A stretch of DNA of 64,000 nt, taken from assembly GCA_964304625.1 (NCBI GenBank), contig OZ199839.1, forward strand, positions 10,263,287 through 10,327,286. Direction: 5' to 3'. The notes under the pieces were generated by a model. That model did not search any database and was not told where the DNA came from. It was given only the letters and a program-made list of their open reading frames with translations. A program made the position numbers and the translations under genes. This document shows positions 1 through 64,000 of the stretch, piece by piece. The first letter of the stretch is position 1, and every line of letters begins with the position of its first letter. This DNA comes from Kudoa neothunni. Lineage: Eukaryota; Animalia; Cnidaria.

Positions 1-204
1 CACAGCATAAACATTAGCTATTTAATTTAATACAAGAATAATCTCATTTTAAATAAAAATGATCACACTTGCTTATTAATCAAATATTTAATATTTAAGC
101 ACGAATTTGTGTAATATAAATACCCACAAAATTATCAGTCAAAAGAAAAAAAATAGCAAAACAATCACACGAAAAACACGGCGTTAATTATAATACTCTC
201 AGAT

Positions 205-227
205 GTGTGTGTGTGTGTGTGTGTGTG
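205..227. repeat. (GT)n microsatellite
   Basis: Run of ~11 TG/GT units. Confidence 0.9.
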
Positions 228-244
228 AAGAAACCTCAACAACA

Positions 245-1759
245 TCAAGTAGACAAAAACAAACACTTGATTAAACATTTTAAGCATGCGTTTGAAAAAA
301 TAACGGGGAATAATCCTAATCCGCCAACTGACGGCGAAAATAAAGCCCACACTAGAGATGCTAATCCTATTATCAAACATTCGATAACACAACAACAAAT
401 TGGTCGGATGTTGCCTCTGTCGATATTACACTCTCAAAGATTAGGGTGAGAGATTAACATATGTAATATAAAGTGAGGGATTATTTAATCAAATGAATTA
501 AAGCGCCACAACAATGAGTTGTTACTTTGAATACATTGAACCGGAACACATATCAAAAAAAGGATTATCTTCAGTATAAAGCCCCATCGTAATTGCGGAT
601 TAGTAGACCTACTGGCATCCATATTTTTTCAGTTCGAAAAGCATTTGGTGTAATTGAGGGAATGGATATTGATTTGGGAAAAGTCTAGGTTTCCAAGCAC
701 ATAATAGGTGCGGCTATAGAGGTTGTTATGTGTGATTTACCATCGCATGCGCATATCTGATAAATCCATTGTCACCGCATTCCATCACCTAATATACCAT
801 AGTTGAAATTGTGTGTTGTTGTGCTCACAACTAATTCAGCCTGTGTATTTTAATGGTGTTGAATCGGGGTTGTATTGAGAGTGGACTGGACGACTAATTT
901 CCGCAATTCATCACCGAATCAATACTTCACTTTCTATTGAGATTATTTATGGCATTTTGGTGTAATGTAAATATTGGCCCAGCCTACGGGTTTGCTTATG
1001 TTGTACAATAATAACAACAATAATAATAATAATTGCTAAATGCTCAAAAGTTTTATGCGCAATACAAATGTCAAAAACCGATTACATTAATTCTCAGACA
1101 ATACTTACTAATAACTGAAATATGTTACAATTTGAAAATGTTCGATAGTGCAAACCTCAATTACCGCTATCACCCCAACCCTTATCAAATACTCTGGTAA
1201 GCTGTGTCCGCCTTATTTACAAAATCCAACTAATCCGGCTGTTAACGACTTCAACTTGCATCAAATTGAATAACAATTCCACAACTATTTCCACCCCAAA
1301 ATCAACCTACACATCAACCAAACAATTTAAACGTGCAATAATAATCAAAATTACCAATATGGCGTTTATCACGCCAACCATTGACTATTTTGAAATTTCC
1401 CAATGAATAATCCGTATTATCGCTTATCTTCGGAGAGTTACCGTACACTCGTAGGTGACAAGGAATCTATAGCTTTAGCCGTACTGGTTGTTATACAAGT
1501 AATTCTATTTTTTAAAAATGTTCATTTCAAATCACCTGTTCGTATAATTTGTTTGATGGTTGCTGGGAGGTGTGACAAGTTTGATATGTATTAGTTTGGA
1601 GGAGATTTTGGTTGATTGGTAATATAAATCTTGATTCCCATTTTTCGATTTGATGAATTATGTTTTTAATCGGGTTGTTCTAAGATTGGTTGGTTGGGTG
1701 ATTGTTATTTTTGTCGAAAAATAAACGGCTTGGTTTATATCCTCACCGACAGCAACCAT
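245..1759 (-). CDS. Possible multi-exon gene of unknown function, head-to-head with Sin3
   Basis: ATG at 1759 and several open segments bounded by AG/GT that splice in frame: MVAVGEDINQA | NNPIKNIIHQIEKWESRF...YEQ | IPCHLRVYGNSPK...WRDKRHI; VMECGDNGFIRYAHAM | PHLLCAWKPRLFPNQYPFPQLHQMLFELKKY. Not all junctions could be resolved, no family recognised, 3' end uncertain. Confidence 0.3.
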
Positions 1760-1902
1760 TCTCACTAATCACACAAATAACTTGGTGGTCGTTGCGACTA
1801 CTAAACTCATTCAATACCAACAATGTGTTTTAGGTTCATACGAATAGTGCTAGCTAGCATTGCTATTGTGATTTGTTGTGAATCGGGTTTATTCCTGTTG
1901 TC

Positions 1903-4900
1903 ATGGAAAAAAAAGTAGAAACGCATCCCACAACTGCTACTTCATCAACTGATTCCTTTCAGCAGGCTTTAATGGCGGAGGAAAAGGATAGTGGTGAGGT
2001 TTTGCAGTCATCATCTGCGACCGTTGCCAACAATCAACTGGTTTGTTCATCCGGCATCCCTATCGACAGTAACAGTTGTGGATTAGTTAGTGCTCAGTTT
2101 TCTTACGCACATTCAATCTAGATAATCATGTTAATAATAATAAAACTGCTTCTCACCAACTATTGTCTGATGATGAATCAACTGAACGTCGGGAAAAAGA
2201 TAATGATGAATTATGCAATAGTGCTGTTCCATTGTTTGATGTGGGTATCCCTCAACAGTCCAATGAGTCTAGAAAACATGACACGCCAACACAATCTGCA
2301 ACGTCGATCGCGGATGATGATTCCAAATCTCTGCCGAACAATACTCCTCTTATAGCTTCGTCAAGTGGCGCTACAACGACGCATTCGGATGATTCCAACA
2401 CTACTACCGCTGTAGCAGCTACCGCTGCGAATAACACTTCCACACCACTCAATTCTGTCGACTGTAAACGTCATCAAGTATTTCGTTGATTTCTTTTCGA
2501 TAAGAGCATGCAAATATCATTTATATAATAGGTTGAAAAGGCGCTCGGATTTCTCGAACAAGTCCGTAAGAAATACACAAAACAACCTGGAGTTTATAGT
2601 GGATTTCTGAATTTGATGAGATCTTTCAAAACTCATAGGTAATTATATTAAGTTGGATCATATTAGGATTTATGATACGGAGACAAGTCTTCAGTAGAAC
2701 AACGGAGCGTTAATATTAATCTAGTTTAAATATCACATCGGATTGCCTAAGTGTGACCCATTGTTTTTCCGCCCGATCATTTCGATTAGCTTTAAGAGAG
2801 CGATTCTATAGGTGGTGTTATTGTGCACTGTATAATATGCATTTTCCTGTTCCTATCTACGTTCGACTATGCGTGAGAATGTACTAAAGTTTCTTTTAAT
2901 GCACACATGTGGAATTATTCGATCTATTTAATATTCTTGGCGTAATTTTATTAAGTTAAACGTCGTTGTAATCTTAATTTCTTATAGTATAATATCTTTA
3001 TGTGTATTTGATTATACACGTAAACTTTATCGTATCTACGACTTTACGAACTCAATGTGACGTTGACAATTAGATAAAATCAATTTTGGGTGGATTTGAA
3101 TGTTTTTGTTCATTTCTGATATTTTTGATCAATCGTAATAAAAATTGTGAACTCTTTAATTTCACTTGAATTGAATGTGTTAGACGCCTGCTGCTTCGAA
3201 CACGAGTCAGTTTTAATTGAGTGCGAAATACAGCAAACATTTCATAGCGAGATATTTTCTCATTTAAATGATGTTGATTTAATTTTCAAGTACAAGGATA
3301 TGGGAAATTTAAAGTTAAACATAAGTTTTATTAAGGAAATGCAGTAGAATGGAATATTGAATATTATTATGGTCTGTGTGTGTATTGAAAATGTAGGAAA
3401 CGTCGTCGCGAAACCTTTTAAAATATTATTTATATCCAGATCTAAAAAAATTGAAGTAATTTAACTTTTTTAGATAGTTCAATAGTAAAAGCGAATATCA
3501 TTTTTATTAGAGATAAATATCAATTCATTAATGTATATGAGTATATGATCGAGTGGGTTGATAAAAGAATCCAAGAAAGTTAGCGTATTAGCATTAGCTC
3601 AACTGTAAACTAGCATGGTTCCTTAGATGTGAAATTAAATCAGACATGGAATGAATATAATTTCGTGCGTAGTTTTCGTATTTTGGTATAAATTCAATTA
3701 ATGAGTGCTTCACCCATCCTGTATACTCATAGATACTTTACTCTCTAGATTCTGTAGATAATTAGTGCCAGGCTATATTATATCAGAATCGGTGGAATAA
3801 TTATTATTACATAATTTTTATTAAATTACTATTGCATAATATTTAAAAATTTGTTAACATGTTATTTTTATATTATTTATGCATCATTTTTATTAGGTAG
3901 AGCTATACTTTATATTTAACTTTATCAATCAATCGAAAAGAATTCATAAATCTAGGTAAACATGTCTTTATGATATTACTACAAATGGTCGAAATATAAA
4001 ACCCGGTTACATTTAAAATGTTAAAATTAAACTCTATCCTTAGAAATCAAGTAAGGATGTGTGTTTAACGGAATTCGAGTGTTTTTGAAATATTTAACAA
4101 GAGGTAATATATTACATGTAAACTAAATAAATAATTTGTTAATATATATATATATAGATTACAGATATATTTATAAATGTTTAATTTAAAAAAAAAAACA
4201 TAACATCTTTTTAGAAAACTTATTAAAAAATACTTTTTTTAATTCCATAAAATGGTCATTCATCAAATGTGAGATCATTACAGTGGATAGGATTATTATG
4301 TGTAAATAATTCTAAAAATATGACATTTTAGGAATATATTTCTGGTTAATTCTATGAAACAATTAATTACAACATTGTTTGTGTAGAATGATAACAAAAT
4401 TGGCACACATGGTAATAGTTTACTATTGGTTTCGTATTGTGGTGTGTTTAAATAAATCATATATATAATTAATCAGTTAAAATCATCTTCATTATCGAGG
4501 ATAAACAACTGCTATTTATTATTCTTATTTATTGATTTTTTGACATTTTCTCCAATCACTCAATGAATTAGTAGCTTATACTGAATTTTAGGTTGTCCGA
4601 AGAAAGTGTTTCATTGAAAGAGATTGTAGATAAGGTGAAGAACGTATTTGTGGACAATGAGGATCTTTTTGAACGGTTTTCTGAATTTGTTATCGGGGAT
4701 AAACGTAATGAGAATATGGGAGGACTTGTTGATGCGGCGAACAATGTGCAAAATAACCCAGAGTTGAGTTCGATGGAAAAATTGAATCCGAATAGCGGAG
4801 ACTACATCATGGATGGTGATGGTGGAGCGTCGACCATCGCTGGCACCAGCCGTACCACATCACCTAGCATAAGATTTGATAATAGTTCGAGGATTGAGAT

Positions 4901-6344
4901 TGCGTGTTCTAATGAATCTATCAAAAAAGAAGGGACATTACTGAGACCCTCCGCCACATCGGCCAACGATCTAACAGCTCATTCCGCTAATTCATCCATG
5001 CCGATCAACAGTAGAATAACAACGCAGAATTCGCACAATAACAATCATCCGCCAAGAGTCATGTCCTCTATACAACATCGACCTCCTCCAATCTACCCTC
5101 CACACTCTTCGTTTGTTGTAGACGGAGGAGGAATACCAACGGCTATCAACAATGGTGGGGTTCTCAGACCAATTTATTCTCCGAATGCCCCTCCCATAAT
5201 TCCCTCGCCGTTACCTCCAGGATACCGATCATTCAACAGTTATTCAGGTGGCCCACCTAATAATCAACCACCTCCTCCCACTGCAAATCAATATGGTTCA
5301 AGACGTCACGGCTCACAACATCATGGTATGGCTCACCACACTGTTGGCGTTGGAAATGCTGTCGGTTTGCCCATAGTTGGTGTTCCGAGAGAAGCTTATT
5401 GTAACTATCGCAATACAACGCCAGCTGTTGTACCGCCTGCTAATGTGGGCCAATCAAGACGAGGTCCGAGAGCTCCTTCAAATTTTTCTGCGATTCAATC
5501 GGCTCTCTATCATAACATCTCTACAAATTCAGGTGGACCGTCACCTCCCCCACCTTCCGGTAGCGACATAGCGACTAAGGCAGCGCCAGCCAAAAGACCC
5601 TATAACTATGTGCCGCAACCACCCCCTAATACCAATTATAATACCGACTCCAAACCGAATAACTCAAACAATGAATTGTCAAATGCTGTTTCATCATCTC
5701 CAAATCATCAGAATGCTACCCATGGCCCTCAACAACCTGTATATTACACAAAGGGTGGCCCAAACAGCATTGACGTTTCGCCCACCAATATATCGAACAA
5801 TCAACATCAGTTTCCACAAGATAATCCAGACCGTTTTCAAGCACACTCCTTTGGTGCCGGTTCAGATATATTTGATTCGTTTGATAGAGGCGCTTTCGAT
5901 TTTGCCAGTACCGTAAAAATGTACTTCACCGATGTGTTGAAAAAGCCTCGTGCGTATCAAGAATTTGTTCATTACCTTCGTGAATATCAAAATCAACATG
6001 AGTTGATCGAAATGGCTTCACTGATGTCGCCCGATGACAAAAAAATCAAAGAAAACGATCTACTCAAAAAACTTATGGACAGTGTGTCTGAACTTTTCAA
6101 TCAAAATGTCGAGCTTATCAACTCCTTCCTCCATTATCTACCCTCGTTGAATAGCAATCTGTCCCCTGCAAATTTGGCTCCTTATCATGCCACTTTGGCC
6201 AACAAACAATCTTCAAGTTTTGCTTCACAACAACCTACCACTACCAATGATGTCAAAGTTAATAACACTCGGTCACGACATCAAAGTGCTCAACCAATAG
6301 GATCCAATCCCAACGCTTCCGACTCCAAACGTCATACTTCCATT

Positions 6345-6381
<37 letters not shown>

Positions 6382-9300
6382 TCAACAGCAACAGCAACAA
6401 CAATAATTCAGCTCAGAAGGGATTGAACTCGGCTGGTTTAAATGTTTCATCATCGACCAATATCAACAGCTCAATTGGCGTCAATGCTACTACATCAAAC
6501 CACAATAAATTTCCGGTAAATGCATCCCCTTTGACAGCAAACAACACATCGAATGTTGTTCGTGGTAACGGTCACGCTATATCCACTTTTTCAAACAAAC
6601 AAACTGCGAAACCGCCTGCAATTGCGACCTCTAGACGAGTTCCTCAACAACAGAGGATTCCTTATGGTCGCGGTGTCGGCCAATTCGATCCAAACCTAAT
6701 TTTTCAAATATTCACCGAAATCAGGGCTGTTACCAATGTGAGAGACTACACCAATATACTGAAATGCATCAATTTGTATAATCTCAATATTGCTACCTTT
6801 ACCGAGTTGCTCTATTTGATCAAATCGATCACTTTTTACAACAAAATTGCCTACTCCAAAATGCGAACAGTTCTAAAAAACATGGCCGAATTGTCTCTTG
6901 AATTTGATACTATCTTCCCTGAAATTTTCTACCCAGGCTCGGAAATGCCTATCAAACACCGTGCCTATAGAACTGCACCTGGCGGTGGAGTTGTGGATAA
7001 CCAAATGATATCTGCAAACCATCCATCAACTCATCCTAATCACGCCGGTAGAGTTGTGATTCCAAGAAACACACCTAATCAAATGCCGCCGTTCAATAGT
7101 GGTATGAATCCTGCTGCTATGGTTGTAAACCCCAATCATTATCAACCAACCTCGAACACAACTCCAAGGTATCAGGGATCTCACGGCAACAGCAAAGTCA
7201 CCACACAACCACCTAGAGCTCAACGTATTGCTAATACCGCGGCGTCTCAGTCTCACATGGTAACGTCTGGTGGTAGTGTTTCACTTCCACCAAGCAATGT
7301 GAATGCGGTATCCAATCAAAACCACCTGGAATCTTATGTAATGAAACAATCTCCTCAAACCAATGCATTCATCGAATCTCTATCCGCTACACAACACGCT
7401 AGATTCTATTTGGATCGAAATCGACGAATATCAAGCAGTTATTTTCTTCTGGGGCCATCTACCCCTTCATGGACCTGTTCGGGAATGACAGAGTTGGCCA
7501 GATCGGTTCTCAACAATGAATGCTTATCGGAAGCGCACACTGCACTGGAAGAACGAACCACCAACACAACCCCTGCCACGTTCACCAGAAATATCTATGA
7601 AGAAGAGTTGACACGCGTTGAGGAGGAACGCTTCGAGTTGGATGTTCTACTCGATCTTTTAACTTCAGTTCGAAATCATTTTCGTGACGTGATTGCCAAC
7701 GAGAAATTCCCTACTTCTGACGATATTTTTGGCAAGGGCATGAAATATTTCATTTACAAATCATTGCAAAATCTCTATGGTGATAATTTTTACAAAGTGG
7801 TTAAAGCACTCAAATTGGATCCTCTGGCATCGCTGAGGGTTGTGGCTCCACGAATTGATCAAAAGATCAAGGAATGGAATATTTCCAAACAGCATTTGGA
7901 AGAATATTGGCGAAAAATCACGTTGAAAAACTATCTCAAAGCTCTCGACTACAACTTCCTATCATTCAAAAGTACCGATATAAAAAAAATGAAAGCCAAG
8001 CAATTTATCAAAGAGGTTGAACAGTTGTCTAACAGTGATGGACCGGGCGGCAATATTGATTCTAAAAATAATGCCACTAATGTTAGTAACAACGTTAAAC
8101 CTCACCTAACAATCAACTATCACAGCCAACTTATGGTTTCGAATGCTACCCACCTCATTATGTATCATTCTAAACGACAAAGTGTTCTCACCTCAGAAGA
8201 AAAAGCCTACGTGGATAATTTGGTCATGAGTGATTTTCTGCCAAAATTTTTCGGTGGAAAAACTGCTTCTGATGACCAAACCAAACAAGTCACCACTAGT
8301 TGGTTCCACTTTTTTGCCACCGATGATATCTATGTGTTCTTCCGATTGCATCATCTTTTGTGTGATCGTCTTCGAACAATTTATGATATTTGTAAGGATG
8401 TAGTTGAACAATCTCAATTACTCGATTCGACTACATCGTTTCAACCCACATCCTTCGCCAACTCACCCACAAACACCCCACAAGGCGACTATCATTATCC
8501 GTTTCTCCTTTCCAAATCCATCCATCACAGATTCTCAACTACCAGACGACCCGGGTCTTTGCAAGAACTCTACGATTTTTTTATTGAGCTTGTGCAAGAG
8601 CTGTTAGATGGAACCATTGACAATGAATTTTTTGAAGATGAATGCCGGTTCATGTTTGGTACACGATGCTATGTCATTTTCACCATCGATAGACTGGTGC
8701 AGGAATGCGTTAAATATCTCAATTTTATGGTTTTCAACCCACCTTCTCAAAATTTGATCGATCTTTTCGTGAAATGTGCTCCCAAAATCAAATCTCCATG
8801 TAACCCCGCTTCACCTACTGCTGTTAATAACAGCCAGCTCTATTTTGAAGAGTATAAACGTGAAATGGATTCAATCATGAAACCACAAAACTACTATTTC
8901 GATTTGATCTTTACTGTCAAAGATCCACGTGCTGTTAAATATAATAGTGACGGGAGTGTGTCTCACGATGGCTACTGTTCGAATTATGTGACCTCTAAGA
9001 TATTCCTTTACCAATCATTCACTGATGAAAGCAACCAAATAACCAAACATGCATATCAACCTCCACATCCAAACTTTTTGCCCACCACCAATGCAGATGA
9101 AATCTCCACTACTCATCAACATGGAAATTTCAACGCAGATTCAAATAATCTAATAACTACCCAATCTCACCTCATTCCAACTCTCCATTCTGTACCTCTT
9201 ATTCTGCAAAGCAATCCTCGAATCACACCACAAATTCGCGAAAACGCTTATTATTCCAAACCCAATTGTGATTTCGATGGTGGGGCAAACTACGCTAGAA

Positions 9301-10151
9301 GTATTTTAACTCATGTGAACTTTGATGAGTGGCGGAGTTATGTATCCTATTTCACAAGAAACGACTCACCTTCACTAGATCCCTCCAATTTAGATTCTAA
9401 CGATGGCGGTGTGGCTGGGTTGAAACCATTGAATGATGAGCTCAACTTCGCCCGTGATCAACGCCTTTTCATGATGAAAAATCTACGTCTCAGCTGGAAA
9501 AGACTACCAAACCAGGCATCACAAATCAAAGGACTCATCAAGCATTTGTATAATCATGATCCTACTCGTGATTCAGCTGTTTTCGATAGCAGTATTATCG
9601 TAAATAACGATGTTACTGTTAACGGTGGTGATGCGTCACCGTCGGCACAGTTAATAGCTCCGCATGACCAAATCACTGCGTGTTCTACGCTAGTTAATAG
9701 TGCCGTTACTGTTGTTGATGGTGGTGGTGGTGGTGGTGACAATGTGCTAACAAATAAAACGGTGGCATCCTCTATTACCACCTCTCGTAACCATCTACAA
9801 TTATCCAAACTTGATCAGTATTCCAATGGACTCATGATTTTTGACAACGAAACTTACGCTCTCGAACCTGTTGCTTTCAAACTGCAGTTTCTGCGAGACT
9901 CATACTTTCTTCTCTACAACAAATGTTCCACTGCACAATCCTTGAAATACTTCCTAGCTCCTTCATCGTTGCCTTCCGGCAAACTTTTAGAATCTATACT
10001 TTGTAAAAATAGATCAAAATCTCCAAACTTTACCACCCGGTTCTCAAGTAATCTTTCAACGAATGCGAATATTGACTCTCACCATCCAAACTTCAACTTA
10101 CCAACCACCAAACAGTCATCGTTTGTCACAAAAGACAATTATAAATTATAA
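1903..10151 (+). CDS. SIN3: Sin3 paired-amphipathic-helix corepressor, 4 exons, ~2060 aa
   Basis: Exons ~1903-2074 (first donor uncertain), 2122-2477, 2532-2638, 4592-10151 with GT-AG introns of ~47, 54 and 1953 nt. Splicing rebuilds PAH1 (VEKALGFLEQVRKKY...FLNLMRSFK / IVDKVKNVFVDNEDLFERFSEF). The large exon has PAH2 (AYQEFVHYLREYQ...VSELFNQNVELINSFLHYLP), PAH3 (YTNILKCINLYN), the HDAC-interaction domain (CSGMTELARSVLNNECLS...YEEELTRVEEERFELDVLLD) and the C-terminal domain (YVFFRLHHLLCDRL...FEDECRFMFGTRCYVIFTIDRLV). Confidence 0.95.
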
Positions 10152-11834
10152 TATTTAAGTTTGTTGTATTTTGCTCTTATTTCGATTGTTTATGTGGGTG
10201 GATTTTTGTGATGGCGCTCGCATGCATAGTTTATATATAGTATTGACTTAAATTTATGTAGATGTTAATTAGATATCATTAATTTACAGCTAATTATTTA
10301 TATACCTTTTGCTTTATTAGTTTTTGGAGTTTGTTGAAGTTATCAATCAATTTGAAAATGTATCTTAAAATAACGATAGAAATGTTTTTGTTAATATAAA
10401 CACATTTTATTGAATTAGAGTGTTTAACGATTTGCATCGAATGTCGGAGCTGATAACGTAACGATCAATATAATCATGTTTGTAAAGTACTTTTGATTCT
10501 TATTAATTTATATTAAGTTTATTTGAATATTAAATATTATTTTAGAAGCAAATTTAATTAAAATTTTAATATGGGGTTATACCTCGATGGAATTTTCAGT
10601 TATGCGCAAGCAACAGTAATTAATAAAAAAGTTCATTGCCTATTTAAATGTGGAATTTTATTTATTAATGTAACATTGATCAAATTAAATTATTTTAAAT
10701 TTTTGTTTTCTCTCAAATTTAATATAATTATGTAATAATGAAAGATAAATTTTATTTTAATGTATTTAAACGCATAATTAATCATTCAATTTTATTTTTT
10801 ATCCATTTTGGCGTTAATAAATTAATGTAGGATCTAAAATAGCCAATTTAAATTATTTTTATAGAAATGTTTATCTAGAGAGAGTTATTTAGAACACTAA
10901 AAATAATTTTCGAGATTACTTATTTTTCAATGATCATATTTTATATAGGATATGTATACATTGCCTGGTTATTTCTGAGGCTAGTTTTTTCCGCGGTGAT
11001 ATTTATGATATAAACTCATCGTTTGAGGTATGGAGTTGAAATAAAAATTCCATGTAATTTTGTGTTGACAATATTAATTAAAGGGTTTTTATTGTTAAAA
11101 ATATACTCCAACAGGTTATTTGCAATTAAAATCTCAAATTGAATATCCCCTAATATAGCCTAAATTGTAATATGGATCTAATTATTTTTATGGAATCATG
11201 TGGTTATACGTAAGTATATTTTAATATAATTTATGGATGTTTAATAAAAAGATATCAAAATCTTTCTTATGCATGAACAAAATTTGAATTCATTTTAATT
11301 GTATTGATGGGATTTTCCGACCAAATAAATTGTTTGGCTTAAAACCAAGCCAAAATGTTTTAAATAATTTATATAAATATAATGAAACCTTTTTGTTGTT
11401 AATTAAATTTTTTTATATGGATTAACAAAATTATAAGATAAATGAGACGTTATTGAAAGATTTTACCCAATAATTGAAAACAATAAAACTGAAATATTAA
11501 TGTTTGAGAAATATAATGTAGCAAGTACTGTGGAACTTAAGAGGGCGGCAATAACTATTTTCGCATTTACCAACATTTTTAAACGATTGCTTGAAATATT
11601 TAAATCCCCGTTTTAATTATCTTATTATTCATACAATGATTATAAATAATTTTCTTAATAATATTAGAGTCATTTGATCCACGTAAATCTTATATCAATA
11701 TATATTTTACTACGCTGATTCCTAATTACATTCATTCTAAAAAATAAGGTTTATACATCAACTATAAATTGGAATTAACTGGATTAAAAATGGGAACCGA
11801 GCAAGCGTAGTTGTCATTTTATATTAAAAACTTC

Positions 11835-11854
11835 CGTGTCAATAGCCAGTGCCT
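11835..11854. mobile_element. Solo TIR related to the 34.7-38.0 kb Mutator
   Basis: CGTGTCAATAGCCAGTGCCT matches that element's right TIR with one mismatch; partner end not seen. Confidence 0.5.
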
Positions 11855-13168
11855 AAGATAAATTAATAAAAGTTCAACCTGAATAATATAATTGAATTTG
11901 TTAGAAATGTATGTACATAATTTTCCTAATAACCGTTTACTTATCTCCTTATGCCCTCGTAATAATTATATAATTAAGATATTTTGAATTTTTAGGGGTT
12001 TCTAAACAAACATCTTCGATTTAAATCAAAGAATATTTAAACATTTAGTTTATAAATAATATATATGTCTATATAAGAATCAAAGCAAATTCCATGCATG
12101 AAATTAATGATAAAACAACGTAGTGTCAGAATCGTGCATTATAGTTTGTTGAATTTTTACATGAATTTCTGTATTAGACTATAATTTTGATTTTGATAAA
12201 TTAATTTAAATCTAACTTTTGCAAATATAATTTCTAAGTCATACCACTTTATAATAATTTTTATTTTTGGTGTTGAATTATTGGTAACAGGTTTGTTTAT
12301 AACAAAATGAGATACATTAATATTTAAATGAAATTGATACTAAAAACTACTTAGCTGCTTCATAACAAGAAAAATATTAATCGTACGTTCTTGTGCATGA
12401 CAGAGATTTAACTATGTAACATCTTTTAAAAATTACAATTATATTATAAGATATTTTTAAATTTTTAGCATTTATAAATATTTTTAATTGAAAAATTTGT
12501 AGGAAACAACGAAAAGCTAATCCAATGAATCTCACAACAATTTGCTACAAAAATTATCGAGGCTGATTGATGAAATTACTTCAACAAATACAACAATAGA
12601 ATTTTTATCTTCGGGAGAATTCAATAGATTAAATTTACAAATTAGAAATTTAATAAATGAATTCATATTTTTTGAATGATTAAAATAATAGAACGAATGG
12701 CGTGATAATAATCCTCTTATTTAACAACGTTTTGGCGTTTCCATGTTGGCGATTTTCAAAAAATTTCGTTTGTAATATTTTTAACTATTAAAATTTTCAA
12801 AATTTAATGCTCAATATTCCATTAGTGACTTCAATGTCATATAAAATTTTAAAAAATAAGCTTTAGAAGAATGCATTATAATTCAATTAACGGATAAGGC
12901 GAAATCTAATAGTGCCATAAAATTGATTGAAATGAATTTAGAAAAATACTATATGACTATGGAATATCGCCTACAATAATTCTTTAGCTATAATATAAAA
13001 TATAGAGATATAACTAATAATAATAAAGATATGTATTTAAAAAGAAAACAAGAACGATATTTTATTTAGCGCACCACTATAAAGACCCTATGATTTACTT
13101 AAAGAAAAATGGGTTTATTTAAACTTATCTAATATTGTGTACTAAATTATTTTTTAATAAAAAATGAA

Positions 13169-15795
13169 CTATCTGATTCTTCCACCTATTGCAACCTTTT
13201 TTCGATAAATAACCATGTAATAGAACAATCCTCCAGCTACGCATAGTAGTACTCCAATAACACTCCCCCTAACAAAATCGTCATTTATTTTATATTCGGA
13301 AATATTACGATATAATTCCAGCAGTCTTTAAGCTATATTTAATATAAGCATCATATTCAAAATATTTAAATGTTACTGGTTTGAATTCACTGGAGCAATC
13401 ATATCAGGGGCTAAAATATATAATTATCGAATTTTCCTTTTGAATATTTTTCAAAGCCTACTATAAAATAAATATTATTACTAAACTCTAACATAAATAT
13501 TATTGATAATTTTCATTAGATACATATTATAGAAATATTAATTTGAATCGTTTTAATCAGGATCAAACGGCTTACCCTTTTGTGGTTCTCTGAGTAACTT
13601 TAGTTGTAGGTGAAGCTAACGTCGCAAATTAAATAAATATATTTACATTCGTTTTTACTAAAAAATATTCAATAACATTAATTAAAAAATGTTAATACCC
13701 TGTAGTTTCTTCTACTTTAACGGTCGCTATCAGAGGATTAATTTATTAGTTTCTTTAAGCGAAATACTTGGTCTGATCGTATAAATCGTTTCTCCGTGTG
13801 TATATTTCGCAGGTTTCACAATTAACTTATATGACTTGTCAGAGGAATAACCCGTGTATGTCATTGCGTTGCATTTTACTTGACAACTGCTACCAGTTTC
13901 TGTGCAAGGAGGTCCAACGTTGGTTGGCTTGGTAATATCCGTGATATCAAGTAGTGTGTTATAGCATACTATTTCAGACATCTCTCTTGCTGGATCCATA
14001 GTCGCAACAAAAGTTACTCTATCTCCATTTATTGTGTGTGTTATAGTTAATGTTGCGCCATCTAAACTAAATAACGATTTCATAATTAAACATCAATACC
14101 TGTTATCAACTCACTGATTTCCTTATCAGTTTGAAGATTATCAAACTTTATTAAAATTGAATATTCAGTACCGCGTTCCAATCTTTCAAGCTCAATTGAT
14201 TTAGAGCACATTACTCTACATGGGAATCTTCCATTACAATAGGCGTCAGTATAAAATTTTGCCCATTCGCTCTTTATTTTGACTATGCATGCGATTTTAT
14301 TTTCATTTGTAGTCATTGGTTGAAATCGCATTCTTGTGTCCAAAACTGTTATTTTTTCTTTGGGAAGCGTGATGGTATCCCCAGCTAGAGACTAAATTAA
14401 TATAACTATATAGAAAATTTATTACTCGTTTTTATATAAAATTCGGACGTTGTTTCCTCAGTGTTATCTTTTTTTGCGACGACAATTACAACGTAACCTA
14501 TCCCCGCAGTTAACGAGGAAATACTCTTGCTTTCGCAAGTGTTATCACCGTTATCAACAGAACAGTTAGCATCAGTTCTTGTTGTTACATCGGGATCGAG
14601 AGCATTTCTCGCATAAACATTACAACTGGTTGGGGATGTTGAACCATCAGAGATTTTCATACTCGAAAGGTCTAGTGTAAATCCTGTTGGTACCACGTCT
14701 GATGGTTCTATGGCATTGTTTGAAACTAAATGTATATTATACAGAATTAAATTAATTTTTAATACTTGAATAAGTTTTTATTTTGGGTGTTGTATTGGGA
14801 ATTTCACGAATAGAAACTGACGCCAATTGGTAAGTCGTCGCATCAACTTTCATCACAACCTCGGTACATAAACTTATGCATAATGTCTTACTTTCTCCAC
14901 AGGTAGATGTATATGTTTCGACGGCTGTAGATGCATCTTTTATCTTGAACTCACAAATTCTATCAGGCTTCGGGTTCAGAATAGTAATTTTAAGTTTTTG
15001 TTCTGTTTCTTTGGTTACTTTGAAAAAAATATCTGAAAATTCCGATGCATTAATTGTGTATTTATTCTGGATATGGTATACAAAATCCGGGAAAAAGTCG
15101 CCACATTTTAGAGTATATTCATGTCGATACGTCAGAAAACTTGCTTTTAGATAAGCTTGGTCTTTTGGTGTACAGGAATCTGAGTCATCGGTAGACTTGG
15201 TAATTTCGATGTCGTCAGAAGTAATTTTACATTCTGTTATAGGGCAAATCCTATTGTATGTAAATTTAACGTCATTAACGTCTTTTGATACAGTAATATC
15301 TGGGCTTAATATATAGCCTAAAATATATAACAATTTAATAAATTCTGCAATTTGAAGACTAGATTACTTTTTGGTATCAAAAAGACTTTTGTAAGGGTTG
15401 GAGTATTTTCAACCGTTTCTTTCGTTCCGGCAACCTTTACTAAAACAAATAATGTTGAAAATGAGACTTCTTCTAATTCTAAATTTTGCGCATTGCAATT
15501 TACAACACATTTATTTTGTATTTCAGTTTCAGTACAACCGAAATCTTTGTATGACAATTTGTTGTCTTCCACTTTAGATAACTGTATATAACATATATCT
15601 GTACTGGTAAATTCTTTGAGTGATATTTTAAGTTTATTTCTCTTATTTACTTCTTCCTTGATCCTAAATTCTAGATAATTGGTTTTTTGTGTATCCTGAG
15701 CACTTAATATGCCTAAAAAATATATACCAAGTTAAATAAGACCAGTTACCTATTAATAAAAGCGGAAAAACGTATATTTCAACGAATAAAGTCAT
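13169..15795 (-). CDS. Tandem surface-protein gene, copy 1 (signal peptide, 6 FN3-like Cys modules, micro-exon stalk, TM)
   Basis: ATG 15795 (MTLFVEIYVFPLLLIG-ILSAQD). ~37-50 nt GT-AG phase-1 introns join ORFs 15318-15572, 14752-15333, 14406-14696, 14086-14343 and 13730-14083. Terminal exon GSVIGVLLCVAGGLFYYMVIYRKKVAIGGRIR, TAG at 13169-13171. Confidence 0.85.
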
Positions 15796-15840
15796 AAAAA
15801 AATTATATCAGCGAATTAAATCTAGTATTTAGGCATTAGC

Positions 15841-15912
15841 GAATACGATCTATTCAATGAACAATACAACTTCCGAATACTCTTTTAAAGCTGAAATGTA
15901 TTCAAACTTTGA
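15841..15912 (-). promoter_or_regulatory. Conserved upstream motif block of the array genes (copy 1 instance)
   Basis: Near-palindrome GAATACGATCTATTC ~45-60 nt upstream of the ATG plus GTATTCAAACTT further upstream. Present in all five copies (15841, ~30254, 34510, 45236, 52045) amid diverged sequence. Confidence 0.55.
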
Positions 15913-16030
15913 CATTAATGATAGATAATTGTAAATTATGGGAATGTTTTGATATATTTCTAAAATTCTATCGGCCATAAATAACGGTATATAAGACCTC
16001 TTCTATTCGCAGAGATATACCGTCTAAATA

Positions 16031-17413
16031 TAGGGTTTTCCGAGCTTTAGTGACATCATGTCAAGCTTAATGACACGTGCGTAATTTAAGCTTATAATTA
16101 CGTTCACATTGTAAATTAATCGAATAAAAAATAATATGAGTGCGTATAAATTTAACATTACACGTTAGTTTAATATTTATGAACTTTAAAAACAGATAAT
16201 AGCGACGATTCTCAAATGAAAAACTCGAACCAAATTTAAGAGACAAACAATAAGTGACCGAGATAGGAAAATGATTGCTAATCAGTGCGAATTGGGTTAC
16301 AGCAACGCCGTCATCGCTGAAAATGTTGAAATTAAGCGACAAACTGTTGCTTCAATTGTAAAATCGTATCTTCTTGATGGGAAAGAAAAGTCATTAAAAA
16401 GGGGTGGTGACTTTTCTTCAAAACTCAATGAAGATCAAAAGTTGCGTATTAGAAGTTGGGTGGATGAGGACGCCACATTACCCTTGAGACTCTTCGTCAA
16501 AAATTATTAGACGAATGTGGCGTGAGTGTTAGCGTTAGCACAATAAATAGATGCCTTAAAGAATTCCATTATTCTTTAAAAATGCTCACCATTGTTCCTG
16601 AACGAAGAAACTCTGACGATACGCTGGAAAAACGTTTTGTGTACGCCCAAGAGTTCAATTCAAAATTGCTTGAGGCAGAAGGGCAGCAACTTTGTTTTTA
16701 TTGACGACGTTGGTTTTAATGTATCGTCATGTACAAGACAGGGTCGTTCGCTTGCTGGTACATCAGCATATGTAAACGTGAAAGCCGTCAAGTCAAGGAA
16801 CATATCCGTCATCGCAGCGATGAATAAGTATGGCATGGTGCTATATAAAATAAATCGAAGACCAGTAAATGGCGAAGATTTTAAAGAGTTCCTCATTGAG
16901 TTGGCAGATTTGTGCCGTTCTTTGGAAATTGAAGATCCATGCTTCATACTCGATAATGCAAAGATACATCATTATCGGGGACTTAGCGAAATTTTAGCAA
17001 CGTTACAACTAACGTTGATGTATCTACCTCCGTATTCACCCTTCATGAATCCAATTGAAAATGTTTTCAGCAAATGGAAAAACCATGTTGTGAGAGGACA
17101 TGCGAGAAATGAAAGCGACCTTTTAAATTTAATAGATGATGGTTTCAAAGTTATTACCACCAACGACTGCTCAAGTTATTATCGAAAAATGCTTCGATAT
17201 ATCAGCAGATGTTTGAACCGAGAAATTATTTTAGAATAAGTATAAATTATACGATAGTGTTTGGATATCTTTTTCAAATTCCCAAAATTATTATTTTTTG
17301 TTCATTCGAAATTTAAAGTAATATTTTCGTATTTTTTTACCCAATTATATAGCTATCTTAAATACCGTGTCACTAATGCTTGACATGATGTCACTAAAGC
17401 TCGGAAAACCCTA
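16031..17413 (+). mobile_element. IS630/Tc1-superfamily DD34E DNA transposon; transposase with two frameshifts
   Basis: 36-bp perfect TIRs (TAGGGTTTTCCGAGCTTTAGTGACATCATGTCAAGC) and TA duplication (16029-30, 17414-15); empty site visible upstream of copy 4 (~45420 CTAAATAAGAAAG). Transposase 16271-17239 with FVFIDD, ILDNAKIHH, LPPYSPFMNPIE and 34 residues between the second D and E. Confidence 0.95.
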
Positions 17414-17415
17414 TA

Positions 17416-20359
17416 AGAAAGCGACTTACGCACAAGACATCCGTTATCCCTGTCGGTTCGATGTGGGTCGTTTGTGATCCCACTAGAGCTATTTTTGTTT
17501 AATTCCTAGAGTTTTGATGTGACCATTTAATGAATTTGAAAATTTTTCGATAAAACTATGAGTTTTAATAGAATTTATATTAGTTTAAGCCTTTAAAGAT
17601 TAATTATACAACATTTTTTAAGACGAAAGATCATTTGCGGTAACGGTGTATTGGTGTACTTACATGCTACCAAAATTCGTTTTGATGCTTTGTATATTTT
17701 TAATCGTATTTCTCACGATTTTTTTTATTATTTTTAAAAAATTTAACCATAAATAAATTAACAAATTTTCATTCCTAACGTTTAGCAATTCTTTATACGT
17801 AATCATATGTTTGATCGCGTTTCCTTCCTGTGATCGCCGGATTATAGGTAGATAAATTCTTGTTATATGTTGATCGATAGCTTTTTTTAAAATTAATCTT
17901 TCATTACTAATTAATTAAAGATATAGTTATATTTTAGTAGAATTTATACATAAATCTGACGAGCAAAAATGTATTAAAAAATGTTGAACCTTTTGCGGAT
18001 TATCTACCTGAACGAAATAGTGGTGATGGTCCATATTAGAACTGACGATGAGTTCATATGCTTATAGACATTGGTACTCTTTTGTTTATTTTATTAATAT
18101 CAAAAAATCATATGCGGAATTCCAACTAGATGTATCAATTGCAGGGGTTACCATACAATGTATACATCAAATAGGAGGTATACCAAACTTCGAAAAAGGC
18201 GCCTGATGAATTAAGCATCTCATAAATAATGAGGAGAATTTTACAATCTATGTGTGTACGAAATAATAGGCATATGAGATTACATATTATTTTAATAATG
18301 ACAGGTAGATGCAAAACAAAATTTTATCTCACAAAGGACACGTTTTATTTGTAATAAATAGTGGGTAAAAATAGAAAGTTAGTGTATACAACATAAAGTG
18401 TGTTTTCCACAGGTCTGGAGACTTAACGAAGATTTCAGTGTACCCACTGATGATGTTGTGTTTGGGATTTTGTAACAAAATTAGATGATATTATATTTAT
18501 CTGAATTATTGCTCTCGGTGTTTATTTATTTTATTATAAACAATCGTGAAAGAATCGGCGATAAAACTATGCGCGGAAGGGTGTTTTTGAGGTGCCACAT
18601 CCTACCCCTATTACCTCTGGTATTTTCTACTATTAACGCGGATCATTCCACCTGATCATGGGAAAAAAAATATCTAATTCATTATGGACAATTAAAAGTG
18701 TGTAACCATGAAATATACATGGAACAAATAGGAAGTAACAATTTAAATCCCTAATAATATATAAACTTAAATAACCCAACTGGAGGGTTAATCCGAAGGT
18801 TTCTGAAAATATATAATTAAATTTTTCGGGAATTGAACAACCCTGCCCAATATTTAAAATTGTTAAAAAATTATCGTGAAAGAATCGGCAAAAATAAATG
18901 AAGTTTAGAGGTTAAAATCAAATAGCCGTCTCCTTTACCATTACCTTTATTAGAATAACAAATTTAAAACACAGTTTGCTGGACAGCGTGTCCACCTCCA
19001 GGCATGCGCGGAACTTTATTTTAAATCAACGATTTATATATCTTTGACTTTAAAACATTAGCTAGAATTTAATAACCAAAATGAAAATTCCATTGAAATA
19101 AAATACAAGAAATATACATATTAAAAGATTACATAAAGGATATTATATATTAAAAAACCACCATATTGGACACTCTGTCCATGCCCATGCATCGGAGGGT
19201 TAATTTATTATTTTAGCTGAAAAATAAACAGTCCCTCAATAGACGTATTGGAGTTCATAAATGTATTCCTTATTATATTGAATCTGAAAAGTAATGAAAA
19301 TTAAATCACTTTTCTTTTCCTCAAATAATTACAAATTTATCAAACTTTTTATTATGATCTGTACGTCTGTGCTAATATTGCGAGGTATTTTTCTATTGTG
19401 TGGCTTCTCCCTTGTCCCATTTGAATGCCGCAATAACTAGGTTAGGCCTATAACAATTTAGGTGTTTTTCTTATAAATTCATACAGATTTTAAATTTTAA
19501 ACTACCGAAGTTTAAAGGTTTTCTAAACAAACATCTTAATAGTTTTAAATCGATGAATTATTTTAATTTAAAATCAATTCAAAAGTCATTCATAGGAATC
19601 AGAGCATATTCCATTTATGCATTTAATGGTAAAACTATAACCAACATGTCCAAATAAAAAATATAGCTTGTTGAGTTTTTGCATAAGTTTCGTTCGTTAG
19701 ACTAAAATTTTGATTTTAATAGATTAATTTAACTCTAATTTTCGTTAACAGTATAATTTTCGACCATGTGACTTTATAATAATTTTTATTTCTGCGCTAA
19801 ATTATTGATAACGGATCTCTTTTATATCAATGTGAAATATATGAATACTTGTTTAATTCTTTGAACCAGTGTTCCCAATCTTTTTTCTATCGCACCCACT
19901 TTTTTCAAAAGTATTAATTTTGTAACTTAAACTGTTTATAACTTATAATATAACTTTCTATAACATTAAAATTTAAAAGAAATTGATATATATTTCTTGT
20001 CTTATTCAAATTAAAATTTTCACCACATGATCTAACTTAATTTATCGGTGGACCTTCAAAATTAACATATTTAGTTCTTCGATGCATCAAAAATAGCATC
20101 AAGCAAAACTCGGGGTATTTCAACCTTCATTAGGAACGATTTTCGTCTATAAGTGACTTATAAACTGAATATAAATAATCAATATTGAAAATTAATCAAT
20201 ATTACATTAGGTTAAATCAAAAAAGGAGATATATGATTCTAAATGAGGCAAGATTGAGATCAAATCATTTTAATTCTATTCGGGTGAAGGACACGTTAAA
20301 TTTTATTATTAATTTTCGTAATAATTAGTCATTATTTTTTGTTAGTTTTTATAATATTA
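17416..20359. repeat. Segmental duplication, paralogous to ~45425-48358
   Basis: Spacer upstream of copy 1 aligns with the spacer upstream of copy 4; almost identical near the gene, more diverged distally. Confidence 0.95.
19867..20359. mobile_element. Truncated copy of the hAT-type MITE at 47882-48539
   Basis: Starts CAGTGTTCCCAA after CTTTGAAC and aligns with 47882-48358 until interrupted by a Helitron end. Confidence 0.7.
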
Positions 20360-20412
20360 CTAGCGGGAATTTCCCAGCGTTGCTTGGGGAAGATTTCGCC
20401 TAGATACGGTTT
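20360..20412 (-). mobile_element. Helitron 3' terminus (hairpin plus CTAG)
   Basis: CTAGCGGGAATTTCCCAGCGTTGCTTGGG resembles the Helitron end at 39303. Alignment with the 48-kb paralogous spacer stops here. Confidence 0.6.
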
Positions 20413-20416
20413 TTAA

Positions 20417-20850
20417 CCCTTTAACGGCTAACCATGGAACTGTTACGTTAAGGCTAACCATTGGATCCCACGATCCATCGGATTAAAATTTAGGATTAAT
20501 GGATTACAAAATAATTCGATTTATTTTAAATACTCTATGAAATAGACGCAAAGAGAAATAAACAGCTCAGAAAGCAATTAATTTTTCGATTCACAATTTA
20601 TACATATAATGTTTTTTGGTTGAATGCTCATTGCGAACATATTTTGTTTCCATGTTATACAAGTTTGCTTACTTCTCCTGTCAAGAGCAAGGGGACAATA
20701 TTTGCAGCGTTTCCTCACCACGTTGGTATACATCGTTTTTAGAGACCACCTCATTATCCAACTTGTATCCAATTACTTCAAATGACCGTTTTACTGCGGG
20801 ATGGTGTGCAATCTTAAGATTAGTAAATCTTATGTCCTGGTGCTGTTTAA
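20417..20850 (-). mobile_element. piggyBac 3' remnant
   Basis: TTAA followed by CCCTTTAACGG terminus. ORF 20578-20772 encodes a degenerate C-terminal Cys-rich domain (RKRCKYCP..DRRSKQTC...CINC). Confidence 0.75.
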
Positions 20851-23347
20851 GATAGTGACTATTTGCACTACATATGCGTATGCGCGAGGATTAATGGATT
20901 TTTTTTCTTCCGTTTTTCATGCCTTAGACGCCATATCACTTAAAAAATAAAAACTAATATTGAAACTAACCATTTTTTGAGAAATGAATAAACTGAAAAA
21001 AAATGTTTTTTTCATTTTTTATATTTGACATAGTTTCTTATACATTTTTGGTCTTCCTTTGACTCTGGTTGAAGAAATATTGAATTCAAATCTTTCGGAT
21101 GAGTTTTCTTTTATTTTGTTAATTAAATATACTGTTTTTTCTTCATTCTGTTTGAGAATGTTCTCCAAATCAGTGTAAAATGATTTATATTGGTTCCCTC
21201 CAAGTGAGTTTAATTGATTTAATATTTTTTCACATAACTGCTTGTTATCGTCGAATTTGGATTTTGAATTATTTTCAGACAATTCGTGCAGGAAAATATT
21301 TGGGAAGTCAACTTTTGTGGGGCTTGTTACGGGAGATAATTCGTCGTGATTTAATGGAATTCCATAATTTGAATGTTTAGGTTCACATTCGTCACGTCGT
21401 TGGTCAGTGTCCTTGTAAAACCACCTTCCAGTACAAAGGGACTCTCCAGTTAAAAGATTAGATTTTAACATGGAAAATAAATGATTGCATGGAAGTGATA
21501 GCTGTTGATAAAATACACAATCACACTTGTATGTATTGTCATTAAGATGCGTAACCATGGCCGAATTACCCAAAGTATGTACAAAATATATGTTACGTAG
21601 TTTCCAAATAGTCAAACATTGGGAGATTCATTATTTCGTGTTTTATTTTATTGGAGGCAAACGTTGATAATTTGTTGATAACTTGTAAAGCATCTCCATC
21701 GATATTCTGGATTTTTGTTTTCATCACAGTCAATTCCCTTTTTATCAAACTATCACTACAGACGGTCTTACAATAATTTAGTATGTCATTTAATTGATTA
21801 ACGAGCGATGACTTTGATAAAAATCGTTTTAATTTTCCATGCTCTTGTTCCACCCTATTGTTGGTATTAGAGCCGAATGTTAAAACATCTAGTCGAAGAA
21901 AATGAGTCCACATAGGCTTTATGTTTAACCAATTTTTTAACAGATATGTGAAATATGGTGGATGAGTTTCAGTGATTTCATTGATTATACGGTCGAACAA
22001 CTCACTACTCAACGCGTATATAAGTTTTTTGGACAATTCTTTTAACTTTTCTTTTTTACTTTTAAGTATTGACATGGCATCTAACGTGGCTATTTTTCTC
22101 TCCATTGCTTTATAAACATGGAAGGAACATAACAATATTCTTGTATGTGGAAAGCACTCTTTTAAGGCATTAAACTCGGTTGCATCCTTATCGATAAATG
22201 CAACACGAGTTCCACTTATATTTTCCATCATTTTTACAAAAGCGGAAAATATGGAACAAGTCCTTCCATTAATGTCGACAACCGCAAAATTATAAAGCGG
22301 ATAATGCCAGTCATTGACTTTATATGTTGAGTCAATGTGTATAACTTAACTTTAGGGTATTTTTGATAAATTTTTTTCAATGTTTTTGTGGTAAAACATA
22401 TGTAATTTAGCTGATCATCGTCATCTTTACAAACATCTAACAGGATATCATCCCCATGTATATTATATAATTCATCAAAATCGTTTGAAAGTTTTGGTGA
22501 TTTAGTGGATTTATAATTTAAATTTCTAATTTTTTTGAGACTGATTGGAATGTTTAGATCGGTTTCAAGTGATAACTTTTTTATTATCACATCCCCAATT
22601 AAGATACTTCTCAAGATCCTCTTGAATGGACGTTGGTAGTTTTTGGTTATGTTTATAACATAGAATATTGAATCGTTCATGGTTGTGCATTATATTGTAC
22701 TTTGACACGTACAAATAGGTATCAGTACTCGAGATAATTATAAAAGCTTCGCAGCCATTAGCTAGCTGTGAGCTTGATCTAATTATATTTTCTCGTAGTT
22801 TTCTTTTATTTCCATGGAAGCATATATATTTTATGTAACGATATTGCAACTCGTTTCAATCAGTTGACTAATTCTTGATGCTCCATCCGACACGATAAGT
22901 ATAACCAGACTTCTATTTCTATAAGGTGTTTAAAATTGTTCTCTTTACTTATAAACCTTAATGAAATATTCAAGACATTGTTTCATTTCTGAATAAGAAT
23001 AAAAACGACATTGGAATAACTCGTGTTCCTCCATGCTTATTCCGCACGATAAGTTAACGCAGCTCGTCTTTTCGGTTGAGCAAGTTGTCAGAAAATTTCT
23101 CTTATATTATCTGTTCATATTGTTATTGTATTTTTAACTTCTAAAAAAAGCTTTAATGCTACAAATGAGAAACTAATATGTTATGAACTCAATAAATATA
23201 ATTGATGTCTGAAAACGAACATAAAAATAAATTGTATCGCATTAATATGTTTTCTTTAAGTAATATGGCGCCTAAGGCATGAAAAACGGAAGAAAAAAAT
23301 CCATTAATCCTTGCGCATACACATTTGTAGTGCAAATAGTCACTATC
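20851..23347 (-). mobile_element. Mutator-like (MULE) transposon, frameshifted transposase
   Basis: ~90-bp imperfect TIRs (GATAGTGACTATTTGCACTAC...) and 9-bp TSD GCTGTTTAA. ORF pieces give an N-terminal Cys/His domain (YICFHG..GCEAFI..HNHE), DDE core (IDKD..ILLCSFHV, TNNRVEQEH), SWIM finger (CDCVFYQQLSLPCNHL) and KGRPK. Confidence 0.95.
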
Positions 23348-23370
23348 GCTGTTTAATTAGTTCCATGGAT

Positions 23371-26300
23371 GGCACACGTGAACTATTGCGACACAAACAT
23401 AATCCAGATTAATTACAGGCCGCTTTTAATACCCTATTTTATTCCTGTAAATAAAGTGTATGCACAGTATGAAACTAGTGATAATCATTATATCATTATT
23501 GGTATAATTATTGTCGGTAATTAAAAGTATGCAGCACCTATAAAACACCCTCGTGCATGTGTTTTTACGAATTTCTTTTTTGCACGATTGTTCGTATTAA
23601 AAAAAGGGCACTAGCGACGAATTGTGGACCCGGATTAAGGAGATTACGCAGCTTTTAATCGCTCTAAAATGAGTTCCGATTTCGTTTCATCGATAACTTC
23701 TTCAGAAGAGGCCAGTTTTAAATTTTTGCAGGATAAAAACATTTGAGGAAAACACCTCCGTTATGTGAGGATTGTGGGAAATAAGAGAATTTGATAAAAT
23801 ATCGAAGTTCCAAAATTTAAGTGTCCCACACAAAAATATTAAGATGTTTTTGAAGAAAGGCACGTTTCAATAATTTCTTAAGGTCTGCTATTTCTGGGGC
23901 ATAGTAGAACCATTTTTTGGAGCAAATGATGAGTTTTCATTAGATAAAGTCAATTCCTATTGGCTCTTTGCCGGGCCAATAGACATTGCCTTTCTCTTTT
24001 ACTCAAATTTAGGATTAAGGGATTATGCATGGATTACGCAAGGTCTACAATTCGCCACCAGTGCCAAAAAAAGAAAGTGTAGAGTTTGGATTCAGCTCAA
24101 AATAAAAACTTGTAAATTTTATGAATTTTTCATCCGAACGCCATGGGAAACACGTTTAATCTCCATCTTTTTTCAACAAACATTGGATTATTTTGTTTCT
24201 TCCTTAGTTATTAACTTAAAAGTTATTTATTATTACTATTTAGATTTTTTACTATACATATAAATTTTATAACGACTAACTTTAAAAATATACTTTTTGA
24301 AAATTTCACAAAAACACCTCATTTTTCACTATAGCCAAAATACTTTATAATTTTTTAAATGTAGATAATAATGAAGTATAACTTGTTTTAGTTTATAATT
24401 TTTTTAGTAAATTTTTTAATAGAAACTAAGAAATTATTTAATTATTATTATTATTAAAATTCCCAAACCTAATTGTTAAAAATGGTAATATTAGTTACCC
24501 TTGCTTTGAAATATATGTGAAATATTATAAACTATATTGTTATTATTTTATAAGTCTTCATGTATATCAAAATTCCTAACGAGAAATTTGACAAAATATA
24601 TATTAACTAACAATGTTTTGGGATATAATCAAAATATGTTAACTTATGTCTTTATTTTTATTGACACATATTTAATTCATTAAAACTAATAATTTTATAC
24701 AAATAACAATCTTTTTTGGTTTTTAGATTTTATTATAACAATATTTTTACATTTATCGAATGCTTATAATAAGCACAAGTAAGAATTCCTCTTCAAAAAT
24801 AATAACTTCATATAATCTACCTTAAGTTATTTCCCTATTAAAAATAAATGTTTATCTAAAATAGAATGTTTATTAATTATTAAAAAAATTCATCAAATCC
24901 AAGAGAATTAACAAAATGCATTTGAGAACACGTGGTTAAGTCTTCTCGCTTTGAAACTATTCACACTTGAAACCCATATAAACATGTATGAAGAAATTTG
25001 ATATTGTATCATTTGAGTTTATATGGTGAAAAATGTGAAATATAACTATTTAATAAATGAATGTGGAAACAAATTAGAGATTCATTTAACGTTTACTGAG
25101 AATGAGTAAAGAATAACAAATGAATTATGGGTATCGAGTTTGGATTCAATACAAAATTTAGAAGTTATTTTTCCACTAAATTTTTTCTTCTCGTATTCTT
25201 TTATTTTATTATAAATCATCATAAATAAAGGGGCGCGGAAGAAATATTGGCAAGAGAATGTTTTTAGGTGCCGCATACTTTATCATTACCCCGATGTTCT
25301 TTATTTCTATCTTCTCTATAAAAAATAAAACAATTTAGGGATTTCAATCAATTTTGTTATATTTAAACTGAGAAATAGCATATCATTCGTACGAATTAGG
25401 TTTAAATGTCAGATATTTTTAGAATATAAATATGATTGATAAATTCGAATTATACATTTATTATTACTGGCAATTGCTTTTAAATATGCTTGTTTGTATA
25501 TTACCACTTGATATATATTTACATAAATTTAAATTCCATTATTTATTTACAAATCCAAAAGTTTAGATGATAATATTACCGATATTTCCTAGGTCGTTAT
25601 CATTTGCAACAATAATTTTTTAATTAAGTAGACGTCTACCCCTTTTTTGTGGATGATTTAATTAAAAATTAACTCAGAAAAAAATGCGACATAAATGTGG
25701 TTTAGATCGAAAATTATATCATTATTACAAAGCTACATCAAAATAAAAACACACTTGAACAATATAATACATCAATAATAGCTAAAAACAAGAGACCGAT
25801 ATAAAATAACTAATAATAAAGAAAAGGTATAAGATAAAAGTTTATGGATAAAAGATAGCTATAAATGCGTGAATGCAATAGATATTAAAAAGTGAACCAC
25901 TCGGACAAATGCTTTAACATATTGTTAAACCGATTTAGAGGAGTTTTTCCATGTAGCTCTACCCAAAGAAATTCGTCTAAATATGAATCCAGAACGGAGG
26001 AATGAACCCCTAGCATTCTCTTAAACTTCATTTTGCAATTCCTCCAGTTGCACTCTACATGGTTAGTATGCACCCCTGTAATTGGGTCTTTAAAATTTTT
26101 TTTATGATTCACCTTTTTGTGAATGTATGGGGGAGTTACATTAATATTTAATATATCATTGTTACCACCTCAACAATCCAAACGAATTTCTGTACCCGGC
26201 TTTATATATTGTTTTATATAGAAAGACAGGGTTGCAGCCGTTCTATCGGGGACAAAAGTTAAAAATCCCATTTTGGTGTAAGGATCGTCACCACCCATCT

Positions 26301-26851
26301 TTGTTCCACGATGTGGCCCACATTCTTTTTCCTTGTTGCAATCAGTGATTCATCAACTTGGACCACATGATCAACCCCTCCTATTTGATAAGGATTTTTC
26401 AGGAGATGATTGGAGCATATGTTCCGAAAATATTGGAACCACTGAATTGCGATGTGGTTGGATGTACCAGGCATGATACTTGCAGTTGTTACTGCTATAT
26501 CAAAGCAATGGCAGTGCAAAAGTTAAATAAATTTTGGTTCCGATATGTTTGCATCTTCTAACAATGATGCAAACCTGTACGATTTTTTAAGTTTATGCGT
26601 GCTGCATCTATAAATGAAGGAGTCTCTGTTTTTTATAACTTTCATTGTTTTAGAGCAGATATCACATTTTGGAGGAACCTGATTTAATATTCCTCTCGAT
26701 TGGAGACATTGTATTTCTGTTTGTTTGGTACTTGATATACGCCAAAGATCATCGAATTCCATACTGACAGTTACAGGAATAAAATAGGGTATTAAAAGCG
26801 GTCTGTAATTAATCCGGATTATGCTTGTGTCCGCAATAGTTCACATGTGCC
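23371..26851 (-). mobile_element. Merlin (IS1595/ISXO2-like) transposon, decayed transposase
   Basis: ~80-bp imperfect TIRs starting GGCACA (23371-23450 and 26771-26851). Transposase fragments 25885-26762: PPKCDIC, VVQVDESL, NHKKNFKDPITGVHTNHVECNW, YLDEFLW. No TSD found. Confidence 0.88.
23607..24065 (+). mobile_element. Non-autonomous Merlin-type element nested in the larger Merlin
   Basis: TIR GGCACT(A/G)G..GCGAATTGT.GACC, 8-bp TSD AAAAAAAG, internal relic PPLCEDCGK resembling the Merlin N-terminus. Confidence 0.75.
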
Positions 26852-27249
26852 CAGAGATCTAACTACATCGAACCTATGGAATTAACAGTTTGCTATAAAT
26901 TTTTAGCACGTTTAAATATTTATACTCTATAAATTTGTAGTAAACAATAAACAGCTAATAAATTTTATCTTGCAATAATTTTATCAGGATGTTTTTATTC
27001 TTGATTTATTAAACTTCTTCTTCAAGTGCAGCAATAGAATTTTTATCTTCGGGAGGATTCAATAGATTAAATTTACAAATTAGAAATTTAATATATGAAT
27101 TCATATTTTTTGAATGATTAAAATTACAGAACGATTGACGTGACGGTAATTATCCTATTTAATAAAATTTCGTTTTTTAATACCTTTGATTATTCAAATT
27201 TTTGTAATTCAATGCGTCAAATTTCATTTATGACTGCAATGCCATACAA

Positions 27250-28925
27250 AATTTTAAAAAATAAACTTTAGAAGAATGCATTATAATTCAATTAACGGAT
27301 AAGGCGAAATCTAATAGTGCCATAAAATTGAATGAAATGAATTTAGAAAAATACTATATGACTATGGAATATCGTCTACAATAATTCTTTAGTTATAATA
27401 TAAAATATAGAGATATAACTAATAATAATAATAATAAAGATATGTATTTAAAAAGAAAACAAGAACGATATTTTATTTAGCGCACCACTATAAAGACCCT
27501 ATGATTTACTTAAAGAAAAATGGGTTTATTTAAACTTATATAATATTGTGTACTAAATTATTTTTTAATAAAAAATGAACTATCTGATTCTTCCACCTAT
27601 TGCAACTTTCTTTCGATAGATAACCATATAATAGAACAATCCTCCAGCTACGCATAGTAGTACTCCAATAACACTCCCCCTAACAAAATCGTCATTTATT
27701 TTATATTCGGAAATATTACGATATAATTCCAGCAGTCTTTAAGCTATATTTAATATTAGCATCATATTCAAAAAATTAAAATGTTACTGGTTTGAATTCA
27801 CTGGAGCAATAATATCAGGGGCTAAAATATATAATTATCGAGATTTCCTTTTGAATATTTTTCACAACATACTATAAAATTAATATTATCACACATTCTA
27901 ATATAAATATTATTGATAATTTTCATTAGATACATATTATAGAAATATTAATTTGAATCGTTTTAATCAGGATCAAACGGCTTACCCTTTTGTGGTTCTC
28001 CGAGTAACTTTAGTTGTAGGTGAAGCTAATGTTGTAAATTAAATGAATATATTTTACATTTGTATTTACTAAAAATATTTAACGACATTCTTTTAAAAAT
28101 TTTAATACCCTGTAGTTACTTCCTCCTTAGCAACCACTATAAGAGTAAAATGATTAATTCTTGTTTTTAAGCGAAATACTTGGTCTGATCGTATAAATCG
28201 TTTCTCCGTGTGTATATTTCGCAGGTTTCACAATTAACTTATATGACTTGTCAGGGGAATAACCCGTGTATGTCATTGCGTTGCATTTTACTTGACAACT
28301 TGTGCCAGATTCTATGCAGGGAGTTCCAACTTTGGTTGGATTGGTAACATCCGTGATATCAAATAGCGTGTTATAGCATACTATTTCAGACATCTCTCTT
28401 GCCGGATCCATGGCTGCAGCAAAAGTTACACTACCTCCATTTATTGTGTGTGTTATAGTTAATGTTGCGCCATCTACATTAAGTAACGATTGCAAAACTA
28501 AATATTAATACCTGTTATCAATTCACCAATTTCCTTGTCATTCTTAGAACTGTCAAATTTTATTAAAATTGAATATGTTGTCCCACGTTCCAATCTTTCT
28601 AGCTCAATTGATTCAGAACACATTACTCTGCACGGAAATCTTCCATTACAATAGGCATCAGTGTAGAATTTTGCCCATTCGCTCTTTATTTTGACTATGC
28701 ATGCGATTTTATCAACGTTTGTAGTCATAGGTTGGAATTGCATTCTCGTATCCAAAACTATTACTTTTTCTTTGAGAAGACTGATGTCCTCCCCAGCTAG
28801 AGAATGTTTAAAAATATTTATTATAATAATTATTACTCGTTTTTATATAAAATTCGGACGTGGTTGTCCCAGTTGTATCTTTATTTGCGACGACACTTAC
28901 TACATAAGTAGTCCCCGCCGTTAAG
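27250..28925. repeat. Near-identical block shared by copy 2 and copy 3 (~31515-33180)
   Basis: 3' flank, micro-exon region and introns nearly identical; ORFs 28154-28495 and 32410-32751 give identical peptides. Confidence 0.93.
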
Positions 28926-30209
28926 GTGGAAAAACTCTCGTTATCGCAATTATTGTCACAGTTTCCTCTAGAACATTGGAGCTCAGTTTTCGTTGATACA
29001 TCGGGATCGAGAGCATTTCTCGCATAAACATTACAACTCGTTGCAGTTGTTGTACCATCGGAAGATTTCATATTTGAGAGGTTTAATGTAAATCCTGCTT
29101 GGATCATGCTTGGTAGTTCGATGGCACTATTTGCAACTATAGGTATGTTAGACAGAATTAAATTTATTTTTAATACTCGTATATGTTTTTATTTGGGATG
29201 TTGTATTGGGAATTTCACGAATGGAAACTGACACCTGTTTGTAAGTCGTCACGTCAACTTTCATCACGACCTCCGTGCAGAGGCTTATGCATAACGTTGG
29301 GTTTGATCCACAGGTACTTACATATGTTGGATCGTCTGCAGATGCATTTCTTATCTTAAATTCACAAATTCTGTCAGGTTTTTGGTTCAGAATGGTAATT
29401 TTAGTCTTTGGCTGTACTGTTTCTATGGTAACCTTGAAAAAAATTTCTGAAAATTCCGATGCTTTCATTGTGTATTTATTCTGGATATAGTATACAAAAT
29501 CCGGGAAAAAATCGCCACATTTTAGAGTATATTCATGTCGATATGTCAAAAGACTTGCTTTAAGATTAGCTTGATCTACTGATGTACAAATTTCTGCGCT
29601 ATTAGCGGACTTGGTAATTTCAATGCCGTCAGAAGTAATTTTACATTCTGTTATAGGGCAAATCCTATTGTATGTAAATTTAACGTCACTATTTTCAGTT
29701 GAGACAGTTATATCTGGGTTTAGTATATAACCTAAAAAATATAAAAATTTAATAAGCTCTGTGATTAAATGATTAGATTACTTTTCGGTATCAAAAAGAC
29801 TTTTGTAAGTGTTGGAGTATTTTCAGCTTTATCCACCGAATCGGCAACTTTCACTAAAACAAACATCGCTGAAAATGGAGCTTCTTCTAGATCTAAATCT
29901 TGCGTACCGCAAGGAACAACACATTTATTTCCTTTCCCAGTTCCATTACAGTTAAAATCTTTGTATGACAATTTACTTTCTACAACGTCAGATAACAGTA
30001 TATGACAGTTGTCTGTACTCGTAAATCCTTTGAGTGATATTTTAAGTTTATTTCGCTTAGTGACTTCTTTCTTGATTCCAAATTCTAGATAATGTGTTTT
30101 TTGTACAACGTCAACACTTAACGCGCCTAAGAAAATTATATAAAGTTAAATAAAGGCAGCTACCTATTAATAATAGTGGGAAGGCGTATATTTTAAAGAA
30201 TAAAATCAT
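27580..30209 (-). CDS. Tandem surface-protein gene, copy 2
   Basis: ATG 30209 (MILFFKIYAFPLLLIG). Same exon/intron layout and TM exon as copy 1; ORFs 29765-29971, 29148-29549, 28808-29107, 28498-28755, 28154-28495 are its exons. Confidence 0.85.
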
Positions 30210-30483
30210 TAGAAATTATAATAAAGGATTATACCTTGTATTTAGACATTCGCGACTACGATCTATTCAATGAACAATACAGTTTCCGAACATTCTCTTA
30301 TTGCTGAAATGTATTCAAACTTAGACATTAATAATAATTAATCGAAGATAAATGAAAACTTTTGCCATATTTATATAAAAGCTATATTTATAACCGTATA
30401 TAAGACGCCATTATTTTTCTGAAATCTTGCATCCAAGTTAGAAAACGACTTTGAACAAGTCATTAGTTCAAGAAGTGTAAGTA

Positions 30484-31480
30484 CAGTCCGACCTGGATCC
30501 GTGTATTGCGCGGTTTTGATTTTGTGCAATTTTTACTTATCCAGAGATTTTTTAAGTTATTCAATGAGTTTAAAAACCTTTTTTATATACATTCAAAGGG
30601 AAAAAATTCAAAAATTTTCTTGCAAACCCATAATGTCTAGGTATTGCAAGGTGTCTTCGTATTTTATTTCGTCGTTTTTTCAGGTAGTTGTTTTGGGAAT
30701 TGCCTCATTATTGCGTGGTTTTGAAATGGCGATAATGAGAGGAGTTTAACTGATACGTTCGCAATAATAGAATTTTCCGAACGTCTAGATAGAATATATG
30801 ATGAGATCAGTTCGTCATAAAGTTTAAAAATAACGGTGCATTATTTTAAAGTTATTATAGTATTCAACATCAATATATTATATATAGTTGGAGAAATTTT
30901 TGTCTAATGTGAAATAATCGAGAATTGTGACTTTTAGCCAATAAAAAACATGAGTGTTGGAAAATTTAAAAATGTAGACGCAGGAATTTACGACTGGGTC
31001 GTTTAAGCACAAAATAATTGAAAAAGTGCTTCTGCCTATGTAGTAACAGAAACAGCTATTCAGATAACAAACGAGATCACTATACAAAAATTAATGCAAG
31101 CAAACGATGGCTCTCAGAATATAAACAAATATATGGTCTTGTTTACAAGAGGCTTCATGGGAAACAGCCTCTGAAAATGATAAATGCATCCAAAGAAGGA
31201 TACACAAGAGTTCTGGGGCAATAAATAGCTATCAACCAACGTATATATTAAACTTTTATGAGCAAACTCGACAGAGTACGTTTGTTATGAAATCTGAAAC
31301 TGATGTAAGGAACAAAAAGATTTCAAACAAAGGTAACTGTTTTGGTTATTTTATCATTATTGAAAGAAAAATTCCCATACAATAAGATCAAGCAGGATAT
31401 TCTGATTTACACAATTTTTATGAACAAATTGTCAACGTGAGCAAGAAAAGTTTTATCAGACAGTTATAACTGTCGACCGT
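30484..31480 (+). mobile_element. Decayed pogo/Tigger-like element
   Basis: TA|CAGTCCGACC left end. ORF 31018-31224 contains INASKRWLSEYKQIYGLVYKRLHG, like a CENP-B/Tc5 HTH. Right end uncertain. Confidence 0.5.
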
Positions 31481-31835
31481 ATTTTTTGATTAAAATCAAT
31501 TTTAGTCGTCGAATTTTAAAAAATAAACTTTAGAAGAATGCATTATAATTCAATTAACGGATAAGGCGAAATCTAATAGTGCCATAAAATTGAATGAAAT
31601 GAATTTAGAAAAATACTATATGACTATGGAATATCGCCTACAATAATTCTTTAGCTATAATATAAAATATAGAGATATAACTAATAATAATAAAGATATG
31701 TATTTAAAAAGAAAACAAGAACGATATTTTATTTAGCGCACCACTATAAAGACCCTATGATTTACTTAAAGAAAAATGGGTTTATTTAAACTTATATAAT
31801 ATTGTGTACTAAATTATTTTTTAATAAAAAATGAA

Positions 31836-34465
31836 CTATCTGATTCTTCCACCTATTGCAACTTTCTTTCGATAGATAACCATATAATAGAACAATCCTC
31901 CAGCTACGCATAGTAGTACTCCAATAACACTCCCCCTAACAAAATCGTCATTTATTTTATATTCGGAAATATTACGATATAATTCCAGCAGTCTTTAAGC
32001 TATATTTAATATTAGCATCATATTCAAAAAATTAAAATGTTACTGGTTTGAATTTACTGGAGCAATAATATCAGGGGCTAAAATATATAATTATCGAGAT
32101 TTCCTTTTGAATATTCTTCACAACATACTACAAAATTAATATTATCACACATTCTAATATAAATATTATTGATAATTTTCATTAGATACATATTATAGAA
32201 ATATTAATTTGAATCGTTTTAATCAGGATCAAACGGCTTACCCTTTTGTGGTTCTCCGAGTAACTTTAGTTGTAGGTGAAGCTAATGTTGTAAATTAAAT
32301 GAATATATTTTACGTTTGTATTTACTAAAAATATTTAACGACATTCTTTTAAAAATTTTAATACCCTGTAGTTACTTCCTCCTTAGCAACCACTATAAGA
32401 GTAAAATGATTAATTCTTGTTTTTAAGCGAAATACTTGGTCTGATCGTATAAATCGTTTCTCCGTGTGTATATTTTGCAGGTTTCACAATTAACTTATAT
32501 GACTTGTCAGGGGAATAACCCGTGTATGTCATTGCATTGCATTTTACTTGACAACTTGTGCCAGATTCTATGCAGGGAGTTCCAACTTTGGTTGGATTGG
32601 TAACATCCGTGATATCAAATAGCGTGTTATAGCATACTATTTCAGACATCTCTCTTGCCGGATCCATGGCTGCAGCAAAAGTTACACTACCTCCATTTAT
32701 TGTGTGTGTTATAGTTAATGTTGCGCCATCTACATTAAGTAACGATTGCAAAACTAAATATTAATACCTGTTATCAATTCACCAATTTCCTTATCATTCT
32801 TAGAACTGTCAAATTTTATTAAAATTGAATATGTTGTCCCACGTTCCAATCTTTCTAGCTCAATTGATTCAGAACACATTACTCTGCACGGAAATCTTCC
32901 ATTACAATAGGCATCAGTGTAGAATTTTGCCCATTCGCTCTTTATTTTGACTATGCATGCGATATTATTCTCACTTGTAGTTATTGGTTGAAATCGAATT
33001 CTTGTATCCAAAACTATTACTTTTTCTTTGAGAAGACTGATGTCCTCCCCAGCTAGAGAATGTTTAAAAATATTTATTATAATAATTATTACTCGTTTTT
33101 ATATAAAATTCGGACGTGGTTGTCCCAGTTGTATCTTTATTTGCGACGACACTTACTACATAAGTAGTCCCCGCAGTTAACGAGGAAATACTCTTGCTTT
33201 GGCAAGTGTTATCACCGTTATCAACAGAACAGTTAGCATCAGTTCTTGTTGTTACATCGGGATCGAAAGCATTTCTCACGTATACGATACAGCTGGTTGC
33301 AGTTGTTGTACCATCAGAGATTTTCATACTTGAAAGGTCTAGTGTAAATCCTGTTTGTGCCATGTCCGATAGTTTAATAGCATTATTCGCAACTAAAGAT
33401 ATATTAGGCTGAATTTAATTAATTTTTAATACTCGTATACGTTTTTATTTGGGGTGTTGTATTGGGAATTTCACGAATGGAAACTGACACCTGTTTGTAA
33501 GTCGACGCATCAACTTTCATTACAACCTCTGTGCATATGCTTATGCACGAATTCGTGGCTGTTCCACAGGTGGTTACATATGTTTCATCAGTTACAGATG
33601 CCTCTTTTATCTTGAATTCACAAATTCTATCAGGCTTTGGGTTCAGAATAGTAATTTTTGTTTTTCGTTGTCCCGTTTCTGTGGTAACGTTGAAAAAAAT
33701 ATTTGAAAATTCGGACGCCCCTTTTGTGTATTTATTCTGGATATAGTATACAAAATCCGGGAAAAAATCGCCACATTTTAGAGTATACTCATGCCGATAT
33801 GTCAGGAGACTTGCTTTTAAATCAGCTGGGCCGCCTGTTGCACAATGATCAGTGCCAGCCGTAAACTTAGTAATTTCAGTGCCATCAGAAGTGATTTTAC
33901 ATTCAGTTATAGGGCAAATCAGATTGTAAGTAAATTTAACGTCGCTATTTTCAGTTGAGACAGTTATATCTGGGCTTAATATGTAGCCTACAATATATAA
34001 ACATTTAAAAAGCTCTGTGATTTAACGTCTAGATTACTTTTTGGTATCAAAAAGACTTTTGTAAGGGTTGGAGTATTTTGAACCGCTTCCTTCGTTCCGG
34101 CAACCTTCACTAAAACAAATACTGTTGAAAATGAGACGTCTTCTAATTCTAAATCTTGCTTATTGCAAGGAACAACACATTTATTTTGTATTTCAGTTTC
34201 AGTACAACCGAAATCTTTGTATGACAATTTGCTTGCTTCGACTTTAGATAACTGTATATAGCATCTGTTTGTGCTGGTAAATTCTTTGAGCGATATTTTA
34301 AGTTTATTTCTCTTATTGCTTATTCCCTTGATCCCAAATTCTATGTAATTTGTTTTTCTCGCAACTTCGGCATTTAACGCGCCTAGAAAATTTATATAAA
34401 CTTAAATAAAAGCAACTACCTATTAATAAAAACAGGAAAACGTTTTTTTCAATGAGTAAAGTCAT
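31836..34465 (-). CDS. Tandem surface-protein gene, copy 3
   Basis: ATG 34465 (MTLLIEKNVFLFLLIG). Exon 3 is open by manual translation although absent from the ORF track. Same splice sites and TM exon as the other copies. Confidence 0.85.
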
Positions 34466-34662
34466 AAAAAATTATATCAACGGATTAAATATTGTATTTA
34501 GGCATTCGCGAATACGATCTATTCAATGAACGATACAGTTTCCGAATATTCTTTTATGGCTAAAACGTATTCAAACTTTCACATTAGTGATAAGTAGTTG
34601 CATATTATGGATGCGTTTTAAAATATTTATATAATAGTGACCGTATATAAAGGTAAATAATA

Positions 34663-37600
34663 GGCAGTGGCTATTGACACGCTAATGAATTTCACTGAAT
34701 TCTTAAATTATTTGGATCTCCATTGTTCATTATTTTTTTAATCATAATTTTTCCTAAATTGTTTTTAAATTTCCTGTTAAATACTCGTTGTTGAATTTTC
34801 TACGCGTAAATGTTGACATTATCAAGGAATATTGGACCGTAAAAGCCTGTATAAAGTTAGATAATGTTAATTATATAAGGTATAATGGCTTGAAGATGAA
34901 ATTTACTTCAAATTTTCAAGGTTGGTTATTATCATAATGAAAAGATGGGCGGTGTTTAAGCATTAAGATCTCATGGCTTAAAATCACGGTTATCTGCCAA
35001 ATTAATTAGTAATACAAATATATAACCCAATATTTAATTTCGTTTATATATCAAATAATTTATTCTGTTTAATGTTTATTAAGTCGTATCTAACAACTCA
35101 TGACATTTTATAAGGTTAGTTTTTTAAAATATAATTCATTAACTATCAAGTCTAATGTAAATAATTTGTTCAAAGATAACATGTATTATGGTTTTTGTTA
35201 TGAATTTATGTAAATTACTTAGCTGAAAAGAAATATTTAAGTTTTACAACAGATAACTCCTGCGCAAACTGGCGCGATGGAGGATAACATAGGAACTGAT
35301 ATTTTTGAAGTGGGTAAAAAGTTTACGTCATTTGAGAATCTTGAAGATTCCATACAATTATACTAACAGAAGACTTACAGCAACCTAATGACGTGAGATT
35401 CCAACAAAATTAGCAATAGCAAATGAATTCTCACTAAAACATTCAATGAGGATTTAATCTGGTATTCAATAAAATATGTATGCTATTTTAGCAATCAATA
35501 TCGATACCGATCAAAAGGCATAAGACAATGTCAGACTTAAAAGGAAACTGTCCGGTTCATGTATCCTTGAGTGTTAATCCCGATGGACAAAAACTTGAAG
35601 TGAAATCCTTGAATTTGGATCATAACCACGAAAAAAATGAATTTTTTTTTCAGTTATTTACCACCACAGCGTAAATTGGATAATAATAAAGATTTAATAT
35701 TAGAGTTAGTTTCTTTGGGAGAAAACAAAAAATTGCTGCATTCTAAATTCAACAAGAGACGGGAAAAAATTACATTGAAATGAATACACAATTCCAAAAT
35801 AAATATGTCGAATAAAATAAATAATATCAACTATATTTATCAATTGCTCACGTTGATTATAATTGTGATGTGAGAATATTGGCTCGCGAAAACAATCAAG
35901 TTAATGCAATATTATTCCTGGATGAAGAAATGAAGGTTTTTTCTTTTCTCCCAGAGCTACTTTTAGTTGATGCAACCTACAAACTAATAGATTCACGGTA
36001 ATTTTTAAAAATTTTATCTTGTTTTATTTGACCTATTTTTATTAATTTTTATCTCCTTAAATTGTAGTGCTCCTTTGTATCTAACGGTTTCAGAAGGTTC
36101 TATGGGTTTATCTCATGTAAGTAGTGCCTGTATTATGTATGAGGAAACTGAAGCCGTTACCAACTGGTGGTATATCGATGAATTAATATCAATTACACCG
36201 TGGATACAACAAACAGTACTGCCCATTGTTACTGATAAGGATTTTAAAACTTCGTAAAGCTCTAAAAAATCATTTTCCTAATTCTGCATTAATCCTCTGT
36301 AAATTTCATGTAATACGGATGTTCCATCGTGAGTTGCGACTTGCTAAATAGAATATAAAAAATGAAGTCAAAGATAATATTTTAGATATTATTAGAAAAA
36401 TGATGTTTTCGAAAAACGAAGAACAATACAAAATCTTACTTGCTGAACTATACAATCACAAATATGAAGGTTTTAACGTTTACCTCAGACAAAATTGGGA
36501 CCCAATTTATTCACAATGGATAATTTCTTCGAGTGATTCAAGGCATTATTACGACAACATAACAAACAATAGATTGGAATGTCTCAACTCCAAATTAAAG
36601 ATCACCATTTTAATTTCTCGAAGAACTGAGAAGACATGTCATATTGTGGCAGAACTGTCAAAATAGACACGTTTAAGTATTGAGACTGAGGTAGAAAGGA
36701 ATTACTGCGACTTTTTGGCATCGTTTTTTTTAAATTAATAACAAAAGAAATTATACAAATGGGGAATAAATTTAATGTGGGAATAGAGTAAGACTCCACT
36801 TCAAATTCTTGTACGTGCTCCTTCTATCGTTCTTACCAATTGCTTTGCCAACACATATTCGCTCAAGATGTAAATTATTGATGCCTATGTTCGACCCCCA
36901 ATTGTGTCATTTTAGATGAAGAAAAGATCATATTTCAAATTTTATTAAAAAATACTAAAATAAATTCAGTAAAAAACAATTTAACAGGGTCTGTAGTAAA
37001 AAAGAAGACTTCGGAAAACCTCTCAACTTTTTCCAAGCGAATGAAAACCGCTAATGTGTATACAGACAAATTAGCAACGATTGCTGCTGAGTATTGTGGT
37101 GAATATTTCAACTGCTGTGTGGAATATTTTCGAATCTCAGAAAGCATAATTAAAAGCCATAACCTAGCCGGTTTAAAGAAATTAATAAGTATACATTATT
37201 ATCTGCTAACATACTGATTATTTTTAGAGTTGGCAAAGATTCTTGATTCATCCACAGAATGCAATGTAGATACGGATATAGTGGAGTCACCAGCCCCTTG
37301 TAAGAGTGATAACTCTTTATAATTATTTATAGATATTAATTATACTAAATTAGATGAGAATGCAAACGCCATAAAGGGCTTGTCTGAAAGCAACCAGCCC
37401 GAAACATGTGTAGTCTCCATATCATCAATTAAACTAAAGGAAACTCCCGAATCATCGCAGCCCCAAAATGACTCAACTGGTGAAAAGTCTACAGAATGTT
37501 TGGGAATAAAAGGTTTGCATCGTCTTTTATTGTAATAATTGTTATTTAGATCTTATATTGCCAGAAAAAGTAAAAGCAGTTGGAAGACCCAGAGGATACG

Positions 37601-38009
37601 GATTAACCGCTCTTAAATGGTCAAGAAAACGATCTAAAAATTGATAATTTATCAAAATAAATAAAACAATATAATTAAATTCAGATTATCTATTCTATAA
37701 TGAATATGTTGATTACATATCAAAGCTTACTCTATTCGCAACCCGATTACATGATATTATCAACTAAAACTTGTCTTCTATAGTTAAAAGGAACTCCTTT
37801 TATTTTAAAAAACGTTAATATTATCACACTTAAATGTTTAAATGCTCCTTGGAAGCTTATATGGTCGCATTAAAGGTGGAAAATACCAAAATCTACGCGC
37901 ATAGGTATAACATTAATATTCAATACTTATTATCATAAGTTTAAAATCTTGGATGAAAAAATGTTCTAATTAATACTAGAAATGAATTAGCGTGTCAATA
38001 GCCACTGCC
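34663..38009 (+). mobile_element. Second Mutator-like element, heavily decayed transposase
   Basis: TIRs GGCAGTGGCTATTGACACGCTAAT at both ends. Relic motifs CPVHV..DHNHE, LLVDATYKL, TDKDF, LCKFHV, TNNRLECLNSKLK, SWIM CTCSFY..LLCQHIF, GRPRG with many stops. No TSD; it truncates the upstream region of copy 3. Confidence 0.88.
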
Positions 38010-38020
38010 TTACATATATA

Positions 38021-40462
38021 CTAGCGCAGTGTTGCCAACCGTGTTCGATTTTTATTCTTGTTTTTCCAGACTGAATAATCGCAAAACAAAATTCCAAAGA
38101 TAAGGAGTTTTTGCACATTCACAAAAAATGGAATTTAACCGTTGCTGATTTCATTACGAGAAATCTTCGAGTAGAAAATTTTATATTTGGAACAGTGCTT
38201 TATTTCAAATTAAAATGTCCGCAATAAAAGTTCACCAAACAAAAGATACAATTAGAAATTTTAATAATTCTTAAAGCCCACGTAACACAAAAATTGAGAA
38301 TAAAAAACATGCTAAAAATTTATCAAAATCAAAACATTTTTAAATTTTATGCTCCTGTTAAGATCACCAATTTGGATTTTTTAACATTTTTAACGGCAAT
38401 ACACAGTTTTATCACGACGATGAACCATTTTGGAATTATTACGAAGAGATTCTTGTGATTGAATTCTGAATGCTTGAATTTAAAAAAAAGACTCTGATGT
38501 TTGTGATATTCAATGCTAAGTTTTCATTACAAGTGTTTGTTATCAATTTTCAAAAAATCCTAATTTTAGGTATTATCTAAACAAATTAAAATTTAACTAA
38601 ATATTATCTACTTGACTAATTTTTCTTAAATTTAATGAATGAATGGTCGCACATAAAAATAAAAACTCATCTAGGTATAGTTGTTACGTGAAATTCAAAA
38701 GTCGAACGATAGACTGTGACAGAATTGTTTGAAATTAACGGAATTGAATAGGCTCAAAAACAAAGTTTGTTTGACTAAATAATTAACAGTTCCTTTTTGG
38801 CCATTGTTTACATTAAGTATTGGACTCATTCCCCTTAAAACATCACGATTAGCGCGATATCCGAAAACTATATAATTTTAAGGAACAACGCGCGTACTCG
38901 ATTATTTGTCAGTCAGTGTTGGTCTTTTTATAGCGCATCTTACACCAGACCTCTTAAGACATAACAGTTTATCGACAAATAAATTTCAATTCTATCGGAA
39001 AATACTGCACATCTTTACTTCCTCTAACTCTAATTAACGCTTCTCCGGAAATAGCATTTTCTCACCTAGAATTATCGAAAGAATCATAAGAAATAGAATG
39101 ATATGCTCTACATTCGATAATCTTGTTCTAATGAGGAATTTTTTCAACGCACTGACAAAATAATCTCATAAATTTGAAGTTTCTGAGTTAATTATAAATT
39201 AGCGTAATATTTATACATATAATTAAATATTAGTACCGTTTTTACAAAAAATCTGATATATCCGATTTTGTCGGATGTCTGATTTGGGTTGGCAGCGCTG
39301 TACTAGCGGGAATTGTACTGCGTTGCTTGGGAGTAATAAGTACTGAAAAATTTCCTAATAACATTCAAAAGAGATATTAATATTTCAAATTAACTTATAG
39401 ATTCAAACTAAAAAATTTTGTTAAGCTTTATATTTTAACGACTGTGAATATGAAATTTAAATTATGATCATTTCCGTGAAGGAGTGTACCAATCCCGGCG
39501 TTCATTAAAAAATTTCGAGGCATGACACCAAAATTAAATAATTTAACGTCAGTGTCGCATTTAATTTGCATTCCTGAATTATTTAATTCCCTTAAATTGC
39601 TCTTTAAAACGTTATTTTGTGATCCTGGGATTTTTCAAAGTCGAATTCTAGCCGGCTCAGAAAGTTTGTGTATCGTCGATTACGGGAGACAAAAAAATAG
39701 AAAAGTATATAGAGATAGAAGAAAATTTATTTTTATTACTCAAATCATTATCTCTTGCTCCAGCGTAAACTTTAATGAGCTCTTTCTCAAAAACACATAC
39801 AGATCGCGTCAATATCAAGAAAAATAACTTGAATAATCGGACGAAGTAAAAATACCACTATCTTCATTGAATTTAATCACTGAAAGTTCAACATAGCGAA
39901 CGATTTCAACTAAATCTACAGACACAGGGCATTTATTCCAAAGCTTCAATCTATCTGATTATCGCATAAACAACTAATTCGCTATTAATGAAACAAATAG
40001 ACTTTTTGTCGCATCCAAAACCAGTAATAGAAACTTCAAAGTATGCTTATCAAGTCAAATACGTTAAAACTCCACAAATAAGGGGTGAATTTGTGAAAAC
40101 ACCAAAATATACATGCCAATATTATATAAAATATCAGACGATATCGCTTGATTTAAATTTGATAAAGCATATAAAGGGGAAAATTAACTTCAACCGACCA
40201 TCAGCAGGTCATAAGCAGGTGTTAATCCTATTGTTAAACTCAAGTAATCCGATAAACAAACATTGAATCGCCAAAATCACCATTTTCTAAACACTTTAGC
40301 GAATATTTGATATTTTAAAAACGATTTAAAAATTGTTTGAAACATTTTGATTTTTACCAAATTTTATAAATGTCTCTCTATAAGGAAAAAATTTTGACGC
40401 ACATGCGTACTTGCTGACACACACAACACACGCGGACACTTCAGCTTTATATAGATAGTAGA
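38021..40462 (-). mobile_element. Non-autonomous Helitron interrupted by a hAT element
   Basis: On the minus strand, 5' end A|TCTACTATCTATATAAAGCTGAAG followed by a (TG)n tract; 3' end hairpin plus CTAG|T. No TSD. Confidence 0.72.
38027..39300. mobile_element. Non-autonomous hAT-type element
   Basis: TIR CAG(T/C)G(T/C)TGCCAACC; 8-bp TSD TACTAGCG (38019-26, 39301-08). Confidence 0.85.
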
Positions 40463-40590
40463 TATTTAACATGGTAACTTTATACTTATGTAGAAGCAAC
40501 ATGTATAACGTTGGTAATATATTTGGATTTAATTCTTTATTTCAACTGACATAATATTGTATGCGTATAACGTTAATGATAAGTTATATC

Positions 40591-41658
40591 TAGGCCTTTA
40601 AAAAATCGAGGGACGGGGAAGTTTTTATTAGAAACGAAAGTGATTATGCGTTGAAATGAGGATTATTAAGAATAGGGATTTCACGATTTCAACGTTTTTC
40701 GGGTGTTACTAATTTTTACAAACATTTTGACTGATTAACATCCGTAATTGATTTTATTTAAAATGCTATAAAAATCGTATATTTATATTTGTGACGATTA
40801 CTTTACTTTGAGGTTAATTTTAATTAAAAAATAATCATTCAATATTTTTGTTTTTAGTTACTTAATGGATAAAACTAAAAAGATAACTTAATTGAATAAA
40901 TTAAATATTTTCATGTTTGAATTTTGGAACAAATATTGTTATAACATTTATTAATCATGAATAAACTACGCGAAAAAATTTATAAACTAAAAACCACATT
41001 AAGTTACGACATCGTTAAACTGAAACATCTTCGTTCTAATGTTGAATAGAATAAATCAGAAAATTTCGGTTTTAAAATATGAAGTCAAGATTGAACATTT
41101 TCAAACTTATTACTAATAGATACAAATAAAAAAATTCATTGAATGATTGACGACTTCGAATTTGTTAAAATTAGAGAGAAATAATAATTTTTTGATGTAT
41201 TTATCCACAACTGAGATTCCGCGTGAATTTGAATGTGCTCGACTTAAGATTTATTTCCAGTTTGTAGGTTAATTCTTTTTCAGCTAAATTTAACTACATA
41301 ATGTAATTTTTTGTGATAAGATCAAAAATGAAAAAACTTTCGAAAAAGAAATGAATTAACAGGCTGGATTGTAGGAAACGACTTTATTTCCAATTTTATA
41401 TGCGACACCGCTCGACGTTCTACACAGATACGTAGTATTGTAGTTTAGATGATATTTTAAAAGGAATAAAATAGTTTATTCCGAAAAATAATGCACTGCC
41501 GAATTTTGATAAGAAAATTTCTCCTAACATTGATTACAAAAATCGATTGTGAACGAATCACACAATCTTGTTAATACATTGACTTAATCTCTTGGAAATA
41601 GAGGATAACCCCTATACTCTCGAAGTCAACCCTCGACCCTCGATTTTTTGAATCCCTA
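40591..41658. mobile_element. Non-autonomous hAT-type element
   Basis: Imperfect TIR TAGG...AAAAAATCGAGGG; 8-bp TSD GTTATATC (40583-90, 41659-66). Confidence 0.85.
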
Positions 41659-42573
41659 GTTATATCTTATGTTAGTGTCTCAGTAAATTTTTCAACAGTT
41701 TGCGTGGTTAGCTCTATAACTGCTTTACTCTCCCGCTCAATTCTCATACTTGATAAATAAATTAGTAATTCACTGGAGAAACATCTATTGTCGAAAATTT
41801 TTTGGAATATCCGATCCAGTAACAAAAGTGCTTCCCTTCTGAGTGAGTATCCACTGATTCTATAGCCTTTCAAAAGTTCGAGAATGCATCACTTATCTTT
41901 GGGCCTGGTATGATATCATGAATAAATAGTGTTTGATCAGACTCTCCTTCCATAATGATTGAACTCGGTACTATGAACGTTACAGCTGTGTTTCAAAGAA
42001 TATTTTACTCGTTTTTGACGATATATTACATATAATTAGCTTTATCAGGGATATATATATATATATATATATTGGTTTATCGAAAACTTAAAGCTTTTTG
42101 TATTGATACTTATGAAAGAATTAAAAATATTCTTGAAGTTTTTCGATGCCAAACTATTAATTAAAAAATAAATGAAGCTAAATTTATATTCTGCATTTAT
42201 AATATAAATTTTTTGGAAAAAGTGGTAACGGTTGAATTGTTAATTTAGGAGAACACACGCGCCCGGCAAATTAAACACTGCTTTGAATTTAATGGATATA
42301 GTGACATCAAAAAATGACATAATACTATTTGATGCTATAGATTCTATATTATAAAATAGAATCTGTTCTCCAACAATTCTTAAGTGATACTAGAGAGTAT
42401 GGAGATATAGCTAACAATAGCAAACATATTCATTTAGAGTAAAAGCGAGGGTGATAATTTATTCAGCGCACAAGCATAAACGCCTCTTGATTTATTTATA
42501 TAAAAATTTTTTTATTTAAAATTATCTAATAAAGTATACTAAATAATTTTTTATAATATTAATAAGAAATGTA

Positions 42574-45191
42574 CTATCTGACTCTTCCACCTGTCGCAAC
42601 CTTCTTTCGATAGATAACCATATAATAGAACATTCCTCCAGCTACGCATAGTAGTACTCCAATAACACTTCCTCTAACAAAATCGTCATTTATTTTATGT
42701 TGAGAAATGTTACGATATGATTCCAGCAGTCTTTAAGCTATATTTAATATTAGAATCATATTCGAAAAATTTATATTTTACTGGTTTGAATCCACTGGAG
42801 CAATAATGTCAGGGGCTAAAAAATATAATTGTCAAATTTCCGTCTTTTATATTTTTTAAATCCTACTATAAAATATATATTATTATCAAATATCCTAATA
42901 TAGCTATTTTTAATAATTTTCATTGGATAAATATTGGAAAAACATGATTTTAATTAGTTTAATCTGAATTAAATGGCTTACCCTTTTGTGGTTCTCCGAA
43001 TAACTTTAGTTGTAGGTGAAACTATTATTGTTAATTAAATAAATATATTTGCACTCGTTTTTACTAAAAAATATTCAATAGCATAAATTAAAAAATTGCG
43101 TACCCTGTAGTTTCTTCCATCTTAGCTGTCACTATAAGAGCAAGAGAATTAATTTTTATTTTTTTAAACAAAATACTCGGTCTGATTATATAAACCGTTT
43201 TTCCATGTATATATTTCTCTGGTTTCACAATTAATTTATATGATTTTGCAGAAGAAAATCCTGAATATATCATTGCGTTGCATTTTACTTGACAACTGCC
43301 ACCAGTTTCTATGCAAGGAGTTCCAACTTTTGTTGGATTGGTAACATCCGTAATATCAAGTAATGTATTATAACATATCATCTCAGTCATATCTCTTGTT
43401 GGATCCATGGTTGCGGAAAAAGTTACACTTTCACCACTTATTTTGTGAGTTATAGTTAGTGTTGCGCCATCTAAATTAAGTATCGATCGCAGAACTAAAC
43501 ATTAATACCTGTTAACAATTCACCAATTTCCTTATCATTCTTAGAATTATCAAATTTTATCAAAATTGAATAATCTGTCCCTCGTTCCAATCTTTCTAGC
43601 TCAATTGATTCAGAGCACATTACTCTGCAAGGAAATCTTCCATTACAATAGGCATCAGTATAGAATTTCGTCCATTCGTTCTTTATTTTGACTATGCAAG
43701 CGATTTTATCAACGTTTGTAGCCATAGGTTGGAATTGCATTCTCGTATCCAAAACTCTTATATCGTCTTTCGAAAGCGTGATGTCAACCCCAGCTATTGA
43801 CAGATTTAACGTAGATATATAGAAAATTTATTACTTGTTTTTATATAAAATTCGGACGTTGTTTCTATATTATTGTCTGTTTTCGCGACGACAGTTACGA
43901 CATAAGTAGTCCCCGCAGTTAAGGTGGAAATACTCTTGCTTCCGCAAGTGCTATCATCGTTAGCATCAGTTATGATTGTTACATCGGGATTAAGGGCCTT
44001 CCTCACGTTTACGGTACAACTGGTTGCAGTTGTTGTACCATCAGAGGTTTTCATGCTTGAAACGTTTAATGTAAATCCTGTTTGTCCCATGCTTGATGGT
44101 TCTATGGCATTATTTGCAACTAAAGATAATTACACAAAATTTAATTGATTTCGTATACTCGTATATTTTTTTATTTGAAATGTTGCGTTAGGGATTTCTC
44201 GAATGTGAACTGACATCTGTTTATAAGTCACTTCAACTTTCATCACAACCTCAGTGCATAGACTTATGCACAAATCTGAATTTTCTCCACAGGAAGTTGT
44301 ATATGTTTCGTCTTCCACAGAAGCATCTTTTATCTTGAACTCACAAATTCTATCAGGTTTTGGGTTCAAAATAGTAATTTTAGTGTTTTTTTGTTCTGGT
44401 CCTTTGGTTACTTTGAAAATAATATCTGAAAATTCTGATGCTTTCATTGTGTATTTATTTTGGATATGGTATACAAAATCCGGTAAAAAATCGCCACATT
44501 TTAGAGTATATTCATGTCGATATGTCAAAAGACTTGCTTTAAGATGATCTTGATCTACTGATGTACAAATTTCTGCGCTATCAGCGGACTTGGTAATTTC
44601 AATGCCGTCAGAAGTAATTTTACATTCTGTTATAGGGCAAATCCTATTGTATGTAAATTTAACGTCATTAACGTCTTTTGATACAGTAATATCTGGGCTT
44701 AATATATAGCCTAAAATATATAACAATTTAATAAATTCTGCAATTTGAAGACTAGATTACTTTTTGGTATCAAAAAGACTTTTGTAAGGGTTGGAGTATT
44801 TTCAACCGTTTCTTTCGTTCCGGCAACCTTTACTAAAACAAATAATGTTGAAAATGAGACTTCTTCTAATTCTAAATTTTGCGCATTGCAATTTACAACA
44901 CATTTATTATCTTGTTGGGTCCCAGCAGTGCAACCGAAGTCTTTGTATGACAATTTGTTGTCTTCCACTTTAGATAACTGTATATAACATATATCTGTAC
45001 TGGTAAATTCTTTGAGTGATATTTTAAGTTTATTTCTCTTATTTACTTCTTCCTTGATCCCAAATTCTAGATAATTGGTTTTTTGTGTATCCTGAGCACT
45101 TAATGTGCCTAAAAAATGTATACCAAGTTAAATAAAATCAGCTACCTATTAATAATAGCGGAAAAACGTATATTTCAACGAATAAAGCCAT
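42574..45191 (-). CDS. Tandem surface-protein gene, copy 4
   Basis: ATG 45191 (MALFVEIYVFPLLLIG). Same architecture; tail RKKVATGGRVR; short deletion in the exon-4 Cys loop. Confidence 0.85.
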
Positions 45192-47881
45192 AAAAATTTA
45201 TATCAGCGAATGAAATCTAGTGTTTAGGCATTAGCGAATACGATCTATTCAATGAACAATACAGCTTCCGAATATTCTTTTAAAGCTGAAAGGTATTCAA
45301 ACTTTGATATTAATGATAGATAATTGTAGATTAAGGAAAAGTTTTGAAATATTTCTATAATAATCTCGACCATGAACAACGGTATATGAGACCTCTTCTA
45401 TTCGCAGAGATATACCGTCTAAATAAGAAAGCGACTTACGCACAAGACATCCGTTATCCCTGTCGGTTCGATGTGGGGTCGTTTGTGATCCCACTAGAGC
45501 TATTTTTGTTTAATTCCTAGAGTTTTGATGTGACCATTTAATGAATTTGAAAATTTTTCGATAAAACTATGAGTTTTAATAGAATTTATATTAGTTTAAG
45601 CCTTTAAAGATTAATTATACAACATTTTTTAAGACGAAAGATCATTTGCGGTAACGGTGTATTGGTGTACTTACATGCTACCAAAATTCGTTTTGATGCT
45701 TTGTATATTTTTAATCGTATTTCTCACGATTTTTTTTATTATTTTTAAAAAATTTAACCATAAATAAATTAACAAATTTTCATTCCTAACGTTTAGCAAT
45801 TCTTTATACGTAATCATATGTTTGATCGCGTTTCCTTCCTGTGATCGCCGGATTATAGGTAGATAAATTCTTGTTATATGTTGATCGATAGCTTTTTTTA
45901 AAATTAATCTTTCATTACTAATTAATTAAAGATATAGTTATATTTTAGTAGAATTTATACATAAATCTGACGAGCAAAAATGTATTAAAAAATGTTGAAC
46001 CTTTTGCGGATTATCTACCTGAACGAAATAGTGGTGATGGTCCATATTAGAACTGACGATGAGTTCATATGCTTATAGACATTGGTACTCTTTTGTTTAT
46101 TTTATTAATATCAAAAAATCATATGCGGAATTCCAACTAGATGTATCAATTGCAGGGGTTACCATACAATGTATACATCAAATAGGAGGTATACCAAACT
46201 TCGAAAAAGGTGCCTGGTGAATTAAGCATCTCATAAATAATGCGGAAAATTTTACAAGCTATGTGTATACGAAGTGATAGGCATATGAGATTACATATTA
46301 TTTTAATAGTGACAGGTAGATGCAAAACAAAATTTTATCTCACAAAGGACACGTTTTATTTGTAATAAATAGTGGGTAAAATAGAAAGTTAGTGTATACA
46401 ACATAAAGTGTGTTTTCACAGGTCTGGAGACTTAACGAAGATTTCAGTGTACCCACTGATGATGTTGTGTTTGGGATTTTGTAACAAAATTAGATGATAT
46501 TATATTTATCTGAATTATTGCTCTCGGTGTTTATTTATTTTATTATAAACAATCGTGAAAGAATCGGCGATAAAACTATGCGCGGAAGGGTGTTTTTGAG
46601 GTGCCACATCCTACCCTATTACCTCTGGTATTTTCTACTATTAACGCGGATCATTCCACCTGATCATGGGAAAAAAAATATCTAATTCATTATGGACAAT
46701 TAAAAGTGTGTAACCATGAAATATACATGGAACAAATAGGAAGTAACAATTTAAATCCTAATAATATATAAACTTAAATAACCCAACTGGAGGGTTAATC
46801 CGAAGGTTTCTGAAAATATATAATTAAATTTTTTGGGAATTGAACAACCCTGCCCAATATTTAATATTGTTAAAAAATTATCGTGAAAGAATCGGCAAAA
46901 ATAAATGAAGTTTAGAGGTTAAAATCAAATAGCCGTCTCCTTTACCATTACCTTTATTAGAATAACAAATTTAAAACACAGTTTGCTGGACAGCGTGTCC
47001 ACCTCCAGGCATGCGCGGAACTTTATTTTAAATCAACGATTTATATATCTTTGACTTTAAAACATTAGCTAGAATTTAATAACCAAAATGAAAATTCCAT
47101 TGAAATAAAATACAAGAAATATACATATTAAAAGATTACATAAAGGATATTATATATTAAAAAAACCACCATATTGGACACTCTGTCCATGCCCATGCAT
47201 CGGAGGGTTAATTTATTATTTTAGCTGAAAAAATAAAAACCATAAACAGTCCCTCAATAGACGTATTGGAGTTCATAAATGTATTCCTTATTATATTGAA
47301 TCTGAAAAGTAATGAAAATTAAATCACTTTTCTTTTCCTCAAATAATTACAAATTTATCAAACTTTTTATTATGATCTGTACGTCTGTGCTAATATTGCG
47401 AGGTATTTTTCTATTGTGTGGCTTCTCCCTTGTGTCCCATTGACTGACGCTATAACTAGGTTAGCCTATAACAATTTAGGTGTTTTCTTATAAATTCATA
47501 CAGATTTAAAATTTTAAACTACCGAATTTTAAAGGTTTTCTAAACAAACATCTTAATAGTTTAAATCGATGAATTATTTAATTTAAAATCAATTCAAAAG
47601 TCATTCATAGGAATCAGAGCATATTCCATTTATGTACTTAATGGTAAAACTATAACCATCATTCCCAAATCAAACATTATAGCTTGTTGAGTTTTTGCAT
47701 GAGTTTCGTCGTTAGACTAAAATTTTGATTTGAATAGATTAATTTAACTCTAATTTTCGTTAACATTATAATTTTTTAGCCATGTGACTTTATAATAATT
47801 TTTATTTCTGCGCTAAATTATTGATAATGGATCCCTTTATGTCAAAATGAGATATATGAATACTTGCTTAATTCTTTAAAC

Positions 47882-48539
47882 CAGTATTTCGAACCTTTTT
47901 TCTATCACTCCCACTTTTTCCTGAAAAAAAGTTCCGTGCCCACCTTTTTCAAAAGTATTAATTTAGTAACTTAAACTGTTCATAACTTTGAATAAAACTT
48001 TTTATCACATTGAAATTTAAAAGCAATTTATATATATTTCTTTTCGAATTAAAATTAAAATTTTCCCCACATGGCCTACTTAATTTTTCGGTGGACCTTC
48101 AAAAATAGCATCAAGTAAAACTCGGAGTATTTCAATCTTCATTAGAAAAGATTTTCGTCTATAAGTGACTTATAAACCAAAAATAAATAGTAAATATTGA
48201 AAATTAATCAAGATTATATTAGGTTAAATCAAAAAGGAGATATATGGTTCTAAATGAGACAAGATTGCAATCAAACCATTTTAATCCTTATCGAGTGAAG
48301 GACACGTTAAATTTTATTATTTATTTCCGTATAATTAGTCATTGTTTTTATAATATTAATTGTCGTTTATAAATAAGTGACATTGAGTTCAAAGTACGCC
48401 ATTCTGCCCAATAATCTCATTATTAACCGTGTTACACCAATACTCAGGATTTTCCGTTTCCCACCAGAACGGTTCATTAAACTTTCGAATATTTCCAAGT
48501 CTCATTAAAATATTGTCGCGCCCATGTTGGGAAATACTG
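47882..48539. mobile_element. hAT-type MITE
   Basis: TIR CAGTATTTC..AAC; 8-bp TSD CTTTAAAC. The homologous flank near 12.3 kb lacks it. Confidence 0.85.
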
Positions 48540-49365
48540 CTTTAAACAAACTTAGCTAATGTTTCCTATGAATTAAAATTTTGGTCGTACGTTCTTGCGT
48601 ACAACAGAGATCTAACTACATTGAACCTATAGGATTAACAGTTTGCCACAAATTTTTAGCACTTTTAAATATTTATAATTTATAAATTTGTAGTAAACAA
48701 TAAACAGCTAATAAATTTTATCTAGCAGTAATTTTATCGGGAAGTTTTTATTCTTGATTTATTAAATTTCTCCACGAGTGCTGCAATAGAATTTTTGTCA
48801 TCAGGAGGATTTAGTAATTAAACTTCCAAAGTAACAGATTAAATATGAAATAATATTTTTTGAACGAATAAAATTAGAGAACGATTGACTTGTCAGTAAT
48901 CCTCCTATTTAATCAAATCTCGGTGTCTCCATTTGGATAATTTTAGAAAAATTTCGTTTTTTAATACCTTTAGTTATTGAAATTTTTGTAATTCAATGCC
49001 TCATATAGATTCTTTATGGCTGAGGAATTAAACAGAATTCTAACAATTTAGCCTTAGAGGGATGCATTGTAATTTAGTGGATATGGTGCTATCAAAAAAG
49101 GCCATGAAACTTAATGAAAAGAATCTAATGAAATGCTATTCAAAACTACGGAATATCTTCTCCAATAACTTTTAAACTATAATTGAGAATACGGAGATAT
49201 AGCTTACAATATTAAACATACTTGTTTAGAGTAAAAACGAGGGCGATAATTTATTTAGCGCATCAGCATAAAGACCCTGATTTATTTAAAGAAAACTGGG
49301 TTTATTTAAAATTATCTAACAATGTTTACTAAATAATTCTTTTTATTATGTTAATATGAAATGAA

Positions 49366-52000
49366 TTATCTGATTCTTCCACCTATTGCAACCTTCTTTC
49401 GATAAATAACCATGTAATAGAACAATCCTCCAGCGACGCATAGTAGTACTCCAATAACACTCCCCCTAACAAAATCGTCATTTATTTTATATTCGGAAAT
49501 GTTACGATATAATTCCAGCAGTCTTTAAGCTATATTTAATATTAGCATCATATTCAAAAAATTAAAATGTTACTGGTTTGAATTTACTGGAGCAATAATA
49601 TCAGGGGCTAAAATATATAATTATCGAGATTTCCTTTTGAATATTCTTCACAACATACTACAAAATTAATATTATCACACATTCTAATATAAATATTATT
49701 TATGAATTTTTATTGGATAAATATTGTAAAAATAATATTTTGAATAGTCTTAATCAGGATCAAACGGCTTACCCTTTTGTGGTTCTACGTTTAACATTTG
49801 TCGTAGGTGAAGCTAACGTTGTAAATTAAATAAATATATTTGATACTTGTTTTTACTACAAAATATTTAATGCCATTCATTTAAAAATTTTAATACCCTG
49901 TAGTTACTTCCTCCTTAGCAACCACTATAAGAGTAAAATGATTAATTCTTATTTTTTTAAGCGAAATACTTGGTCTGATCGTATAAATCGTTTCTCCGTG
50001 TGTATATTTCGCAGGTTTCACAATTAACTTATATGATTTTGCAGAAGAAAATCCTGAATATATCATTGCGTTGCATTTTACTTGGCAACTGCCACCAGTT
50101 TCTATGCAAGGAGTTCCAACTTTGGTTGGATTGGTAACATCCGTAATATCAAGTAATGTATTATAACATATCATCTCAGTCATATCTCTTATCGGATCCA
50201 TGGTTGCAGAAAAAGTTACACTTACACCATTTAGTTGGTGAGTTACAGTTAGTGTTGCGCCATCTACATTAAGTAACGATTGCAAAACTAAACATTAATA
50301 CCGGTTATTAATTCATTAATTTCCACATCATTGTTAGAACTATCAAATTTTATTAAAATTGAATATTCCGTCCCTCGTTCCAATCTTTCAAGCTCAATTG
50401 ATTCAGAACACATTACTCTGCACGGAAATCTTCCATTACAATAGGCATCAGTATAGAATTTCGTCCATTCGTTCTTTATTTTGACTATGCATGCAATGTT
50501 GTCCGCATTTAAAGTCATTGGCTGAAACTTCATTCTTGTATCCAAAACTATTACTTTTTCTTTGAGAAGAGTGATGTCCTCCCCAGCTAGAGACTGATTT
50601 GATTTAGCCATATAAAAAATTTATTACTTGTTTTTATATAAAATTCTGACACTGCATCCTCAGTGGTATCTTTTATTGCAACGGCAATTATGACGTAGCT
50701 TGTCCCTGGCTTTAAAGTGGAAACACTCTCGCTGTTGCAACCGTTACCACAGTTACCACTAGAACATTTAAGTTCAGATTTTGTTTGTACATCTGGATCA
50801 AGAGCATTTCTCACGTATACGATACAGCTGGTTGCAGTTGTTGTACCATCAGAGATTTTCATACTTGAAAGGTCTAGTGTAAATCCTGTTTGTGCCATGT
50901 CCGATAGTTTAATAGCATTATTCGCAACTAAAGATATATTTGGCTGAATTTAATTAATTTTTAATACTCGTATATGTTTTTGTTTGAAATGTTGGATTAG
51001 GGATTTCACGAATGGAAACTGACACCTGTTGGTAAGTCGACGCATCAACTTTCATTACAACCTCTGTGCATAGACTTATGCACGAAGTCGTGGCTGTTCC
51101 ACAGGTAGTTACATATGTGTCACTAGTTACAGATGCCTCTTTTATCTTGAATTCACAAATTCTATCAGGCTTTGGGTTCAGAATAGTAATTTTAGTGTTT
51201 TTTTGTACTGTTTCTATGGTAACATTGAAAAAAATTTCAGAAAATTCCGATGCTTTCATTGTGTATTTATTCTGGATATAGTATACAAAATCCGGGAAAA
51301 AATCGCCACATTTTAAAGTATATTCATGTCGATATGTCAAAAGACTTGCTTCAAGATTAGCTTGATTTACTGATGTACAAGACTCTGTGCTAGGAGTAGA
51401 CTTGATAATTTCAATATCATCGGAAGTGATTTTACATTCTGTTATAGGGCAAATCATGTTGTAAGTAAATTTAACGTCACTATTTTCAGTTGAGACAGTT
51501 ATATCTGGACTCAATATATAGTCTAAAAATACATAAAATTTAGTAAGCTCTGTGATTTAACGTTTAGATTACTTTTTGGTATCAAAAGGACTTTTTTAAG
51601 TGTTGGAGCATTTAGAGCATTTTCTACCGTATCGGCAGCTTTTATTAAAATAAACGTTGTTGAAAATGAAGCTTCTTCTAATTCTATGTCTTTCTTATCA
51701 CAAGCAACAACACATTTCGCTCCTTTTTCGGTTCCAGTACAACTAAAGTCCTTGTATGTCAATCTTCTTTCTTCCACTTTAGATAACTGTATATAGCATT
51801 TAACTGTACTGGTGAATTCCTTGAGTGATATTTCAAGTTTATTTCTCTTAGTGTTTTCTTTCTTTATCCCAAATTCTAGATAATTGTTTTTTTGCACATC
51901 TTGAGTATTTAACGCGCCTAAAAAGTTTATATAAAAGTAAATAAGAGCAGTTACTTATAAATAAAAATGGGAAAAAGTATATTTTAACGAATAAAGTCAT
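49366..52000 (-). CDS. Tandem surface-protein gene, copy 5
   Basis: Exons 52000-51955 (signal peptide), 51917-51573, 51522-50968, 50927-50628, 50586-50302, 50263-49970, with phase-1 introns of 37, 50, 40, 41, 38 and 45 nt. Micro-exons 49924-49897, (49855-49847), 49812-49773, 49607-49574, 49529-49506; TM exon 49465-49366. Confidence 0.87.
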
Positions 52001-54049
52001 ACAAAATTATATTAGCCGATTATATCTAGTATTTAGACATTCGTGAATACGATCTATTCAACGAACAATTCATTTTCCGGATATCCCCTATAGATAAAAT
52101 GTATTCAAACTTGGAGGTTACTGAAAGGTAATTGCATAGTAAGTTAACTCTTTAACGTATATATAACCGCTACCATATAAATTGTATATTAGACGCCCTT
52201 TTCGATGAAATATGCCTAACTTAGAAAGCGACTGCTGCACAAGTCATCATTTAATCAATTAAATTTTTATTATTTATTCACTTTATAAAAATGCATTTGG
52301 TACATTTTTTATAATGTTGCATGAGATAATTAAAATAAAACAATCCTATCTAACAGAGGAAAAATACGAAAAATCAATCTCTTAACCACTTTTATATGAT
52401 TTGCGTACACGTACATATAAAATGTTTTGATATCAGTCTCTGAATATAATTTAGATAATAACAATTCATTGAAAATAACTGATCATATAAAGCGAATATA
52501 TTTGTATTACTTTCGAATATTAAAACTATTTTTTTAAACTTGGAGTATTCAATATTATTTTTATTGGTTTCACGTAACTTTTCATTAATTATATAAAATT
52601 TTTAAAATTTTAATTTAATATCATATTGTTGTTAGGTTGACAACGTCTCCCATTAATTTTATAAATTTAAATGGCAGAATATCCTGTGCATAATTGTTTG
52701 AGCTCTTCATTTAGAAGTGATAGTTAGATCAACTACGGTAGTTTCGCGGTAAAAGTTTATTAACTTTATATTTTAATTTTTTTAAAGGATTAAAAGATCA
52801 GTGGGATTTGTGAAGAAATACATTCCTTTGATGTTATTTCATTTCTTTAAATTGCTTCCATCGAATTTCGTTGTAAATGTGTAAACATAAATAATCAATG
52901 TTTCCGCTGATTAAATTCATTAGAAAAATTTATAAAATACAAAAAATATTAGAAAATGAATCGTTATTATTAAAAACTCCATTACATATTTTAGTTTATA
53001 GCATTGTAAATTAAAGTATCAGTAATTTTCGCTCACCTGTATCAAATTTAGTGTATCAAACTTTTTGTTCGTATTTATCAGAAATATTCCTAGTTTCGAT
53101 TTAAGATGAATAGCCATTGAGAGCTAAAAAAATCAATCAATGTAAATGCCCATCTATAAATCTACGCATGGCTTTTTAATCGCGTTATTTTTATTTTGGT
53201 TATTTTCCACCATTTCTCAATTCTGATGGCTATAATATTTTCAAAATATTGTAAAATTAAAGTCACCGAAGTTTTTTATTTAATATTGGTAAAATATGGA
53301 ATGTTTTAGGAAAACTTTGAAAAACGGATTACTTATTGCAATTTTTTAAATAAAAAGGTCATAACGAAGAAAGTTGTAATGAGATCAGTAAAATGTCAGA
53401 CATAAATAGGACTACTCTCACGGAACCATAATTTGCTCAAAATTCGTTTACAATAAAAAAATTTCGTATTCTACATCTTATTTATGTCTATTTAAAAGAA
53501 AAGAAATGGTGCTGAACAAATTCTATTTAACCAAAAGGAATATATTTTAACTTCTCAAAACTGTTAACCATTTCTTACATTAATTTAATCTTCTTAAGAC
53601 GTCAGAATCAATTAGACCCCAAATCAAAATTAATTTGCTGTTAACTTTTTGGTTGAAAATTTGTTTTCAAATTCAGATTATTCTAACACTTTTATGGTGA
53701 ATATATTATATTGTTTTCAATATAATATATAACAAAATTCTTTAAAATAATTTCATCTTGCAAAAACTTTGAGATTAAATTGTTATCGCAACTTTTAGAT
53801 AAAATTTTATTGAAAAATATCACTACTCAGGATCCGATGCATTTTATTTACCATTAATAATTAAATATTAATCAAAATATTTCAAAATCTTGTAATTAAT
53901 CACATCAGACATACTTGCATTATTAGAGTATAAATGTGAATGGAAAACATTTAAAATCAATTATGAACTTCGTTAAAAATAAAAATAATAGATTTTTGAG
54001 AAAAACGTCACAAATTATTTTAAAAATAATAACTATACCATAGTATTAT

Positions 54050-55100
54050 TTTGAGCAGTCAAAACATTATTTTAATGAATATCATTGACAATCTGGGAAA
54101 CATATATTTTTGTCATTCTTACGTGGACAAATGACACACCGTGAGCTTAACTGTTTTTATTGGTAAAATGATAATTATGTTGCAAAAGAAGGTTTTCTTT
54201 TATGATATTCCAATTTTATCATTTCTTGTAACGAGCGGTTGATCAGTTCTTCGATTATTTCATCCAATAAATTATATCAAAGTTTAGGTCATCTTCCATA
54301 TAATTATCAACAACACAAATGTATTGATCAATGACAAATAAATTATACAAAAGAAAACAGTCATTGGCTATATTTGCTTAAATCAATTAACCGCTACAAA
54401 TTCTAGCATTCTAGCAACTGTATCAACTCCTTCTTTGGTTTCAATATAACATGTAATAACTTCAGGTTTCTTCTATGTTTCATTTAGAATTTTCACATCT
54501 GTTGACCCAATGGATAATGGAATGGAGGATTTATTCTTTTTGGATATATACGATGCTAGCATATATTTTTCATAAAATAAAAACATTATGATAAATGGTT
54601 GTTTTTTGTCGGATAGAAGTATATACTTTGGAGGGTCTTCTTGGTGTCTTATCGTTCCTAAATATGTCAAACGATTTTATAACAACTTGACGAAAGTGAA
54701 ATGTTTATTATATATTTTTCGAGAAGATCAACGAGAAAAAGAATTTATAACATATTTTTCCGGTTTAAGAGGCATATATTGTCTAAAAAGACATACCTTG
54801 TTAAAAGTGACCCATTTTTCATTGACTGTAACATCTCGATTGGGAAAAATATTTTGATAATTCTTTTTCCCAAATTTCCCACATATCACAGATATGACCA
54901 GACCTATCAGATTTGCCACTTTCCACCCTTATATTGAAATAATCAAAATAGATTGTCCTTATGATTTGTTTGGATATATATATATTTTGAAAAATTGCGG
55001 TAAATCTCCTTTCCTTTGGTTAAGCTAAACAATTCCGATAACAGCACTTCTCTGTCGTTATATAAAACCCAACGAATAAGAATACCCAAGGAGACATTCA
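54050..55100 (-). mobile_element. Decayed piggyBac transposase
   Basis: VTVNEKWVTFNKVCLFRQYMPLKPEKY, TYLGTIR..LASYISKKNK, ETKEGVDT and C-terminal RCVICPRKND, with stops and frameshifts. Confidence 0.8.
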
Positions 55101-56709
55101 ATTCTGTAGTATTAAAATATCCCCACTCATATTTTGGTTAATCATATTAAGTCGTCATAATCTTTTTTATAAAACCCAAAATAATTAAAAAGAAAAATGA
55201 CATAAAATCACTTCATGATTTAATTTATAATTATAATAAAAAATTTATATAGGGTAATTGCCAATTGAGATATCTGGATGACTCAAGAAAATAATAGAAT
55301 TACCAAATGTCATATGGAACATACAAAAAGCTTCTTGAATGGCCTAAAGCTACAGAATTAGTATATTAGTTACAGAAATTTGAAAAAAATGTCGACTACC
55401 CCATATCAAACCTCGCAATACCGAGACCTTACTGCATATACTTGTTAGATGTATCTACTATGAGATTAGTGAGACAATCATTTATGTGGCCTTCTCCTAA
55501 CTATTGCATAATAAACATCAATAAAGAAAACTGAGAAAGTTTAAGCGCATAGTATTTCATTTTGAATATTATTATTCAATTAATATTACACATATTTTTT
55601 TGAATTTATTAAGCTTCAGAAATTCAAAATTGGCAAATATAAGTTTTTTAAATCTAATCATACGTCACTTGGACAAGCAAAAATTTTGAATGGATAAAAA
55701 GTTATCAAGGATTTTGATGAAAACATAACATTTGTAGAATATACAAAAATATTTATTGTTTAAGAGTAAAAGATTTTCTAGCTATTAATCTCCAACATAA
55801 CCAAATTCCAAACAAGTTAGTTGGTTGTCTAAGATACTTGTTGGATTAGAATCCACCGGCGTCACATTCGAGCCAGTTGAATTTTCATTAGTTTTCACTA
55901 ACAAGTTGACAGAAACTCAAAATTTGATAATTATCTATTATTTACTATTTATAATGGCTCTTCTCCATGAAATATAAATAACACAATTATGTTAACTATA
56001 AAGCCTGCGTTACAGGGCTATCTGCAATTAAACACAAGGATATATACAATAGTTTGTTTGCTTTACGATATTAGATTCATAAAATTAACAGCAAATAATA
56101 CGGTGGTAACAAAATATTTTTAACTACTTATTCGCTATACAAGTCAAATATTGTAGTTCACAATCAGTCGAAGCAAATTCTAGGGGTAACTCATTTATAT
56201 TACAACATTGATCCAAATTAAAACTGCGAGTAGTTTGTTTTGCAAACCGATCTAATTTGATGTTAAAACAAAAGATTAAAACTAAATGAATCCATTAATT
56301 TAATTCGGTTACGTAGCCCTCTAATTTGGCCATTTGACACCTCAAAATTGAGCGGCAATTTGGTGAAGACTTCTTATGATTAAGCGTATCTTTGTCTTAC
56401 GAAAAATCCTGGTTATTCTTACTTTATTAGAATTATTCTAATAATTTTTTTTTAATTTTAGTGCCTAATCATTATAAGAATGTTTTGATATATGATTTAA
56501 GAGGATAACAACAGAATTCTATTGGTTGCTAACTTGTTGTATCCCTTGGAATATTGCTATACTTATATTTTCGTTATTTGATCAATCTTGGAGAGAGCTA
56601 AATGTTTGACAAACGGCGGATTTTAAAAAAGTGGTAAATTTGAAAATTACCTCAATTAAATTGATCTATTTTGTTTTGTTTGAGGTGTGAAGGGTTTATA
56701 ATTTTGAAA

Positions 56710-59700
56710 ATGCAGAATCAGTCGGTAGCAATGAATAAAATCGTTCCATACACAAGTAACCAGAAAACGCTGAGCAACAATTCCACCGTCAATGGAGTCA
56801 ATAATGGGCATTATCTACCTGGTAACGATCCTAGCGTGAATGAGTAACATACGATTCCAAAGAATGGAAGTATCTATGACAATCAAACAGTTAAACATCA
56901 TAATCTAATGATTGCCTACCCAACTTGCGGGTTAAATTTGGCCCATAATTTCCCCACCGTACGTGAACACCAGCACATGCCACCAAACCCAAACTTTGGG
57001 CAAATAAACGATTCCCACGTCATCAACAATGCTACGTTTCCAAGTAATTACAGTTGTAACGGTAACCTCTACCCACAGAATGAGCATATCCAAAATTCTT
57101 TTCCCCAAGCATTGAACCCATTTCCAGGGTTAGAGATCGATCATTATCCGCTCCAATCCCGACAGAACACTTCTGTGCCGTCTTACCTAGACCGGCCTCG
57201 CACACTCTCCTCAACCCACCTTGGTATTCCATCAACTCAATTTGATAAAAAGTTCAGCCAAATTAATAACCAATCTCTCTATTATGCATTCTTTCCCACT
57301 TCAATAAAGGAATCAAAAAACAATGGTCCACTTCCACAAGAAAACCAATTAGTGTACCATCGACAATATTGTAAACAAAGAAACATTAATACCACAAAAA
57401 ATTCTGCTTTTTCTCTGGATGAAACTCAGACCAATAATATGAGAAATTTGAATAAGTATATTCAAAGCAATCAGCCTCTACTTAGCAAAAATGGAAGTGC
57501 ACACCAGCTAGCTTCGGCATTTAATCATGCTGAGTTACTTCAACTGTTCACCAAAGGCAGTCAGTTTCCCGTTACCTGTACAATGAATAACCTTTCCAAT
57601 CAAAGTTACGCTCAAGGTATTTCTATTGTATATATAATCATATACTTACAATTTGTAATATAGATCATACCAAGCTACCAATGGGTTATTCTAACACTCA
57701 ATTACTTTGTGATACCAATAAGGGGTTAAATGGGTTTTCATCAACTGATTCATTGTTGTCGACGCCTACTAGTCCAATCCACATGTAAAAATTATATACT
57801 CATTTTTATGATGAATTTAACTTGAATATATATATCCAGGGATTCAAAAACAGTTTTAAAAACTAACCCGGGGGAAAAGTAGTTGCCAATTTGCCAGCAG
57901 AGATTTTACTACTGGAACTGAAGTCGTTAAAATGGATTTAATAGATCAAGGTAATGAGTGAGATAGGTGATATCCAATATAATCATTTTTATTAGTAAAT
58001 GTTAAAAATATAAACGGAGATGGTTTACAATTTTCCATGAGCCCGGATAATGGATACTATAACAAGAGGCAACAACATCAACAAGCGGTGATTCATAAAC
58101 AAGACTTGTCGAACTCAACCCCCCCTGCGTCACACACCGATCAGGACCAAATACGCTTCCCTGGCAGTAATACAGACAGTGTTGCAAACATCATGAGAGA
58201 TAAATACAACATGAATGATGTAAATCATCGCCAACAACGACAACCTACTGAACCAAACAACTATGTTAATTCAGTTCCCGATGCCAATATGGGTGTTAAC
58301 TCGAGTAGACAACGGAGATTGAAGACTCCTTCTCAACAGAAAAATGAAATTATCAGAGGACAAAATGATGAAAAAGTAATTCACTCCGAAAAAACGTTAA
58401 GAGAGATGGCTGCAAGGCACGAGCCTTTCTTATGTGTATCGCCAATCAAACATTTAACTAACAATACACACGTTTGGCAAAATGGTTTTATGCCAGTTAT
58501 TCAACCAAGTATATAATAGATCTGTTTTTTTTTTTGAAAAAATGGTGTGTGTTTTAGATGACCCATTATTGGAGCAAGAATGGTTGGCCGGAATGAGAAT
58601 ATATGGATATTACGTCCGACATTATATGTTGCCAAGTAAGTTTATTTTTAATTTGTATATATTTACACATGTTTGTTAGATATTCATATAGAACATTTGC
58701 CAGATTCGTTAACTAAGAAATTGCTGTTGAGCCAGTTGGGGAAAATCGATTTGCTCCTATTTCTTCATCCAACATCTCCTATTCCAAATAAAGAATGTTG
58801 AAGATTTTGTCTCATTTTTGGCATATGGGAATGAACAGAGGCTGACTCGAAATGGGAGGTATATATGTAGATTCTTACAGCTGTTAAATGAGCATTAAAA
58901 TTACAATAAATTTCTATATAGAAGTATATTTCCAAGAATTGAGTTCACGCCTAAAAACCTACAACCAGACACCACATACAGTTTTTTCCTTGAAATTCTG
59001 CAGGGTGTTGAAGGTTGAACACAGGAAGAAATTCATCATTGAAGATGATTTGGAGAATTCTGTTGAGTACAAACATAGATTGGGCCAGCAGAAAGGATCA
59101 AAATGGATGGAAGATTCTATTTCTTTTCGTGAAATTAAAATCACAAACAATGAAGATCTGGCAGATAAACCAGATATGGTAACAAAATCTATCACAGAAA
59201 TAATGACATTTGTTTCTAATCTTTTCTGACGTTGTAATAATTTTCTAGGTAATACTTAAATCATCCAAAATGTATATCGTTAAACTGTGTATCACCTTAA
59301 ACGGTTACAATCCCGCTTCTCCGTCCAATTCGAGGTCATATTGTGGCCCTGTTAACATTCTACGATTCATCTCAAGGACAGCATACACATTTTCTGAAGT
59401 AATTTGATGCTAAATCTTATTTATTTGAATCTTTTTTGATTAAGATTAACGAAATGAAAAAAAATTGTAACAAATTCGCTTACGGGGAGAGACGGGATAA
59501 TGACGTGCGAAAACCAAGAAGAGACGCTAAGAAAATTGATTTCTTCGAGCGTTGTTATTCCAATATGCGTACAAATGAATAATAAACATGTATACTTTTA
59601 GGTTGCCCAAGATGTCGAATGGTCTCTTCAAACAAAAAATTTTACTAGCTCTTTGGCCAACAACACACTCTATCAAAACGCAATTAACAACCACATCCGA

Positions 59701-59844
59701 CTAATTCCCTCCGAAGGTGTATATGGATTCGACTACAGTGACGACAGCCTACTCATAAAAATGCTTAATGCAGAATCCGACCGTGATTACAATCGGTGTT
59801 CGATATTCAAACAATGGCAACAAGAAGGAGGAGTCTCCAAATAA
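56710..59844 (+). CDS. Divergent T-box transcription factor, multi-exon, three apparent frameshifts (possibly pseudogene or consensus errors)
   Basis: Spliced T-domain at ~58.8-59.5 kb: FLAYGNEQRLTRNGR|SIFPRIEFTPKNLQPDTTYSFFLEI..HRKKF..HRLGQQKGSKWMEDSISFREIKITNN..|VILKSSKMYIVKL..FISRTAYTFSE|INEMKKNCNKFAYGER. Intron positions match those typical of T-box genes. Long N/Q/P-rich N-terminus; start codon (56602 or 56710) uncertain. Confidence 0.8.
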
Positions 59845-61249
59845 GAATTCCATCCAAATATTCAAAATACGATATCATCTACATAAATTCTTGTCAATTC
59901 ACCCTTTCCCATTTCCATCTTAAAGTTTCGCCCTTTTTTCTGTTCCTTACCTTACCATATAATCGATATATTACGAACTTTCTTAGTTACTCTTAGTTTT
60001 TTAGTTTGATAATCTGATTACTTGTTGGGTATATTATAATTTATTTAAATTTAAATGATAGTTTTCAATTACAAATTGAGTTGAATTTTTGTGACCTAAT
60101 TTTAAATAAAAATAAATTAGGCAAGGAAAAGGAATATTTGTTTATTACATTAACTTAAAGCCTATAACATCTGAGTCATTTAGTTAGTGATTTTTTTATA
60201 TTTAATTTGTAAAGATCTCTCAACTTTTTCTCGAGATTGGAATATTCTGCTTTCACCTCTTTACAGCTTACAGCTCAAGGTTCATTTAAAATTTAAATGA
60301 ACATGGGAAAAAATTGTCTCTCCTTGGAACTACATTTTGATTATTTTCTCTAAAATAATATTTGAACGTTATCACATGACAATATCTATTTCAAATATTA
60401 GAAATAGTGGGTTAAAGCTCACTTTAGCCCAGTGGTGGAAACAACATGGCTAAAGTGCAGGCCACATTAGCGCATTACAGAATCTTGGAGGGCCGTATTA
60501 TTGACTAAGTGTTTTTTTGATAATTTAAATACTTATTGATGGCTTTGCTAACACTCTTGGTACAATAAAAAAAGAAAATATATGAATTCACTTGAAAATG
60601 TTTCCAACTAGTGAAACTTAATAAGGAATTAAATAGATTTTTTAAATATAGTAATTTTGTGACTGTCATACTATTGTATCGATTGAAATAATAGGCTTTA
60701 TACTTAATAAATTTTAATTTTAATTGCAGGTGTGAAAATTTAATAATACTCGTTAAGTAAACATGAAATTTTTAAACATAGCATCCAATATAACATATAC
60801 TCTAAAAGTGGTCTAAATTATCAATATGAATATAATAAAATTAGCCCAAAAATTACATTCATGATATTTCAGATTACACCAAATTTATTATGAACTAAAT
60901 ATCACCGACGCATGGAAGTAATTTTCTCAAAATTTATTACGAAACATTTTAATTCCAAAGTATGATCTAAATAACTTGAAATTACAAAAATCGTAATTTT
61001 TGGTAATTATCAATGTAATATTCATATTTTTAAGGTTTTGTAAAATGATTTTTCATAATAAAAATTTCACCCAAAAAAGATATAAATTATTATTTTTTAG
61101 CCCAAATTGTTTCTTTCAATTTCACTTATTTATATCAATAAATAACAGAAATATTTATCATAAGGTTTTAACTCTGAATTGATTGGTGTTTCTTTTTATA
61201 AAGTTCAAAGTATTTTGAGGCCGTTTATTCTCTATTGTTATCGTTGGCT

Positions 61250-62700
61250 TTCTTATTGAATTCTCTATGATTCATTTGATGCTACCGCTTCAAGTCATAT
61301 TCCTTTAATACAGGAACTGATTCGAGACAGGCAACAATCCAATTTATCCACTGAATGTGTGAAGAAATATTTTTTGAGTCCCATTATCATGAAGACTGCA
61401 GCTTTCTTCAATAAGTGTACAAACATGTAATGTCGACAAACGACGATTAATAAGGGAAGTTTGAGCGCATTATCACTTGAGAAAATTAGGAAGATAGAAA
61501 ATTATTCCTACGTTAAGCTGATAAATTGATACACCTCTATTATAAACATTTATAGTTAAAAATCTAAGGATATCTAAAAAATTATACAAATTACATTGAT
61601 TTTATACTATTTGAACATAGCAATAAATAATTTTTTCGTTGATATATCGTTTGTAATTAAGGGTACGTAATGGTTCCTATTGTGTTAAATTTCTAATTTA
61701 GATATGAATATCGCATGCCCATGATTTTTTTAACATTTAGTTAATTTTAGATTCTTTTGTCGTAAATTGAATTTGAAGTACCAGTTTTTTCAAAAGTTGA
61801 TAACCTGTTATTTGGTTTTAAGTGCGTACAAACCTTCCCTTGATCATTATTACAAGTGATAATCAAAGGTAGGATTGCCAGACTATTTTTGTAAATCGTA
61901 CCAAATAGTTTCAAAAAATTTAAAATCATACTAAAATTTTAAAAATAATCCAAAAAATATAATTCTAGCAACATTAAACTAATCGAAACCGAAAAAATAG
62001 TTGATATGACCTATTTATATATCAAAATATTTATTCGTTATCACTGTCCTTCTTATTATATAGGTTTATTTTTTCCATCATTTTAGTTAATTGGTCAGAT
62101 GGATTCCAGCACGTGCGACTGACGTCTCTCAATAAACATTTAATATATAGCAGAGCAATTGTTGTTTCATCTTCCGATACGAACCGTTTTCTAACTTGGT
62201 TTTTATTCATTAAAAAAAATAATCTACCAGCAGATCCAGGCGTACGAGACAAAGCAAGTAAAGACAGCATTAATTTTGACAGTAGTCGATACTTAAATAT
62301 TACTCCTCTTCTTTCATTTTTGAACGCATATCAATATTCCTTCGGATCTTTTCAATGAAATGACCGTTATTTTACAGTCTATGTTATATCTATTCACTGT
62401 CCGAGTTTAAATGCTCATCTTCAACAATAATATTTGGAAATCTCATTGAGAGGGGTGTAATGGAATGGGGTTTTACTTCATTGACATTTGCAGGATGGTT
62501 GCTTCAAATAACCGTATCGACATAAATTTTGCTATGCTTATAAACCTTTGAAATATCTGTTTCGTCAGTAATAAATGGACATCTATAATTTTGGTTAGAA
62601 AGTAAACAATATCTTGAGTACTTATTCTAGTAGTATTTTCATTCCAAACTGTTTCTACTTTTGATTCTCAATAAAATTTATCCGGATGAATATAATTTTA
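61250..62700 (-). pseudogene. Degenerate coding relic, possibly a transposase
   Basis: Long nearly open frames broken by stops (YLSIDYCQN..PG..LFFL; LIITCNN..G), loosely reminiscent of Sola-type DDD transposases. Family not secure. Confidence 0.3.
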
Positions 62701-64000
62701 AAGGGAATTTAAAATTTAAACTCCAGGTGTTATTTTTTGATCAGACTTCTCAAAAGATAATTACATGTCATTTTGTAATTTAATTTCGAATTTATTGAAT
62801 ATGGGTAAGAAAAAGTTAAATGTACAGTACGTTCTATTAATGAGTTTAAATAAAGGTGAAAATATTTTATGAATAACTTGCTCAAGAGACAGCCATCTTA
62901 TGCGGCAGAGATACTATATGATCTGATGCTCGGAGCCGAACAATTATTGTAATCCTTTATATTTATTTTGACGTTTTGAGCTGTTTGAGGGATATGAGCG
63001 GATATTTTACGCCGTCTTCGAACACTTTATCTCATTATGTGGCATGCACTTATAATAATTCTGTCTTACAATTCTTTGATCACAAAACGTACCAATACCT
63101 TTATTTGAGGCGAAAACGTACCAACTCTAGCAACCCTAGGTAAACTTTCAAATCGGATAACTGAATCGCATAAAAATTAACGATTATAAATCTAAAATAT
63201 TTGCCCCAAAGCAAAGTTATTTTTTAATTGGTTTATGGAAGAAAAACGCTGTTTTGGTGTTTTAGATTGTGAAAATGGTGTATTCTCGAGAAATTTTTCA
63301 CCCTTCTAAACCGATCCGCGGTCCGCACATCGTCCACCACTGCCTTAAACTAATGTTTTTATATTGTATTCATTATTATAACTTATATATAGTAGAGTTT
63401 TCGGTAAAAATATACAACAAACGTTGAATAATCAAAAATAAAGTATGTAACTAACTAATAATTTTTCCCCACCCAACATACGCATTCATCTAACTCCTTT
63501 TAAATGAAATTTCGGTATCCGAAAGAAAAATGCCAGGTCCCAACATTTTCGGGACAAACGTAGAACTTAAATTATAATTATTTCGCTTTATACTGGCTTT
63601 AAGATAATTTTAAAAATTTCCTAAGAAGTTATATACTTGGAAAACTTACAAAAAGTGAAAAAATAATATTAATTTTAAGATAAGAACGTGCATAATGGAG
63701 ATTGCATGTGGTTTCGATTTCGCACGAAGCTGATTTTTTGAGGAAATTTTAAGCTTATTCCTGAATTTTACTACGTAGATGAATGGATATAATTAAGATA
63801 GAAAACAGTGAGGCCATAGACCACCAACGAATGCAATAGTTGTGGAAATAAAAGCTTCATCGTTATCGCGAATAACATCCAACCCGAAATTCTTTTGGTT
63901 ACCGATTATTACCACAAGGTATGGGTTTAAAGTGAATTTTAATCCAAAAAACATATTAGGTTTGCAATATTCATTAGGCCTGTCAATACAATATCGGGTA

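Follow-up and report, generated by a model that had tools for sequence, protein, structure and literature searches.

The window, by which we mean the whole 64-kb stretch of Kudoa neothunni DNA analyzed, contains a tandem array of five genes, all on the minus strand, at positions 13169–52000; position 13169 is the final stop-codon base of copy 1 and position 52000 the ATG of copy 5. A distance of ~1.7 Mb separates the array from the chromosome end, and its position is not subtelomeric. Self-BLASTN resolved five copies of 3.1–3.6 kb on one strand with 80–90% nucleotide identity, and TBLASTN with the copy-1 exons recovered exactly five exon sets across the window and no extra fragments. Overall amino-acid identity between copies is 73–81%. 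All copies share a common exon plan, comprising a signal peptide exon (E1), five phase 1-1 module exons (E2–E6), three micro-exons, and a final exon encoding the membrane span together with an 11-aa tail. The E1–E6 boundaries are identical in all five copies, all introns are GT-AG, and the frames run without stops over 603–608 aa (the exon models of copies 2–5 being the copy-1 model projected onto each). The three micro-exons and the membrane-span/tail exon were likewise found in every copy, the second micro-exon of copy 4 by reading the alignment by eye. An earlier note on this DNA had described five intact same-strand genes of identical exon structure, and these results bear that description out.

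Copy 1 (13169–15795, GT-AG throughout, E1–E6 open over 607 aa) consists of E1 (15750–15795), E2 (15368–15712), the double-module E3 (14766–15317), E4 (14426–14725), E5 (14100–14384), E6 (13768–14061), micro-exons at 13699–13726, 13576–13615 and 13377–13410, and the membrane-span and tail exon (13169–13268, stop included). The same plan is followed by copy 2 (27580–30209, with E1 at 30164–30209, E6 at 28180–28473 and the membrane-span peptide at 27583–27678), copy 3 (31836–34465), copy 4 (42574–45191, with E4 shorter by five codons) and copy 5 (49366–52000).

The N-terminus, MTLFVEIYVFPLLLIG, is hydrophobic and resembles a signal peptide, and the putative membrane span, GSVIGVLLCVAGGLFYYMVIY, together with the tail RKKVAIGGRIR shows 100% identity among four copies, with copy 4 at 91%; both features were read directly from the sequence. 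Between them lie six modules, encoded by E2 (114 aa), E3 (183 aa, double), E4 (99 aa), E5 (94 aa) and E6 (97 aa). The signal peptide, six modules, 11-aa tail and near-invariant membrane span listed in the earlier note were thus all seen in the common plan, and its FN3-type motifs LERGTEYSI, LTAGTTYVV and LKPGTSYVI are present as quoted. The unusual cysteine pattern it reported recurs as C...C-x5-8-C-x3-C in E2, the second half of E3 (E3b), E5 and E6; E4 lacks the final Cys in some copies. The family alignment of E5 shows invariant C32, C49, C55, C59, L68 and Y74. A linker does exist where a Thr/Ser-rich stalk had been claimed (13377–13726, minus strand), but it is short, being encoded by micro-exons of 28, 40 and 34 nt, and its Thr enrichment is only moderate. 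Each micro-exon has a length of 3n+1 and leads from phase 1 to phase 2, length and frame are kept in the paralogs checked, and each was present by pattern in 10–12 of 12 paralogs; the three together admit no serial reading through canonical splice sites. Taken together, these features support the view that the genes encode predicted type I membrane proteins in which a near-invariant anchor carries a variable ectodomain.

We examined the fold of the modules using profiles and predicted structures. An AlphaFold2 model of E5 (pLDDT 88, pTM 0.77) superposed on fibronectin type III (FN3) domains: nearly all of its best 50 VIA-align matches were FN3 (Z 7.6–9.3, rmsd 2.2–3.5 Å, 75–90 of 94 residues), as were the top Foldseek matches in PDB and the ESM Atlas (TM 0.5–0.7), and the top structural matches were FN3 domains of DSCAM, contactin, NCAM and titin. 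E5, the one module tested for it, shows the seven-strand beta-sandwich of ~90–100 aa that defines FN3 domains. The E5 family profile matched solved FN3 domains of titin, Dscam, fibronectin and tenascin at E 4e-14 to 4e-5, and Pfam fn3 (PF00041) was matched at E<1 by 38 of 54 family members (best 4.2e-6). The E4 profile matched fibronectin at E 5e-7, and hhalign aligned E4 to E5 with 92% probability (E 5.7e-7). Thus, E4 and E5 are predicted to be divergent FN3 domains by profile, and E5 also by modeled structure, so the FN3-type motif spotted in the earlier note was real. Its proposal to check each module was answered in favor of FN3 for E4 and E5, whereas E2, both halves of E3, and E6 had no significant match to FN3 or any other family, and their PDB profile search was empty. 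Alignments of E6, E2 and E3 to E5 were weak and register-consistent (E 0.007–0.03, probability <6%), the E3 model was poor (pLDDT 55) with no structural match (best Z 4.6), and a Pfam scan of ten single exon translations from copies 1 and 5 returned nothing, fn3 included.

Transposons lie between the copies, as the earlier note had implied. A Tc1/mariner transposase (16271–17239, plus strand; DDE_3, with HTH_29 below the Pfam cut-off) is inserted just upstream of copy 1, and a MULE/SWIM-type transposase (21019–22849, minus strand) is broken into several open frames; the latter has five further near-full-length copies in the genome at 84–91% identity, plus partial matches. A 2.9-kb segment upstream of copy 1 (17413–20339) is duplicated at 45423–48349 with 94% identity, and therefore the copy-1/copy-4 duplication unit extended ~3 kb upstream of the genes. 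A 24-nt motif, GTTCRTTGAATAGATCGTAKTCRC, precedes the ATG of copy 1 by ~45–65 nt (15839–15862, minus strand) and recurs at 30252–30275, 34508–34531, 45234–45257 and 52043–52066; with one mismatch it also precedes the closest paralog, on the same chromosome. Genome-wide it has exactly six matches, and the reversed control has none. The assembly comprises 40.26 Mb with three large contigs (the second 12.04 Mb), and the published description of the K. neothunni genome gives 40.2 Mb, an N50 of 12.0 Mb, three chromosomes, 30.4% GC and 49-bp introns, with very few parasite RNA reads in the data (PMC12239612). Separately, an 18.2-kb contig has a cox1-like ORF, and the 10 kb of it that were examined contain no tRNA genes.

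Sequence exchange among the tandem genes, which the earlier note had implied by its comparison with Hydractinia, is evident from mosaic tracts involving all five copies. Copies 2 and 3 differ by ≤0.5% over ~1.65 kb of their 3′ part, compared with 16–26% in segments upstream of this tract. Copies 1 and 4 are nearly identical in their 5′ part (E1–E2, intron 2 and the start of E3), including 303 identical nt, and a 172-nt tract that runs from late E3 through intron 3 into early E4 shows a 0.6% difference between copies 3 and 5. The array grows by duplication of 3–6 kb units, with transposons landing between copies, and each gene is a patchwork because tracts of 120–1650 nt have repeatedly been copied between paralogs via gene conversion or unequal crossing-over.

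Mean amino-acid identity is lower in E2 (71%), E4 (69%, the most variable exon) and E3 (78%) than in the membrane-proximal E5 (84%) and E6 (83%), and reaches ~100% in the membrane span. The dN/dS per exon and pair was 0.16–0.70. In 12-codon windows, which were chosen post hoc, hold small counts and ignore recombination, dN/dS ranged from 0 to ~1.5, with peaks of ~1.0–1.5 around and between the module cysteines of E2–E4. Selection is therefore purifying on average, and only short patches evolve near the neutral rate. Purifying selection acts on the beta-sandwich framework, on the anchor and on the splice sites; the segments that change approximately neutrally surround the second and third module cysteines or lie between them, and most belong to membrane-distal exons. 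In the patches, dN/dS values near or above 1 fit diversifying selection and relaxed constraint equally.

The membrane-span exon, whose genome-wide count the earlier note had proposed, has exactly 14 matches in the genome, as does E6. Judged from these matches, the five array genes belong to a 14-member subfamily with a near-identical membrane-span and tail exon. With the E5 profile we found a superfamily with at least 150 loci across the 40-Mb genome (150 scored matches among 729 first-look candidates, all at E 4e-21 or better), whose distant members keep the same module order. The array is hence only part of a 14-gene subfamily within this superfamily, and not the self-contained system originally envisaged. 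Pseudogenes are few, with one stop-carrying member in the subfamily and a handful of loci with stops among the 150 scored. A profile search of 1.84 billion proteins gave no named relative; its 22 matches were three weak ones to bacterial Ig-like proteins and 19 to short ORFs, of which the seven looked up were all unnamed, from metagenome or run assemblies where checked. As no named family emerged from Pfam, this search or the literature searched, the absence of a recognized homolog held; we could not find the superfamily described, and the proteins appear to be a lineage-specific, apparently undescribed family.

The closest resemblance in fold is to metazoan FN3-repeat type I proteins (DSCAM, contactin, NCAM and LAR-type phosphatases; PF00041). 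E5 has the same fold, E4 and E5 are similar at the profile level, including the tyrosine-corner Leu and Tyr, and phase 1-1 module exons and type I topology are held in common. However, the array proteins have no Ig domains and, with an 11-aa tail, no recognizable cytoplasmic domain; ordinary FN3 domains lack the 3–4 conserved cysteines of each array module; the window copies are too divergent for individual Pfam fn3 detection; four modules have no significant FN3 match; and this family has grown to at least 150 loci within 40 Mb. Toxoplasma SRS and Plasmodium 6-Cys (s48/45) proteins are parasite-specific surface families whose beta-sandwich modules, braced by disulfides, follow one another in tandem, and whose genes often form tandem arrays. 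Most are GPI-anchored; they serve in attachment and modulate immunity, and their expression is stage-specific and not of the switching kind. The array family resembles them in being parasite-specific and in its modules, which are probably disulfide-braced beta-sandwiches too, but has a membrane span and a different fold family, and neither SRS nor 6-Cys chains were among the E5 structural matches listed, nor was any sequence relation found.

The earlier note had also likened the array to Giardia VSPs. These, and the VSP-like genes reported in the myxozoan Sphaerospora molnari, likewise encode a signal peptide, a variable ectodomain, a single span and a conserved basic tail of very few residues, and likewise form multigene families in a parasite. 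The Giardia VSP tail is CRGKA. Published VSP criteria are >10% Cys, many CXXC and a tail motif, with [KR]X[KR]XK[KR] as the tail (S. molnari preprint, bioRxiv 10.64898/2026.02.11.705288). The array proteins contain 3.6–3.9% Cys, no CXXC and four or five CXXXC each, and their tail conforms to neither sequence; this composition is not VSP-like and, with the FN3-like modules, rules out membership among Giardia-type VSPs. The suggested likeness to tandem Ig/FN3 genes of the Hydractinia Alr type extends to a cnidarian lineage, clustered type I genes, variable distal domains and exchange between neighbors. Alr ectodomains are Ig-like (V-set/I-set-like) and many tails carry ITAM/ITIM-type motifs, whereas the array modules are FN3-like; no Ig family appeared in Pfam scans of the array exons (copies 1 and 5) and 54 family members, and the FN3 assignment of E4 and E5 together with the tyrosine-free 11-aa tail excludes Alr membership.

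Several functions could account for such genes. Programmed antigenic variation, in which one or a few members are expressed per parasite or plasmodium and switching, aided by gene conversion, escapes fish antibodies as in Giardia VSPs or Plasmodium var/rif, seems unlikely to us. A large repertoire with recombination between members is what it calls for, and both are found (at least 150 loci, plentiful gene-conversion mosaics), along with a conserved anchor beneath variable distal modules, dN/dS of ~1–1.5 in variable patches, and restriction of the upstream motif to the five genes and their closest paralog; for another myxozoan, S. molnari, antigenic variation and VSP-like families have been claimed in the literature. 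However, any tandem receptor family commonly shows gene conversion and variable loops, exon-level dN/dS is 0.16–0.70, few pseudogenes were noted, and the array is outside the subtelomere. Kudoa plasmodia grow within muscle fibres and should meet little antibody pressure there, which also argues against antibody escape. The S. molnari preprint lists Kudoa as histozoic and intracellular (bioRxiv 10.64898/2026.02.11.705288). Developmental cell–cell adhesion, in which paralogs serving different stages or cell types would join or sort cells of the parasite itself, such as cell-in-cell stages and spore-forming cells, in place of adhesion molecules that myxozoans have lost, is an equally doubtful account. 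FN3-repeat type I proteins rank among the classic adhesion molecules of metazoans, the best structural matches are FN3 domains of DSCAM, contactin, NCAM and titin, purifying selection holds the framework and anchor, and the Kudoa gene repertoire is much reduced (PMC12239612); but an 11-residue tail leaves little space for cytoskeletal or signaling links, and a set of 150 or more genes whose distal patches vary seems excessive for simple adhesion.

Allorecognition, whereby variable ectodomains would tell self from non-self among co-infecting clones as in Hydractinia Alr, is very improbable: the organism is a cnidarian and the genes are tandem, exchange sequence and vary in distal domains, yet the modules are FN3 and not Ig V/I-set, no ITAM/ITIM-like tyrosine occurs in the tail, and the search of 1.84 billion proteins gave no named relative. 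That the copies are non-functional or decaying duplicates carried by transposon activity, for instance by pack-MULE-like capture, and not yet degraded, is hardly credible. Their setting is transposon-rich, with Tc1/mariner and MULE between copies and ~45% of the genome in repeats (PMC12239612), and MULEs have been proposed to drive gene-family diversification in myxozoans (S. molnari preprint, bioRxiv 10.64898/2026.02.11.705288). Nevertheless, ten exons are open with intact GT-AG sites in all five copies, framework dN/dS is well below 1 and falls to 0 in some 12-codon windows, the micro-exons keep their lengths and frames between two clusters that differ by ~30–55% in protein, depending on the exon, and stops occur in only one subfamily member, a conservation pattern that largely refutes decay.

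We consider it likely that the array consists of recent tandem duplicates of a lineage-specific family of FN3-like type I membrane proteins forming a diversified surface repertoire for adhesion or recognition. Each protein would begin with a signal peptide and continue with six beta-rich, cysteine-braced modules, at least two of them divergent FN3 domains, after which come a short linker, a single membrane span and a basic tail of 11 residues. Such proteins would sit on the parasite cell surface with their variable distal patches acting as binding surfaces, and the partner may be host material, in the muscle fibre or the invertebrate host, or the parasite's own neighboring cells. On this adhesion or recognition reading, the family would represent a diversified repertoire rather than a demonstrated antigen-switching device.

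Self-comparison of the AT-rich window (GC ~30%) revealed five copies of a 3.1–3.6-kb unit with 80–90% nucleotide identity, at approximately 12.8–16.0, 27.3–30.4, 31.5–34.7, 42.3–45.4, and 49.0–52.2 kb, each holding one minus-strand gene (copies 1–5: 13169–15795, 27580–30209, 31836–34465, 42574–45191, and 49366–52000). In copy 1, the first exon (E1; 15750–15795) encodes MTLFVEIYVFPLLLI(G), a hydrophobic, signal-peptide-like N-terminus, and is followed by the module exons E2 (15368–15712), E3 (14766–15317, a double module), E4 (14426–14725), E5 (14100–14384), and E6 (13768–14061), all on the minus strand, as is the last exon (13169–13268), which encodes GSVIGVLLCVAGGLFYYMVIY, then RKKVAIGGRIR and a stop. 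The module exons all run from phase 1 to phase 1, with introns of 35–50 nt between them. When this model was carried to copies 2–5 via a five-way alignment, all five copies had identical boundaries, only GT–AG introns, and stop-free frames, with E1–E6 encoding 603–608 aa, and TBLASTN found exactly five exon sets and no stray exon fragments in the window. Projection and TBLASTN agree on the five intact, same-strand genes of one exon structure described in the earlier note, and its span of 13169–52000 is exact, 13169 being the last base of the copy 1 stop codon and 52000 the A of the copy 5 ATG.

The array is interspersed with transposons: a transposase of the Tc1/mariner type (DDE_3, E 9.5e-27) and one of the MULE/SWIM type, the latter broken into several frames, lie between copies, and the MULE has five further near-full-length genome copies at 84–91% identity, plus partial matches. 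Short interspersed repeats of ~570 nt (18366–18945) and ~450 nt (19866–20339) had scored genome matches at 77–85% identity (at least about 14 and at least about 25, respectively), with related ~340-nt matches at 11986–12325 and 47524–47865; these repeats are probably relics of non-autonomous transposons. Approximately 45–65 nt before each ATG, a 24-nt motif (15839–15862, 30252–30275, 34508–34531, 45234–45257, and 52043–52066) is conserved better than the flank around it, and its six genome occurrences belong to the five array genes and their closest paralog, which makes it a candidate shared promoter or 5′UTR element. Beside the array, a plus-strand, single-frame ORF of 1852 aa (4593–10151), apparently intronless, encodes a Sin3-type co-repressor (Sin3a_C, Sin3_corepress, and PAH) with long Asn-, Pro-, and Ser-rich low-complexity stretches.

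We analyzed the modules exon by exon in all searches, and used the joined protein for open-frame and composition checks. In copies 1 and 5, exon translations submitted singly to Pfam yielded no match above noise. For E5, we aligned 54 module versions gathered from the same genome, among which six columns were invariant (four cysteines, one leucine, and one tyrosine). The AlphaFold2 model from this alignment was a confident beta-sandwich (pLDDT 88, pTM 0.77), and FN3 domains made up almost all of the top 50 matches in an exhaustive structural comparison, including those of ROS1, contactins, fibronectin, titin, LAR, sDscam, and NCAM (Z 7.6–9.3, rmsd 2.2–3.5 Å across 75–90 of 94 residues). Foldseek against PDB and an ESM Atlas search likewise gave FN3. 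In addition, the E5 family profile matched solved FN3 domains of titin (4e-14), Dscam (1e-7), and fibronectin (5e-7), and Pfam fn3 matched 38 of the 54 members at E<1 (best 4.2e-6), the window copy being without a match. Profile comparison shows homology of E4 with E5 (hhalign probability 92%, E 5.7e-7), and the profile of E4 itself matched fibronectin at 5e-7. Two of the six modules, E4 by profile and E5 by profile and model, are divergent, cysteine-braced FN3 domains, which bears out the FN3 character proposed from the sequence by eye; the FN3-type motifs quoted then are present, and the cysteine pattern reads C...C-x5-8-C-x3-C. Alignments of E6, E2, and E3 with E5 (hhalign) placed the cysteines in register and were not significant, and PDB profile searches with these three exons gave no significant match. 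The E3 model, built from 17 sequences, was poor (pLDDT 55), VIA-align found matches for this low-confidence model only at Z ≤4.6, and an ESM Atlas feature search with E3 gave scores of ≤0.87. The other four modules are beta-rich, with the fold unproven.

We then investigated the distribution of the family in the genome, which comprises 40,260,978 bases in four contigs (17.15, 12.04, and 11.05 Mb, and 18,219 bases). The published assembly is described as 40.2 Mb, with a scaffold N50 of 12.0 Mb, 30.4% GC, a 49-bp intron length, and one circular mitochondrial contig besides the three chromosome-scale scaffolds (PMC12239612); a preprint on Sphaerospora molnari also cites a chromosome-scale K. neothunni assembly with three chromosome pairs, and gives 15.9–19.4 kb for Kudoa mitochondrial genomes (bioRxiv 10.64898/2026.02.11.705288). 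The first 10 kb of the 18,219-base contig contained a divergent cox1-like ORF (motif DTYFVVAHFH), tRNA and Rfam scans of the same 10 kb recognized no tRNA or rRNA, and in this the contig agrees with published descriptions of unusual Kudoa mitochondrial genomes.

The genome-wide paralog count with the membrane-span and tail exon, suggested in the earlier note, returned exactly 14 matches: five in the array, eight on the array's chromosome at 2.58–2.645 Mb, and one on a different chromosome. A search with E6 returned the same 14 loci, and the seven loci of the 2.6-Mb cluster that were examined have the exon plan of the array. One member of this cluster (G000:C2:2619727-2620874, on the chromosome carrying the window) has stop codons in E5 and E6 and is likely a pseudogene. 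For the wider superfamily that contains these 14 genes, the E5 profile matched at least 150 loci, the 150 scored matches all at E ≤4e-21, from 729 first-look candidates, which were clustered and spread across all three chromosomes, with matches around 8.0–8.2 Mb of the window's chromosome among them; the search had clearly not reached the limit of the family. The six distant members that we read keep the module order and have sometimes lost introns; in L022:897-2225 and L023:837-2171, four modules lie in one open frame of 443–445 aa, indicating that introns between module exons were lost in parts of the superfamily. Among 1.84 billion representative proteins, the E3 profile matched 22, of which 19 were short ORFs. 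Seven of these ORFs were looked up; all are singletons without a name, from assemblies of ENA or Logan, with 20–27% identity, where aligned, to the window copies and a closer resemblance to other subfamilies. The three remaining matches, weak ones to bacterial Ig-like repeat proteins (Big_5/Big_12), were judged to reflect generic Ig-like resemblance and not kinship. No relevant paper emerged from full-text literature searches that combined Kudoa or myxozoa with fibronectin type III, and the words “surface” and “gene family” are absent from the assembly paper (PMC12239612); on this basis, the family counts as undescribed in the sources searched. The array is one small branch of what is apparently an undescribed, very large set of FN3-like surface proteins in a myxozoan.

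Divergence between the array copies is strongly mosaic by segment, and long near-identical tracts bear this out. Between copies 2 and 3, divergence is ≤0.5% over a tract of ~1.65 kb that reaches from the last part of E4 into the 3′ flank, and 16–26% in the segments upstream of this tract. Copies 1 and 4 show no difference across 303 nt, comprising intron 2 and the adjoining ends of E2 and E3, and have in common a duplicated 2.9-kb upstream segment (17413–20339 and 45423–48349), the former copy of which contains the 570- and 450-nt repeats. Further common tracts join copies 3 and 5 (172 nt, running from the end of E3 through intron 3 into the beginning of E4), copies 4 and 5 (177 nt in E6), and copies 2 and 4 (231 nt in E3). 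Each gene is thus a patchwork, with the tracts of sequence exchange mapped between individual pairs.

Intron divergence was about equal to exon divergence, and dN/dS was 0.16–0.70 for each exon and each pair with nonsynonymous differences. In 12-codon windows, dN/dS ranged from 0 in framework stretches to ~1–1.5 in short patches of E2, E3, and E4 that lie ahead of, and between, the second and third cysteine; these upper values do not demonstrate positive selection, as the windows were picked post hoc, counts were small, and recombination was ignored. Mean amino-acid identity was 71% in E2, 78% in E3, 69% in E4, 84% in E5, and 83% in E6, and reached 91–100% in the membrane span and tail, so the membrane-proximal exons are clearly more conserved than E2–E4. 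Selection on the copies is not uniformly purifying, and the conservation pattern largely excludes their decay as junk duplicates.

E6 leaves the frame in phase 1, and phase 2 is required at the last exon. Between them lie three minus-strand micro-exons of 28, 40, and 34 nt, within 13377–13726 in copy 1 and at the same places in copies 2–5, each of 3n+1 length. A pattern search covered twelve paralogs of two clusters, with protein-level identity of 44–81% between their module exons. It found each micro-exon in 10–12 paralogs, always with the exact length, one open frame, and flanks of AG...GTA. The encoded peptides are also conserved (TVKVEETT / GESVTDTT in the first, SPTTKVTQRTTK / PSAKEVTRATTN in the second, and PDMIAPVNSN / PDVIAKADSN in the third). 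Reading the three in series was rejected, as every canonical GT–AG combination meets stops. We lean slightly toward mutually exclusive use, with exactly one micro-exon per mRNA, since the canonical donors match the local consensus well (AAG|GTAAA and AGG|GTAAG). It is possible, with appreciably lower probability, that the donors of the first two micro-exons are instead shifted one base upstream (N|GGTA), and some other splicing arrangement is unlikely. The conserved 3n+1 triple would make this cnidarian parasite a case of mutually exclusive exons or else of unusual use of splice sites.

K. neothunni lives as a parasite in tuna muscle. The proteins would be located in its surface membrane with the variable distal modules facing outward, where they may have a binding or recognition role, and we infer a diversified adhesion or recognition repertoire as the foremost function. 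In fold and topology, metazoan FN3-repeat adhesion receptors are nearest to the array proteins. In lifestyle and layout, the array proteins most resemble parasite families whose beta-sandwich modules are braced by disulfides, such as Toxoplasma SRS and Plasmodium 6-Cys, no chain of which was among the E5 structural matches listed. Adhesion among the parasite’s own cells ranks second, about level with programmed antigenic variation, which is possible but unsupported; the Giardia VSP families to which the array had been likened are distinct, the array proteins having 3.6–3.9% Cys, no CXXC, and a different tail. Allorecognition, also possible but unsupported, ranks third, and kinship with Hydractinia Alr does not hold, as domain type and tail differ. 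One far-reaching reading takes the superfamily as the long-sought molecular basis of myxozoan immune evasion, that is, a variant surface coat with one or few genes expressed at once, diversified by gene conversion, and with a stalk varied via micro-exons used mutually exclusively or by a non-canonical splice; we consider this combination improbable.

As very few RNA reads mapped, the published annotation of 5,316 proteins relied on protein hints (PMC12239612), and so probably lacks orphan families such as the FN3-like superfamily. If missed, at least 150 surface-protein genes would be a sizeable overlooked share of the parasite’s coding capacity. The array, with five intact copies and mapped conversion tracts, is a clean, small study case. 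Myxozoans are economically important fish parasites, and to our knowledge their handling of host defences is largely unknown; the FN3-like superfamily is an obvious place for host-interaction, diagnostic, or vaccine targets.

What the first reader, a model, noticed from the sequence alone, without database searches (positions are those of the whole stretch)
33095..33390. Patchwork mosaicism between copies (segmental gene conversion); exon 4 of copy 3 is a three-way chimera
Copy 3 exon 4 starts like copy 5 (MAQTGFTLDLSSMKISDGTTTATSCIVYVRNA, plus nearly the same upstream intron), continues like copy 1 (PDVTTRTDANCSVDNGDNTC.SKSISSL) and ends like copy 2 (TAGTTYVVSVVANKDTTGTTTSEFYIKT, plus downstream intron). 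Other cases: exon 2 of copies 1 and 4 is nearly identical except one loop, which copy 1 shares with copy 3 (TETEIQNK); copy 5 exon 6 follows copy 4 then switches to the copy 1-3 end (AKYTHGETIYTIRP); copies 2 and 4 share SAEICTSVDQ and MQFQPM.TNVDK. No single duplication tree explains this, implying exchange of tracts of tens to hundreds of bp.
Basis: partly seen in the sequence, partly recalled or inferred. Interest (0 to 1): 0.85.

Follow-up and report, generated by a model that had tools for sequence, protein, structure and literature searches.

The report
Patchwork surface-protein genes in fish parasite
Five neighbouring copies of a cell-surface protein gene in a microscopic fish parasite (almost certainly Kudoa neothunni) have repeatedly overwritten pieces of each other, a well-known process called gene conversion, here acting in a very large gene family I found no description of; whether it helps the parasite dodge fish immunity is not shown.

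Summary
Exon 4 of copy 3 (33093-33392, minus strand) matches copy 5 over 33439-33268 (1 difference in 172 nt), copy 1 over 33266-33175 (1 in 92) and copy 2 from 33174 onward, while the other copies are only 72-83% identical there. Trees for the three segments conflict (AU p<0.02); PHI p=2e-4. Contigs from four public runs of one sample end at the tract borders with about double depth, so an assembly chimera is unlikely. The genome is almost certainly Kudoa neothunni (Myxozoa). The genes encode signal peptide, six Cys-containing beta-sandwich modules (exon 4 folds as FN3), stalk, one transmembrane helix and a short tail, and belong to a family of at least 147 (about 450-530 candidate) loci without named homologs. 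Five other clusters and a sixth mixed group also show shared tracts; a copy 7.7 Mb away barely takes part. dN/dS is below 1 everywhere; no expression site, pseudogene archive or new mosaics in reads were seen. Verdict: ordinary proximity-dependent paralog gene conversion in an undescribed family. The scan already reported the same pattern at other loci of this genome (s1-682521, s1-687407).

The parts
33093..33392 (-). Exon 4 of copy 3 (phase 1-1, 99 whole codons), one FN3-fold module; three-way mosaic
33268..33439 (-). Tract A: copy 3 = copy 5 (50803-50974), end of exon 3, intron 3 and residues 1-41 of the module (strands A-C); 1 difference in 172 nt
   Evidence: contig 33268-33439 at depth 15.3
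33175..33266 (-). Tract B: copy 3 = copy 1 (14508-14599), residues 42-72, carrying the variable Cys-bounded loop; 1 difference in 92 nt
31512..33174 (-). Tract C: copy 3 = copy 2 (27250-28918), residues 73-99 of exon 4 through the stop codon and about 320 nt of 3' flank; interrupted by a 40-nt island at 32964-33003
   Evidence: contig 33007-33174 at depth 16.9
31836..34465 (-). Copy 3 gene: signal-peptide exon, five large phase-1 exons (six modules), stalk micro-exons, TM and 12-residue tail
   Evidence: predicted from sequence; no RNA evidence
13169..15795 (-). Copy 1 gene, large exons intact
27580..30209 (-). Copy 2 gene, large exons intact
42574..45191 (-). Copy 4 gene, large exons intact; 15-nt in-frame deletion in the exon-4 loop
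49366..52000 (-). Copy 5 gene, large exons intact
15213..15515 (-). 303-nt exact tract copy 1 = copy 4 (44606-44908), exon 2 to start of exon 3
34172..34231 (-). Exon-2 loop tract copy 3 = copy 1 (15502-15561)
49956..50223 (-). Copy 5 exon 6: copy-4-like (50037-50223) then copy-1/2-like (49956-50036)
29458..29688 (-). Exon-3 tract copy 2 = copy 4 (44437-44667), 97%
17413..20339 (.). Upstream block of copy 1 shared with copy 4 (45423-48349): about 100% over the proximal 2 kb, 86-93% further out

Best explanation
The five genes are old tandem paralogs (synonymous difference about 0.3) that keep exchanging DNA by non-allelic homologous recombination repair, mostly non-crossover gene conversion, in tracts of about 40 nt to 2 kb. 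Younger tracts overwrite and trim older ones, so copy 3 exon 4 is a copy-1-derived middle flanked by a copy-5 tract and a copy-2 tract. Exchange depends on proximity, ends in ordinary short blocks of identity, ignores exon borders, and is filtered by purifying selection. The product is a set of type I membrane proteins with recombined FN3-like modules. Shown: mosaic, its presence in read-derived contigs, proximity effect, fold of exon 4, family size. Inferred: conversion rather than crossover, copy 3 as recipient, surface location. Most likely role (about even odds, inferred from architecture, family size and parasitic life): diversifying a host-facing adhesin or antigen repertoire over evolutionary time.
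For: Exact tracts in regions where other copies are 72-83% alike; PHI and AU tests; contig ends and depth. Spacers between c3/c2 and c4/c3 are not duplicated, against simple unequal crossover for these tracts. Copy 6, 7.7 Mb away and equally diverged (80-82%), is only 5% painted by others versus 49-75% for in-cluster copies. Junction overlaps are 12 and 7 nt, unremarkable at this identity. Both junctions are bridged in the putative donors by separate short tracts (c1=c2 42 nt, c2~c4 31 nt), which points to c3 as the recipient. Same kind of tracts in six other groups of paralogs on all three chromosomes. dN/dS 0.23-0.51 per ectodomain exon, 0.12 in TM/tail. FN3 fold, Foldseek prob 1.0, TM 0.67.
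Against: One specimen only; direction and timing cannot be proved from one genome. No individual contig was listed that bridges a junction by 31 nt on both sides (197 short contigs were not shown). The 1.7-kb and 2-kb tracts could also be products of double or old single crossovers. No RNA data: exon model and expression are unverified. No positive selection detected, so the host-facing role is not supported directly.
Confidence: 0.82

Rival explanations
1. Programmed or frequent within-infection antigenic variation: one expressed member is rewritten from silent donors, as in trypanosome VSG mosaics, Borrelia vlsE or Anaplasma msp2.
For: Very large family of divergent surface-type proteins; some tracts are exact, hence recent; tract B swaps the variable Cys-bounded loop; antigenic change is suspected in myxozoans (PMC8481699).
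Against: All five copies have a predicted signal exon and TM, and each appears both as donor and recipient; only 4 of 147 matches contain a stop, so no pseudogene archive; locus is 1.7 Mb from the telomere; no new joints, and the 13 variant letters checked inside the gene match paralog alleles except one beside an alignment gap, though contigs drop rare variants; conversion also covers introns, TM exon and flanks; dN/dS under 1.
Confidence: 0.12
2. Serial unequal crossovers (chimeric gene birth and death) rather than conversion built the mosaics.
For: c2/c3 share the whole 3' half plus flank; c1/c4 share the 5' part plus 2-2.9 kb of spacer.
Against: Many tracts are internal and short with return to the earlier partner; the c3-c2 spacer is single-copy; crossovers alone would need many steps. 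Probably contributes to the two long tracts.
Confidence: 0.15
3. Assembly artefact: collapsed paralogs or haplotype switching at about 7x long-read coverage.
For: The published assembly was made from low-coverage reads of an infected fish (PMC12239612).
Against: Contig ends in two runs match the predicted graph to the base and two-copy tracts have about twice the depth of unique parts; no alternative letters listed at c3-private sites in 33175-33267; reported QV 48.5; pattern repeats in other clusters.
Confidence: 0.04
4. No exchange: patches of identity reflect strong local conservation on one tree.
For: Short exact runs (up to about 70 nt) are expected with rate variation.
Against: The tracts lie in the most variable exon and include synonymous sites and introns; different pairs are identical in adjacent segments.
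Confidence: 0.01

Closest known systems
Ectopic (interlocus) gene conversion in tandem multigene families
   Same: Patchwork tracts of tens of bases to kilobases, proximity dependence, incongruent trees, homogenised 3' ends (general knowledge; tested here).
   Different: Nothing in mechanism; the family and the phylum are new to this observation as far as my searches reached.
Hydractinia allorecognition genes Alr1/Alr2 and the Alr family (cnidarian)
   Same: Clustered single-pass genes with one domain per exon, an FN3-like module with extra cysteines, and shuffling with neighbours by gene conversion or unequal crossover (PMC9546547, PMC8282982).
   Different: [quoted passage not shown] No homology shown.
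Mosaic variant surface antigens of parasites (Trypanosoma brucei VSG, Plasmodium var, T. cruzi MASP/trans-sialidase; from my own knowledge)
   Same: Large surface-protein family with segmental mosaics between members.
   Different: No expression site, silent archive, subtelomeric location, monoallelic expression or positive selection shown here.
Sphaerospora molnari VSP-, RIFIN/STEVOR- and ETRAMP-like expansions (myxozoan)
   Same: Lineage-specific expanded membrane proteins proposed as variable antigens in a myxozoan (10.64898/2026.02.11.705288, PMC11792419).
   Different: Those are CXXC-rich or Plasmodium-like; neither paper mentions gene conversion, and the genome paper does not mention fibronectin.

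Membership tests
Interlocus gene conversion mosaic | Tracts of identity between paralogs longer than chance, with conflicting trees along the gene | tested here: met
Interlocus gene conversion mosaic | Mosaic present in the organism's DNA, not made by the assembler | tested here: met
   (contig ends and depth; same specimen, no single bridging read seen)
Interlocus gene conversion mosaic | Non-reciprocal transfer without crossover | tested here: inconclusive
   Internal tracts and unduplicated spacers favour it; needs alleles from other isolates
Programmed antigenic variation by cassette conversion (VSG, vlsE, msp2 type) | Silent or pseudogene donor archive | tested here: not met
   All five copies full length; 4 of 147 exon-3 matches with a stop
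Programmed antigenic variation by cassette conversion (VSG, vlsE, msp2 type) | Single expression site receiving one-way transfers | tested here: not met
   Every in-cluster copy is 49-75% painted by others; expression itself untested
Programmed antigenic variation by cassette conversion (VSG, vlsE, msp2 type) | New mosaics arise within an infection; mutually exclusive expression | tested here: inconclusive
   No new joints in contigs, but contigs drop rare variants; no RNA run holds the stretch
Variant surface antigen under immune selection | dN/dS above 1 in exposed parts | tested here: not met
   0.57 (95% CI 0.43-0.77) in the family-variable third of sites; pairwise counting, no site models
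Fibronectin type III fold | Beta-sandwich superposing on FN3 structures | tested here: met
   Exon 4 model pLDDT 82.8; FN3con E 5e-4, TM 0.67; Pfam fn3 only below cut-off. Exon 3 first module Ig/FN3-like with Z up to 7, not decisive
Hydractinia Alr family | [quoted passage not shown] | tested here: inconclusive
   No V-set/I-set Pfam or PDB hit for 49 exon-2 sequences; weak FN3-type hit and weak profile similarity to exon 4; exon 2 was not folded, and Alr domains often escape Pfam
Hydractinia Alr family | Two to three Ig domains plus one FN3-like domain, cytoplasmic tail often with ITAM/ITIM | tested here: not met
   Six modules and a 12-residue tail without such motif
Giardia-type / S. molnari VSP | Frequent CXXC motifs, Pfam VSP match | tested here: not met
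   No VSP hit; cysteines are spaced in beta-sandwich modules

The most novel reading that the evidence does not exclude
This family of several hundred FN3-like membrane proteins is the variant surface coat of Kudoa, and segmental conversion in tandem clusters generates new antigens fast enough to matter within or between fish infections: a conversion-driven antigenic variation system in an animal parasite.
Probability: 0.17. Interest if true: 0.87.

Novelty: new member of a known kind. Interest (0 to 1): 0.55.

Why it matters
Myxozoans damage wild and farmed fish, antigenic change is suspected in them, and its molecular basis is largely unknown (PMC8481699; 10.64898/2026.02.11.705288). A family of 147 to about 500 surface-type genes in a genome with 5,316 predicted proteins, reshuffled by conversion, is a concrete candidate that can be tested by resequencing and RNA work, and it bears on vaccine antigen choice. 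The conversion process itself is ordinary; the interest lies in the family and the organism.

Tried and rejected
Assembly chimera: rejected by read-derived contigs. Local conservation: rejected. Special recombination sites: junction overlaps of 12 and 7 nt are ordinary. Positive selection: not found. Word-based homolog search of exon 3 found nothing; ESM Atlas feature hits for exons 2 and 3 were all under 0.9. The 22 profile hits are unnamed, and the three sample accessions I looked up occur in no paper, so their species are unknown. Sin3 search gave only 26-30% hits and did not name the organism. No RNA run holds the stretch. The spliced protein was searched and folded exon by exon, by reference; the joined full-length search and fold were left out. 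Loose contig ends were single contigs and were not followed.

Full report
Observation. A self-comparison of the window shows five same-strand copies of a 2.6-kb gene at about 13.2-15.8, 27.6-30.2, 31.8-34.5, 42.6-45.2 and 49.4-52.0 kb. They are 83-90% identical overall. Each has a signal-peptide exon, five large phase-1 exons separated by 37-50 nt introns, several stalk micro-exons, a transmembrane exon and a 12-residue basic tail (predicted, no RNA support). Exon 4 of copy 3 is 33093-33392. It equals copy 5 over 33439-33268 (1 difference in 172 nt, 138 nt exact), copy 1 over 33266-33175 (1 in 92) and copy 2 from 33174 (172 nt exact, then 98% to 31512), while the remaining copies are 72-83% identical over the same stretches.

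More than chance. A GENECONV-like permutation gives global p of 1e-4, 0.013 and 1e-4 for the three tracts, and PHI gives p=2e-4; the middle tract loses significance in that test when a sixth copy is included. AU tests over all 105 trees put copy 3 with copy 5, copy 1 and copy 2 in the three segments and reject each of these partners in the other two segments (p 3e-5 to 0.017); copy 4 is not excluded for the middle one. A simulation without exchange but with rate variation gives longest exact runs of median 72 and 99th percentile 133 nt, so short runs in conserved parts should be discounted, but the tracts here lie in the most variable exon.

Not an assembly artefact. Four public runs of one sample hold the stretch (library type not on record, probably the same specimen as the assembly). 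I predicted k=31 graph borders from the assembly and compared them with the contigs laid on 28750-34700. In run X1, 15 of 16 ends of the eight listed contigs fall exactly on predicted borders. Two of them are the shared tracts themselves: 33268-33439 at depth 15.3 and 33007-33174 at depth 16.9, against 6.8-10.4 for single-copy contigs. No new joints were reported, no other letters were listed in 33175-33267, and the 13 variant letters I checked inside the gene match paralog alleles apart from one beside an alignment gap. Limits: short contigs were not listed individually, so I did not see one record bridging a junction, and contigs drop rare variants.

Organism. The genome is 40.26 Mb in contigs of 17.15, 12.04 and 11.05 Mb plus about 18 kb, with a (TAAACC)n array at the end of the 12.04-Mb contig. 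This matches the published Kudoa neothunni assembly from yellowfin tuna: 40.2 Mb, N50 12.0 Mb, three chromosomes, that telomere motif at one end, 5,316 predicted proteins, k-mer coverage about seven (PMC12239612). The identification is by these matches, not by a marker gene. That paper does not mention fibronectin, surface or antigenic.

The proteins. The exon-4 module folds with pLDDT 82.8 into a beta-sandwich whose best matches are all FN3 domains (FN3con E 5e-4, TM 0.67). The three tracts correspond to residues 1-41, 42-72 and 73-99; the middle one carries the variable, low-confidence Cys-bounded loop. Exon 3 holds two modules, the first Ig/FN3-like at Z up to 7, which is not decisive. A search of the genome with exon 3 gave 147 matches among 150 scored, with 448 candidates (529 with a profile), on all three chromosomes; only 4 of the 147 contain a stop. 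All 49 loci fetched outside the window carry exon 3, 4 and 5 homologs and 48 carry exon 2. Outside this genome a profile search of 1.84 billion proteins found 22 hits; the 20 I looked up are unnamed, and two of six contigs read show the same exon order in AT-rich DNA, probably other myxozoans (inference).

How it works. The simplest reading is recurrent homologous repair between neighbouring paralogs. A sixth copy 7.7 Mb away is as diverged as the others (80-82%) but only 5% of it is painted by window copies, against 49-75% for the five neighbours. Six other groups of paralogs show 1-11 significant shared fragments each, mostly between neighbours (with only three sequences some of these may reflect recent duplication rather than conversion). 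Junctions fall inside exons, in 12-nt and 7-nt blocks of donor identity, and tracts run through introns, the TM exon and flanks, so there is no sign of site-specific or exon-wise exchange. Both junctions are bridged in the putative donors by separate short tracts (copy 1 = copy 2 over 42 nt; copy 2 ~ copy 4 over 31 nt), which favours copy 3 as the recipient, with an older copy-1 tract trimmed by younger copy-5 and copy-2 tracts; this is an inference from one genome. The two longest tracts (1.7 kb c2/c3; about 2 kb upstream plus exons 1-2 c1/c4) may involve crossovers. Selection is purifying: dN/dS 0.23-0.51 in ectodomain exons, 0.12 in TM and tail, and 0.57 (0.43-0.77) even in the family-variable third of sites.

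Comparison. It works like interlocus gene conversion in any tandem family, and resembles the shuffling of Hydractinia Alr2 with its neighbours (PMC8282982) and the mosaics of protozoan variant antigens (own knowledge). It fails the tests for a cassette system (no pseudogene archive, no single recipient, not subtelomeric) and differs from Alr in architecture (PMC9546547). The surface families proposed for Sphaerospora molnari are of other kinds, and those papers do not mention gene conversion. I found no paper describing this family, within the limits of the library searched.

Verdict. Real, well supported, mechanistically ordinary, and set in a very large undescribed family of a parasitic animal. 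The scan has reported the same pattern at other loci of this genome (s1-682521, s1-687407); I did not test those loci. What this report adds is the read-graph check, the proximity control and the species identification. The spliced model was searched exon by exon; the joined step was left out. Interest 0.55.

Noticed in passing
window 16030-17413: Tc1/mariner-like element (DDE_3 ORF 16592-17239, inverted ends) about 230 nt upstream of the copy 1 start codon; the site is empty in copy 4, although the 2 kb beyond it are about 100% identical, so the insertion is probably younger than that shared tract.
   Followed up: partly
window 32044-32392 (and equivalents in all copies): Stalk micro-exons of 28, 11, 40 and 34 nt: the frame to the TM exon closes only if a further micro-exon (length 2 mod 3) hides in the roughly 165-nt gap 32078-32241, or by alternative splicing. 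The 11-nt exon has a GC donor in copy 4 and no GT at the same place in copy 5.
   Followed up: partly
window 33175-33266; 43835-44119: Copies 1 and 3 have lost one of the family-conserved loop cysteines of module 4 (position 59), leaving an odd number; copy 4 lacks both loop cysteines through a 15-nt deletion.
   Followed up: no
window 20851-23450 and 26771-26851: MULE transposon remnants with inverted ends (MULE domain hit in ORF 21593-22231) in the spacer between copies 2 and 1.
   Followed up: no
window 4593-10151: Long Sin3a-like ORF (1852 aa), only 26-30% identical to its best database hits.
   Followed up: partly
L009 and L012 (G000:C2:2.63-2.65 Mb): Two family members are identical over the first 1900 aligned columns, then L009 switches to match L013: a second clear long-tract mosaic or recent duplication.
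   Followed up: partly
G000, all three chromosomes: The family has at least 147 and perhaps about 500 loci in a genome with 5,316 predicted proteins; no named homolog found.
   Followed up: partly
L060, L061, L063, L064, L065: Unnamed AT-rich contigs from runs SRR33849685, SRR31175926 and ERZ795007 carry family members; L061 lies next to an SNF5 gene only 41% identical to this genome's, suggesting a more distant relative.
   Followed up: partly
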